Below are positions 1 through 64,000 of a DNA stretch of 64,000 nt, in pieces (within the stretch, counting starts at the first letter, position 1; each line of letters begins with the position of its first letter). The translations under genes were made by a program, and so were the position numbers. Under the pieces are notes generated by a model. The model was given only the letters and a program-made list of their open reading frames with translations, did no database searches and was not told the DNA's origin. The stretch is taken from the NCBI GenBank assembly GCA_053919585.1, contig CM132825.1; one strand, given 5' to 3'. Origin of the DNA: Euprymna scolopes. Its lineage: Eukaryota.

Positions 1-127
1 TGGTTAAATTGAATTTTCCCTTGTATTTATTTGTTTAAAGTAAGATTTTAAACATTGCTACAAAATCAATTAAATAAAAAAAAAATTGTTCTTAATTTGA
101 CTTTTTTAAAAAATTTTATTTTGCCAG

Positions 128-437
128 GTACTACAACAAATTTGCCACCTGTCCTGACCAATTCTCCCGCCAACAGTGCAGTTAGTACTTCTAACGCAAG
201 TTCTACCGTACCTACAGCGACTGCTACTGGTACAGTTACAACCACCACAGTTACAACAGTCTCAACTACGCCCACTGCTACGGACAGTTTACCTGGAACA
301 TCTACCATCACTTCACTAATGTCACCAAAACATTCACTGACATCTCTAACGATGTCAACAAAGAGTGCTGCAGATATGAAAACACCATTAGCTCAAAGTT
401 CTCACATGATTAAAAGTGCTCTTTTATCCCCAACAGT
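128..437 (+). CDS. dom: domino exon 1 in window (Thr/Ser-rich N-terminal region)
   Basis: cag|GT acceptor at 127, gtaagt donor at 438; phase 1 to phase 2, joins next exon in frame. Confidence 0.8.
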
Positions 438-1503
438 GTAAGTTTATAATTTAGAAAAATTGTATTTCAAATAAAGTTTCTTATATAAGGCAGGCAAACT
501 TTAAAAAAAAAAAAATTTATAGCTATATTTATTTGCAAAAATCATTTATTTTCCATAGTTGCAAAAGTATTTAGAAAAGATGATTTGCATATGCTACTGT
601 TTAGACCTCCCCCCCCTTCTTTTCCTTCACGGTACGGATTGAAGCCTGCTGCCTACTACCACTTTTTTTTTCTTGCTCAACCAACACCCTTACACACACC
701 TCCACTTTTTTTCCCCGCCTTCGTGTCACCGGTTTGAGCCTGCCTACCTACCTACTACAACCTTTTTTTTTTTATTTTTTTTTGCTCCACACCTCTTCAA
801 ACACTCAGGCAACGCTGAGCACCCAGGCTTTTATGCCTATAAAAGAAAGCGAGCTGCAAGTTAGAAATTTTCAAATGTATTTAGGAGAGCATCTTGATAA
901 TAAGCAGTCACAGTATCCATAAACTTTGTCAATGGCCACGAACTGGTGACTTATCAAATAGAATTCATTGGTTTTGTCAGTTACCTTTATTATTTACCTT
1001 GGGGGGGTACCCTTGTGTTCAATAAGTGCCACACCTCTACATGAAACTCGACTTTGTGTCATTTCTAAAACAAATGCTTTTATTTAATTCTGATAGCGCT
1101 CGACACTGGATTAGCAATTATATAGATCCTTAATTTCCTATATGACACAAGCCCTTGTCTAGCTATCACAATTGCAAAGAACATCTGTATACCTAAAACC
1201 AAATGGAGCTTCCATGAATAAAGTTTCTTTCCAAGAACTCCATATCACAGAACTGCTTTCCTGCTGACTACGGCAGTTGTCTTCAAGTTCAATGTCATAA
1301 ATACTGGTTGAACAATCCTCTGAAGTGAAATCCTTCCTTTTCCACATATTGTATCCAAAGTGTCTATAGTTTACAAACATAAGCAACTTTATTTGATGAA
1401 ATTAGTTTAGTTGTATAAAAGATCTGTTGTATTAAAATATATGTAAATGTGTTTTTGTTTCTTTTTTCTGGTCTTATAAATATTCACCTTTTTTTTTCTC
1501 CAG

Positions 1504-1825
1504 TGGCTCTCAGTGTCCTAGAACATCTAAATCTCCGACATCTCCAGCTCACAGGCTGAATACTCGACAACAAGCGATATCAGCTGTGTACGACAGTGCG
1601 ATAGGTTCACAAGAAGCTATTGTGGAAAGAGCCAAACAGGAAGCTCAAGTCATGCACAGAGTGGCGGAACTCAGGAAGGATGGATTGTGGTCTGCCCGCC
1701 GCTTACCAAAAGTACAAGAACCAACTCGAAACAAGGCACATTGGGATTATTTATTAGAAGAGATGCAGTGGTTGGCAGCAGATTTTGCTCAAGAGAGAAA
1801 GTGGAAGAAAGCTGCTGCACGAAAA
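1504..1825 (+). CDS. dom: domino exon 2 (start of HSA domain: GLWSARRLPKVQEPTRNKAHWDYLLEEMQWLAADFAQERKWK)
   Basis: polypyrimidine tract + cag, AAA|gtaag; SRCAP/EP400 HSA signature. Confidence 0.95.
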
Positions 1826-1863
1826 GTAAGTATAAACATTTGATGAATGTTAAGACAGGTTTA

Positions 1864-2192
1864 CCGTATACACTTGTGTATAAGTAGAATTTCTGGGAGA
1901 TAATTTTAAGGTTATTTGGGTGGGGGAGGGGTCTTATTGGTAAAGTTTTTGGAAATGTTAAAAAGCGGTTCGGCACTAGATCATAATATAGAAAACCCCA
2001 TTTTGTTGGTGCATTCAGTATATACCAGTAATCCTAGTAATTTATCGCATTTCTTCCAAACCCAACTACAGCGTGTTTGCCAGCATGTAAGCACATGTGC
2101 AGTTTTTCAGTGGGAGGCTTAATAATTGAAATAGTTCTCAAAATGTTCACTCTCTAGATGTAGCTATAGGCCTAAGTTCAATTTGATATGGT

Positions 2193-2229
<37 letters not shown>

Positions 2230-2724
2230 GGTTAGGAAATGTAGGGTTTATATATTGTTTTCCCCTAAGTTCAACAAGTTTTAACAATTTAATGGCACTT
2301 AACACATGCGTTCACACTGTTACAATATATTATGGCTCGTGCAATGTATGCATTTACGCTATGGTATATGATATAAATTATGTCTAAAAATAGTAACTGC
2401 GCCTGGAATCTACAGCATGTCATTGATCAGAATTTCTAATTAGCAACATTTGCGTTCGTTGCATGTAAGTGTGCAGCAGATTGGTTCTATATATGAAAAT
2501 CAAGTAGACCACACTTGCGTAAATGCATGTATCGCTTGCGGATGCTGAGAAATAATTTGTCTTTCAAAAAAAAAAAAAAACACCAAAAAGAAAATTGTGT
2601 TAGAAATAGTTAGATGAACCATTTAATTTGTCTATAATCTAGTCGACTTAGACACAGGTAATACCTAAAATGAAACAATTTTTGGTCTTAAAATGCACAT
2701 CGACTTATACACAAGTATATACAG
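1864..2724. mobile_element. Non-autonomous Tc1/mariner-superfamily (Tc2/pogo-like) DNA transposon relic
   Basis: Terminal inverted repeats ccgtatacacttgtgtataagt / acttatacacaagtatatacag (2 mismatches), TA on the left flank. Confidence 0.6.
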
Positions 2725-4148
2725 TTTATATTTTATTTTTTTTTATCTTTGGTCATTTTATATTTTAATCAATTTTGTTTTCCCATTAAATGGGAAAACT
2801 ATTTCATAGAATATATAAGAATACACAAATCAAATTCCCTTAAATCTTTCTTTCAATTTTTTTTATTTTGTTCTAGCTGGTAGGATTCCAGACATTCATC
2901 TATCTGACACATATTTCCACCTAGAGATTTTTTAAAACTTCTAACTGTCCCTTTAAATGCAATTGTTTGTAGTTCTTGTACTTGGTTCACTGGGTATATT
3001 TGCTAGGTAGTTTTAAAAAAAAAAAAAAAATTTTTGAGTCAAGTTCCTGAAGATCTTACTAAGATTTTAGTTTCTTTTCATGTTCTACATTAAAACCTTG
3101 GTATTTCATTATTTTTTTTTGGCCTCTGCTTTGTTTATCCCAGTGTCATTGGTGCTAACTTGTACTAAGGTTGCTTCTTTCTTATCTATATCCACTATGC
3201 CAGGTTTACTTCCAAATCTTGTAAATTCATAATTTTTTCATTTAATAAAATGTCTCTAGATTGATAGTGTTTCTAACTAAGCAATTTTATCTATAAATTC
3301 ATTACAATTAAATAAAAAAAAAAAAAAATACCTAATTTTGTGGTGGATTACATTTTTACTGAAAATTAGTAACTCCTGAGACCATTTTTCAGCAGATGAA
3401 AAGCTGTAATTTTTTTTTTTTTTTAAACTTATTTTCTTTATATAAAGTATGTTTTAATAAATATGCTTGATTTTTTTCTAAGGCCACAATTACAATTAAT
3501 AGTAGGCAAAATTTAAACAAGATTCTCAGAATTTCTTTGTAGAGTTTAGATATCCCATGCACACCTGTGAAAATTGAAGTATTTTAATGAAATCATAACA
3601 CTGGTATTCCTGAAAATTCTGTTTCTTTGGAACATTTTAAAGAATTGTCACAGCGATAAAATTTGGCATAAACCCTTTCCCTTATTTGAAAGTATTATTT
3701 CCAATTTACAATAATGACACAAGATTTCACAAATTTTAATTTCTTTGGATAGACTAAGTCAGTTAATGCGCTAAGACTTTCAATCCACTTTTTGAGTTAA
3801 AATATTTTTGCTATATATCAAATTTTAACCACAGGTAGAGATATTGATATTCCAACAGTTTCATTTTCTTTGGGTACCATACAAATTTCTTTTAATGGAC
3901 GTATATCTCATAAAAAAAAAAAAATAAAAAAAAGATTCAGAAAGAAATATATTTACCAAAAGCTATTTAAAGCTGAAGTTGTGAAAGACTTGGTTGTTAT
4001 AGATTAGAAAACACCTTTGTGCACCTTAATTTTGATATATTCCATTTACCATGTTGAAATGTAGGGTGAATTTGTGAATGTTACTTTTGAGGAAGAAATT
4101 CATAAGTTTAATGACTTTTATAATGATTTCTATGCTTTTCTGTTGCAG

Positions 4149-4289
4149 TTGTCTCGAATGGTTGCTAAATATCACCAAGAGCAAGAACAAAAAGAACAAA
4201 GAGCAGTAAAAGAAGAAGCCCAAAAACTGAAGAGAATTGCTGGTCAGATAGCAAAGCAGGTGAAAGAGTTCTGGGCAAATATTGAAAAG
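4149..4289 (+). CDS. dom: domino exon 3 (HSA: LSRMVAKYHQ...FWANIEK)
   Basis: gcag acceptor, AAG|gtgaat donor, phase 0/0. Confidence 0.93.
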
Positions 4290-4426
4290 GTGAATATACA
4301 TACACTCTCTAAAATTCCAGCTTATTAGAGGTTGTCCCAAATTCCTCCTATATTTAAAAACAAAAATACAGTAACATGTTTATGATGTATGTACCAACAA
4401 ACAAATAATCATATTCCAAATCAAGT

Positions 4427-4467
<41 letters not shown>

Positions 4468-4642
4468 TAGTTTTATATATTAATAATTTCCAAACACAAA
4501 CATCTTGAGGTATTCATAATTTGCATATTTTTAAACAGTTTCTAATGAATTAATATTATTTAATATACGTTTGTAATTTGCATTGTCATGTTTTCTTTTT
4601 AAGATTTTATTTTATTTTTTTTCTATTTCAATTTTTTTCTAG

Positions 4643-4850
4643 GTTGTTCAATATAAACAGCAGACACGACTAGAAGAGAAACGGAGAAAATCTCTAGATC
4701 TTCATTTAAACTTCATTGTCGACCAAACAGAAAAATATTCATCTTGGTTAACAGAAGGACTAACAAAGTCTGGTCGGGGAAATAGTGTTTCTTCCTCTGT
4801 TGTTGGATCTATATCAAGTACTCCCGAACATTCCAGCGCCAGTGGTGATG
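4643..4850 (+). CDS. dom: domino exon 4 (VVQYKQQTRLEEKRRKSLDLHLNFIVDQTEKYSSWL)
   Basis: ttctag acceptor, G|gtaagt donor; conserved post-HSA motif. Confidence 0.93.
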
Positions 4851-5334
4851 GTAAGTAAAATATTTTATATCTTTCTAGGTATGTACATTAGATATTAGGA
4901 AAGAGTTTTGAATATATTCTATTAGCTTTATTTAAAAAAAAAAAAATATTCACTTTAATGTCTGTTTTAAATGTTGGTATGCATGGATGTTTTTTTTAAG
5001 TCCTCTTTTATTTCCTTCCATGTTTTCCTTAATATTTTTCTGTGAACTGAACCTGCTATATATCATCACACTGCATACACGTTTTCTGGCTTGACTGATA
5101 ATGCTCAAAAGTAAGGCTTAAAAACTTGTTTTAGTACTTTAAATTATTAATTGCAATAAATTGATAAAAAAATTACATTACTTTATGGAAGCAATTACCA
5201 GATTATGCTTCAATTTTTAATACCGAAGCCAGAGTTCTAACTTAGCTCTAAACCTCATTATTTACCTTGTCCATGATAAATTTATGATATTCTCAGATTC
5301 CTGATTAGTACTTGAATCCTTAAAAAACTAAAAC

Positions 5335-5830
5335 TTAAATAACCCACTAACCGTCAATCTACTACAAAGAAAAAATACCCCCCCCCCCCCCAAAAAAAAA
5401 AAAATTAATAAAAACATCAAATACTGCTGAATCCAGTCATTTTGGATTTCAAGGAAATGAAGACTGACATGGTCGCCAAAAACTTGCTGAAACTTAATAA
5501 GTAATATGAAAATCCCAACACAGACTACAAACCACTTAATATCATTATGAAGAAATGGCAATACGATTGGAACACTTATAAAAACAAATTCTTTAAAAAT
5601 AATCCCATACTTAATGAAACCCAGTGTCCAGAAAGTCACGCAAAGAGGAAATGATTTTGTTCTATTTTTGCATAGGACATGCACACACAACTCATTCCTC
5701 CCTTATGGAAAATGAACCCCCTAATGCTTGGCATCCCAAGAACACTTCACTTGTAAAGCACTTTTAAATTGTGGCAATCTCACATATATTTGTCAAAATT
5801 TTTTATGTCAACAATATGAAAGAACTATTT
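5335..5830 (+). mobile_element. Degenerate non-LTR retrotransposon 3' fragment (RNase H plus C-terminal region, I-group-like)
   Basis: Frameshifted translation resembling W-I-P-S-H-x-G-x-x-G-N-E-x-A-D-x-x-A-K (SHFGFQGNE..DMVAK) and R-I-G-H-T-x-x-T-H (CIGHAHTTHS). Confidence 0.55.
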
Positions 5831-6554
5831 TAAAAAATTAACCCTAACACTTTTCATTAAAAAAGCAAATCTGTACAAGAAAATATAATCCTAACCTAAC
5901 CTGACTCAATTTGATAAATTACTCAAAGAACCTGACATGACCCAACAAATAAATTGAAGAACCTAACTTGCTTTAAGAAAAAGTTCTAATTCAATAAATG
6001 GTTTGGCATTAAATGACTCACAGTGGTGTTAATGTGCCATAAAATGCCAATAAACCAAACATAAAATGATTTTTAAGGTTTTTTTTTTTTTTAAATATTT
6101 AAAAAAAAAAATGTCAAGTTTCAAATTTTATTTAATCAAAAGTTTATGGAAATTTTGCATATGAGGACAAAAATAATTTAATGTTTTTATTTGAACACAT
6201 TAATTTAATAGTAATCTATTTTTAATAAATATAATTGCATTTCTGATTCAAATGGCGAGAACCTAAAGTTCCTTTGGTTTGGAGGCCCTAATTTGGGAGC
6301 TTTGAGAATGATCGCCACTTGGTTACCAGTATGCTTAGGTTTGTTATTAGTTCAAAATTTATTTAGCTTTAATTGGATATTTTATTTATACATATATATA
6401 TATATATTATATACATTAGTTTTTGTACAATTATATAATCCTCCCAGCTTAGCCAAAATATGCAACAGGAGGGAGCATGTGTTTTCTCATTTGTATTTGT
6501 ATTCTCTGGACTACTGTTCTCATTTTTTTAATGTCATTTTCTTTAATCTTGTAG

Positions 6555-6634
6555 ATGACTTTGAACCTGATCAGAGTGAAACCGATGATGAAGAAACTAT
6601 TGATCGAGAAGAGAGAGAAACTGGAAATAATGAA
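6555..6634 (+). CDS. dom: domino exon 5 (acidic, DDEETID)
   Basis: gtag acceptor, GAA|gtgaga donor, phase 1 to 0. Confidence 0.85.
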
Positions 6635-7535
6635 GTGAGATTACTTTTCAATTTTGCTTACATATTTACTTATTTTAATTTTTTTAATTAAAAAAAAATA
6701 ACAAATGTGTAAGATGTAGGCTCTTAAATCACACTTGGAGTTATCTCTTTGTAATTTTGGTGATGAGAAAGGTAAGAGAGTGATAGGCATGCAATTTTGA
6801 GCTTTTTAATAATGCATAAAACAACAATGCCTATCAATATGAGCTCGTTTAAATGTCAAACATGTAATATCTTAATTGTTTTATCATTCCAGATATAATT
6901 TTATTTTTTTCTTATTTACATAATCAGATAGCAATTCACTTTTTAATTTCTTAATTTTTTCAAAAAAATTAAAGATAATAGTTAATTAAATATATTATTC
7001 ATAAGAATTAACTAACTTTCAATTACATTTACACTACGACATTGAGTAATAAGACAAAGTATGTTTACTGAAGTGGGATTAAAATCTATTTTTAGTGAAC
7101 AGTAATACTATGGTATGTTACAATTTCTAAATTATATTGATACAACTTGTTGTTGCTTAGGGTCTGTTAATTTCAGTTCTTTTAAACTTTTGACTGAAAG
7201 AGTAAGTGACAAGCAGCTATTTTTTTTTTTTTTTTTTCCTGTGAAAATATCACTTCAAACTTTTATTGCATTTTGTGTGTGTGTGTGTGTTTTAAAATAA
7301 TTTTCTGACTTCCTACTTTTTACTTTTGACTGGAGTCAGTGTGAGTGCATTTAAAGAAATTCTCGAATTCGTCAAGAGTAGTAAGATTTTCAGAAGTGTT
7401 TTACGACAATAAGTTTTTCAGGTGATTCTGGCAGATGGACAGATTTTTCATTAGTTGAATGGTATTTTAAAAATTTTTGTTTCTAACTGTTTATTAAACT
7501 TAATAATCTAATGTGATTTTTTCTTCCCCCTCCAG

Positions 7536-7691
7536 ACAAATGTTCAAGATGAAATAGCATTATTAAAAGAAGAGAGTAGCGTTCCATTGGAAGAATTGTT
7601 AAAAATGTTACCTGATAACATCCTGGAACAAAGACATGCAGAAGAAAATAAGTATATTGAATCTGCAATAGCAGAGATGTCTGAATATGAG
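7536..7691 (+). CDS. dom: domino exon 6 (EIALLKEESSVPLEELL)
   Basis: ccag acceptor, GAG|gtaaag donor, phase 0/0; motif typical of the SRCAP/domino acidic linker. Confidence 0.88.
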
Positions 7692-7744
7692 GTAAAGAAA
7701 ATTTCTTTTTTTTTTTTTTTTTTTTTAATATATATATAGGCATA

Positions 7745-8285
7745 ACCACTTATCAAGGCCGATAGACCACTCAAGGATAAGGGTTAAAGATTGTGCAGTA
7801 GTCAAAAGGACAATATAGTAATCGATAGTAATGGCAGTTCGGTAAATTTGTTAACTTAAGTGGAACGGCTCATCAGAAACTTGTTCATGTTGGACTTGAA
7901 GACAACCATATTATAGACAGCTGGAAAGCAGGAAAACGGAAGAAGACAATTCCACAGGTGTGCAGTTCTAAGAAAGAAGCTTTGATCATGGAATCTATGT
8001 TTAGGTTTAGGCACAGATAAAGAGTGGGGGTAATTATTGAGTGTTTTCAGCTAGTCTAGTGTTTCTTATGAAAGTTTGGTGAGGGGGAACCATAGATTGA
8101 AGCTCAGTTGAACACTTCCCATGAAAATAACGATAAATCAGAGAAAAACTCGCAACATCTCTTCTGTAAGATAGAGGTTGTAGAGAAGAGAAAAGGACAT
8201 CTCACACCAGGCCACAAAGTCTATTTTGAACCCTATTAAGGCAGGACAAGTCTTTTCTAGTAGCTTCTGCCCATATGGGGGGAAA
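7745..8285 (-). mobile_element. LINE 3' fragment (CR1/L2-group-like ORF2 C-terminus plus tail)
   Basis: Clear similarity to 63055-63500 and to the tail at 27048; minus strand encodes SFFLRTAHLWN-type motif. Confidence 0.7.
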
Positions 8286-8362
8286 TGGGTCACTGTGACC
8301 TATTTAACCCCCAAATAGCTTAATGAAAAAGTACTTTATATAGTGATTTTAATTTAATACAC

Positions 8363-8540
8363 TAGAACCCTAGGATGCAGCGTTAAAAATGTAATAAAAT
8401 ACAATATAGTATATAATACACATGTATATAATCAACATAACACAGTAAGGCAGTGCAAATACTGTGTAACCAGAGGCTGGAAAAACATTGTATTCCACAC
8501 TGTAATCTAAAAAAATAAAAAAACATATCCTGGGGTTCTA
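8363..8540. mobile_element. Small MITE-like element
   Basis: 14-bp inverted ends tagaaccctaggat / atcctggggttcta (1 mismatch). Confidence 0.35.
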
Positions 8541-9719
8541 CTTTTTAAATATCAATAATTATATTATTCACTTTTCTATCTAATTTCATTGTGGTGTGAA
8601 AAAGTTGCAACACCATCATCACCATCATCAACCATAGCAAGTCCAATTCCTTGCAGTTGGGAGCCTGGAACAGACTATTTTTAGTTGGTCAGGTTGTTTG
8701 GTTCAGATACTTGTTATTTTGTTCAGTTTTGTCTCCAGCTGGATAAGAATTGGTCAGAAGTACAGTCAAAGGTTGAATTGTCTGGGAACTTTTATTCAAA
8801 GCAAACGTTCTTCAAAAAGTAGAGTTCCTCTCCTTTACTGCTGATTGTATTATCCCTGCTTGCAAACTGCTTAAAGATTTTCACATGTTTTCTCCTGTTG
8901 CTTCTTTGGAAGAAAGGAAAACCGTGTTTAAACTCGTCCGTACTCAATACCTGAGGGAGGAAGGCATCAGAAGTGCCGGCAGTTTGTAGACCTGCTGAAA
9001 GATTGACTGTTCTGGGTCTCACTTTGTTACAAGATAATCTATCGGTCCCTGCAGTTGAGAAAGCCTTTCCTAACCTCACAACACTCTTTGGTCTGGGGAC
9101 TGGAGCCCTTGTATGGCCTACAAAGAAATTATAGGGAATTAGTAGTAGATACTGCTTCATATCTGATTGGATAGTGTCTGTAATTGTTGGAGATCGGCTC
9201 TCAATGGAGTTGGGTGCAGTTTAGTTATCTAAACAATTTTAAATATTTTCTGCTTGGTGACTGGTTTAGAATGCACTACCCCTTGATGTCTAATTATGCA
9301 GATTGACTAAGGAAGAACCCTTATTCCAATGCTGTGAGGAGAAATGGATGAGCATGCCTATTTGACTTGCAGCAAAGTGTCTGGGAGTATGTCAGGGTGA
9401 CAGTTCTTATCAATGCTGAATAGCCGGTGATCCTTGATGTAGCATTCATCCTCAGAAACAACCTGCTGTGGTCTAGGGAGAAAGGTTAATGTAAAGTGCT
9501 TAGTCGCCTCCCTACATACATTTGCACACTTCCTAAATATGTCAAACCATAGGGTTGAAAAGAATTTGTCAAATTCTTGTCTTTCCTAGCATTCTCAATG
9601 TGTATATAAACTGATCTGTTGTGCATGAATTTGAAGATGTAAATTTTAGTCTTGTGTTGGGAAACATTGCAACACTTTTTTCTCCCCGATCCAGAAAGGT
9701 TGTTGGTTTGTGATATTAA

Positions 9720-9870
9720 AAATTAGATGTATTATTCTTATTTGGATTCTTTGGACTACTGTTCTCATCTTGAGTGTTATTTTCACATTTTGGTAGATAT
9801 AACCTCCAACCTTCTTGTTGATCTCTGAAATCTGCATAGAATTTCAAACAGAATCCTTAATTTACTTCAC
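9720..9870 (-). repeat. Dispersed repeat, inverted copy of 19320-19455 (Penelope-like terminal repeat candidate)
   Basis: Reverse complement shares aaattcta..agatt..gag.tcaacaaga..gaaggttggaggtta.atc.accaaaa with 19325-19400. Confidence 0.5.
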
Positions 9871-10152
9871 TAGGGTAACATGCTCTCTTTCCGTCAGCCG
9901 TGATTGAATAGAGGTCCTAAGTAATTTGCAATTGTTTTTCAGTCATGCACACTGAGAATTCAACCTTCAGGAGAATACTACTTTATAATAGTTTTTCCAG
10001 ATACTCTAGTCACTGCATCACGGATTAAAAAAAACAAAAAAAAACAAAAGTAAAATCAGAAACATTAGACGTTTATTTAATTTTTTTTGTAATATTTAAA
10101 TAACGTTTTCACTTACATGTTAAAGTTTATAATACTTCATTTATTTCCTTAG

Positions 10153-10285
10153 AACAAAATAAGCGACGAAGAATTTCAGACAGATGATCAGGAGGAGGAA
10201 GATGTGGAAGATACAATTGAAGAACAAGAAATGCATGAAAACAAAGAAGATCATGCGGAAGAATTATCAGAATTGCAAAAAGAAA
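10153..10285 (+). CDS. dom: domino exon 7 (acidic, EDTIEEQE)
   Basis: ttag acceptor, A|gtaagt donor, phase 0 to 1. Confidence 0.87.
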
Positions 10286-10738
10286 GTAAGTTTATTTTTT
10301 ATTCATGAATTTTTTGCCTGAAACTTGTATAAACTGTTAAATCTTGAAAGTTTTTTCCTTAGGTGACTATAAACAACGTTGAGTTAAAAGTTTATTTCAT
10401 TGAAGAAAGTTTACCTGTACCCTTCTATCATGTTGGCCAATTTTAAAGAGAAAATAAGTGAATTTTGAAAAATTAATTTTCTGAAATTCCAAGCTTTCCG
10501 TCAGTTATTAGTTTTGTCATCACTAAAGTCTTAAGGAATTTAGGTAAAAATGACTTTGTACAAAATTTTACAAGTGGATGAATAGGAAAAATAACACAGA
10601 AAATAAATCTCACAAGTTTATCAAAATCTTGGATATATAAACGTTTTGAAAAAGTTGTCTCCCCCCCCCTCTTTCTCCCTCCCCCTCTCTTTCTCATTTA
10701 GATTTGAAATCTTTACATTTTCATCTTTGAATTTTTAG

Positions 10739-10870
10739 GTGAAATGTCTATGGAAGAACTTGTAAAGAAATATGAAGGTGCTTACAGCAGTGATTTTGAA
10801 ATGGCTAAAGAAGAATCTGCTGCTACAAGTGATGATGATACAGAAGAATATGCTGATAGATCTGAAAATG
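10739..10870 (+). CDS. dom: domino exon 8 (EMSMEELVKKY)
   Basis: tttag acceptor, G|gtttgt donor, phase 1/1. Confidence 0.85.
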
Positions 10871-11057
10871 GTTTGTTCATATTTATTTATATTACACAGA
10901 TTAAATTCCAACAAATTTTAAAATGAATGAAAAATAAAATATGGCAAATGGCCACTTCAGTATTTTTACTGTGATTCCTTTTATGGTATAGTCATTTTTA
11001 TAGCGTTTTATTATGTAAAAAAATTTTTTATTTTCATATATTTTGAATGTATTTCAG

Positions 11058-11197
11058 ATGACACGGAGGAGGAGGAGGAGGAGGAAGAAGAGGAGGAGGA
11101 GGAGGAGGAAGATGCTGCTAGTAGTAATGATGAAAATGAAGAAATTGGTTTAGAATATTTGATGCATCCAGAGATACAGGAAGGAAGTGAGACTAAG
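11058..11197 (+). CDS. dom: domino exon 9 (poly-Glu; EIGLEYLMHPE); 3' end ambiguous (GC donor at 11198 or GT donor at 11187)
   Basis: ttcag acceptor; (GAG)n-encoded poly-E; a phase-0 join to 12299 needs AAG|gcatgg. Confidence 0.75.
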
Positions 11198-11886
11198 GCA
11201 TGGAACATTTTTTTTATTTATTTAAAGAAAATCTAAATGTTAAAAACATCTCTTAAAATAGCTTAATTTTCTTGATTCATTTATTGAAATTGCTATTCAT
11301 GCGCAAAATTGGGCTGTTATGTTTCACATTAAAAAGTAAAATTATTTTATTTATCTTTCCTCAAATCAACATTGTTCATACACTTCATCACACACACACA
11401 CACGCGTGTGTAATAATCTAAGCATGTAATGAACTTGATGCTGTGCGAAAAAAACATGTCTTAGTAACATGTTTTAATTTTAGTAACTGTTCGATTATGA
11501 GAAGTTTCAGAATGGACGAACTTTGGCAATGTGTTATTTATGAATTTGAAAGATTGTTATATCTATGTGCAATTACGATGGGTGTAATCACAGTATCTGT
11601 GGAAAATGTAGATTTGGTCTGTGACAACTGGTAGAAGTGTTAGCACTAAATAGAGAGGAAAGTAGGGACTCCTTCCTCTAAAGATGTTGCGATTGTGATG
11701 GTGTTGCTCATCGGATGCAATGTAGCATTTTATTATCACGACTGAATGTATCTAAAATGGTGTTTGAAAGCTACATAAAAATATTGGCTATTAGGCTAGA
11801 TGTGTTGAATTTTTATCTGACACCTGTTTGAAACCTATTGATACTTTGGTCCAGAGGGGAATTTCTGCAGTTATTTTGTTATATAG

Positions 11887-11934
<48 letters not shown>

Positions 11935-12298
11935 TCAGTTTTGATATAAAAATGGGCTATATTTATCTGGCGTTGTCAGGATGGTGACATTGATGCATTT
12001 ACTCCTCAAAATAGTAGTCTGAATTGATACAAGAGTAAAATTAAGTTTTGGATTTCTCTTTTACTGACGACTCAGCAGACAGGAGAGATGAACTTCAATA
12101 TCAGAACAGATACTATACTTTGTTCTCAAATCGGCAAGAAACAGACATGGTTTGATAGTTTTATCAAAATACAGTAATGTAAAAAAAAAAAAACAACAAA
12201 AAAACAAACTTCAAATCAATTAATAACATGAATAACATAAATATCAAATTAATAAACACATTTTCTCAAAATATATATTCCTTAATTTTTAATTATAG

Positions 12299-12403
12299 GC
12301 TTGCTCGGCACCTAAAGGAAAAGTTCCAGGTAAAGAGATCACAGACATTGCTGCTGAAGCCTTGAGTTTACAGCCAAAAGGATATACATTGGAAACCACT
12401 CAG
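12299..12403 (+). CDS. dom: domino exon 10 (KEITDIAAEALSLQPKGYTLETTQ)
   Basis: tatag acceptor, CAG|gtaag; conserved pre-ATPase motif of SRCAP/domino. Confidence 0.9.
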
Positions 12404-12595
12404 GTAAGATGGCTATGCATTACATCTCTTAACTTTATATTTATGAGAAAAAAGTTCAACTAAGTAACTGATTTTTTTTCAATATTTTGTTTTGACAATT
12501 CATGCTAAGTTAGCCAGAATGTGGGGGTTTAACTAACTTCACTATGAATGAGATAATGCTTGAAAAGTAAAAATATTGTTAATGTCTGACATCAT

Positions 12596-12639
<44 letters not shown>

Positions 12640-12717
12640 TTTTTCTTTTTATTACATCGCAGACTTTTGCATTTATTTCTTTTAAAAATTAACATAAATT
12701 TTAAAATTTTATTTCAG

Positions 12718-12895
12718 GTGAAAGTTGCCGTCCCATTCTTGCTAAAACACCCTCTTCGTGAATATCAACACGTTGGGCTGGATTGGTTAGCCACCATGCA
12801 TGAAAAAAAACTGAATGGTATTCTTGCTGATGAAATGGGTTTGGGTAAAACTATTCAGACCATTGCATTATTAGCCCATTTGGCTTGTGACAAAG
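12718..12895 (+). CDS. dom: domino exon 11 (ATPase motif I, LREYQ...[12 protein letters not shown])
   Basis: ttcag / AAG|gtgatt; SNF2 Walker A. Confidence 0.96.
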
Positions 12896-13420
12896 GTGAT
12901 TTTTTTTTTTTTTTTTTTTTAAATACTTTCAGTTGTTAAAGGATAAATTCAAACTTTTATTCTTGCAAATGCTTTGTAGATTTAAAATAATTAAGTTCAA
13001 GCACAACATCTTAATTATATTAAAGAACAAATGCATAAATCAAATAAAAAAATTCTTAACCAGTGTTACTAGTAAAATACCATTTCTAAAATGTCTATTT
13101 TTCAATCTTGCGTTGTATATATCAATCAAGATTTCTAGTCTGTAATACTGAATTTGGGAAATGGGGTGGGACATTGAGATAACATACAGTACCAATGTAA
13201 ATTTTAGGAGACAAAATAAATTAAATATTAAATTGGCCCATTTTGTTATTCTAATTTCACCAGCTTTTAATTTTTTTTTTTTTCTAATAGTTTATTTTCT
13301 GTAATTGTCACATTTAATTGTAATTTACCTGTGTGGTAATAAATCTTAAAGTAGATATGTTAGTACATGCAACTATTTAGAAATTTATTACTAATTTTTA
13401 TGTTTGATAGCATAGTATTA

Positions 13421-13560
13421 TCCTAGCTACTTTTTTTATATCTATAAATCCCAGCTACTTTTTTTATGTCTATAAATCCCAGCTACTTTTTTTATGTCTA
13501 TAAATCCCAGCTACTTTTTTTATGTCTATAAATCCCAGCTACTTTTTTTTATGTCTATAA
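13421..13560. repeat. 28-bp minisatellite, ~5 copies
   Basis: Unit ccagctactttttttatgtctataaatc. Confidence 0.9.
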
Positions 13561-13748
13561 AGGTGTGGGGGAAGGAACATAAAGTGATTTCAGAATGAGG
13601 TTGGAAAATACATGAATACGATTGAGAAAATCTGACCTATACCATGTTTTGTTGATCAAATTATTTTTATCATATCTGTCTATATCTTTAGCTTAATTTT
13701 TTTTTTTTTTTAATCTCTAATGAAAGTTTTTTTTGTTTGTACTTTTAG

Positions 13749-13885
13749 GCGTTTGGGGGCCACATTTGATCGTGGTGCCAACGAGTGTGATGCTCAACTG
13801 GGAAATGGAGTTTAAAAAATGGTGCCCAGCATTTAAAATTTTAACATATTATGGTAATCCGAAAGAAAGAAAAGCTAAAAGAACG
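13749..13885 (+). CDS. dom: domino exon 12 (WGPHLIVVPTSVMLNWEMEFKKWCP)
   Basis: tttag / ACG|gtaag; motif Ia. Confidence 0.96.
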
Positions 13886-15227
13886 GTAAGTTTTTTTATA
13901 AAAGGTAAATCGCTTTCCATGAATGCAAAACTATACCATCCTGACTGCAGTATTTCAGATCGAAAAAAAATTGCATGTCTTCATAAGAAATTGTTGCATA
14001 ATGTGTCATTTGGTATGGCTACATCGCCCGTTATTGGTCATTCAAACCAAATATGTATCCTACATTGATGGTGGCCTGATCTTAGCATAAACAAAATGAA
14101 AACAGAAAATAAAATTTGTCTTCCATAAAATATCTAACCTTAGTCTGAAACAAGACAGAAAATGAAAATAAAGGAAAAATTTCATTTTTGGTTATTTTAT
14201 TTGTTGGGATATATATGTCTCAATTTTCAAATCTGCATCCAACTAAGTGGGCAGCAACAGATGCAAGCCATCCAAGCAAGTTGTTTAAGTTGAAATTGAT
14301 ATAACTGTCTTCAGAGGTTCGAATGTCCTTAAAATGGAGGATCATTTTGTGTTAAATTTATATGCACAGTTGATTCTCCTTAAATTTAATTCTAATTTTC
14401 TTGCTTTTTTTCCTCTTCAAGTTCAAACATAATTGCCTTGAAAAACAATGTTTTTATTTTAAATTTGTGACCTGACTAGAATTAAGTCAAATTGATAAGA
14501 ATGAATATTTTGCAATAAAATTTTATGGATTTCTAAAGATCTTCCTGGATAGATATGATTCCACAAAAATCTTTTTCACCAATTTAAATTTTGGAAAAAA
14601 AATTTATGGAAACTTACTGTATCACAACACTTTAACTTTGATAACTGATTATGGTCAAACTATTTGACAAACCCAAAGTACAAATAAGACATTTTTTTCC
14701 TTGATTTTGAATGCCAAACTTGCTCAAATTCCCACCACTCAGTGCATTAGAATTGAGTGAAACATGCAAGTAGCCTTTACACATTTAACATTGCTAAAAC
14801 TTCAAAAAAAAAAAAAAAAAAAATACACACGTAAATAACATTAGTTCCTTTGGTTTGATGTAGCTTCTACATGATTTTACAGGGTTATTGCAATTTTGTC
14901 ATTCCAGTTTTTAGTATTTTACAAGTTACCTTCAAAATGAAACTATTGGTCTTGAATATTACATAATAATAGAATGCTCAAGATAACTGGAAATTGCTTT
15001 AAATTTTAAGCCAAAAATTGTTTTTTACAGAACAAATACAGGGTATCAAATCCTAGAAAGCAACTATGAATAAAGTCAAATTTTGCTTTAAAGTTATATT
15101 AGTTAGGATTATGATTTAATTAGGGATGAGTCATTTATATACAAAGATGAATAATAATAAAAAATGTACTGTCAAAACTTATATGTTGTAGTAGTAGAAA
15201 TTGCAGTATTTTCTATTGTCGTTGCAG

Positions 15228-15338
15228 GGTTGGACAAAAACAAATGCTTTCCACGTTTGTATAACATCTTACAAACTTGTAATTCAAGATCATCAAGCCT
15301 TTAGACGAAAGAAATGGAAATATTTCATTTTGGATGAA
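15228..15338 (+). CDS. dom: domino exon 13 (GWTKTNAFHVCITSY...ILDE)
   Basis: gcag / GAA|gtaagt; Walker B start. Confidence 0.96.
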
Positions 15339-15640
15339 GTAAGTTATTGTTTTAATATTTATTTCATTCTGTATGTTTTGCTTAAGGTGTTCTCTCTTCA
15401 GCACACGCACACCTATCTGCAAATGCATACTCAACATGTTATGTACACATTTCTGATATTCAGCATTATTTTTTTTCAAAATATAGTTTTTTGATTTGCA
15501 TTTAAACTAAAGTATTTGTTTTATAATTTATAAATATCTCCAATCCATTTCAATTTCAAGCTTTTATTCAATTTGTTACACTAAAGCATTGTTTGTTATT
15601 TTACTTTGAATAATTTGAATGTATTTTAAACTTTTAACAG

Positions 15641-15892
15641 GCCCAAAATATAAAGAACTTCAAGTCTCAGCGTTGGCAAACCCTCCTGAACTTCCAAAGT
15701 CAGCGACGACTTCTGTTAACAGGAACTCCCCTCCAAAACAGTTTAATGGAACTTTGGTCACTGATGCATTTCCTCATGCCAAATGTTTTTGCCTCCCATA
15801 AAGACTTCAAGGAATGGTTTGCAAATCCACTTTCAGGAATGATTGAAGGAAGTCATGAATACAATGACAATCTTATCAAACGTTTGCATAAA
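15641..15892 (+). CDS. dom: domino exon 14 (AQNIKNFKSQRWQTLL...LLTGTPLQN...KRLHK)
   Basis: acag / AAA|gtaag; motif II end and motif III; frame differs from the ORF-track call. Confidence 0.96.
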
Positions 15893-17189
15893 GTAAGCTT
15901 TATTTTTATTTTCTTGTCTTAAGAAATATGGCTTATTGCATTTTTATTAAATTTTAATGTTTTGAAAGTAGTTTTTAATTTAATTATCATTTTTTTTGTT
16001 TGCATTAAATAATTCTTTTAAATATGTAGAATTTATTCAATAACAGCAAATATTAATGTTTGGAACATTTCATTCATCAAAATGCATAACATTTACTTTT
16101 AATAGTAAGACGGACAGTTTTTAATGTGATGAAAAATGAATTTTGGATTCAGATATAAATAAGAATTGCTTAAGTGTTCAAGGATTTCTTCACTAACCTA
16201 GGATAAAAAAGGAAACCTATGTGAATCTAAAAATATCTAGTTTACTGAATTATCTACTAAAACAATACTTAGTACTGCAGTGAGGAAGAATCAAAACAAG
16301 GTTTTCCTTAATTGGTAGACATTTTGAACTTGTTTTTCTAAGTAAAAACATAAATATACAAAAATTTTTCTCCATTTCTGAAATAGTTTTAAGCAACAAG
16401 AAAATATTTTTAAAATTTAAAAAAAAGGTAGAATCTCATTTTGGTGGAAGAGGCTTAGCTGAGGGTATTTTCTAGAAAGTAGTTCACCATGACCTGTTTT
16501 TAGGGGAGAAAAATATTTCGTGATACATTTTCCAATGTTTTGATTTTTCAATGACTCTCATTCATTAATAGTTTACCTTTTAAAAATGCATATTTTTTAT
16601 TAGTTCATTTTGTTTTAAAAGATTTCACTAGGTATTTGAATAAAGCCATTTTCTTTTGTGTCAAAAACTTTTGATATTGAAGTAGAATGGACCTATTTTT
16701 GAGATTCCCTTATATGCACTTTTAAACAAAAATGAAGATATTAAAGCAATAAAGTCTGAAAATGCACAGAAATGGATTTATAAGTCAAATTATGAAAGTA
16801 AGATCACTCTTATAACAAATTTGATTATTTATATCCCATAAGATATTTTGAAAAATTTACTTTTGTTGGAATCGTCCGTTTCACTGTCCTCTTATCTACC
16901 TTCATTATTACGTCTGATTGTTTTTACATGCTGTTGGAGTCATCAAAACTAAGGACTACTGTAAGTGGAGTCGAGTTAAGATAACCAATATTAAATTTTC
17001 AACCCCTTTAGAAGTCAATAAAGGCCTGTAAAAAAAAAAAAAGTATCATTTAAAACCAAAATATCATTAAAAAAAAAAAAAGAAATTGTATTTCACTCAA
17101 TCTACAAATTTTTGATGACGCTTATTCTTACGTTCATATTTTTCCTGTCTTGTATTTTTTATACTAATCAATCTTATTTGCATTTTCAG

Positions 17190-17326
17190 GTTTTACGTCC
17201 ATTCTTATTGCGACGATTGAAAGATGATGTTGAAAAACAAATGCCCAAAAAATATGAACATGTTATCATGTGTCGATTGTCGAAGAGGCAAAGATTTCTC
17301 TATGATGAATTCATGTCTCAGACTAA
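17190..17326 (+). CDS. dom: domino exon 15 ([24 protein letters not shown])
   Basis: ttcag / AA|gtaagt. Confidence 0.96.
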
Positions 17327-17946
17327 GTAAGTAACACTACCATAAAATACTGAGCACTTTTTTTTTTTCATCTGTTAGAAAAAGAATTTCTCATTTTTGT
17401 GTATTTATTGGCATAGAAAAAGTATATATTAGCACACTGTTTTGCTATTCATCATGATTCTATAGAACAAAAATAACCAATATCCACGAATTCTATGGGA
17501 ACCCTGTGTCTAAGTTGCTAAAATTTTATAATGCTACCAATTTCTCCAATTATTTCGTAACTTTAAAAAGTTAAGAAATTGTACATTTACATGATTTTTT
17601 GTTTTGATGGATCTTAATCGGCTGTTGAATGGAAACTAGGCTGGTTTATGGTACAAATATTATTAATCAGATTGTTTTATTGAAATTAAAAATTTAATCA
17701 AAAAACTGAAACGAATAAAAAAATTTTTAAAAAATGCAAACATTATAATATTGCATTTTTTTCTGAGTCCTTCTCCACCTGGCAATATGTCCTCACATGT
17801 ACCCTGTCAGGTAAATGCAGTTAGGTTCGTTTCATATACATTATAATTGTTATAGTATTTATAGAATAGACAATGTTTTGTGATGCACTTGATATTCTAA
17901 GTTGCTCATATTTGTACTTTTCTTTTTTTTCTTTTTCCTCCTATAG

Positions 17947-18133
17947 AACGAAAGAAACTTTAGCCACTGGTCATTTCATGAGTGTGATTAATGTGCTGAT
18001 GCAACTTCGTAAAGTTTGTAATCATCCTAACCTTTTTGATCCACGACCGATAGTGTCACCTTTTCAAATGGAAGGGTTAGTCTATTCAACTGCATCCCAA
18101 GTTGTGAAAGCATTGGAAAAGGAACCTTTTGAG
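17947..18133 (+). CDS. dom: domino exon 16 (LMQLRKVCNHPNLFDPRP)
   Basis: atag / GAG|gtaag. Confidence 0.95.
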
Positions 18134-18432
18134 GTAAGATATTATCTAAACTATTTTTGTAACATTTAAATTTTTAGAAACTACTAAACAGCCTGTATCC
18201 AATTGGTTAAGCATTTATTTATGTTAGTTAATATATAATTTAACTTTGATTTGTTATTACAAAAATTAAAAATGAAAGGATGCCAGAATACAATGTGATG
18301 TCATAATAGACACTAATCCTCCTTTATACATCTCTTCCCCCACCTGCCACCTTATAAGATAAAGGATAGGAAAAACATTGTGTATATCAATTTAAAAAAA
18401 TAAAACATTTTTTTTTTTTCTTCCTATTTCAG

Positions 18433-18630
18433 TCTGTTAATTTGCGGCTGCTCTATCCCAGTTTGTGTGACATGGAGTATGATTTACCTAAATTCATATC
18501 AGAGCGTGTTCACAAGCTACGAACCTCTCGAAATTTAATTTTAGAAATAGACAGCCAACCAGACCCACCTCTACGACCTAAGCCAACTAAATTAAAATCT
18601 TTACACTTGAAGAGTTCTTCTTTGATTCAG
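18433..18630 (+). CDS. dom: domino exon 17 (start of ATPase insertion)
   Basis: ttcag / CAG|gtaagt, phase 0/0. Confidence 0.88.
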
Positions 18631-19057
18631 GTAAGTTAGTAAATTGTTTTCTCTTTTTCATGACTTTATAAGAATTATCTTTTTGCGATATTGACTTGAA
18701 ACCTCATTTCCCCTTATTTCTATTTTGTTACTCTAATTTATCGTAGTATAATTCTAATTGGTAGATATTGTTTTATAAATTTTATTTTCATATCAGAAGT
18801 AAAAGATTTTCATTATTAATAATTGTATGGCAGTTTGATAAATGAGTGATTAATTTTAAGTGTTGAAAGTAATTCGCAATTGTATTTTTCACTGAGAATT
18901 AAACCTTCAATCTCTAGAAGAGTGTTATTTACAACTGAAAAAAATTTTTTCCCTCTAAAATACTATTGTGATCACTATTTAATGAATACTACTTTCATTC
19001 TGGGAAGAAAGCAAATTAACGTCTTAAATATTTAGAAAATGTGATTTCTCTTTTTTT

Positions 19058-19089
<32 letters not shown>

Positions 19090-19319
19090 TTTTTTTTGTT
19101 CTCACAACATTTTAGGCAATGTCATTTCCAGTAATTTACATTGGGGTTTGACTTGAACATGTGGTATGAAGGTTTTAAGCAATAATCAGTTTTAAGTGAC
19201 AGTATTTTGAAGGCGTAATCCTCACTGCAGGCGATACTAAGAATAAAATAAAAGTTACTTAAGAATTCTACTTGGTGATTAATAGAGCGAGAGTATTCCA
19301 ATCCCTGAATTAAATAAAC

Positions 19320-19455
19320 GGAGTTAAAAATTCTACATAGATTCCCCGAGTTCAACAAGATGCACCTGAAGAAGGTTGGAGGTTACATCAACCAAAACAT
19401 TGCGAGAATATCCAAAATAGAACAGTACTCTGAATAATTGAATACATCTTATATA
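19320..19455 (+). repeat. Dispersed repeat with decayed hammerhead-like core (Penelope-like terminal repeat candidate)
   Basis: cctgaagaaggttg...caacc-aaaac at 19365-19398; second copy at 9720-9870. Confidence 0.45.
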
Positions 19456-19634
19456 TTGTTGATCAAAATTTAAATTTTTATGCTCATTTTAGCCTGTGTT
19501 TATTACTGCATATCTGAACATCTATCCTGGATTTTATTTGCAAATATTTTGATTTATCTTTCCTATTAACCACCCTCTTTTTGTGAAACATTTTTAATAT
19601 ATTTTCGATTGTTTTAAAATCCTTTTTCATTTAG

Positions 19635-19761
19635 CCTGGAAGAGGTTCACCTGTATCAACTCCACAGACTTCTACAACTCCAACTACAATTATTGCTGCA
19701 AAACCAAATATAGTTAAACCTGTTACAGTTATACCTCAGGCATCTGTGTGTACAACTCAAC
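19635..19761 (+). CDS. dom: domino exon 18 (PGRGSPVSTP..., insertion region)
   Basis: ttag / C|gtaagt, phase 0 to 1, open frame. Confidence 0.8.
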
Positions 19762-19886
19762 GTAAGTGTTGCTTGTATTTTGTGTAAACAGGAAAAACGC
19801 TTCATGCGTTTTATATTTTTCATATTAATTACTTTAAAAAATTAACAATATAAAAAAAATTATAAAACTTTTTATTTCTATTTTAG

Positions 19887-20084
19887 CTACCATGCCAATT
19901 CGAATTGGATTAGTTCCTCAAATCCGTGCAAATATTCCACATCAACAAACTCAAAGTGGAGTATCTGGAACGCCATCATCAATTGCCGCTGTGGTTCTCT
20001 CTTCTGCTAGTGTAGGCACAACACCACAAACTCTGTCTCCTTTGCCCAGTTTTGCTACCATCCAAGCAAAAGTGCTACCTCCTG
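19887..20084 (+). CDS. dom: domino exon 19 (low-complexity insertion)
   Basis: tttag / G|gtaagt, phase 1/1. Confidence 0.82.
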
Positions 20085-21309
20085 GTAAGTGAACTGTTCA
20101 TTTCTAAGCAATCATATGTTACTATTTAAATGACATTGTATGATGTCTCATATAAATAATTGATTTAAACTAACTTTTAAAACTTTTCTTTTTTGATTAA
20201 ATTTTTTTTTTTTTTATTTACTATAATTTTATAAATATGGAAATCAGCCTAAAAATAATTACTCCATACTTTGCACAAAATTTTAAATTTAGGATTTCAT
20301 GTTTGCGTTAAGAAAAAAAAAAAACCCAAAAAACACTTATCAACGAAAATAAAATGATTTCAATTATCGCATGCGTTACACTAACTTGTCTTCACTCCTA
20401 CATCACCCCAAAAATCTATATATTTTTTTGTCTATCTATATCACCCTCCTCATCTAGAAATTCTTGGCCACGACACAAAATTGCATTCGTTAGTAAATTT
20501 AGGGAGTTTTTTACACACCTGCACACGCATTAGTGTGTAGTCAGTCTTTGGTTGATATTACTTCCACTTAAAATACTCTTTTAAACACTCGATTTATATA
20601 TTTGAATTCCACACTTGGAGAAACTGTTAAAAAACTAGTGTGCCTATAAAAACTTTTTTCTTTTAAATTTATTTTTCCTAATTAAATCAGTAAATGCATT
20701 TACCCCCTGATTAACTTATGGTTCTTACCCAGAATTTTCCTTATATTAAATAGCAAAAAGTGAGGAAAAATCTTTGTATATACCCATGAATGAATGAAAA
20801 TATATTCTAAAAGTCACATAAATTGCTCAAACAGTTTTATTTTTATAAAGAAAATCATTTCTATGCAATTAATTGGAATTCTAGAAATCGGTCTCCAACA
20901 TCATGGCAGAAATCTTGCAAATTGGAATTGTTGAATTATCCTTTGTTTCTTGAGATTATTTTTCAAGATGGTGACGTGAGACAGTTGTCCCCCCCCCCTT
21001 ATTTATAAAATTTGATTTTCTTTAAAATAAAATTACTTAGTCGATTTACATGATTTTTAAAAAAATATTTTTGTTCTTTATGAGAGTATGGATTTTTCTT
21101 CATTTTTGCTTAAATATAGTGGAAATTCTGGACAAAAACCCAAGTTAAATTAAAATTCATTGAAATATATTAAGAACTTGAAACAGCTTTAGCAAAATGA
21201 CTGGATTTAGCACTAGATTATTCTGACTACTAAATTTAGAAGTTTTTGGTTTTCTGATATGTATACATTTGTAGGTGTAAGGTGCATGGATGTTTTGTCA
21301 TAAGTAGCA

Positions 21310-21465
21310 CTGTGACAACAGAATATTCTTTTCACTGTTTTGACTCTTGAGTATAAATCCGTTGATATGTTTTTATATAAAGTGTAATTCTTGGTTGATT
21401 AACTGAGTCTGTGTCGGATATATACTCAAAGTCAAAACAATGAAAAGAATATGCTGTTGTCACAG
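21310..21465. mobile_element. MITE-like inverted repeat (~50-bp arms, ~53-bp spacer)
   Basis: ctgtgacaacagaatattcttttcactgttttgact..gagtata.atccg pairs with cggatatatactcaaagtcaaaacaatgaaaagaatatgctgttgtcacag. Confidence 0.75.
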
Positions 21466-22952
21466 CCCTAGTCATAAGTTAGCCGGCTGATTTCTATGTC
21501 CAAAGCTATTCATAATACAACCTATTTTAAATCTATTAATGTTTTGCAATTTCTTTGTTTTGTTTTTTTATGTTGATGAGTAATTTAAATTTCAACGACT
21601 ATTCTCAATTTGTTATATTCAGAATGTTTTGGACCAATATAACCTCTGACCTTTTTAAGCATCTTTTCAAAATTTGTGCAAACTTGGAATGTAATTGTTA
21701 AAAGCTTTTTCTTTTTTTAATTTTTTTTTTTTATTTGGAGTAATCTGAATCTTGAAATTTCAATTCTTATGGGCAATAACTAAAAATAATATAAATTAAC
21801 ACTTCCTCTTTGTCAATGCTGATGGAATGAGAACAGTCTACATACATGGATTAGACAAAGGATTTGGTTCAATTGAAAGCTTTTTAAATTTTAAAAAATG
21901 CATTTGAAGATCGGAGGTTATACGAGTCGAAATGTGAATATAAAAAAAGATCAAAATAGTAATCTGAAAAATTGATGATTTTTCAAACTTATTAGGATAT
22001 GTAATATTTAAAGACCAGAACATTTTTTGTAGAACAACTGTTCCATTTAAGAATGCTATTTAATTTGGTATTTAAGACTATTTTATTTGGTGTAGCATTT
22101 CGTTAGAATCATAAGTTAGTGATTCACTCAATTTAAATAAAATGCTGATACTTGACAAATGATTATATCTAAACATATTTTTTTTACATACTGAATTATT
22201 TTTCGCCTTAATTTTTATATTTCAATGTGTATGGGTATATATACATATATATCCCCAAACATTTGATTAAATAGTACAGACATATTATGTCTGCATATCT
22301 TGTTTTATCCTCTCAAGTTGTCTACTGAGTGTTTGAAACTAGCTGATGAATTCGCCATAATGGTTATGGACTTTTCGTTTATTCTAGAACCGTCATTGGG
22401 TAGTTAAGTATCAAGTAAATACAGCAAGCTATTAGCCCTTTTAATGGAGCTTTTTGTGGAACAGTTAAGATTAATCATAGTATTATAGCATTAGTATTAT
22501 TAAAGATATTTTCATTGTATTAAAAAAAATTTATTTTATTTCTAGTATTTTCTATTTTAGTTATTAATCTTAACTGTCATGCTAAAATCTCATATTCAAG
22601 AGTTTACTGTCTTTACTTGATACCAACCTTGATGACGGGTCGAAAGTACTAGAGTTCATAACCGGCAAGTTTATCAGTTTAAAATTAGAATATTCATTAA
22701 CTCATTAGCCAATTTCAGCAGATAAAAATAAAGATATTAAGACATACTATTTTTCCATACTATTTAACTAAATATGCTTGCCCAAATAAACATTTATATA
22801 ATGGTATACTTGTTATTGTGAAATATTTTAATCAAATAAGATCAGCCTTTGATCACAGTTAAATCGGGTGAATCTAATGTCCATATTCATTTGTAAAAAA
22901 AAAAAAAAAAAAAAAATTATATTTGGGTATCAATTGTACGTCTTGAATCTAG

Positions 22953-23135
22953 GTTCACGTACAAATTTCATGACAGGTACAATACATACATCAACAGCAG
23001 TTGCAGCGACAACATCCACTTCCTCTTCAACGTCCACCTCTGTCCTACCTTCCCAACCCTTCACTGTTCAGATTCAACAAACAGACCAAGGAACCCGGCT
23101 TATGATCCCCACTGGCCAATTTTCTCAGTTTTCAA
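22953..23135 (+). CDS. dom: domino exon 20 (insertion; alternative in-frame acceptor at 22977)
   Basis: ctag or acag acceptor, A|gtatgt donor, phase 1/1. Confidence 0.78.
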
Positions 23136-23391
23136 GTATGTATATTTTTTATGATCTAGTAAAAGATAAGACATGTATTTTTTTTTTTTTTTTTAACTCA
23201 ACCATTTCAGAGTCATTAGATTATAAAATGAATGTCAACTGCTCTAGGTTAAATTAAAAATATAAATTTATATCAAATTGAATTTTAATTTTCAATATGT
23301 GATCCATTGGATAATTTTGTTATACTACCATTAAAAATAAACTGTAAATATGTATTTTATTGCGACAAAATCCCTTAACGCACTTGTCTTT

Positions 23392-23795
23392 CTCTTTCTT
23401 TTTTACATCACCCCTCTTTCTTTACCCCCCTTTCTTTACATCACCCCTCTCTTTTTTGCTTTACACCACCCATCTTTCTTTACATCACCCCTCTCTTTTG
23501 CTTTACACCACCCCTCTCTTTTGCTTTACACCACCCCTCTCTTTTGCTTTACACCACCCCTCTCTTTTGCTTTACACCACCCCTCTCTTTTGCTTTACAC
23601 CACCCCTCTCTCTTTTGCTTTACACCACCCCTCTCTCTTTTGCTTTACACCACCCCTCTCTTTTGCTTTACACCACCCCTCTCTTTTGCTTTACACCACC
23701 CCTCTCTTTTGCTTTACACCACCCCTCTCTTTTGCTTTACACCACCCCTCTCTCTTTTGCTTTACACCACCCCTCTCTCTTTTGCTTTACACCAC
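23392..23795. repeat. 23/25-bp pyrimidine-rich minisatellite, roughly 15 copies
   Basis: Unit ttttgctttacaccacccctctc(tc). Confidence 0.92.
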
Positions 23796-23993
23796 TGTTT
23801 TTCCTATTTGTCCTTATGCACTTATCTGTTCCCCTATCACCTATTTGCTTTCTCTTATCATCTAAAAATAAGTGTGCATGCTGACAAGCAATTAAGATAA
23901 TGTCAAAGTTTTAGTATGTATGAATTTTATTTATTAATTGTAAAAAAAAAAAAAAAAAAAAAAATTATTTAAAAATGTCTGCTCTTCTTTTAG

Positions 23994-24116
23994 CCGGTTT
24001 CATTCAGATTGTTCAAACCTCATCTGGACAACAACTTATAGCTACCTCCACCCCTCCAGTACAGTCGGTAATTCCTGTACAAACTGTAACAACTTCCTCT
24101 TCTGCCATGCCTGTTG
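23994..24116 (+). CDS. dom: domino exon 21 (GFIQIVQTSSGQQL)
   Basis: tttag / G|gtaagt, phase 1/1. Confidence 0.82.
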
Positions 24117-24908
24117 GTAAGTTGATATCTTTGATTTTCATTATTTCTCTTCACATTTTTATCTTTAATTATAAATTAGCAAAGTTAAATGTTTATATAT
24201 ATATATATATATAATCAACAATATTAGCATATAAGTAACATTGATTTTGTATTGACAAATGCATTTCTGATATATCACAATGCTGGCTAGAAACAGTTAG
24301 GTATAAAGAAAATAAAAAAAATTTCTTTATATATAAAGTAATTGTGATCTAAAAAAAAGGAAAAAATTAAAATAAAAATGTTAAAAAAATAAAATAAAAC
24401 AAAGAAACTAAAAAAAAAAGCAAAAACAAACTTTGATCAACATTAAGTAAATACATCTATAATATTATCAAAGTTAAAGTAAAATACACAATATCAGTTT
24501 TATTATTAATACATAGATGAATAATAGTTTCTTGTTCAGAATTCAACCTAATTAAAAAAAATACAAAAACAATCTTTATAATGTACCCATCACAGAATGA
24601 AAAAATCACAAATTGATAGTTTTTTTTATATAAAGAAAATCATTTTTAGATGATTTGAAACAACTAATGCGAAATCATTAGGATTACAATTTGAATTATT
24701 GTGAGATTATTTGCTTATCCCCCCCCCCTTTTTTTTAACATGGTTTTTAGTTAAAAACAAAAGTACTTATGTGATTTTTGAAATGACATCTTTGTTCTGT
24801 GATGGGTAGGTACATTATAATGATTTTTCTGTGCTTTTGTTTTTAATTGGGTTGAATTTTAAGACTTAAATATCTTAAAAAATAACCATATTTTTGGTAT
24901 ATTTCCAG

Positions 24909-25232
24909 TGAATGGTCCTGGCTTAGTATCCAGTTTGTCATCTTCAAGCACATCTATTGCAAGTAGTAGTACCACCACTACTACTACTAGTAATACTACA
25001 GCAGTTACTTCAGCAGTCCCAACATTGGTAAAAACAGTTCATCTACCCATTACAACATCAGCAGCTACGGCAGGGAAACCTGTTATGAAAGTACAACCTC
25101 TGTCCACGGAACTTTCGTCAACAATGCAGTACCATTACCAACACCAACAGAAATCATCTCAGGTGGTGCTAGCCACTGCCACTGCTGCTGCCGCCACAAC
25201 TACAACCACATCTTCCATGGCACAAACACTGG
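24909..25232 (+). CDS. dom: domino exon 22 (Ser/Thr-rich insertion)
   Basis: ccag / G|gtaggt, phase 1/1. Confidence 0.82.
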
Positions 25233-25371
25233 GTAGGTTTTATTTCAATAACATTATTTTCATTAAAAAAAAAAAAATAAAATAAAAATAAGAAATAAGT
25301 AAAAGGATAGGTTCTTGTCTAGAATTCCCCCATATTTAAGAAAAAAAAAAAAAAAAAAAAATCCATGAAAA

Positions 25372-25403
<32 letters not shown>

Positions 25404-26093
25404 TGCAAATCATTTATTTTTTGAGAAAATCGAGTAATATTAGGCAGCTATCTTGTCCACCATTTTGAAAACAAGCTTTAAAAACCAAAAAAGAATAAAA
25501 CAAAGGACGATAACTTTCACAATAATGGAAACTTGTGAGATTTGTTGTAATGCCTACAAATTGCCATGAATTGCTTGAAAATGATTTTCTTGGAAAAAAT
25601 AAAATTACTTGATTAATATATGTAATTTTACTGAATACGTATAATAAAGATGTTATTTTTTTTGTATGTAAAGACAATTCTGGACAAGAACTAAAGGATA
25701 AATATATCTTAAATTAAGCTTATGTATTTTTTTTTTTTTTTTTTTTTAATTATTTAGTAATGTTGGGTGGGGTGGGAGGGGTTCTAAAAAGTTTTCAAGC
25801 AGCTATTCCTTTATTTTATTTTTTTTTTGAGATGTGACTTGTATCAAGGCAACGCAGTGTAGATTATCTCCTATCTTATAATATGAAGATGCCCTATGGT
25901 TTTGTTGGTCAGGGTTTGTTGACTCAGAATAGTGAATTTTATTTTTTTATTAAAATTCTACTTGTTTATTTTCTATAATTTTATCCATGTTTTTATTTCA
26001 TTTGGAACTGCCATATTTTGTATGCATCTCAACAAATATAATGAACATGAAATAAATAAAACACTGGTTTTTTTTTTTTTTTCTTCTATCCAG

Positions 26094-26215
26094 TTACATC
26101 AAGACCTACTGGTCATACCAGCATTTTTTACAAACATTTTTCTCCAACTACTACAAAATTACCAACAGCCACAACCAAAACAATTGTTCATCAGATAAGA
26201 TCAGAATTCTACTTG
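26094..26215 (+). CDS. dom: domino exon 23 (...IRSEFYL)
   Basis: ccag / TTG|gtaag, phase 1 to 0. Confidence 0.82.
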
Positions 26216-26574
26216 GTAAGTATTCAAGCTTTTTATCCTTTTTTATTATATAAAATGTAGCTGTTTGTATGTTCATCAAAAAAAACATGCAACAAACACA
26301 TTTTTTTATCAGTGTTAGTGTGGGGAAAAATATCTAAAATATAGGGAGGGGAGTCCAGGAAATAAGTCAGAATTGTATGTTTGCAGTTCTTTGGCATGGT
26401 TATTTCATAAATTTGGCCCTGGGAATGCTCTGTTCTTTATTGTAATCTTTTCTCAAGTTCAGTCATTGACTTTATTGCTTCTAAAATAATTTCCTTTAAA
26501 AAAGCTTATATTTTTTCTGTAAATATTTAACCTTTTCTGTTTCCTTGTATAACTTTTTTTTTCTTCTGTTGCAG

Positions 26575-26888
26575 GAATCTCTTCAGCAAAAAAGAAAGCA
26601 GTGCAGGAGGGAAAAATTGAATATGTTAGACCAAATAAACAAGAGACATTGTGATATGAATGTTGTTTATGGACAAAATTTATTAGATCATTTGAGTCTG
26701 ATGCATCACCCAACAAATCAAGAGTCTACTCGTCATAATTGGAACGGTCATGGATATTTTCATTGTCACAAAGCCCATCTCGATTATTCATATAAATACA
26801 ATTCCTTATGGTGTCGAACTGCAGCAATCGAAAAACTGGTGCATACTCCTGAGCAATATCTTGAAGAATTGTCAGATGTTTTATCTAG
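26575..26888 (+). CDS. dom: domino exon 24 (ESLQQKRKQCRREKL...VYG)
   Basis: gcag / AG|gtaac, phase 0 to 2. Confidence 0.9.
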
Positions 26889-27047
26889 GTAACAACTTTT
26901 ATAAATTCATATTCTTGTGATTTTGTTTTACTTACACTTTATGCTTATATTAAATGTAATTTCAAGAATCAATTTTTTCATGTTCACAAAATAAAGATGC
27001 TCCAGTGTATCCTATGCTTACAATGTAAACATTTAAAAAAAAAACTT

Positions 27048-27118
27048 GCAATAACCCTTATCCCTGAGTGGCTTCCGGGCCTTGATAAGTGGTGACCACC
27101 GTGTAAAAAGAAAAAAAA
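27048..27118 (+). mobile_element. Isolated 3' tail of the LINE family seen at 7745 and 63055
   Basis: aataacccttatccctgagtggc..ggccttgataagtggtga followed by an A-rich tail. Confidence 0.6.
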
Positions 27119-27485
27119 TGTTTATACAGAACTGATCTGAGGCAGTTTGTAATTTTAAAAAAAAAATTATTTAGCAAAATAATCGCTTTCCTCAAGTGAT
27201 TATTTTTCTTGACAATAAGAAGCTGATACACCTTTCAAAACTTCAATTTAAAACATTTCTACCCATTCCGATAACTTATTTTATTTGGAAATTTTTTTTT
27301 TCTTTTGATAGAACATTATTTACAAATAATCTGATAGCATACTACACATGATAGATAACCTGTGTGTATGATGCCAGTAGTAGGATTACCAATTTCCCTT
27401 GTGATTTTGTCAAGATTAAAAGCGATGTTGGAAAGAAAACCACTGTACTAAAGTATATTTTATTGGGTTTTTTTTTTTTCTCCAG

Positions 27486-27688
27486 ATTTGTCTTTGCTAT
27501 TCCATCAGTATCAAGTCAAGGGATTAGGCTACATGTATCACATCCTTCTGCATCTGTTACGGCTAAAGAAGATTACCAGAGATATGTTTTACATAAAGAA
27601 TTGTCACCAAAAGCTTCTTGCCTTCACAAGAATCAAGCATCCATGGCTGTACAGTTCCCAGAACTTCGTTTGATACAGTATGACTGTG
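27486..27688 (+). CDS. dom: domino exon 25 (FVFAIP...QFPELRLIQYDCG)
   Basis: ccag / G|gtaagt; SWR1-family signature. Confidence 0.95.
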
Positions 27689-27803
27689 GTAAGTTATTTT
27701 GCTTTCTTACTGTTTAATATATCAATCTTTTTATAGCAGTGTTTTGATGTTATGGACAAAATGTCATGGACTTGGTTTACAGTATTATCAGCCTCTTTTG
27801 GGT

Positions 27804-27983
27804 TATTTAATGCCGAAACCTTAATTATTTAGGCTATTTAATGCCGAAACCTTAATTATTTAGGCTATTTAATGCCGAAACCTTAATTATTTAGGCTATT
27901 TAATGCCGAAACCTTAATTATTTAGGCTATTTAATGCCGAAACCTTAATTATTTAGGCTATTTAATGCCGAAACCTTAATTAT
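27804..27983. repeat. 31-bp minisatellite, ~5.7 copies
   Basis: Unit tatttaatgccgaaaccttaattatttaggc. Confidence 0.92.
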
Positions 27984-28834
27984 AAAATGATAAATGGAAG
28001 TTAAATGTTAACGCTTCAGTAAACCTTGTGATTATATTTTGTTGTAGGTTTTTGTTCATTTTAGGAATTCAAAATATTTTCTTGGTCAGCCTTACTAAAT
28101 ATTTGTTGAATTATTTTCTTGGTAGTGTTTCATTCGGGTTTGTTCAAAATCCACACAACCTGTTAGTATGTATGTATGGTTCTTGGCATGTTATGCAAAG
28201 TTGTCCTTTCAGTAAATGATTGGTGGCCAACGATTGTCCTAGTTATTACCTTTATTACCCTTACGTTTATTACCCTTCTTGACATCTTCATTTTTGTGTC
28301 TTCTATTCTGATGATTAAAATCAAGATGATTACTTGTGCTGTTTCTCGTTGAATCTGAGAACTGGAAAATTTGTCTTTTCCTTGCTGATATTTAAACCTG
28401 TATATCTTACTTACACTTTCCATTTAATATTGATATTGTCTTTATGAAACTATCATCACCATCATAATATGTCGATTTTTATATGCTGCTATGCCTTGGA
28501 CAACTTCTAGAAATTGATGTTCAAACTAACCTATCTTGGACCATGTTTATTTATCCTTTTTGTCTTTGTTCCTCCTTCCCACTTCCTCCCAATTGGAAAG
28601 ATAAATCCGAAATCTCCATCTACGAGGTGAAATTTTGTGAATAGAATAACCCAGATGGAAGAAATCTGAGTCGATACTGAATGCTTCCATAGTTTCATAA
28701 GACACTCCACTATACGAAGGATATCATAGGAAACAAAGTTGATTAGTGAAAAAATTTTACTTCTGCATTTTATTGTTGCTTTCAAAATATATATTTTTTA
28801 ATTATATAAATCTATCTATCTATAAACCTTTCAG

Positions 28835-29004
28835 GAAAATTACAAACCCTTGACGTTCTACTCCGGCAGCTGAAAACTGGTCATCATCGTGTGTTGATCT
28901 TTACTCAAATGACCAAAATGTTGGATGTTTTAGAAACATTTCTTAATTATCATGGTCATAGATATTTACGTTTGGATGGAACAACCAGAGTTGAACAGAG
29001 ACAG
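28835..29004 (+). CDS. dom: domino exon 26 (KLQTLDVLL...RVLIFTQM...YLRLDG)
   Basis: ttcag / CAG|gtaaac; helicase C motif IV. Confidence 0.96.
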
Positions 29005-29504
29005 GTAAACAACTTTCCTTTTTTTCTTTTTCCTTTTTTTTCTTTTCTTATCTTTTTTTTCCTTCTATTTTCTTTTTCTATTCATTTTTATTTTTCATTT
29101 TCTTTTTCACTTTTTCCTTTTTATTTTTCTATGTACAAATGTCAAATGTCAACCTGATTTGCATATACTGTGATTAGACTTGTGGTGAACAAAGGTTTTA
29201 AAAACAATTATTAATCCTTGTAAGATAAGGATAGCAAATTTTAATATTACACATAGAATAGAAATAACAAATACCCAACTTTATGTATTTTTAAAGGTGA
29301 TTAATGAATCATTGTGAATTGAGGAACACGCATACCATGTATAAAAGGTCTAAATGTTAATTTTTATGCAAAATTAGGATGAAAAGGGGGAGAAACCCGC
29401 TTGCAAGAATTTAGAATCTGTTGATTTTTTTAATGAAAATTTAATAGGTATTAGACAAATCTAAATATTTCCAATATTTCCGTTTCTTTGTAGTAGTATT
29501 TTAG

Positions 29505-29834
<330 letters not shown>

Positions 29835-29981
29835 TAAATATGGGAAACAAAGCTCAAATTTTTTTTTTCTTACTATTTTTTTCCCCCCAATTTATATATA
29901 AACTTATATACTTGTTTAAATACCTGTCTGTGTTTGCAAAGTAAAACTAGTTTATATATATATTTTTTTATTTTATTAAAG

Positions 29982-30096
29982 GCTCATCAGTGAAAGAACT
30001 ATTGAAGAGAATATTTTGAAGAAAGCTGATCAGAAACGATTGCTCGGTGATGTAGCTATTGAAGGTGGAAACTTCACTACGGCTTTCTTTAAACAG
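29982..30096 (+). CDS. dom: domino exon 28 (LISERTIEENILKKA...GGNFTTAFFKQ)
   Basis: aag acceptor / CAG|gtagaa. Confidence 0.94.
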
Positions 30097-30785
30097 GTAG
30101 AATTTTATTTTATTAGTATTTTTTTAATTATCTTTTTAATGTCATTCGTTAACTATGTTGAGTTTCCCAAATCTACCTATTTCAGTAGCTTTTTTGCCTC
30201 AACCACCTTTCTTTTTTTATTGCTATTTGATTGGATTTCTCTTTTCTGTCTGTCTCTCTCTTTTTATTTTTTGCTTTATCTTCAGTCAATCTCGTCTTTC
30301 CTCCCTCTTTTTCTTTAGAGTAGAAGAGAGAACCTACGTTATGAGAAGCAGAATGAGCAATAGATTTAATGGAAGTTTTAGTCGATTTCTTGTAAAGAAT
30401 ATCATCCATTAAAATCTTTCTCCATCTCTATGAATTTTTTTTGTTTATGTCTCAACCCTATATCTTTATAGTTTAGTTCTCAGTTGAATTACCCTCCTTG
30501 AAAATTAATGAACAACTATTTAAAGAAAATGTTTTAGTAATTTATCTATATATTAATTTATTTATGAACTCACTTAAATCACTATAAATATCAATAAAAA
30601 CTGTTGCACGCACACACACAAAATTAGAGTAATAAGGAAAAAACACCAAATGCTAATTGATTGTAAATTATTAAAAATAGTTATACAAATTGGGCATATA
30701 GATAGCTGTTTGGCACCTTTTTCTCTATTATTCTCGATTTAAAAAAAAAAACTTATATTGTATTTTTTTTTTTTTTTTTTTTAAG

Positions 30786-30980
30786 AATACTATCAAAGAA
30801 TTATTTGATGAACCAACTGGATTGCATCTTTTGGCAAAAGAGAAGGAAACTCGAGCACACCAACTTGAAAAACAACAATTGGAATCTCAACAAACCATGG
30901 TTCCTTCACCCAAAGTAGCCAAAACTTCACCTGAAGGAAGTACTGGCAAAGAAACAAATTTGACTAACCAGCTGGAACAA
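30786..30980 (+). CDS. dom: domino exon 29 (NTIKELFD...)
   Basis: poly-T + aag acceptor / CAA|gtaagt. Confidence 0.88.
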
Positions 30981-31712
30981 GTAAGTTTCATTTTGATGAT
31001 TAAGTTAGTATTAAGTCCTGGCAACTCTCTCTTCAGGCCAAGAACCAAGTGTAGTATCTGTTTTGATGCTACACTTCAATTTTTTGTTCTGTTAGTGGAG
31101 AAATCCTTCACAACTGAGACAATTTTTATTTTTGTTTCTTCCTCACATTAAAAACCTACTTTGGTTCTAATTCTGCTCTCGTGGGGAGGCAAGTAACGAG
31201 CTAATAAAAAAAAAAAAAAAAGAAATTTGTACTTCCAAGTTCAAAAACTTGCCAGCAATAAGTGTTAGAATAGATTCTGACCCAGAAAACAGATTCTTCA
31301 TTCTTTATTAGAAATATCACTCCTGGAACGTGAGGACTGAATGACAAAATAAGGGAGTGAGTTACACGATTGCCAAAAGGAACCCCAACATTCATTTTCT
31401 ATTCTCCTTAATGCTTTCTTTTATTTCTCCATTTTGATAAGTATTGTTATAAATAAACATTGATTCCTTAGTATTTTTTGCAGGATACAATACAAACAAG
31501 TTTCATTAAAAAAAGAAATTGTTTTTCATATTTTACTTTGATAAAACTGCCAAGAATTCATAAATATTTTTTGATGTTCAAATTTCAATAGTTATCAGTA
31601 ATAAATTTTTATTACTAGTAATGATGTTCAAATTGTGTAAAATAGCTTTAAAAAAAAAAAAAAAAAAAATTTCATCCTTGTCTAAAATGTCCTTTTATTT
31701 TAATGTTTATAG

Positions 31713-31895
31713 GCATTGTGTAAAGCTGAAGATGAAACTGATGTAATTGCTGCTGATTTGGTGATGGCCGAACAAAAGGCAGAGTTGGCTGAATTTGATG
31801 AGAATATTCCTTGGGATGATAAGGAAGCTGAGAAAAGGCTAGATGACGAAGAGACTTCTAAAGCAGAGATGGAACTAACACTTTTGGAAAAAGAG
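31713..31895 (+). CDS. dom: domino exon 30 (ALCKAEDETDV...AELAEFDENIP)
   Basis: atag / GAG|gtaaat; conserved post-ATPase motif. Confidence 0.93.
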
Positions 31896-32539
31896 GTAAA
31901 TTTTCTGTTTCAACTTGAGATAATCATTCTGTATTATATTTACTTCTACACTGGTTTTGTGGAGTCATACTCAAACAGAATTCAGTGCTGAAAAAGTTAA
32001 AGTTGCTAAAAATTGACAACTTCTTATGTGAAAAATAAAAGAAGAATGTAAACAAGCAGCAGTGTTCTTCAATGGAACGTAATTCATACTGGTCGTGATA
32101 CTTTTGAAGTGTAGTCTGACGAACCAACCTGAGGTTGCTATGTGAGTCTGAACTTTGCGATGAGAATTATATTTAGAACAGTGTCATCGCAACCCCATCA
32201 ACAGTCTAGACAGTTATTTTTAGCATGTCAGCGTGGCACTGGCACCATGTAATTTAATTGGTTGACCCTCTTTTTTGTGTGGAATGACAAAGGACCATGA
32301 GGTGTCCAAAAAGTTAAAAAAAAATAATAATGATGATAAATCAATAAATAAAATATAAGGTCAGTAAACTTCAATACAATGAACAAAGCGGATGTATCTT
32401 GGGATGATAGTAATTAATACCACAAAAAAACAAAACTTGTTCAAATAATCGGTTTAGCATCGTGTAAGGATTTGAGAAACAAATAAGAAATGGACTTTCT
32501 TTTACCATTGGATAAAAAGAAGAAAAAAAAGTAATAAAC

Positions 32540-32660
32540 GCAGTAAAGGGAGTGCAAAACAGAACTGCAAACAATGATCAAATTTAAAAAGGAACTGATA
32601 GCGAAATTTGAAGGAGGAATATGCATGTCAGCACTTACAAAGGAATATAAAATGGCAGTG
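32540..32660 (+). mobile_element. pogo/Tigger transposase N-terminal HTH relic
   Basis: Translation FKKELIAKFEGGICMSALTKEYKM resembles CENP-B/Tigger N-terminal HTH (psq-type). Confidence 0.5.
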
Positions 32661-33129
32661 CAATTAAATGTAGGAAATCCTCATTTACAGATAAAAAGGG
32701 ACCTATTCTTCAGTCAGTGTTATAACTTTGTACAAGACTTGAGTAAGTTTGACCATTTTAAAATTTTATTAATCTGAGCTAAGTCCGTATTTGCTTGTTT
32801 AGCCCAGGAGGGCAGTTAAACACATTTTTTTTTTTTTTTAATTGGGACAACACAATTCACCAAATAAAGGGAACTTCTGATTGGACAACAATAAAAATTA
32901 TCTCCATTCTCAGTCTAGAAGAATTTTTCCTCACTAATTGAGAGCAGGAAAAATTAAGTGTCATTATAAGACCACCACACTCAGCTCCTAGTCAAATTTG
33001 AGGCTACCAACTCCACAACCTATGTCAATGTATTGTGTAATCATGTATTGAATGAATTGGCTATTATCAATTTTACTTATGAATATTTATATTCTTAGAT
33101 TTTATCCAATTCTTTGTTTTCTCTTTTAG

Positions 33130-33213
33130 TTGTCTCCTGTTGAACGATATGCTGTTCTCTTTATGGAAACTCAAATGGAGCCTTTCTGTGCCGAGGAACT
33201 TCAAATGGCAGAA
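33130..33213 (+). CDS. dom: domino exon 31 (LSPVERYAVLFME)
   Basis: tttag / GAA|gtaagt; LxPIERYA motif. Confidence 0.93.
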
Positions 33214-33360
33214 GTAAGTTTTATGTTTTCTTGGAATCAAGAGGTTTTAGTATAGAATATTCACCCATCTATACAATATGTTAAGACATTTCATATTATG
33301 TACATTACCATTTTTTATGTACAATTAAATCGTCTGATCAGCAAAGCTGGTGATCAGTGA

Positions 33361-36300
33361 TTTATCTGATGTCGGCAAGGTGAACCATTCTAACTTTACT
33401 CATTTATCTGATGTCGGCAAGGTAAACCATCCTAACTTTACTCATTTATCTGATGTCGGCAAGGTAAACCATCCTAACTTTACTCATTTATCTGATGTCG
33501 GCAAGGTAAACCATCCTAACTTTACTCATTTATCTGATGTCGGCAAGGTAAACCATCCTAACTTTACTCATTTATCTGATGTCGGCAAGGTGAACCATTC
33601 TAACTTTACTCATTTATCTGATGTCGGCAAGGTGAACCATTCTAACTTTACTCATTTATCTGATGTCGGCAAGGTAAACCATCCTAACTTTACTCATTTA
33701 TCTGATGTCGGCAAGGTAAACCATCCTAACTTTACTCATTTATCTGATGTCGGCAAGGTAAACCATCCTAACTTTACTCATTTATCTGATGTCGGCAAGG
33801 TAAACCATCCTAACTTTACTCATTTATCTGATGTCGGCAAGGTAAACCATCCTAACTTTACTCATTTATCTGATGTCGGCAAGGTGAACCATTCTAACTT
33901 TACTCATTTATCTGATGTCGGCAAGGTAAACCATCCTAACTTTACTCATTTATCTGATGTCGGCAAGGTAAACCATCCTAACTTTACTCATTTATCTGAT
34001 GTCGGCAAGGTGAACCATTCTAACTTTACTCATTTATCTGATGTCGGCAAGGTGAACCATTCTAACTTTACTCATTTATCTGATGTCGGCAAGGTAAACC
34101 ATCCTAACTTTACTCATTTATCTGATGTCGGCAAGGTAAACCATCCTAACTTTACTCATTTATCTGATGTCGGCAAGGTAAACCATCCTAACTTTACTCA
34201 TTTATCTGATGTCGGCAAGGTAAACCATCCTAACTTTACTCATTTATCTGATGTCGGCAAGGTGAACCATTCTAACTTTACTCATTTATCTGATGTCGGC
34301 AAGGTAAACCATCCTAACTTTACTCATTTATCTGATGTCGGCAAGGTAAACCATCCTAACTTTACTCATTTATCTGATGTCGGCAAGGTAAACCATCCTA
34401 ACTTTACTCATTTATCTGATGTCGGCAAGGTAAACCATCCTAACTTTACTCATTTATCTGATGTCGGCAAGGTGAACCATTCTAACTTTACTCATTTATC
34501 TGATGTCGGCAAGGTGAACCATTCTAACTTTACTCATTTATCTGATGTCGGCAAGGTAAACCATCCTAACTTTACTCATTTATCTGATGTCGGCAAGGTA
34601 AACCATCCTAACTTTACTCATTTATCTGATGTCGGCAAGGTAAACCATCCTAACTTTACTCATTTATCTGATGTCGGCAAGGTAAACCATCCTAACTTTA
34701 CTCATTTATCTGATGTCGGCAAGGTGAACCATTCTAACTTTACTCATTTATCTGATGTCGGCAAGGTGAACCATTCTAACTTTACTCATTTATCTGATGT
34801 CGGCAAGGTAAACCATCCTAACTTTACTCATTTATCTGATGTCGGCAAGGTAAACCATCCTAACTTTACTCATTTATCTGATGTCGGCAAGGTGAACCAT
34901 TCTAACTTTACTCATTTATCTGATGTCGGCAAGGTGAACCATTCTAACTTTACTCATTTATCTGATGTCGGCAAGGTAAACCATCCTAACTTTACTCATT
35001 TATCTGATGTCGGCAAGGTAAACCATCCTAACTTTACTCATTTATCTGATGTCGGCAAGGTGAACCATTCTAACTTTACTCATTTATCTGATGTCGGCAA
35101 GGTGAACCATTCTAACTTTACTCATTTATCTGATGTCGGCAAGGTGAACCATTCTAACTTTACTCATTTATCTGATGTCGGCAAGGTAAACCATCCTAAC
35201 TTTACTCATTTATCTGATGTCGGCAAGGTAAACCATCCTAACTTTACTCATTTATCTGATGTCGGCAAGGTGAACCATTCTAACTTTACTCATTTATCTG
35301 ATGTCGGCAAGGTGAACCATTCTAACTTTACTCATTTATCTGATGTCGGCAAGGTAAACCATCCTAACTTTACTCATTTATCTGATGTCGGCAAGGTAAA
35401 CCATCCTAACTTTACTCATTTATCTGATGTCGGCAAGGTGAACCATTCTAACTTTACTCATTTATCTGATGTCGGCAAGGTGAACCATTCTAACTTTACT
35501 CATTTATCTGATGTCGGCAAGGTAAACCATCCTAACTTTACTCATTTATCTGATGTCGGCAAGGTAAACCATCCTAACTTTACTCATTTATCTGATGTCG
35601 GCAAGGTAAACCATCCTAACTTTACTCATTTATCTGATGTCGGCAAGGTGAACCATTCTAACTTTACTCATTTATCTGATGTCGGCAAGGTAAACCATCC
35701 TAACTTTACTCATTTATCTGATGTCGGCAAGGTAAACCATCCTAACTTTACTCATTTATCTGATGTCGGCAAGGTGAACCATTCTAACTTTACTCATTTA
35801 TCTGATGTCGGCAAGGTGAACCATTCTAACTTTACTCATTTATCTGATGTCGGCAAGGTAAACCATCCTAACTTTACTCATTTATCTGATGTCGGCAAGG
35901 TAAACCATCCTAACTTTACTCATTTATCTGATGTCGGCAAGGTAAACCATCCTAACTTTACTCATTTATCTGATGTCGGCAAGGTGAACCATTCTAACTT
36001 TACTCATTTATCTGATGTCGGCAAGGTAAACCATCCTAACTTTACTCATTTATCTGATGTCGGCAAGGTAAACCATCCTAACTTTACTCATTTATCTGAT
36101 GTCGGCAAGGTGAACCATTCTAACTTTACTCATTTATCTGATGTCGGCAAGGTGAACCATTCTAACTTTACTCATTTATCTGATGTCGGCAAGGTAAACC
36201 ATCCTAACTTTACTCATTTATCTGATGTCGGCAAGGTAAACCATCCTAACTTTACTCATTTATCTGATGTCGGCAAGGTAAACCATCCTAACTTTACTCA

Positions 36301-37350
36301 TTTATCTGATGTCGGCAAGGTGAACCATTCTAACTTTACTCATTTATCTGATGTCGGCAAGGTAAACCATCCTAACTTTACTCATTTATCTGATGTCGGC
36401 AAGGTAAACCATCCTAACTTTACTCATTTATCTGATGTCGGCAAGGTAAACCATCCTAACTTTACTCATTTATCTGATGTCGGCAAGGTGAACCATTCTA
36501 ACTTTACTCATTTATCTGATGTCGGCAAGGTAAACCATCCTAACTTTACTCATTTATCTGATGTCGGCAAGGTAAACCATCCTAACTTTACTCATTTATC
36601 TGATGTCGGCAAGGTGAACCATTCTAACTTTACTCATTTATCTGATGTCGGCAAGGTGAACCATTCTAACTTTACTCATTTATCTGATGTCGGCAAGGTA
36701 AACCATCCTAACTTTACTCATTTATCTGATGTCGGCAAGGTAAACCATCCTAACTTTACTCATTTATCTGATGTCGGCAAGGTAAACCATCCTAACTTTA
36801 CTCATTTATCTGATGTCGGCAAGGTGAACCATTCTAACTTTACTCATTTATCTGATGTCGGCAAGGTAAACCATCCTAACTTTACTCATTTATCTGATGT
36901 CGGCAAGGTAAACCATCCTAACTTTACTCATTTATCTGATGTCGGCAAGGTGAACCATTCTAACTTTACTCATTTATCTGATGTCGGCAAGGTGAACCAT
37001 TCTAACTTTACTCATTTATCTGATGTCGGCAAGGTAAACCATCCTAACTTTACTCATTTATCTGATGTCGGCAAGGTAAACCATCCTAACTTTACTCATT
37101 TATCTGATGTCGGCAAGGTAAACCATCCTAACTTTACTCATTTATCTGATGTCGGCAAGGTGAACCATTCTAACTTTACTCATTTATCTGATGTCGGCAA
37201 GGTAAACCATCCTAACTTTACTCATTTATCTGATGTCGGCAAGGTAAACCATCCTAACTTTACTCATTTATCTGATGTCGGCAAGGTGAACCATTCTAAC
37301 TTTACTCATTTATCTGATGTCGGCAAGGTGAACCATTCTAACTTTACTCA
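33361..37350. repeat. Intronic 42-bp tandem array, 95 units, two variants
   Basis: Unit tttatctgatgtcggcaaggt(a/g)aaccat(c/t)ctaactttactca; 3990 bp / 42 = 95. Confidence 0.98.
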
Positions 37351-37564
37351 TTTAAGAATGGATTGTTCCAAAATTTTAAAAGTTCCTTTAAAATAGCACC
37401 ATTTTAAATAAGTACATCACAAAAAGTGACATTTGTACTTTGGATCTCAAGAATCTTTATCTGACAATCATTTTTATGGTGATTGAACGAATCTTTATCA
37501 CTTTGATAATTAAATTGTTACAAGTTTAAATAACAATATAGAGAGAGACATGCTAGCTTTTATC

Positions 37565-37810
37565 TATATAAATAAAACAGTTGGTGTGTGTGTGTGTACA
37601 TATTTTACTGATAGACTCTTAAACTACTAGTCATATGACACTAAAAGTAACAAGAAATAATAATCATACACCAAGCATGGTTTATAAGAGCTTTAGACCA
37701 TCCTTGGTGTATGATTACTATTTCCTATTAATTTCAGTGTCATGTAGCCAGTTGTTTAAAGTTAAATATTCACACACACACACACACACACCTACTGTTT
37801 TATTTATATA
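37565..37810. mobile_element. Palindromic MITE-like element (~245 bp fold-back)
   Basis: tatataaataaaacagttggtgtgtg...aatcatacaccaagcatggt pairs with accatccttggtgtatgatta...cacacacctactgttttatttatata. Confidence 0.75.
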
Positions 37811-38697
37811 AATGAACATCTTCTACATTGATCTCCAAAGGGGGAGATAATAAGTGGGGAACATAATATCATGACCCTCCCCTCCCTAAAAAAAGTTTAA
37901 AGAGGATGATATGGCAAGAAAAATAAGTGTACTAACTCCCCCCCCCCCACCTTTCCTCAAGACAAGATAAACATGGATAGAGGGCATCATGAGAAATAAA
38001 AATATACTGACCCCCCCCCCCCCCAAATACACACACACCATCTGTAAATAAGTATATCATGGAAATAACAGATACTACCATTAATTCTATCATCTCATAA
38101 AGGAGAAGGTAGTTCCTGGGAAGGTGGTATCATAGCAAATGCAACAGATGCTAATTCCCCTCCAAAAGAGGATGTAATGGGAGTATTACTAGTAGGATTT
38201 AGCTTTGGAATTTTTCACAAACACAAGCTTTATTTATTTATTTATTTATTGTAAGAAATTATTTTTGAAAAGATAATTCAGTAAAAGAATATATTCCATA
38301 AAACGAGTCTTTACATTAAATCCGTATGTCATGTAACGATATGTTGAAATTTAAATCCAATAAAGTTTTGTTTTCAACTGCATTATGAAATGTAGAAATC
38401 AATTAACAAATTGAAATTCTTAAAGGGAAAAATCTTTCACTAAAAAGATTTTTCCTTTGTAGACATGGTATGAAATATTTTTTAAAATCTGTTTTTGTGA
38501 ATTGAATTTACCTATATTGTTTGCACTAATTTAAACAAAAAAAAATGTTTAGAATTATAACATACCTAAAAATCTTGAAAAGCTACGTTTGAATATGAAT
38601 TTACCACAACAGTATCTGGTTTGATGTTTTTATTATACAGACGCACTAAATAGTTAAAACCAATCGTCATATGTTGTTTTGTATTTTCTACTTTCAG

Positions 38698-38832
38698 GAA
38701 GATATAGAATCTGCCAAAAAAGATTGGGAGTTGGCACGTCTTAAGGCATTGAAAGAAGAAGAAGAAATGAGAGCGGAATTAGAAGAGGACGAGATGCTAT
38801 TTACGTACGCCAGGGATGATGCATACAATCAG
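38698..38832 (+). CDS. dom: domino exon 32 short form (EDIESAKKDWEL...TYARDDAYNQ), spliced at internal donor for the p400/DOM-A-type isoform
   Basis: ttcag acceptor; CAG|gtgaag donor at 38833 in phase 0 with exon 33. Confidence 0.85.
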
Positions 38833-41800
38833 GTGAAGAATAAATCTAAAAAGAATAAATCTGTTAAGACAAATAATAAAAATAAAAGCAGTAGTAAGGT
38901 AGCTAATTCTAAAAAGGTAGGGGTTGGCCGCAAAAGTTCTCGAAGATCTGCTGGTAGCTCAGACATTGCAAAGTCGAAAAGCAATGGGGTTCATGGTACA
39001 AAACGGTCATTGTCTAATAACAATGGTGCTAATTCAGATTCTGATGTAGTCGTCCCAAGCCGTGGTGGTAAAACTAAAGGAAATAGTTTTAAATCTGATC
39101 AGACCTCCCAAGAATCTGTTCATTCTAAACAAAATTCAAAGAAAGATACAAAAAATTCATCCACAAATACAAACTTATTGAATAAATCTAATGCAAGCCA
39201 AAAATGTTCTCTCCAAAATTCTATTGTTAATGCTAAATCTTCTGTTTCTAATTCGGTGACTGGGTCAAAAGCATCCACATCTAATTCTTCTAACCAAAAG
39301 ATAAATCCTGGTTCAACTTCTAAAAAATCAAAAAAGACTAGTTTAAATAAAAAGGTTGCAACTCCAGCTGTTGCTAAGAAAACGTCTGGGTCTACAACAA
39401 CAAAAAAGGGCAAAAAGTCACCTGGCACAAAAAAGTCACCTGGATCAGCTTCTGGAAAATCGTGTTGCTCTCCCTCATCCAAGAAGGTATCAGGTTCTCC
39501 CCTAAATAAGAAAATGCCTATTTCAACCAGTATAACTACTGTTGCTACGAATACTCCTGTTGCTGTTAGTAAAAAGGGGACAGGAACCAAAAAGGTATCA
39601 AAAAATAGTACTTCCAAGAAATTATTTGAAGTAACATCCTCATCTTCATTACCATCTCCATCTTCGGTAATGACAGCCTCGTTACAGGTGTGTTCTCCAA
39701 TGCAGATGGTGTCTCTGGCTACTACTGCCAATTCACAGAGCACAATTATGACCTCCAGTTCACAAACGTTGCCAACTAGTGTGATCAGTACCCAACTTTT
39801 GCCAATTAGTACTGTTGATACTCCTGTGCTAACGACAACAGTAGCAACAACTTCAGCGACTAAAGTTCTGTTTTCTACTGGTACTCAAGTTATGTCTGCT
39901 ACATCTGCAGCTACAAAAGCACTATCTTTTAGTGGTGCAAAGGTATTTCAGACTACTTCGCTTGGTACTCAGTTCATACAAAGAACATCAGCTGGGACTC
40001 ATCTTATGCCAGTTATTACCACTAACACCAACCAGATAATGCCAGTGCCATTGTCTTCCTTGACACATAAAGTACCGTTAGCAAACTTTGCTCATAAAGT
40101 TCCTATAAGTCATATTACTAAAATGGTCCCTATTACACAAAAAGTTGGAACTTCTAAAATTACCAAAAAGGTTCAGATGAAAATTCCTGAAACGATCCTT
40201 TCTCAAAATATACAAGGTACCACAATTACTCAAAAAATACCCGTTAATGCGATAACACAAAAGGTTCCTATGGCTACTATTACGCAAAAAGTACCTATTA
40301 ATACTATTACACAAAAAGTACCAATAAATACAATAACCCAGAAAGTACCCATAACAACCCTAACCCAGAAAGTACCGCTAACCACTGTTACACAGAAATT
40401 ACCTGTTTCAACAGTGTCACAAAAGATGCCTGTTACAACAATGGCGCAAAAGGTTCCAATAACGACGATGATGCAGAAGGTGCCCATATCTACAATGACG
40501 CAAAAGGTACCCATAACAGCCATAACACAGAAGGTGCCGATGACTCAGAAAGTACCCATATCTACGATGACGCAAAGGGTGCCCATATCTACGATGACAC
40601 AAAAGGTGCCCATATCTACGATGATGCAAAGGGTTCCCATTTCGACAGTGACGCAAAGGGTGCCTATATCGACAGTGACACAGAGGGTACCCATATCTAC
40701 GGTAACGCAGAGGGTACCTATATCTACGATGACACAGAGGGTGCCTGTTTCAACAGCTACCCAAAAGATTCCAATAAATACACCTTCTCATAAGGGGCCC
40801 ATAGCTACAATAACTCATAAAGTACCATTTACTACAATCACCCATTTACCCGTTTCCTCCATAACTCCAAAGATATCCACCCCATCTATTTCACAAGTTC
40901 CAATTACTTCTATTACTCAAATACCCGTCACCTCAATAGCTAATAAAATACCTACTTCAGTACATCAGAATGTTGGTCAAAAGTTGCCGATTACAACCAT
41001 TACTCAAAAATTGCCCATAAGTACGCTAGCTCATAAGATACCAGTCACTATTGCTACTCAAAAATTGCCTGTATCTGTGCTTCAGCAAAAATTGCCAATG
41101 GCTATAGCAACTCAAAAAATGCCAGCAACTACTCTTACACAAAAGTTTATTGTTTCTACCCCCACTCAGAAATTGTTAGTATCCACTCCAACCCAGAAGC
41201 TACTTGTCCCCTCTCAAGGTCAGAAGCTACTTGTCCCCTCTCAAGGTCAGAAGCTACTTGTCCCCTCTCAAAACCAGAAAATGCTTGTTACTTCTTCGAC
41301 CACACAAAAGATTCTGGTGTCTGCACCCACTCAGAAGTTGCTTGTTTCGGCGCCAACTCAAACCCTCTTAGTTTCCACCTCCCCAAGCCAGAAATTTCCC
41401 TTGTTGTCCACTCAAACGATACTTCCAAAGGCTGCTACTACTTTATCCACCCAGAACTGCCCAAATGTTGAGAGTGTCCTAACTGCCCCTGTTCAATATA
41501 CGTCAGTTATTACGACCCCAATCACTACAGCAACATCATCGTTCACTCAGCCATGGTCAAATCCAAATCTTGTGATACGTACCAGGCGTGCATCTATGCA
41601 AGAGTCTAAGAAGCGAGCAGATTCTTCAGAGAGCCGCGAGCCAGATAGAGAAGGATTAAGTAACGAAAATGTAGAGCGCACTTTAAATGTAACGAATAAT
41701 CTGAACAATATCAGTATAGATCTACCAGAGAGCCTACGCCTCGCAGATACAATTACGACTGATGGGGAGGGAAAACAGATATTAAAAATCTCACAGCAGC

Positions 41801-41901
41801 CTAACTCGAAACAGATTCAAAATATTAACGGACCAAAGTTGCCAGAGAAAATTACAACTTATTGTATAGAATCAGGAGATATATTGCCAGAGAACGGATG
41901 A
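38698..41901 (+). CDS. dom: domino exon 32 long form: terminal exon of a SANT-less (DOM-B/SRCAP-type) isoform; Lys/Ser-rich region plus nonapeptide repeats
   Basis: 3.2-kb stop-free frame continuing the host phase, higher GC than introns, synonymous variation between repeat units, TGA at 41899-41901. Confidence 0.88.
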   Translation, partial: EDIESAKKDWELARLKALKEEEEMRAELEEDEMLFTYARDDAYNQVKNKSKKNKSVKTNNKNKSSSKVANSKKVGVGRKSSRRSAGSSDIAKSKSNGVHGTKRSLSNNNGANSDSDVVVPSRGGKTKGNSFKSDQTSQESVHSKQNSKKDTKNSSTNTNLLNKSNASQKCSLQNSIVNAKSSVSNSVTGSKASTSNSSNQKINPGSTSKKSKKTSLNKKVATPAVAKKTSGSTTTKKGKKSPGTKKSPGSASGKSCCSPSSKKVSGSPLNKKMPISTSITTVATNTPVAVSKKGTGTKKVSKNSTSKKLFEVTSSSSLPSPSSVMTASLQVCSPMQMVSLATTANSQSTIMTSSSQTLPTSVISTQLLPISTVDTPVLTTTVATTSATKVLFSTGTQVMSATSAATKALSFSGAKVFQTTSLGTQFIQRTSAGTHLMPVITTNTNQIMPVPLSSLTHKVPLANFAHKVPISHITKMVPITQKVGTSKITKKVQMKIPETILSQNIQGTTITQKIPVNAITQKVPMATITQKVPINTITQKVPINTITQKVPITTLTQKVPLTTVTQKLPVSTVSQKMPVTTMAQKVPITTMMQKVPISTMTQKVPITAITQKVPMTQKVPISTMTQRVPISTMTQKVPISTMMQRVPISTVTQRVPISTVTQRVPISTVTQRVPISTMTQRVPVSTATQKIPINTPSHKGPIATITHKVPFTTITHLPVSSITPKISTPSISQVPITSITQIPVTSIANKIPTSVHQNVGQKLPITTITQKLPISTLAHKIPVTIATQKLPVSVLQQKLPMAIATQKMPATTLTQKFIVSTPTQKLLVSTPTQKLLVPSQGQKLLVPSQGQKLLVPSQNQKMLVTSSTTQKILVSAPTQKLLVSAPTQTLLVSTSPSQKFPLLSTQTILPKAATTLSTQNCPNVESVLTAPVQYTSVITTPITTATSSFTQPWSNPNLVIRTRRASMQESKKRADSSESREPDREGLSNENVERTLNVTNNLNNISIDLPESLRLADTITTDGEGKQILKISQQPNSKQIQNINGPKLPEKITTYCIESGDILPENG
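40063..41410 (+). repeat. Coding 27-bp / 9-aa repeat (TQKVPISTM-like), roughly 45 units
   Basis: Visible in the translation of the long exon 32. Confidence 0.9.
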
Positions 41902-42136
41902 TTTAAAATAGATAATCAATAGAAATAATGTTACCATATATTATATACATATGCCGCCACCATTCTTAAATGTTTTTTTTTATTTTGTAAAAAAAAAAAA
42001 GTCCTTTTTTTTAACATTTTTTTATATATAAATATAACAAAGATTGTTATTGAATGAAAAGTAAAAATAACAAGGATTCTCTCCGATCTTGCAGTTTTTT
42101 GTACTGCATTAAAGTTTTTTTCAGGGCTTAATAATG

Positions 42137-42278
42137 NNNNNNNNNNNNNNNNNNNNNNNNNNNNNNNNNNNNNNNNNNNNNNNNNNNNNNNNNNNNNNNN
42201 NNNNNNNNNNNNNNNNNNNNNNNNNNNNNNNNNNNNNNNNNNNNNNNNNNNNNNNNNNNNNNNNNNNNNNNNNNNNNN
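42137..42278. other. Assembly gap (N run)
   Basis: Run of n. Confidence 0.99.
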
Positions 42279-43434
42279 AAAACCTATCCACTTGTTATCA
42301 GCATCTCATTATTCCTGGTGTGTGTGTTATGTTGCTGTGTGTTGAGGCAAGGGCACTTCTTTTAATGATTCAAGGTTTTTGGTGTTAACCATTTTTATCA
42401 ACCTAGATCATCTCATTTCGCTGGTGTGCTGCAGTACATGGAGCTCCCCATCCCACCATTTTTTTTTTTATTTCGTCTCCCCTTTTGAAACTGATCATTG
42501 CATAATTAGTCAATCGTTTATTGAATATTATGGTTATTTTAAAGTTTTTTTTTTTTTGTTTTTTTTTTTTGTACAATGACTTTACAAAAAAATTAATTTT
42601 ATATTTCGCTTGTCATGTTCTTTATTCAACCAAAGTTTAATCGTTAAAAAAAATGCAATGACCAAAATCACTTATTTAGAACAAACAACATAAAACTTTT
42701 AATTTATACCCAATCTCCTAGATTATTTTCGTTCATTTTCGTAAAACTAAACCTCGCATAAGGACTTGTTTTATACGAGATATAATAGTTTTTAGCTTGT
42801 AAGCTCGGCTAAGATCACTTTTCAATTTAATATTAGCTTAATTTTCCTTTTTTTTTTTTTTTTTTTTGACAAATATTAAAATAAAAACTATTCTTGAAAT
42901 ATATTTAATTTGTATTTTTTTTTTAATCTTTGATCTGAGATTTTTTTTTTTTTTTTTTGACAAATTATTTCTAATTCATAGAATTAGTTAAAACTCAAGT
43001 TTTTATTAATTTTCTCTAAAGTCTATTGTCTCTAGATTTGTCTTCTATCTTTTTTGTATGTGTGTTGTATAAGTAACTAAAGTAACTCACCCTCAGTTCA
43101 GTAGTTGGTTTCATTATGTTTACATAGGTGCATACATAAGTATGTACTTGAAAACATGATTATGTATATATGCTTCTATATATAGTTGTTAGTCGGCACC
43201 AAATACCTTGTATCAAGCTGTGCCTCCCAGACAGCTCCTTACACCAAGGAAATGAGATGCTGATTAGCTGCAGAATCGTTAACATTCAGCTGTTAATCAC
43301 AGGAAATATTTAATTTGCAATTTTAGGGGGGGGAAACATATAATGCTTGCACTGGTGTGCAGTTGTAAATAAACACTTAGCATTATGAGCAAGTGCAATT
43401 TTTCAATGCATTTCTCACTCCACTTTATTTGTTG

Positions 43435-43465
<31 letters not shown>

Positions 43466-44849
43466 GTATGTATATATATATATATATATATGTGTAATCA
43501 AATTAACTAAATCTTCATTTTTCAGAATTTATTTTTTTATTGTTCAGTTATATAACATTTACTAGATTTTTTAAAAATGTTTTTATATTAAATTTTAAGA
43601 TACAATTTAAAAAGAAATAGATTCAAACAGTTTATGAAAATCTATAAAAATAAGGAAAAAAAGTCATTTTTATTTAGTACTATAGAACTTCACCAAATAC
43701 CTTTGATGATAGAAGTGGCCAGGCTTGGAATGTTTTTATTCAACTTCTGAATATTATTACATTGAAGTTGAATTAATTTTTTTTTTTTTTTAGTTTTGAT
43801 TGTTGCATGCTTTGTATATATTTATTTTAGCTGTTTTTGTTATGCTGTTTTTTTTAAATTATGATTTTTGTGCCATCTCTTATCGATAATATTTCAAGTA
43901 AGTATAAAAAAAAAATCTTTGGAATAGCCAATCAAAATAACCAAAACAAAGAAAGTCTGGCATAAGGGAGCATCATGTACTTAGTTTGAAAATGGAGAGT
44001 GAATAACGAACAATAGCAAGAATAAAAAAACAAAAAAAAACTAAAGGTCGTTCGACAAAATAGTTATTTTATGAAAAAGACTAAGTGGGTGGCAATTGTA
44101 GCAGTAGTAGTAATAAAGGTATATTTTTCAAGGACACTCAAGATTAGTCTAAAGGGTTACCCAAACAGATCCGCATATGCAACTTTTCGTTAATCTTTAA
44201 TGAAATAGGCAAAAAAATCGTTTTATTATGAAGATACTTAAACGAAACAAGAAAAAAGGATGAAACCTTAAATTAAGAATAACTTTTTTCTTCAATTTTT
44301 TTCACTGATTATGTATTTAAAAAAAAAAAAAAAAAAATTCCAGAATGTTTGGGTTTGGTTTATTGAGTGGGAACAAAGGAGGCAAAAGTAACACCTGGAA
44401 CATCTACCTTATAAAAATGTGTCCATTACTATTCTATTCAGGGATGGGACTTCTCAAATTCAGAAAAGGCAAACATTTACTTTCTAAAATTTTATTACCT
44501 AGATAGAGGTTTACGTATTCACAAATTATTTTCACCTAGAACTCATAAAAACCTACATATATAAATAATGGATCGAGAACTGTCACTTTAACAAAAATAA
44601 TTTTTTTTTTTTTTATGTAATGTTTAATAAATTTTAAACAAAAGAAAGGTTGAACGATTAATATTGTGCATACAGAGATAATAACAAACTAAATTTAAAT
44701 AAAATGAGTGACATAAAGAGGAAAATTCTGCAGTCCAGTGGTTGGAAAGAGCATTGGAGGCAATTCAATTTTTAATAAGTGCAGTGGAATTACTAGTAAG
44801 TTTAGAGATGGACCAGTCTGTAAGAAGTTTAAGACGATATAACTATCTT

Positions 44850-45400
44850 TGTGTGACAAAGCTATTGAGGTTGTTCAGAAGTTTTTGCTACCTAGGTGAT
44901 AACATTGGAACGCAGAGAGGAGCAGGTGCTAGTGTGATTGCAAGAATTAGGAATAGATGAAATCTGCCATTACTAACCAGCAGAGCGTTACCACTGTCCA
45001 CCAAGTGAAGAGTCTTATCAAGCATGTGTACGCAATGTGATGTATGGGAGATAAAATCTGGCCAGTGAGGGTTGAGGACATGTGTTGCATGGAGAGAAAT
45101 GTGAAATTGATATAATGTGAGTCTTAGAATGACTGAATATGATCTCTCATAAGAAGATTAAATCTAGATAGTATGGGGAGATGTGTGCAAAACATGATAC
45201 TTTGATATTATGGCTATGTTGAAAGAATGAGTGAGAGTTCTTGAGCTAGTAGATGTAGAAGGTTCAGTTCCTGGAGGAAGATCAAGAAAAACATGGAAGT
45301 GGCACTAATGGACTTGATAGATAAAGGGACCAAGACCTTGCTAAAGATAGGTTAAAAGTGGGCCAATATGTCAGCATGTAAAATGGGCATTAAACAACAT
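44850..45400 (+). mobile_element. RTE-clade LINE 3' fragment, degenerate
   Basis: SFCYLGDNIG..GAGASVIARIR..LPLLTSR resembles RTE ORF C-terminal region; stops and frameshifts; related copy at 48470-48980. Confidence 0.7.
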
Positions 45401-47494
45401 GAGGCCTTTCAGATTTTATCTATTTAAAACTAGCAAATACATGCCCCCCCCCCCCATTTATTTTTGCTAGCCTATGAGTGTTGAATGTACATATACTACA
45501 TTGAACAATGGAGGAGGTAATGATAAAAGATAGCATTATGATGAATTAACAGTACCTCCTTCACCTTCCAAAAAAATTAAGAAAGCTTGGGAGGACGATG
45601 CCATAACAATAAAACAGATGTACATTCCCCTACCCGCCCCCCCCCCTCTCAAGAAAAAGGAAGAATACTATGACTACTAAAAGATATACTACATAGCCCC
45701 CACCCTCCAAAGAGGAGGTAATGCTAGACATTTCACACACTCCTTTAAAAACAAAAGAACTTTGGAGAGTGATTTAACAAAACATATCCCTTCCAAAAAA
45801 AAGGGGGGGGGGTAATACCTAGGAGTTTTGTATGGCAATAGAACAGATGCTATACCCCTTTCCCTATTCTTTTAACTCTTCTATGTTTTCTAGGTAACTA
45901 TGCTAGTATTGTATAAGGAATTAATGCTCCGTGGTCAAAAGCTTGTGATCTTGGTTTTAACGATTAATTTGAAACATACTGTGCCACTATGAGGGATTCT
46001 TGGTTACAAAGCCATCTTGGCAACTCTTTTAAAGAATGCCTATAACTTCTGTAATTTTCTTTGTATTAAAAAACTATTAATTCTAAATACCTAGCTTTTT
46101 TTTTTTTTTTTTTTACTTTTGTCATAAGGAGCTTCAGGTAAAGTTATTTTCAGTAGAAATTTATTTCTAGTTTTATAATAACCTATATTTAATGGGACCT
46201 CTTGTAATATAATTTTACTTATGTGGAGAGGGAAAAAAAATTAATAACAAAAACTGGTACATAACTTCATTACTTGTGATTAAAATTTTGACTTTAATAA
46301 TAAATTTATAACAATTTTTTAAAGTTAAATATAAAGTATTAAAAAACAAAAGATTTTAAATTATCTAGTGACCTCTAGCTTTATGTGAGGATATAACATT
46401 AATGAAAGTAAACTTGAGAAAAAAAGATGTCTATTTTGTTTGCAAGACAATCTCTTGCAACCACTGTATTAGTTCGCTTCCAAGAATTCACACAAGTTCT
46501 AATATTATTTTAATGATCATCAGTTTATCATGACACACTCTTTCGGGGATTGAAAAGCAAAACGGTATATTAAATCATAGCTCCCAGCAATGTTAATTAT
46601 AAAATCCCTTAAAAAAAACATTCCAACCATCAGATCTTTTTTATTTTATTTTCTCCAGATTAATTTGCTAACCTAGTCATGTTAAGAAAAAAAAAAAATT
46701 ATATATACACACATTGATAAAGACAATTAACAAAATAGTCATTCAATTGCTAACTGCGTATGTTAGATTTCATGATTCTAAAAAGAAACGTTTCTCCGAT
46801 TTTAAGTTTACTCACTCTAAGACTTTAACCAAGTTTCACATCTTATTTATCAAACTAATTTTGTGGATCTTCTATTTAGGAGACACATTTTACTAATTTT
46901 ATCTCTTTTTATTTGAATAAATTTCAATTTTGCATAGTTGTTTCGACTATTCAAAGAAGTTAATCAACTTCATGGGTGGTTATAAGATATCAAGAAAATT
47001 AATAAATATTGGCCATTTTTAATACGCATTAGATATTTAGAAAGCTTGTTTCCAATCACATAAATATTTTAAAAATTGAAGTAGAAAATACACAAAATTT
47101 TGCAAGTTGAATTGATTATGGTGTGAATTTGATAATGTTACATGATTATAGACAATTAGTTGGGAATGAGAGTAGCAGAAACTCATTATGAAAACGAGGG
47201 ACTAATAAGACATTATTTGGAAGAAAAAAGCTTGTAGTCTGGTATATAATTGTTTATTAGCTGTTTTCACTTATGAGGTAGTTCATTCCTGCCTACAAAT
47301 AACATTGGGTCATCAGAAGAGAATGCGCACTGTTTCAGGACCTCCCTCTATCTATTTTTCTAATGTCATTTATTTGTTTATTTTTGTTTGTGATACTTTT
47401 AAACAGATTCAATTATTTATATGAAAGAGCAGTTTTACCTTAATGCTAGTTGGGAATAATTTTCCTTTCATTAAAGTGATGCTTTCAGATGGGA

Positions 47495-47647
47495 AGCACA
47501 ATTATATTTTAAAGATTTAATTATGCACCGATGTTTGTCGTTTACAAGCTATCAATGTAGCTGAACCTCACTAGGTTCAGCTACATTGATAAGTTGTAAA
47601 CGACAAAACATCGGTGGATAATCAAATCTTTAAAATATAATTGTGCT
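47495..47647. repeat. Near-perfect hairpin, ~74-bp arms with 4-nt loop (cact)
   Basis: agcacaattatattttaaagatt..tatcaatgtagctgaacct / aggttcagctacattgata..aatctttaaaatataattgtgct. Confidence 0.92.
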
Positions 47648-47706
47648 AAAAGAGGGAAAAGTATTGCAAACAAAAATGACATCTATAAAAAATGCGGTAC
47701 ATATTC

Positions 47707-47800
47707 GCACTAGTGTGAGTTAACTGGTAGAGCTCTAGGGCCCTCGACTCTGGGATCCTGGTTTCGAATCATGCTGATGAATCAGATGACGAAACGTGTT
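47707..47800 (+). mobile_element. tRNA-derived SINE-like head (A/B-box-like) followed by a decayed hammerhead-like core
   Basis: gtgtgagttaactggtagagc (A-box-like), ggtttcgaatc (B-box-like), then ctgatga..gacgaaacgtgtt. Confidence 0.5.
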
Positions 47801-48099
47801 AAAAAATTATCCACGCAAGCATGCACAAGCTTCTGCCTCTGAAAATAACATACATGCGAGTCAAAATGACTAATACGTACTCAGTACAAGGGTACTAGAA
47901 TATCATTATACAAATAAGAAAAACAAATCTAATTTTGTAATGAAATAATTTTTTTACTGCGCAAATAAAGTTACTTCTAGGGAATAGGTATTAAGAGGAT
48001 TTCAGTACTCAAGCAAGTATCGTGAAGAATCTAGAGTCAGTCCTGGAAAGGAGCAAAGCAGTTTACGATTTGAAAAACAAAATAAAAACTGTAAAAACA

Positions 48100-48405
48100 C
48101 TAAACTTGTGCCCCCTCAACGTACATATCCCCAACAAACCTGCTTAGCAACAAAATCTCACTCATCCTTTCATTAAGTACCAGAAAGCTTTCTACTCTAA
48201 TAGTTTCTTCTCTCGAACATGTAGACTTTGGAATTCCTTTCTGCTAACTGCTTCCCTGACTATACTGGTATGCAAAAATTTAAATCTAACATAAACCAAC
48301 ATCTTGTTAATCTTTCTTAGGCATGGTCCCAAACCTTACGTTCAAATGACAGTATGCTTTGTTAGGGGTGAACGTGAATTTAAAAAAAAAAAAAAAAAAA
48401 AAAAA
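48100..48405 (+). mobile_element. LINE 3' end (CR1/L2-group-like) with poly-A tail
   Basis: LVPP..FYSNSFFSRTCRLWNSF..KFKSNINQHL-type translation, poly-A at 48382-48405. Confidence 0.65.
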
Positions 48406-48469
48406 GGAAAAGGAAAGGGTTAGTGTAAAAAAAAAAATTTTTTAAATTAAAAAAAAAAAAAATTTTACG

Positions 48470-48980
48470 GGTTAGAGCAGGTGCTTATTGTAATTGTAGG
48501 AGTGGATGGACTAAGTTCAGAGATCTGTTATTACTAACCAGCAGATTGTTACCAGTGTCAACCAAAGAAAGAACTCATCAAGCAATGCATATACAGTGTG
48601 ATGTCTGGAACTTAAACCTGACAAGTAAGTTATGAGGACCTGCATTGCATAGAGAGAAATGATATGAGAATGATACAACATATATGTAATGTGTTAATGA
48701 CAGATTTAGATCTGATGACCTCAGAGGAAGATTAAGAGAAATGTGTGCAGAACAAGACTCCATTAATTTGGTCACATTGAAAAAAAAGATGGATGAGTTG
48801 GGTTTGGGGGGGGGGGGGTGTTAGATGTAGACTAGATGAAGTGGCAGTCAGTTGGCAGAATAACACTAAGAAAAATGAGGCAAATGATAATGGATTGAAG
48901 AGAACAAAGCATAAAGATTTGGCTAAATTTGAAAATCACTTTCTACAAAAAAAGTATTCAGCATATGCCAGCATGTAAAA
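48470..48980 (+). mobile_element. RTE-clade LINE fragment, second copy
   Basis: Shares gagcaggtgct..ttactaaccagcaga..ttacca.tgtc.accaa..cagcatgtaaaatg with 44920-45385. Confidence 0.65.
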
Positions 48981-50896
48981 TGTTCGTTAGGAACCTTTCC
49001 CCGTGAACCACATTCTACCAAATTGTTTTCCCAACAAAAATATTATACAAACTTGTTACCGAATGAAATATTTAATTCTGATGAACCTAAACCAAATATT
49101 CAAATGTTTTAAAAAAAAAATTAAAAAAAAAAAAAAAAATCTATTATAAAAATGACTCCAAAAATGAATAAATAAAAATTAAAGGAAGAAAATTATTGTC
49201 TGTTTATATGTAAGTCCATCTATGTATGTGTGTGTGTGTGTGTGTGTATAATTTTCAGAAAGTTGATAAAATCTCTAAGAAACAACATTAATAAACTTAA
49301 AATTTTAGAAAATAAACAGTTTGGCAACTACTTAAAGATTTTTATTAAAGGAAAAAAATTTCAATTAAAAAAAAAAATTCTTTTCTTTTTATAATTGAAA
49401 TATATCTTAAATTTCGCATTGTAAAATATACATCAAAGAAGGAAGATATATTTTTCTTTAAGTAAAATATCAGTCTTCGTGTGTTTTTATTTTTTAACAA
49501 TGTCTGTCTGAATATATATAATTATCACACTTTTCTTTTCGGCATGAAAGGACCAAGGTTGAAATGCTGTTAAAATTAAACAATCAAAACCAAATAAGCT
49601 TTTTTTTTTTTTTTTTCTAGTTGGGGATGGCTCATCCTACTGAATGCCAGATATTCCAATCAGATCTTTTTAAAGCTTCTGTCCCTTAAGTACAACTGTC
49701 ATAATTCTGCTCAAGGAAGTCTTATTAAACTTTGCATCAGGATGAAAATAATTTGCTTCAGTTTAGAGTAATATTAACACCTGTGATATGTTTTTCTCAT
49801 CAGTCACTAATCAAAGGTGCTGGCAGTTTCAATATTATTATTCCTAGTGTCATCGGCAGTTTTTGTCGTCGGAATTAGCCTATAAAAACTGTAGTCGTTT
49901 TTGTAGATCCTTATTGAAACTCCTTCATTTTTTGGCGGTTTATGATATTATGTACATGGTCATAAAACCGTTAGCAATAAGACAGAAACTACTAAGCTAA
50001 TCAGGGAATGCATAAAACCCGGGAACATCACGATGGTTAGACAATACAGAACTCTGCAAATATGACAATGGTATATGTTCATTCATGTAATTCTGAGGCA
50101 GTACGTTCAGGACTGCAGAACACAATACGAAAGGAAATCGCTGGTACATCTCTGAGCAAAAACTGGTATGATTAAGCAGAGGCTCTAGTGTGAATGTATA
50201 TCGTTGCAAGTTTGGTTTGTTCAACCGCAGCAGAGGGCGGTATTTACTTGTTGATTAATGTCACATAAACACGTGGGAATAGTAATTTATCCCTGTTCAT
50301 CTTATCTTTTATGTTAAGCTCTCCCTATTTACTTGCCTCCCCACAAGGGCAAAGTTAGACATAAGGTCAATTTTTAATGTGGAGAAAATCCAACCCCTCA
50401 CCTAAAAAAAAAAAGTCTCAGTCCAAATAAAGCTTACTCCTTTACTGACCGAGGACAGCGAAGATGAAGTGTAGTATCAGAAATTTTCTCTGTGGAGAAA
50501 AAAAAGATTCTTGAGTTGTTTTAAAATGAGAGCTAAAAATCTCTATGAAAGTAAAATAAACTCGAGTTGCGTTCATTCGTAACTTAAATGAAAATATGCA
50601 ACCGCAGTTATTTAATCAAAGACAAGTTAAGTGAAAATGGACATTGTTAGCGATGCCATGTCTTATAGTATATATCTAAAATAAAATTAAATATGACATC
50701 TCTGATAGATTAAAACTAGTAAAAAGACCTATGCACAGGATTGTATTCACTAAGGGTGAGAACCAAGAACGTAGTGTTGATTGCTTTGTATGTGTGTGTG
50801 TGTGTGTGTGGGCGGGGGGTAAATAAAGTGAGACTCCCATTGAGGCCCACCTGGCATTTTCCAAGAATTATTGAGAACCTCTGTGCACTCTTGCTT

Positions 50897-50948
<52 letters not shown>

Positions 50949-52169
50949 ATTTTCACCTTATAAATAAAATAAAGTACAGTGTTGTATTTCCATTTTTATC
51001 AATATCAAGTGCCAAGAAGACACCATGATATTGTCGTACTCTCTTTAATTAAAATCAAATACTCCTAATCCTTGTACTCCTTGTAATATAGCGTCCGGAT
51101 ATATATTTATGCTCATAGGAGTCTATCTCCAAAAACCGGAAAGGTGCTACAACTTTAGATAAAAAGATAAACAGTTTACTTCATGCAAGGTAATCCTTTA
51201 TAATGTTAATGTTAAAATAATCAGTTCATTGGATTTTTGAGGTGGGGATTAATTTCCAAGAAATAAAGTTTGATTGCTCACCCTCACATAAACATTGATT
51301 ACTCGAATGAGTTGCTGAGGCTGTCAAAGATGTAGATAATGTAAATAGTCTTAAAAATAACTTTGCCTGATTTTACATTTATGGCATCAAAAATTGATTG
51401 CATAGCAATATTGGGAGCTTTCTTATTTAAAACCTTTTTTATTATTTACTTTAAAAATCTTTCTATATTTACTCTCTAAAACTTTATTATTTAACCCCCT
51501 CCTTCTTTTGTTTATTTTAAAACCTTTTTTATTTAAAAATATTTTATTCTTTACTCTAAAAATTGTTTATTTAATGTGTAATTTTTTTAAAACTAAATTT
51601 TATTAAAAAAAAGACTTAGCTAATTTTTAAATCTGTACAAGATTATTAAATTTTTCTTTGAGATAATTTAAAATGTTTGCAAAGTAAAATGTTTTTAAAT
51701 GAATAAAAGTTTTTTTGAAGTAAACAAAAGTTTTAAGTAAATAAAAAAAGCTTATCAAAGTAAATAATGAAAAAACCGTTTTAGTTGAAGACAATTGGGT
51801 AAAAGTTTTTTTTTATTCTCTTTGTTGACCCCCTTTTCAAATCCTGTTTTCCTGAGCTTTTTCCAGTTCCAATGCAAAAACATTTTCACGCATTCAAAAA
51901 TTCTTTTTGTTTCAAATGTTTCATGTCTACATTTGATGGCAATAGTTCAGTTATAAGTAACTAACATTTAATGAAGTAAAACTTATTCATTATCCTATAA
52001 TAAACACACTTTTAGAAGTTTGCAAGAGTTAAAATATTGGCTTTCCAAAGATTTTACTGATATAATTTTCTATTTATTACAGATAATGTACAATGTCAGT
52101 TTTTTCTTTTCACTGCATTATTTTAAAATGAAGTTAATATTAATTACTTGTGTATACTTTATTTTTTAG

Positions 52170-52205
52170 GTTTATGAATGTGATATTGACCATGAACCAA
52201 TGCCA
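52170..52205 (+). CDS. dom: domino exon 33, 36-nt microexon (VYECDIDHEPMP)
   Basis: ttttttag / CCA|gtaagt, phase 0/0; resembles the EP400 segment preceding WTPPTPPQDD (recalled, not aligned). Confidence 0.8.
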
Positions 52206-53031
52206 GTAAGTATATTTTTTATTTTTGTAACTTTTAGATCCCCATCCACCTCGCTAAGAAAAAAAACAACTTAGATTAATCATTTTATTCAAAACAATTT
52301 TATTTCAATTTTTGAGAAGCTTCTTTTCAGTTGTGCTCTTTACTTTTTTGTTCTTCTTTATTCATCTCTTACTTTCTCTCTCTCTCTCTCCTTTTCCCTT
52401 TCTCTTTTTCCTTTTCTCATCTCTCTCCTCCCTTTATTTTATTTCCCCCTTTTTTTTAACCTTCCCACTTTTCTCCTCTTTCTTCCATTTCTCCCTTTTT
52501 TATCACCTACTTATTTTACTCTGTTCACTCTCTACTATTCTCCTTCTTTGCTATCTTTTCCTCTTTCTTTTCTTTCCATTCTCCACCCTCACAAAAACAC
52601 CTATAATTATAAATATGAAACTTGTTAACTTTAGAGGAGGTATTAATGATTCCTTCTGCTAGATGTGCCTTCTATGCAATTTGGTTGACTTATCAACTTG
52701 CTCTCCCCATAACTTGGCTAAAAACTATTCAAAAAAATTATTTAAGGCATCATTTTGTATAAATTATAAAGAAAAGATATAGCTGTAACTTAAAAATAAA
52801 AGAATACTTTAGCTGACTGACTTTTCATTCAGTGGCCCTGGCTTTTTGCCTTTTGACTTTTATTTAAAATCCTGTTTTCTTAGCTCTTTCTAGTTCTGAT
52901 GCTAAAAACCTTTTCATACATTAAAAAAATCCCTTTCCGTTCAAGTTTTTGACTCCTGTATAGCAATGGCTTAGGTATTTAGAAATTTGCAAGAATGAAT
53001 ACCTCTTCAAAATTAAATAAATCGAAATATT

Positions 53032-53075
<44 letters not shown>

Positions 53076-53132
53076 AATGATTTTCTATTTATTACAAATG
53101 TTATACAAAATCAATTTTTTTTTTTTTTTCAG

Positions 53133-53289
53133 ATGTGGGCTCCTCCAACACCTCCTCAAGATGACAATGATGTTTACATTGATAAGACAATGTTTTTCTT
53201 ATATGAACCAACTGTCATGCCAGAAACACAGTTACCACCAGTTTATGTCAGGAAGGAACACAAGCGTCCTAAAATTGAAACTGTAACGA
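53133..53289 (+). CDS. dom: domino exon 34 (MWAPPTPPQDDNDVYID...LPPVYVRKE)
   Basis: ttcag / A|gtatgt; EP400/DOM-A-type motif; frame differs from ORF track. Confidence 0.92.
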
Positions 53290-54113
53290 GTATGTATCAA
53301 GTTTATATATAACTAGCTTACTCGTATTCCGTTGTTGCCCTAGAAATGAAATTAACTTCAGAAATTAAACTATTAAATATTAACTATTAATAATAATAAT
53401 CATAATAATAATAAAAACAATAAGACTAACAATATAATAGGTTACAGTGGCTGTAATGTTCCTTATTAATTTTTCCTAATTTTGTGGATTTTTTTTTTTG
53501 TTTTTTTTAATTTATTTTTCAAATAGTAATATTTTTTCTGATCTTTGTTGATGATTTTTTTTTATTTCTATTATATTTTCATTTTTATTTTTCTAATTGA
53601 AGATGAACAGTTTTAAGCTACACAAAAATAAACCCCACTAACCCTAAGTAATGTTGATAACTATTCCATTTCGCTTTGTTCAAATGGTCTTTTTGGAGCA
53701 CTTGGACTTAGGGCTATTGTTTAGGTTAAAAAAATACTATTACTACTACTAATAATAATCATACTATGCCTTTCTAAACATTTCAGAGAAACTGAAATTT
53801 AGGGAGTATTTATTAATTGATGTCTAATGCCTAATGAAATTTCATAAAAATCAAAGGTATCAGAATTTTCATAAAGGGCTTGCATTCTCTTTGCTTAGTC
53901 TGCATAAAACTGAATTAAAATAGATATAGCACACATTACCTACCCTTATGTCTAGCAGCTGTTTCAAAATTAAAAATGATCCATTAATTGACTTTGAAAT
54001 AAATCTTACATATAGAAATATATATTAATTTTATTTGTATTTTTTTCTTTCCTTTTGTACTATCTATCCATTAACATTATAAAAAAACAAAATGTTTTAT
54101 TCCTCTTCTTCAG

Positions 54114-54346
54114 CACGAAAGCAGAAGCAGCGCAAAGAAGAACAGTTGAGAGTTCCTCGTTCATTGTTTGATCGACCAACAGCAGCCCTGCTAAAGATGC
54201 GTCGTGAGGCCAAACTCCAGAAACTAAAACATGGCTTGGTTAAGCCAATCCGTCCGATGCAGGTAGCATCTTCAAATAGGCAACCAGTTGAACCAGTGGA
54301 AGAACATCCAGAATGGTTGATTCATGAGGACTGGGCTTTGTTACAA
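54114..54346 (+). CDS. dom: domino exon 35 (PRSLFDR...PEWLIHEDWALLQ, SANT start)
   Basis: ttcag / CAA|gtaagt. Confidence 0.93.
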
Positions 54347-54644
54347 GTAAGTATCTACAAAATAATCATGGTGTTATTTTGGACAATTTTTTTTGCTTGT
54401 TTCAATTTTTGAATGACTCCTTTCAGAATCAGGGGAGACAAATTATGTAACTTTATGCAAAAGCAAAATAAATACACTAAAGTAATACAATAACACAAAA
54501 TAAAGTATTAATTATGTGAACATTTATTGAAATAAAATTAGGAAAAAAATAAGTGAAAGTTGTCATATGAAAATGTATGACTTAAAATTTAGTTTTGAGC
54601 AATCGTTATTGGAAAGTGTGAGACTTTTTTCTTTTCTTTTTTTT

Positions 54645-54692
<48 letters not shown>

Positions 54693-54883
54693 AGCAAAGT
54701 TTTTTAAAAAAATGGGCCAAAAACATTAATTCTTTGACGGAGTACCTCATCTTCTTCCATACTTTTATTATTTCCTGTTAGAATGCAAGCATTCCTTTCC
54801 TACTCTTTTTTTTTTTTTTTTTTGATTTTTTATTTTATTTTTCTTATTATTAAAAAAAAACTTTTAAAAAATATTTTTTACAG

Positions 54884-55111
54884 TCTGTCTTGTCACTTTT
54901 GGACCTAACATTGAACCTGACAGTATTATCACCGGCACGCATTGCCAACTGGGAATTAGTAGCTGATGTTGTCAATTGTTGTAGCAGAAATTACCGGTCA
55001 CCTAAACAATGCAAAAACCGTTACGAAAACGTGATTATTCCACGTGAAGAAGGACGTCTTCTTTATGATATGAATCCACGGAAACAAAAGAAGACGAAAG
55101 GGATATATAAG
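54884..55111 (+). CDS. dom: domino exon 36 (SANT/Myb: NWELVADVVNCCSRNYRSPKQCKNRYENVIIPREEG)
   Basis: acag / AAG|gtataa; EP400-type SANT domain. Confidence 0.94.
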
Positions 55112-55974
55112 GTATAAAAAAATTTTTTTATTTTTTTTATTTCTTCAAATAATGTTTCGTTTAAGACAAAGTTCTTAATTTGTCTTTTCTAAATACTTGG
55201 ATTTGCTTTGAGAGAAATATTTTCATGAATGTTTATCATTACCTTTGAAAACTGAAACAGAATTTTATGAATAAGATTTTATTAAATGCATAAATTTTGA
55301 TTCATCATTATAGCCTACTGGGAGGTTGAGGTTTTCTAGCCTAGTAAAGGGAAACTACTTTCTTTGTGGCAACATCTTATGTACTATTTCACTTCATATC
55401 TGAGATACAAAAATATTTAAACATGTTTTAAGTTTGAATCATCTCTATGATAATAATAACCATTTTAGGCTATCCGAAAAAAAAACAATACTGTGCGTGA
55501 GGTAATAAACAAACAAATTCCTTTCATAAATATCTAATAAATAGAATCCGTTCCATTTTTAGTACATTCAGTCGCATAATTTTATAGATAATTCCCCATA
55601 CATTAAAAAGCAGAAATAAAGAAAACATCTGTACGATGTACATACCCATGAAAAAAATAAAAACGAGAACATATTCCAAAAATTATATAAATCTATTAAT
55701 AGTTTATTTTTATAAAAAAAAATAATTTTGAAGCAATTAATGGTAATTTGTATGCATTATAACATAAATCTTGGAAGCTTGAATTATTGAGTTGTCTCCC
55801 TTTTGTTTCTTGCCTTTTTTTTTTTTTTAATCAAACTGATCAGTGGGGCAGTTACTGCAAGGACACTCATAAAATTTGATTCTCTTATATGGAAAAAAAA
55901 ATCACTTACTCAGTTTACATGATTTTTGGAATATGATATTTTTGTTTTGTTACAAGTATGTATAACATACAGAT

Positions 55975-56136
55975 NNNNNNNNNNNNNNNNNNNNNNNNNN
56001 NNNNNNNNNNNNNNNNNNNNNNNNNNNNNNNNNNNNNNNNNNNNNNNNNNNNNNNNNNNNNNNNNNNNNNNNNNNNNNNNNNNNNNNNNNNNNNNNNNNN
56101 NNNNNNNNNNNNNNNNNNNNNNNNNNNNNNNNNNNN
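55975..56136. other. Assembly gap (N run)
   Basis: Run of n. Confidence 0.99.
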
Positions 56137-56257
56137 GGACAAGAACCATATAAAGATTATAAAATTTTGTATCTATTAATATATATTCATTTATATTGTT
56201 TTAAATGTGATTTTTTTTTTTATGCTTATTTAATTTTTTTTATTTTTATTTTTAAAG

Positions 56258-56542
56258 ACAAAGAATAATCGACCAATTAAAACTAGTCAACTATTTGGGC
56301 AGGATAGCTACTCGGCAGCCACAACTTTGTACACAAGTCGCTTTGAGACAATAAAAAGCCTCTCTGTCAAAAGACAGCCTCCCTTACGCCAAACAGGTAG
56401 TCAGGGACCAAAGAATCCAAAGCATATGTCTGTATTAACAGATAATGGCATTGAATATGAGCAACCATTAAACCCAATTGACGTAGCTGCTAACCGTGCA
56501 GAAAGGATACAACGAGAAAAGAAGCAAAATCAAGCTGCAACG
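56258..56542 (+). CDS. dom: domino exon 37 (RPIKTSQLF...PLNPIDVAANRAERIQREK)
   Basis: aag acceptor / ACG|gtaagt; post-SANT EP400-type motif. Confidence 0.9.
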
Positions 56543-56757
56543 GTAAGTTCAACATCTTCAGTTAAGTAAAGCGATTATTACGATTAATTATCAAGCTAGT
56601 ATGCTGATACAGTTGAAAATTGCAAAATGTTTTTATTATTTTAATGCTTTTCTAGTTGTCAGCGTAATTAATTATTGGTTTTAATGTTTGTGTTACACAC
56701 TAGCATGTATTGGATGGTTTTTAGTGATTGACTTCCAAACTAACCTCTTTTTTCCCC

Positions 56758-56826
56758 CAAGTTCATTCATAATCACTTCTCAAGTTCATTCATAATCACT
56801 TCTCAAGTTCATTCATAATCACTTCT
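56758..56826. repeat. 23-bp tandem repeat, 3 copies
   Basis: Unit caagttcattcataatcacttct. Confidence 0.88.
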
Positions 56827-57421
56827 TCCAAACGTTTTCCTTGGCCATCCTCTGCCAACTGATCTTGTTAGAGGTAATCGATAGTAACTAAATATCGATT
56901 ATTACCTTAAAGGGCATGTTAAGATGAATATAGATTGCAGAGAGAAAAAACAAACAAACAAACAAACATGTGTCTCAAACTGTTAAAATCCAGAGTGATT
57001 CAGAACCTGGATGGCCCAGGGCCTGTAACTCCTGTGCCATTCAATTATCTCCCTTTTAACACAATGTTTACAAGAAGGACATTACAGTTATCTCAACATT
57101 TTAATCTAAGAGTTCTCATCCATTCTTTCGACATCTTACGTAAGCTGACCAGAAAATTCCGACAATAGCACGATCCCTATTTTGCATAAGTACTAGAAAA
57201 TCTGTGAAAGAAACGGAAGAGATCTAAATTATACAAAGTCAATTTGTAACAATAAATGTGTGCATATCCCAAAATGCAAGAGAATAGAATTCCATCGATA
57301 GGCATTCTTTCACAGGTATCCCGAACTGATTACCTGTACGGACTATATGATTTGTCAATGTTATTGCTTCACTTAAACTTTGTAAAGAATTCACTTTGTT
57401 TATCATCAATCTCGATTATTA

Positions 57422-57458
<37 letters not shown>

Positions 57459-57466
57459 TCATACAG

Positions 57467-57664
57467 CATGTGCCTGCAGACCAGCAGCTAACACCGGCTA
57501 GAACTTTGCAGCCTGGTCAGGTGCAGCTTCCGGTCACTCAGCAACAGCAACAGCAGCAACAGATACCTCAGGTTGTTGCAGCTAACCCTGCTCATGTATC
57601 AACTGTAGCAGCAGCCCAAGCGCAACAACTTCAATCAATTGGTCCTGTTTCTGGAACAGTCATG
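57467..57664 (+). CDS. dom: domino exon 38 (poly-Q)
   Basis: acag / ATG|gtaaga, phase 0/0. Confidence 0.85.
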
Positions 57665-59665
57665 GTAAGACTTAACACTTATTACCTACATTACCAAACT
57701 TTATTTGATATCAAACCACACACCCATGAACCATAACCCATTTCCTGTCTAATATGTTTCTTTTTTTTAATTAATAAATTGCCTGGGTTTTTTTTTATTT
57801 TGTTTTGTTTTGTTTGCCTTTGAAATATTTTTAGTCTTTTACTTTTAGCATTAGTGCTTCTTTGTTATGAGCAAAGTTACCAATTTTTTTTTTTTTTTTT
57901 TTTAGGTGTGGAATATCAGTATTATGTGTAGTTTTGGCATTAGTGTGCATACTCTCCATATCCTCATTCTTTTAAGTCATTTCTTAACCTTTTTTTTTTC
58001 TTTTTGTACTTTTTGATACCAGCTTCACAATACTTGCTGTTTTTATTTTTACTATCTAACACATGTACGAACACTTCTCATAGGTTCACTTAAATTCTAT
58101 ATTTGTATCTCTTTCCCTCTCTCATACACGCACAAACACATACATTTCAATTAACATTAGTTCCATCAATACTTTTGATTTCACAAGTACACTACAAACT
58201 TGATCTGCAGGAATTTTTTTATGGTATTGATGGAAGATCTAATGTGTAATGTCAATTGAAAAAAAAATGTTCTTGCACAATTGAGCACTGGTTATTTATC
58301 TCGTAAAATTAAATTTTTATATATATATATAAAAGCAAACATGTAAGCAAAACGAGTTAAGTATTAGGTATTAATTTTAAAGCCATACTTACAGCAGTCT
58401 GAAAATCTGTGGTGTATTATGCTATGTAGGGTAAGCGAAGCTTTCAATGTTTTTGTTGAAGCAAGTAAGGAGGGAAGCCATATTGAATTTTAGTAAAATC
58501 ATTCTGAAAGTGTTTGAAAATGTAATCTCTTATACTGAAACAATTCTGAGCAGTCAAAGTGTTGGAAGCCCCCAAAAAATGAAACGAAAGGGAACGTACA
58601 TTATTTATATACTGAATAAGTATTGGATGACTGTTACAACTAAATGATAAAATGAAATAATTATGGGCACGTTCAATAATTGAATCCTATGAAATATTTG
58701 GTAATGTTGTAAGCTGGGATAGGAGGAGGACATTACAATGAATGAGGAAGTATCTTGCTACCACCTGCAAGTATGACTTGTTTGGGAGAGTGATTCTCCT
58801 CAGAATTATTGTAGGAATTTAGTATATTAAAATAAATTGATATCAATAACCAGAAAACAAACATTAGTGGTAGTGTGACCATATTAAGTGTATATATGGT
58901 GTTTGTGTTTTTATTGATATATTTTTTTTCTAGAGGGGGGAAAATTGTTCTTATTTCATAGAGATATAAAGTAAACAATATTTTAATTTTCAGTGACCAG
59001 GTTATTATTTATTTTTTTATTATTAAAATTTAGAATAAAAAAATTAAAAAAAAAAAAAAAAAAAAAAGTAATAAACATTTAACTACTAGTATATATCAGT
59101 CATGCAGCTCATTAGAAGACCAAAAATATTTCCCAAAAGAAAACTCTTGAGCTAAAGAATACACAAAACTTTTACATGCATTATACATGGAACCCAGTTC
59201 CTTACTGAGAGCAAGGATTTTTTTTCCATAGTTAGCCATATTGAATTTACTATACAGTCATGGAGGTCTACTAACAATGCAAAACAGATTTTCTAATATT
59301 AAATGTACTGTTAAGAAATTTTTTTAAATATCAAAAAGAATATCGTTAACTTTAAATAAGACAGAAATTATTTCAAACTCAAATACATGAAAATTGGGTA
59401 CATAAACTATGACTAAATAAATGCTTAAAGTTTTTGCTTACTAACATCTAAATTTTATTTACGTGTTATTTTCTATCAATTTAATAATCAAAAGATTATT
59501 TAAGCCAACAAAACCTTTTTGTTTTTAATACATGTTTGAACGTCTGTATTTTCATGATTTTGTGACCCAGAACTTTTGGTTTTCAATAAACTTTATATAC
59601 GTTTGTATTGTATGTCCATATTTCAAATGTTTTATGATATACTAAGCTTATTGTCTGCTGTGCAG

Positions 59666-59860
59666 ACTGGATTGTTACAGAAAGCAGATGGCATAGGAGT
59701 GAGATCAAGTTTAAAAGCTGTCCCTATTTCGTGTACCAAAGGAAATCAGAGAAACATTCTCATCAACACTACAGGAGGCACCATATCTTCAAATTCCTTT
59801 GCCGCTATCAACAAGCATGTCTCTCAGGGCCACACAAATTCTCCCCAAGTCACTACAGTT
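59666..59860 (+). CDS. dom: domino exon 39 (TGLLQK...SFAAINK); gene continues beyond window
   Basis: gcag / GTT|gtgagt, phase 0/0, no stop. Confidence 0.78.
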
Positions 59861-62743
59861 GTGAGTTTCATACTTTTAACACAGATAATTGAAAATTCAA
59901 AAGATCTAATCTGATTGAGGACAAAAAAAAAAAAAAAAAATTTTTTTTTTTTTCAATTAGATAGATGACAAATGTTAAAATAAGTTTTTTTTTTTTTTGT
60001 TTTTTGTTTTTTTTTTTGTTCATGTATTGTTTGTATTAAGATCTCTTTTTTTTGTCAGTTAATTAAAAGAAATTGTTTATATTTCATGTTAATTTTTTGT
60101 TAGATGGAATTGGTTCAATGAGTTTTCTGTTGGATCAAATAAGATTTGAGGAACCCCATAATGAGCAACAACCAAAAGGTCACATTTTGTCAGAACATTG
60201 ATTTAAAGGGGAGGGAGAAGGTTTTACAATTTGAAAAAGATATTTTAAGTATTGGATACATTACTACAAAATCTGTAAATCTGTTATACATATGTCTGGG
60301 AGTGTTCTTATATGGATTTTGTACCGGAATGTGTCTGAAAAGTATTGAAAAAAATCTGATTTAAGGAGAAAGTCTGATTTTCACCAAAGTTAACACTTAT
60401 ACAACCCCAAATCACAAATGCATTTGAGAAGTTTTATCATTGCACAAACAGAAAGGCTCAGCCTATAAAATAAACTCCCTAACTAGTATAGGCAATTAAT
60501 GGATTTTATTAAAAGATGGGTGATTTCACAAATTTTAATGACAATAAAGGTATGGGAGGGTGGAATATTTATTGATCTTCATTCAATCCCGGACAACATG
60601 GGGTTTCCCTACTATTAAACAAAACTGGAAGTATTGGTATAAAGACAAAATGTTTCCTTTTTGTTGTTTTTCATTCTGAGATGCCTCAAATTTATTTTAT
60701 TAGATCTATTATATTCACTTATGATGCACTCTTACCATTAAGAAACCTATGACCCATATCATCCTGGATGTGGAAAAGAAAAATAAGTTCAAATCAAATG
60801 AGTTTTTAACATTATGCGTAGATAACTAATTTTTTACTTAACCCTATTTTCAATTTAAAAAAAAAAAAGAAGTTATAAACACTTTGTTATAGGAAGTTTT
60901 ATAATATATGTGAAACACCAAAATGAAAACTCACCCTGAAAAAAATATTTTCACAAATATGTCAAGAAAATGGCTAGTGAAGAAAGAACAAAAACTCAAG
61001 TTTCAAATCCCGTGTTTTAACTAAAAAAAAAATTATGAACGTGAGTTCTCGTTTTTTCCTACTAGGCGTGCTTTTGCCGCACTAGTTTTCATGTTTACAT
61101 TGAAAATTTGTCCTAACTTTGTTTTTAATATTTTTTTAATTGAAAAATGGTTTAAGTAAAAAAAAAAAAAAAAATATGAAACGCCCCAAAATGCATCAGG
61201 AGGTGAAACCTCAATTTGCATATTTGGGGGAGAGAGGGGGTGGGGTAATCACTTAAACTATTTCTTTACATGTGTGCACAAAACAGCTTAATAATCTACA
61301 AAATAATCATAAATGTAAATCAAAAACCAATTTTGTTGTATTCATAAAATAAAATACGAATTTTGAATTTCTAATAAATAAAATAAATGAGCCCTTTAGA
61401 TCATCTGTGGACACTGGTTGTGAATCCTTACTTGTAACTTATATGTAAACTATATTGTGAAGTTAGAGAAAGTTTTTAGCTCGATTGGTGAATCTGCTTA
61501 TTAAGATTTATTGTTTTCATTTTAATCCTAAAGTCATCTATAGTTTTATTTATTACAAAAATTACCTGTACCCACCCGGTGTCGTCTGGGTGTTTTTTTT
61601 TTTTAACTTTCATTTTTGTTTTGATTTTTCATTAATTTTATTGTTTTAACCAAATTGGATAGGGGGAGGGGCTTAATTTGAAAGCTAAAGTTTATTATTA
61701 TGATATTGTATAATTATTAAATTAATAATTGAACCAAATCATGAAAAAGAATTATGACTAATTGCTGTTGAGGTAATGTTTTAATATTAATTTATAAAGT
61801 TATTTAGATATAAGTAGTTTCCTAAAACTTTCAATTTGAGGATTTGCTAATAATTTTAAAGGCAGCTTTAAAAGATTCTTTATTTGAAAGTTTAAATGCT
61901 TCCAAATTCTTTTTAAATTTTGGCAGGATCACAAAGTAATTCACCCCCACCCTCATCTCCTCTCCTACAATATATCAGAAGTGCATTCTGGTAGATTCAA
62001 TTTCATAATTTAAAAAAAAAATTTTTTAAATAGGATTAAAAAAAACTTAGCTTTAATATATTACATGATTGAATAGTTTAGTTCAATTAAAGTAAATAAA
62101 AATGTATATAAAAGATGCAAGAAACATAGGCACACAAAGTGCTCACACAATTTTATTAATATATAAATTGTGTTAATTCAATTTACTTGGCATTTGTTTT
62201 GTTAACTAATCTGAGTGCCCTCCCTTATCTTTTTTTTTATTATCAAGTTATTATTTCTGCATGGCTCACTTTGTTTCCCCTCATTCCTTAATATACCTTG
62301 TCTTGTAATTTGCCCATGATTTGTCTGTTATTATTTTTGTTTATATAAGTGTTGTTCATTTTCTAATGTTTCTAATTTCCTCTGTTTAAAAACACTTGAT
62401 GTACAATCTGAAAACCATTCCGAATTTTAGTGCTTTTGTAACAGTACATTTTGTACGATTAAAATAAGTCTTTTTTTTTTTTTTTTTAATTTCTTTGGGC
62501 AAAACATGAAGCCACTTGATTTAAATACTACTACAAGGTCAAAAACTAACCAATGATAAGTCTTAGACGAATAGGGTTTTTAGTTCTCCCCCACTGCAAG
62601 AATTGTGACACTAGGCGGAAAATGGGATTGAGAATTCAGCGTCTCAGAGGAGGGGCAGTCTGACTTGCAAAAAAAAAAAGTGCCTGGGCAGCCCTGTTGG
62701 CATTCTCTAGTAAGGGTGGCTCAAGCTATTAGCAATAAACAAC

Positions 62744-63651
62744 GCTTCTACACTATCAGAACAAAATTTTGTCGTCAATAAATGAAATTTTCAGATAAAA
62801 AAACGATGGTTTCTACTGATTATTTTGTCAATTCCAAATTATGCAATCGAAGTTACCTGAATATTATTGAATCATTTAAAAAAAAAAAGTTTAATCGTGT
62901 TAGCAGATGAAAAATTGCCTCCATCTTATTTAAATCAAAACAGAAAATTACCTCTCCTTTCAACTCTCCTGTGTCTTAGATAAGGAGTGATGCCCACAGC
63001 AAATGATCGTTTTCTTCAAATTCTATTTTTTAAAAAAAAATTTTTTTTAACATGGAGTTCACCACTTATCAAGGCCCATGGGCCACTCGAGGATAAGGGT
63101 TATTGTGTGTACAGTAATCAATGGGATAGTGTAGTAATAGTATTAGAGAATTGATAAAGTGTCATTACTTAAGGGGGCGGTTCATCAGGAATTTGTGTTG
63201 GACTTGAAGACATCCAGGTTGAAGTCGAGAGGGAAACAGGCAAGTGGAACAGAGTTTCACAGGCGTGCAGTTCTAAGAAAGAAGCTTTGTTCATGGAATC
63301 TACGTTTTGATTTAGGCACAGATAAGGAGTGGGGAAAATTATTGACAGTGGTTTCAGCTAGTCGGGTGTTTTTTGAAAAAGATTGGTGAGGGGGGACCAG
63401 AGAATGGAGCTCATACAAGCACTTGCCATGGAAATAATGATAGAACAAAGATAGGCTTGCTAACGTCTCTTCTGTGGGAAAGAGCTTGCAGGGAAGAGAA
63501 AATAATTTTAATAAATAATTTTCTACCTTATCGATTTTCATAATTGTTGGATATGTTCATCATAAAAATACAAGGAATACATAGTTACCATTGTTTTCAT
63601 GTGAAATTCAGTTTTACGATTTCTGAAATTTTGTTCTGATAGTGTAGAAGC
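62744..63651. mobile_element. Non-autonomous TIR element (possibly PIF/Harbinger-like) containing a nested LINE fragment
   Basis: Perfect 26-bp inverted repeat gcttctacactatcagaacaaaattt / aaattttgttctgatagtgtagaagc. Confidence 0.65.
63055..63500 (-). mobile_element. LINE 3' fragment (CR1/L2-group-like ORF2 C-terminus)
   Basis: LASLSLFYHYFHGKC..LVPP..SFFLRTARL; homologous to 7745-8285. Confidence 0.72.
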
Positions 63652-64000
63652 ACCCAATAAACTAATCCTATCTCAAAGAGAACACAAAACTTAGGAAGGT
63701 AGACGCCCTAGAACTCTGCAGAACAAACACTACACTGCAAAATCAACAGGGACCAAGTCATTACAAAAATGATCTAATTTTTGTTGATTTCGGGGGCCAA
63801 GATAGAAATCCTTAGCTATAGTATTATTAGATGAATAAATTCTGACACAGAAAACAGCAATTCTTTCTCCTTTTGTCAGAAACATTGATTATAGAATGTG
63901 AAGACTAAAGTCTACAGTATGCTGTTGTCCAAAATCCATTAGTAAATAAAATTAAGACTGTTTTTTAGTACAACAGATTTAAGGATATTTTTTACAGACT

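What the first reader, a model, noticed from the sequence alone, without database searches (positions are those of the whole stretch)
38698..59860. One gene, two remodellers: a splice fork yielding SRCAP/DOM-B-type and p400/DOM-A-type C-termini
Seen: exon 32 has an internal phase-0 donor (CAG|gtgaag, 38832/3). Read-through gives ~1020 further codons and a stop at 41901, with no SANT. Using the donor skips 13.3 kb to in-frame exons carrying WAPPTPPQDDND, a SANT domain and poly-Q. Established: vertebrates split these roles between SRCAP (H2A.Z deposition) and EP400 (Tip60/NuA4 complex), while Drosophila domino makes DOM-A (SANT, poly-Q) and DOM-B by alternative 3' ends. Inference: this intron-rich, apparently non-insect animal uses the same switch, so one-gene/two-complex coding may be ancestral. 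Automated annotation could easily split this into two genes or drop one isoform.
Basis: partly seen in the sequence, partly recalled or inferred. Interest (0 to 1): 0.85.

Follow-up and report, generated by a model that had tools for sequence, protein, structure and literature searches.

The report
Domino gene with two alternative tails
A mollusc's single SRCAP/Domino-type chromatin-remodeller gene makes two proteins from one fork, a read-through tail and an EP400-like SANT tail; fruit flies are known to do the same, and the fork sits at the same codon in other molluscs, arthropods and probably a sea lily.

Summary
Exon 38698-38832 ends in CAG|gtgaag. The frame stays open for 1022 more codons to the stop at 41899-41901. 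Splicing 38832->52170 joins in-frame exons that are collinear with human EP400 residues 2190-2437 (PPTPPQDD box, SANT, Q8).

Public RNA contigs show both forms:
- In 4 of 4 runs a contig is spliced at 33213->38698 and then runs through the donor into the tail. The upstream intron has about zero depth.
- In one run the assembly forks at 38834, and the loose end is exactly exon 52170.

Neither assembly gap breaks coding sequence. One lies 235 nt after the read-through stop. The other lies in an intron, between exons that homologs show as contiguous.

The motor is SRCAP-like (158.6 bits, against 50.8 for EP400), as in Drosophila Domino. The same "...NQ|V" fork occurs in paired database proteins of Arion, Mytilus and Biomphalaria, in chelicerates and in insects. 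A crinoid locus keeps a 775-codon read-through ORF.

Read-through tails share a motif, [WFY]SNPNLVIRTRR, that I did not find in human SRCAP or EP400.

The kind is already known for Drosophila and proposed for Arthropoda. This is a new member with wider phylogenetic reach. Which complex each isoform joins is inferred, not shown. Earlier scan notes held no other locus of this kind.

The parts
1436..1840 (+). open stretch holding the HSA-domain exon of the same gene
   Evidence: Pfam HSA, 56.2 bits, E 4e-15
12598..15919 (+). exons of ATPase lobe 1 (SNF2-related domain), SRCAP-like
   Evidence: Pfam SNF2-rel_dom on three exons. Exon 15638-15919 scores 158.6 bits to human SRCAP and 50.8 to EP400
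28810..30096 (+). exons of ATPase lobe 2 (Helicase_C), about 13 kb of genomic DNA after lobe 1
   Evidence: Pfam Helicase_C; tblastn with Arion proteins
33130..33213 (+). exon preceding the fork exon (..FCAEELQMAE), donor GAA|gtaagt
   Evidence: tblastn. Its last 30 nt are the loose end before 38698 in all 4 RNA runs and map uniquely to 33184-33213
38698..38832 (+). part of the fork exon common to both isoforms, 45 codons, phase 0/0
   Evidence: Matches EP400 2190-2230 and is 70-87% identical to mollusc orthologs
38833..38838 (+). internal 5' splice site gtgaag; when read through, GTG encodes the first Val of the B tail
   Evidence: It is the only donor in the chain with A at +5. B-type tails in other taxa begin with V after the fork in 55 of the 57 B-type proteins listed
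38833..41901 (+). read-through (DOM-B-type) tail: 1022 codons plus stop, low complexity, no Pfam domain
   Evidence: ORF. RNA contigs run 38698-41223 and 41242-42136 with 0 mismatches in 4 runs. 0.97-0.98 of sampled words are held in 19 runs
40063..41410 (+). tandem TQKVPISTM-like nonapeptide repeats inside the B tail; specific to this species
Evidence: The RNA contigs break at 41223-41242, inside the repeat
41554..41589 (+). conserved B-tail motif WSNPNLVIRTRR
   Evidence: A profile search of 1.84 billion representatives gave 55 hits, nearly all in read-through tails of domino orthologs
41902..42136 (+). 3'UTR of the read-through isoform up to the gap; poly(A) site not located
   Evidence: Contigs of all 4 runs cover it and run over the end of the stretch. 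ATTAAA at about 42107 is seen
42137..42278 (.). assembly gap 1, outside coding sequence
   Evidence: Bridged at transcript level by the 38832->52170 junction
52170..52205 (+). first A-type exon, 12-codon linker VYECDIDHEPMP
   Evidence: The loose end behind 38834 in run X6 equals 52172-52201. There is a 12-residue linker at the same place in Arion, oyster and Culex
53133..53289 (+). exon with the MWAPPTPPQDDND box (ends in phase 1)
   Evidence: Matches EP400 2247-2294, E 2e-16, with no SRCAP hit
54114..54346 (+). exon up to ..PEWLIHEDWALLQ (start of SANT)
   Evidence: Matches EP400 2301-2378, E 2e-12
54884..55111 (+). exon with the body of the SANT/Myb-like domain
   Evidence: Matches EP400 2380-2437, E 6e-22. 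Pfam Myb_DNA-bind_6 scores 22.0 bits against a cut-off of 22.9 on this half domain
55975..56136 (.). assembly gap 2, inside an intron
   Evidence: Flanking exons are phase 0/0 and ..IYK|TKN.. is contiguous in Arion P0005
56258..56542 (+). A-type exon (KNNRPIKTSQ.. to ..AERIQREKK..)
   Evidence: All sampled words are held in 10 listed runs (6 RNA or probable RNA, incl. X6; 4 of unknown kind), and 0.58-0.89 in 8 more. tblastn to oyster, mussel and chiton orthologs
57467..57664 (+). Q-rich exon (Q8)
   Evidence: Boundaries come from splice consensus and frame only
59666..59860 (+). further A-type exon (..SNSFAAINKHVSQ..); not the last exon
   Evidence: tblastn to Arion, chiton and Gigantopelta; donor GTT|gtgagt

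Best explanation
The window holds most of one Domino-type gene of a mollusc. The gene has an HSA domain and an SRCAP-like split Snf2 motor, and its exon at 38698 is a composite terminal exon. If the internal, slightly weak 5' splice site CAG|gtgaag at 38832/3 is not used, the mRNA runs on. It encodes a 1022-residue disordered tail with the motif WSNPNLVIRTRR, stops at 41901, and ends at a poly(A) site in or beyond the gap. This is the DOM-B-type isoform. If the site is used, 13.3 kb are removed and the exons from 52170 on add an EP400/DOM-A-type tail with the PPTPPQDD box, a SANT domain and a Q-rich region. Shown here: both mRNA forms exist, and the fork lies at the same codon in other molluscs, chelicerates and insects. 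Inferred from Drosophila: the SANT isoform scaffolds a TIP60/NuA4-type acetyltransferase complex and the read-through isoform a SWR1/SRCAP-type H2A.Z exchange complex. Also inferred: the choice is a competition between splicing and intronic polyadenylation. The phyletic spread makes the fork older than arthropods, at least protostome-wide and probably bilaterian. On that reading, vertebrate SRCAP and EP400 would be duplicates that each kept one isoform's role.
For: Sequence: ORF, splice sites and an in-frame chain.
RNA: in X7 (polyA RNA-seq), X3, X6 and X1 a contig aligns from exactly 38698. Its overhang equals the end of exon 33130-33213. In X7, X3 and X1 it continues through 38832 to 41223 with no mismatch; in X6 it ends at 38834 and a second contig runs 38805-41223. 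A further contig covers 41242-42136. Depth in the upstream intron 37874-38663 is about 0.
In X6 the contig ends at 38834, the read-through branch begins at 38805, and a loose end behind 38834 equals 52172-52201.
The A-specific exon 56258-56542 is held in many RNA runs.
Homology: the A exons align to EP400 2190-2437 only, and the motor is closest to SRCAP.
Isoform pairs with the same N-part up to the fork: Arion P0005/P0004, Mytilus P0013/P0065 and Biomphalaria P0176/P0117.
B-type tails follow '...NQ|V' in Limulus, a tick, spiders and insects.
The motif profile finds 55 representatives.
The crinoid read-through ORF has 775 codons.
Drosophila function: PMC7239659.
Against: No biochemical evidence exists for this species. 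The read-through tail has no detectable similarity to the human SRCAP tail and lacks a GRP AT-hook core here. Its poly(A) site was not seen because of the gap. The 38832->52170 junction was seen in only one of four runs laid, and contigs drop rarer paths. Junctions among the downstream exons rest on homology and consensus, not on reads. Whether the genome has a second SRCAP or EP400 locus could not be tested. The fork codon and the motif were not checked in D. melanogaster itself. The crinoid ORF has no RNA support and lacks the motif.
Confidence: 0.85

Rival explanations
1. The read-through is non-functional: intron retention, premature intronic polyadenylation or unspliced precursor, with no protein of its own.
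For: The tail is low-complexity, has no Pfam domain, and finds no homolog beyond the shared exon in a word-based search.
Against: The same contigs have the upstream 5.5-kb intron removed, and intron depth is about 0. In X6 the read-through branch has depth 70.3, against 57.0 for the shared upstream contig. The frame is open for 1022 codons, P about 6e-28. A 12-residue motif in the tail is invariant across seven aligned mollusc-type tails and recurs in arthropod tails. Read-through cDNA-derived proteins exist in Arion.
Confidence: 0.04
2. These are two separate genes, or a scaffold misjoin at the 42137 gap: a Domino/SRCAP-like gene ending at 41901 and an independent EP400-tail gene from 52170.
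For: Several mollusc annotations list them as two genes, and a gap lies between them.
Against: An RNA contig joins 38832 to 52170. The downstream exons have no ATPase, and the first of them is a 12-codon exon in phase with the fork. RefSeq models of oysters, mussels, scallops, a chiton, nemerteans and crinoids carry motor and SANT tail in one protein.
Confidence: 0.03
3. The fork is real, but the division of labour differs from Drosophila. For example, the abundant read-through isoform might serve both H2A.Z exchange and acetyltransferase scaffolding, or the tail motif might serve localisation or turnover rather than complex choice.
For: The B tail carries a conserved basic motif of unknown role. 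Three of four runs assembled only the read-through path. Hybrid models that contain both the B tail and the SANT exons exist for Saccostrea, Timema and Rhamnusium.
Against: The SANT-bearing region that defines the DOM-A and EP400 complexes is strictly excluded from the read-through isoform here. The architecture is the same as in the fly, where the split was shown by affinity purification (PMC7239659).
Confidence: 0.2

Closest known systems
Drosophila melanogaster domino isoforms DOM-A and DOM-B (Ruhf 2001; Boerner and Becker 2016; Scacchetti et al. 2020, PMC7239659)
   Same: One gene with HSA and an SRCAP-like motor, and a shared N-part (first 2008 aa in the fly, about 2010 in Biomphalaria). 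The alternative C-termini are one with SANT plus a Q-rich region and one shorter, unstructured tail. Insect orthologs fork at the same '...NQ|' codon.
   Different: Here the read-through tail (1022 aa) is long, with about 45 species-specific nonapeptide repeats. The host is a mollusc. The fork codon and the WSNPNLVIRTRR motif were not checked in D. melanogaster itself. No functional data.
Human EP400 (p400), scaffold of the TIP60 complex
   Same: The A-type exons are collinear with EP400 2190-2437: shared helix, linker, PPTPPQDD box and SANT.
   Different: The EP400 motor is strongly diverged (50.8 bits, against 158.6 for SRCAP on one motor exon). EP400 is a separate gene without a known read-through SRCAP-like isoform.
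Human SRCAP
   Same: The motor, the HSA domain and the region up to the first half of the fork exon align. The tail after the motor is long and disordered, and AT-hook cores occur in B tails of 19 of 64 relatives and in the crinoid ORF.
   Different: The tails show no detectable sequence similarity. The B-tail motif is absent from SRCAP. This species' tail has no GRP AT-hook core.
Composite terminal exons / intronic polyadenylation switches (for example IgM heavy chain secreted versus membrane form)
   Same: An internal 5' splice site competes with read-through to a downstream stop and 3' end, giving two C-termini.
   Different: The poly(A) site and any regulators were not observed here.

Membership tests
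SWR1/SRCAP/Domino subfamily of Snf2 ATPases | HSA domain N-terminal to the motor | tested here: met
   Pfam HSA, 56.2 bits, on window 1436-1840
SWR1/SRCAP/Domino subfamily of Snf2 ATPases | Split Snf2 motor (SNF2-related lobe, long insertion, Helicase_C lobe) | tested here: met
   SNF2-rel_dom on exons at 12.6-15.9 kb and Helicase_C on exons at 28.8-29.8 kb. Coding exons between the two lobes align to Arion P0004/P0005 residues 103-292
SWR1/SRCAP/Domino subfamily of Snf2 ATPases | Motor closer to SRCAP/SWR1 than to EP400 | tested here: met
   158.6 bits to SRCAP, 80.8 to yeast SWR1 and 50.8 to EP400 for exon 15638-15919
DOM-A / EP400-type C-terminus | PPTPPQDD box after the post-motor helix | tested here: met
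   Matches EP400 2247-2294, E 2e-16; SRCAP is not hit
DOM-A / EP400-type C-terminus | SANT/Myb-like domain | tested here: met
   Two exons align to EP400 2301-2437 (E 2e-12 and 6e-22). Pfam Myb models are just under the cut-off on the half domain of one exon (22.0 vs 22.9 bits)
DOM-A / EP400-type C-terminus | Glutamine-rich region | tested here: inconclusive
   Only a Q8 run in exon 57467-57664. The rest of the tail lies beyond 59860
DOM-A / EP400-type C-terminus | Assembly with TIP60, TRRAP and other NuA4-type subunits | not testable with these tools
   Needs biochemistry
Domino-type isoform fork (DOM-A/DOM-B) | Two mRNAs of one locus sharing the N-part and differing in the C-terminus | tested here: met
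   A read-through contig in 4 runs and a 38832->52170 junction in X6, both preceded by the 33213->38698 splice
Domino-type isoform fork (DOM-A/DOM-B) | Fork at the position used in arthropods | tested here: met
   '...NQ|V' read-through against '...NQ|[VI][FYW].S' spliced in Limulus/Tachypleus, ticks, spiders, Rhynocoris, Timema and Culex. D. melanogaster itself was not examined
Domino-type isoform fork (DOM-A/DOM-B) | Isoforms define separate SWR1-like and NuA4-like complexes | not testable with these tools
   Shown only in Drosophila (PMC7239659)
SRCAP-type C-terminus | AT-hooks (GRP core) in the tail | tested here: not met
   No [RK]GR[PK] in the window's tail. Present in 19 of 64 B-type relatives and in the crinoid ORF
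SRCAP-type C-terminus | Sequence similarity to the SRCAP tail | tested here: not met
   No hit to SRCAP with the tail segment or with the motif profile at E up to 10

The most novel reading that the evidence does not exclude
The Domino fork is ancestral to Bilateria rather than an arthropod solution. The fork is an internal 5' splice site against read-through, at one conserved codon. Vertebrate SRCAP and EP400 then arose when a duplicated two-isoform gene was partitioned, with each copy keeping one tail. That would replace the published 'different evolutionary routes / convergent' reading. In addition, the read-through tail carries a roughly 12-residue linear motif, [WFY]SNPNLVIRTRR, conserved between molluscs and arthropods and lost in vertebrates. 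It may be the handle that specifies the SWR1-type complex or its regulation.
Probability: 0.5. Interest if true: 0.6.

Novelty: new member of a known kind. Interest (0 to 1): 0.45.

Why it matters
It puts the one-gene, two-remodeller arrangement of Drosophila Domino in a second phylum with RNA support. It ties mollusc and arthropod read-through tails together through the same fork codon and a shared motif. Together with a crinoid ORF, this suggests that the isoform switch predates the vertebrate SRCAP/EP400 duplication. That makes subfunctionalisation of splice isoforms into paralogs directly testable. It gives a defined peptide motif to probe for partners. It also flags a recurrent annotation error, in which the locus is split into 'domino' and 'p400' genes or one isoform is missing.

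Tried and rejected
- A word-based homolog search with the whole read-through tail found only the shared exon, because the tail is too divergent. The motif profile (A1) was needed.
- PDB sequence searches with the tail segment, the motif profile and the crinoid read-through ORF found no SRCAP similarity.
- Pfam found nothing in the tail, and only sub-threshold Myb hits on single SANT exons.
- The taxon of many motif hits could not be named, because their sources are ENA or Logan records without names.
- Loci for Antedon P0168 and Culex P0023 were not on record, so the dipteran and the second crinoid checks failed.
- The scan's earlier notes hold no other SRCAP/EP400/domino locus in this genome, but only part of the genome is covered. 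So 'single locus' remains untested.
- The species was not identified. Its exons are about equally distant (roughly 60-85%) from bivalve, gastropod and chiton orthologs, and RNA runs labelled 'mollusc metagenome' hold its exon.
- The poly(A) site could not be placed. Contigs run into the gap at 42137, and the apparent end at 42124 in X7 is adapter sequence.
- Rejected explanations: genomic DNA contamination (intron depth about 0) and a misjoin at the gap (the RNA junction bridges it).
Full report
**What is in the sequence**

The + strand of the window carries most of one large, intron-rich gene. Open stretches give the following Pfam hits:
- HSA at 1436-1840
- SNF2-related domain at 12598-12936, 13724-14065 and 15638-15919
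- Helicase_C at 28810-29154 and 29505-29834

This is the HSA-plus-split-motor layout of the SWR1/INO80 group. One motor exon scores 158.6 bits to human SRCAP, 80.8 to yeast SWR1 and only 50.8 to EP400.

It is followed at 38833 by gtgaag. The frame then stays open for 1022 codons to TGA at 41899-41901. Given the local composition, the chance of that is about 6e-28. The two other frames hold 61 and 64 stops. The 9.9 kb of intron after the gap has no open stretch longer than 101 codons. The tail has no Pfam domain.

**The downstream exons**

The exons are 52170-52205, 53133-53289, 54114-54346, 54884-55111, 56258-56542, 57467-57664 and 59666-59860. All have canonical ag/gt sites. Spliced to 38698-38832 they give 1467 nt in frame with no stop.

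They are collinear with human EP400, and SRCAP is not hit by the A-specific exons:

| Window exon | EP400 residues | E-value |
|---|---|---|
| shared exon | 2190-2230 | 0.059 |
| MWAPPTPPQDDND exon | 2247-2294 | 2e-16 |
| SANT exon 1 | 2301-2378 | 2e-12 |
| SANT exon 2 | 2380-2437 | 6e-22 |

Pfam Myb models fall just under their cut-off on the single SANT exon. The poly-Q is a run of eight residues. Homolog tails are 1000-1130 aa, so the A-type tail continues beyond 59860 and perhaps beyond the window.

**The assembly gaps**

Gap 42137-42278 lies 235 nt after the read-through stop. It is in the 3'UTR of one isoform and in the intron of the other.

Gap 55975-56136 lies in the intron between 55111 and 56258. 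Both flanking exons are in phase 0. The residues ..IYK|TKN.. are contiguous in Arion and other orthologs, so no coding exon is hidden there.

I did not try to fill either gap.

**RNA evidence**

- Nineteen runs (fourteen RNA or probable RNA, five of unknown kind) hold 0.97-0.98 of the sampled words of 38650-42100.
- I laid the contigs of four runs (X7 is a polyA RNA-seq library) on 37400-42136.
- In every run a contig starts to fit at exactly 38698. Its overhang, TTCTGTGCCGAGGAACTTCAAATGGCAGAA, maps uniquely to 33184-33213, the end of the previous exon.
- In X7, X3 and X1 the same contig continues through the donor to 41223 with no mismatch. A second contig covers 41242-42136; the break falls inside the tandem repeats.
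- Depth in the upstream intron 37874-38663 is about zero. So this is spliced mRNA, not genomic DNA or precursor.
- In X6 the assembly forks. The upstream contig ends at 38834 and the read-through branch starts at 38805, about 30 nt upstream of that fork, as overlapping assembly branches do. A loose end behind 38834 reads TTATGAATGTGATATTGACCATGAACCAAT, which is 52172-52201; the GT is shared by the two paths.
- The A-specific exon 56258-56542 is fully held (share 1.00) in ten listed runs — six RNA or probable-RNA, including X6, and four of unknown kind — and held at 0.58-0.89 in eight more.
- In X6 the read-through branch has depth 70.3, against 57.0 for the shared contig. Three runs assembled only the read-through path. 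So the read-through form looks like the major one in these libraries, though contig depth is a poor measure.
- The poly(A) site was not seen, because the contigs run into the gap.

**Relatives**

Arion vulgaris transcriptome proteins P0004 and P0005 are identical for 649 residues. After ...SRNESQ they diverge into VKRGRKP... or MFISDVDGVEMPMWCPPTPPQDD... plus SANT and Q-rich sequence.

The same holds for Mytilus galloprovincialis P0065/P0013 and Biomphalaria glabrata P0117/P0176, where the shared part is about 2010 residues.

In 55 of the 57 read-through proteins listed the first residue after the fork is Val, as expected if a GT donor is translated.

The read-through tails are otherwise unalignable, but they share an invariant box, WSNPNLVIRTRR, at window 41554-41589. 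A profile of that box was searched against 1.84 billion representatives. It found 55 proteins with E up to 0.001, nearly all behind a '...NQ|V' fork. The named ones are listed below:
- Biomphalaria
- Limulus
- the spiders Stegodyphus and Araneus
- the tick Amblyomma
- the bug Rhynocoris
- Timema, which has a variant, FPNPKVVIRTRR

The box is not found in human SRCAP or EP400.

Full-length SANT-type proteins named 'helicase domino-like' or 'helicase SRCAP-like' occur in bivalves, gastropods, a chiton, nemerteans, chelicerates, a myriapod and two crinoids. All have the same junction after the shared exon.

In the crinoid Anneissia japonica locus (L001) the shared exon ends ...REDAYNK|gtgcct. The frame stays open for 775 more codons, basic and Ser-rich, with one AT-hook but without the box. 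This is an ORF only, with no RNA check.

**The annotation prediction**

In Plakobranchus ocellatus a 1609-aa 'helicase domino' gene of read-through type ends 5.4 kb upstream, on the same strand, of a 1049-aa 'E1a-binding protein p400' gene that holds only the SANT tail. Similar tail-only 'p400' entries exist for Elysia, Mytilus coruscus, Nucella and Patella.

Some models do the opposite and fuse the read-through tail to the SANT exons: Saccostrea echinata, Timema and Rhamnusium. I could not tell whether that is a third isoform or a predictor artefact.

**Mechanism**

Shown: one locus, two mRNAs, and a fork at an internal 5' splice site that is the weakest donor of the chain (A at +5).

Inferred: the choice is a competition between use of that site and cleavage/polyadenylation downstream of 41901, which is how a composite terminal exon works. 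By analogy with Drosophila, the SANT isoform would scaffold a TIP60/NuA4-type complex and the read-through isoform a SWR1-type H2A.Z exchanger. Affinity purification showed this split for DOM-A and DOM-B (PMC7239659).

The label 'SRCAP-type' for the read-through tail is functional analogy only. It has no similarity to the SRCAP tail, and in this species it has no AT-hook core.

**Novelty**

The isoform fork is established for Drosophila. Scacchetti et al. already noted alternative C-termini in bees, a wasp, an ant, a beetle and a spider, and proposed that the mode may be widespread in Arthropoda. Their digest describes it as a different evolutionary route from the paralogs of yeast and humans.

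Three further full-text searches and reads found no paper that extends it beyond arthropods. However, both isoform types of several molluscs are already in public protein databases.

So this is a new member of a known kind. Two additions are worth following up: the fork codon and a tail motif are shared between molluscs and arthropods, and a deuterostome ORF suggests the switch is older than the SRCAP/EP400 duplication.

**Limits**

- The species was not identified beyond 'mollusc'.
- A second SRCAP or EP400 locus in the genome was not excluded.
- D. melanogaster itself was not examined.
- Only one run showed the A junction.
- The junctions among the downstream exons rest on homology.

Noticed in passing
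window 41554-41589: The motif WSNPNLVIRTRR is invariant across the seven aligned mollusc-type sequences. With W/F/Y at the first place it recurs in chelicerate and insect read-through tails. It sits in an otherwise unalignable disordered tail and its role is unknown. The RTRRAS end resembles a basophilic kinase site (from memory, untested).
   Followed up: partly
window 40063-41410: About 45 tandem TQKVPISTM-like nonapeptides lie inside the read-through tail. They are species-specific, and the RNA contigs break within them at 41223-41242.
   Followed up: partly
window 33338-37393: A 42-bp tandem array of about 4 kb in the intron before the fork exon is open in one frame for 1352 codons. The RNA contigs splice straight from 33213 to 38698, so the array is not in the mRNA forms seen.
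   Followed up: partly
window 37558-37873: An intronic repeat has very high RNA contig depth (up to about 5500 in X7) from contigs 95-99% alike. This is probably a dispersed element transcribed elsewhere.
   Followed up: no
L001 27572-30032 (Anneissia japonica): The crinoid domino locus keeps a 775-codon read-through ORF after the shared exon. It has one AT-hook (KRGRGRPRK) and lacks the protostome motif.
   Followed up: partly
P0147 (Saccostrea echinata), P0037 (Timema), P0042 (Rhamnusium): These gene models read through the B-type tail and then join the SANT exons. They are either a third isoform that uses a donor inside the tail or a predictor artefact.
   Followed up: no
P0037, P0042, P0086, P0106 (insect read-through tails): A second conserved box, SPRTRSRG.V.INLW.LD, is shared by insect B-type tails and is absent from the mollusc tails.
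   Followed up: no
window 42069 and 41971: Single RNA contigs have loose ends here, in X1 behind 42069 and in X7 before 41971. They may be 3'UTR variants, alleles or repeat joins. The contig end at 42124 in X7 is Illumina adapter.
   Followed up: no
window 23341-23897 and 52258-52659: These are CT-rich low-complexity stretches, open in several frames, inside introns of the gene.
   Followed up: no
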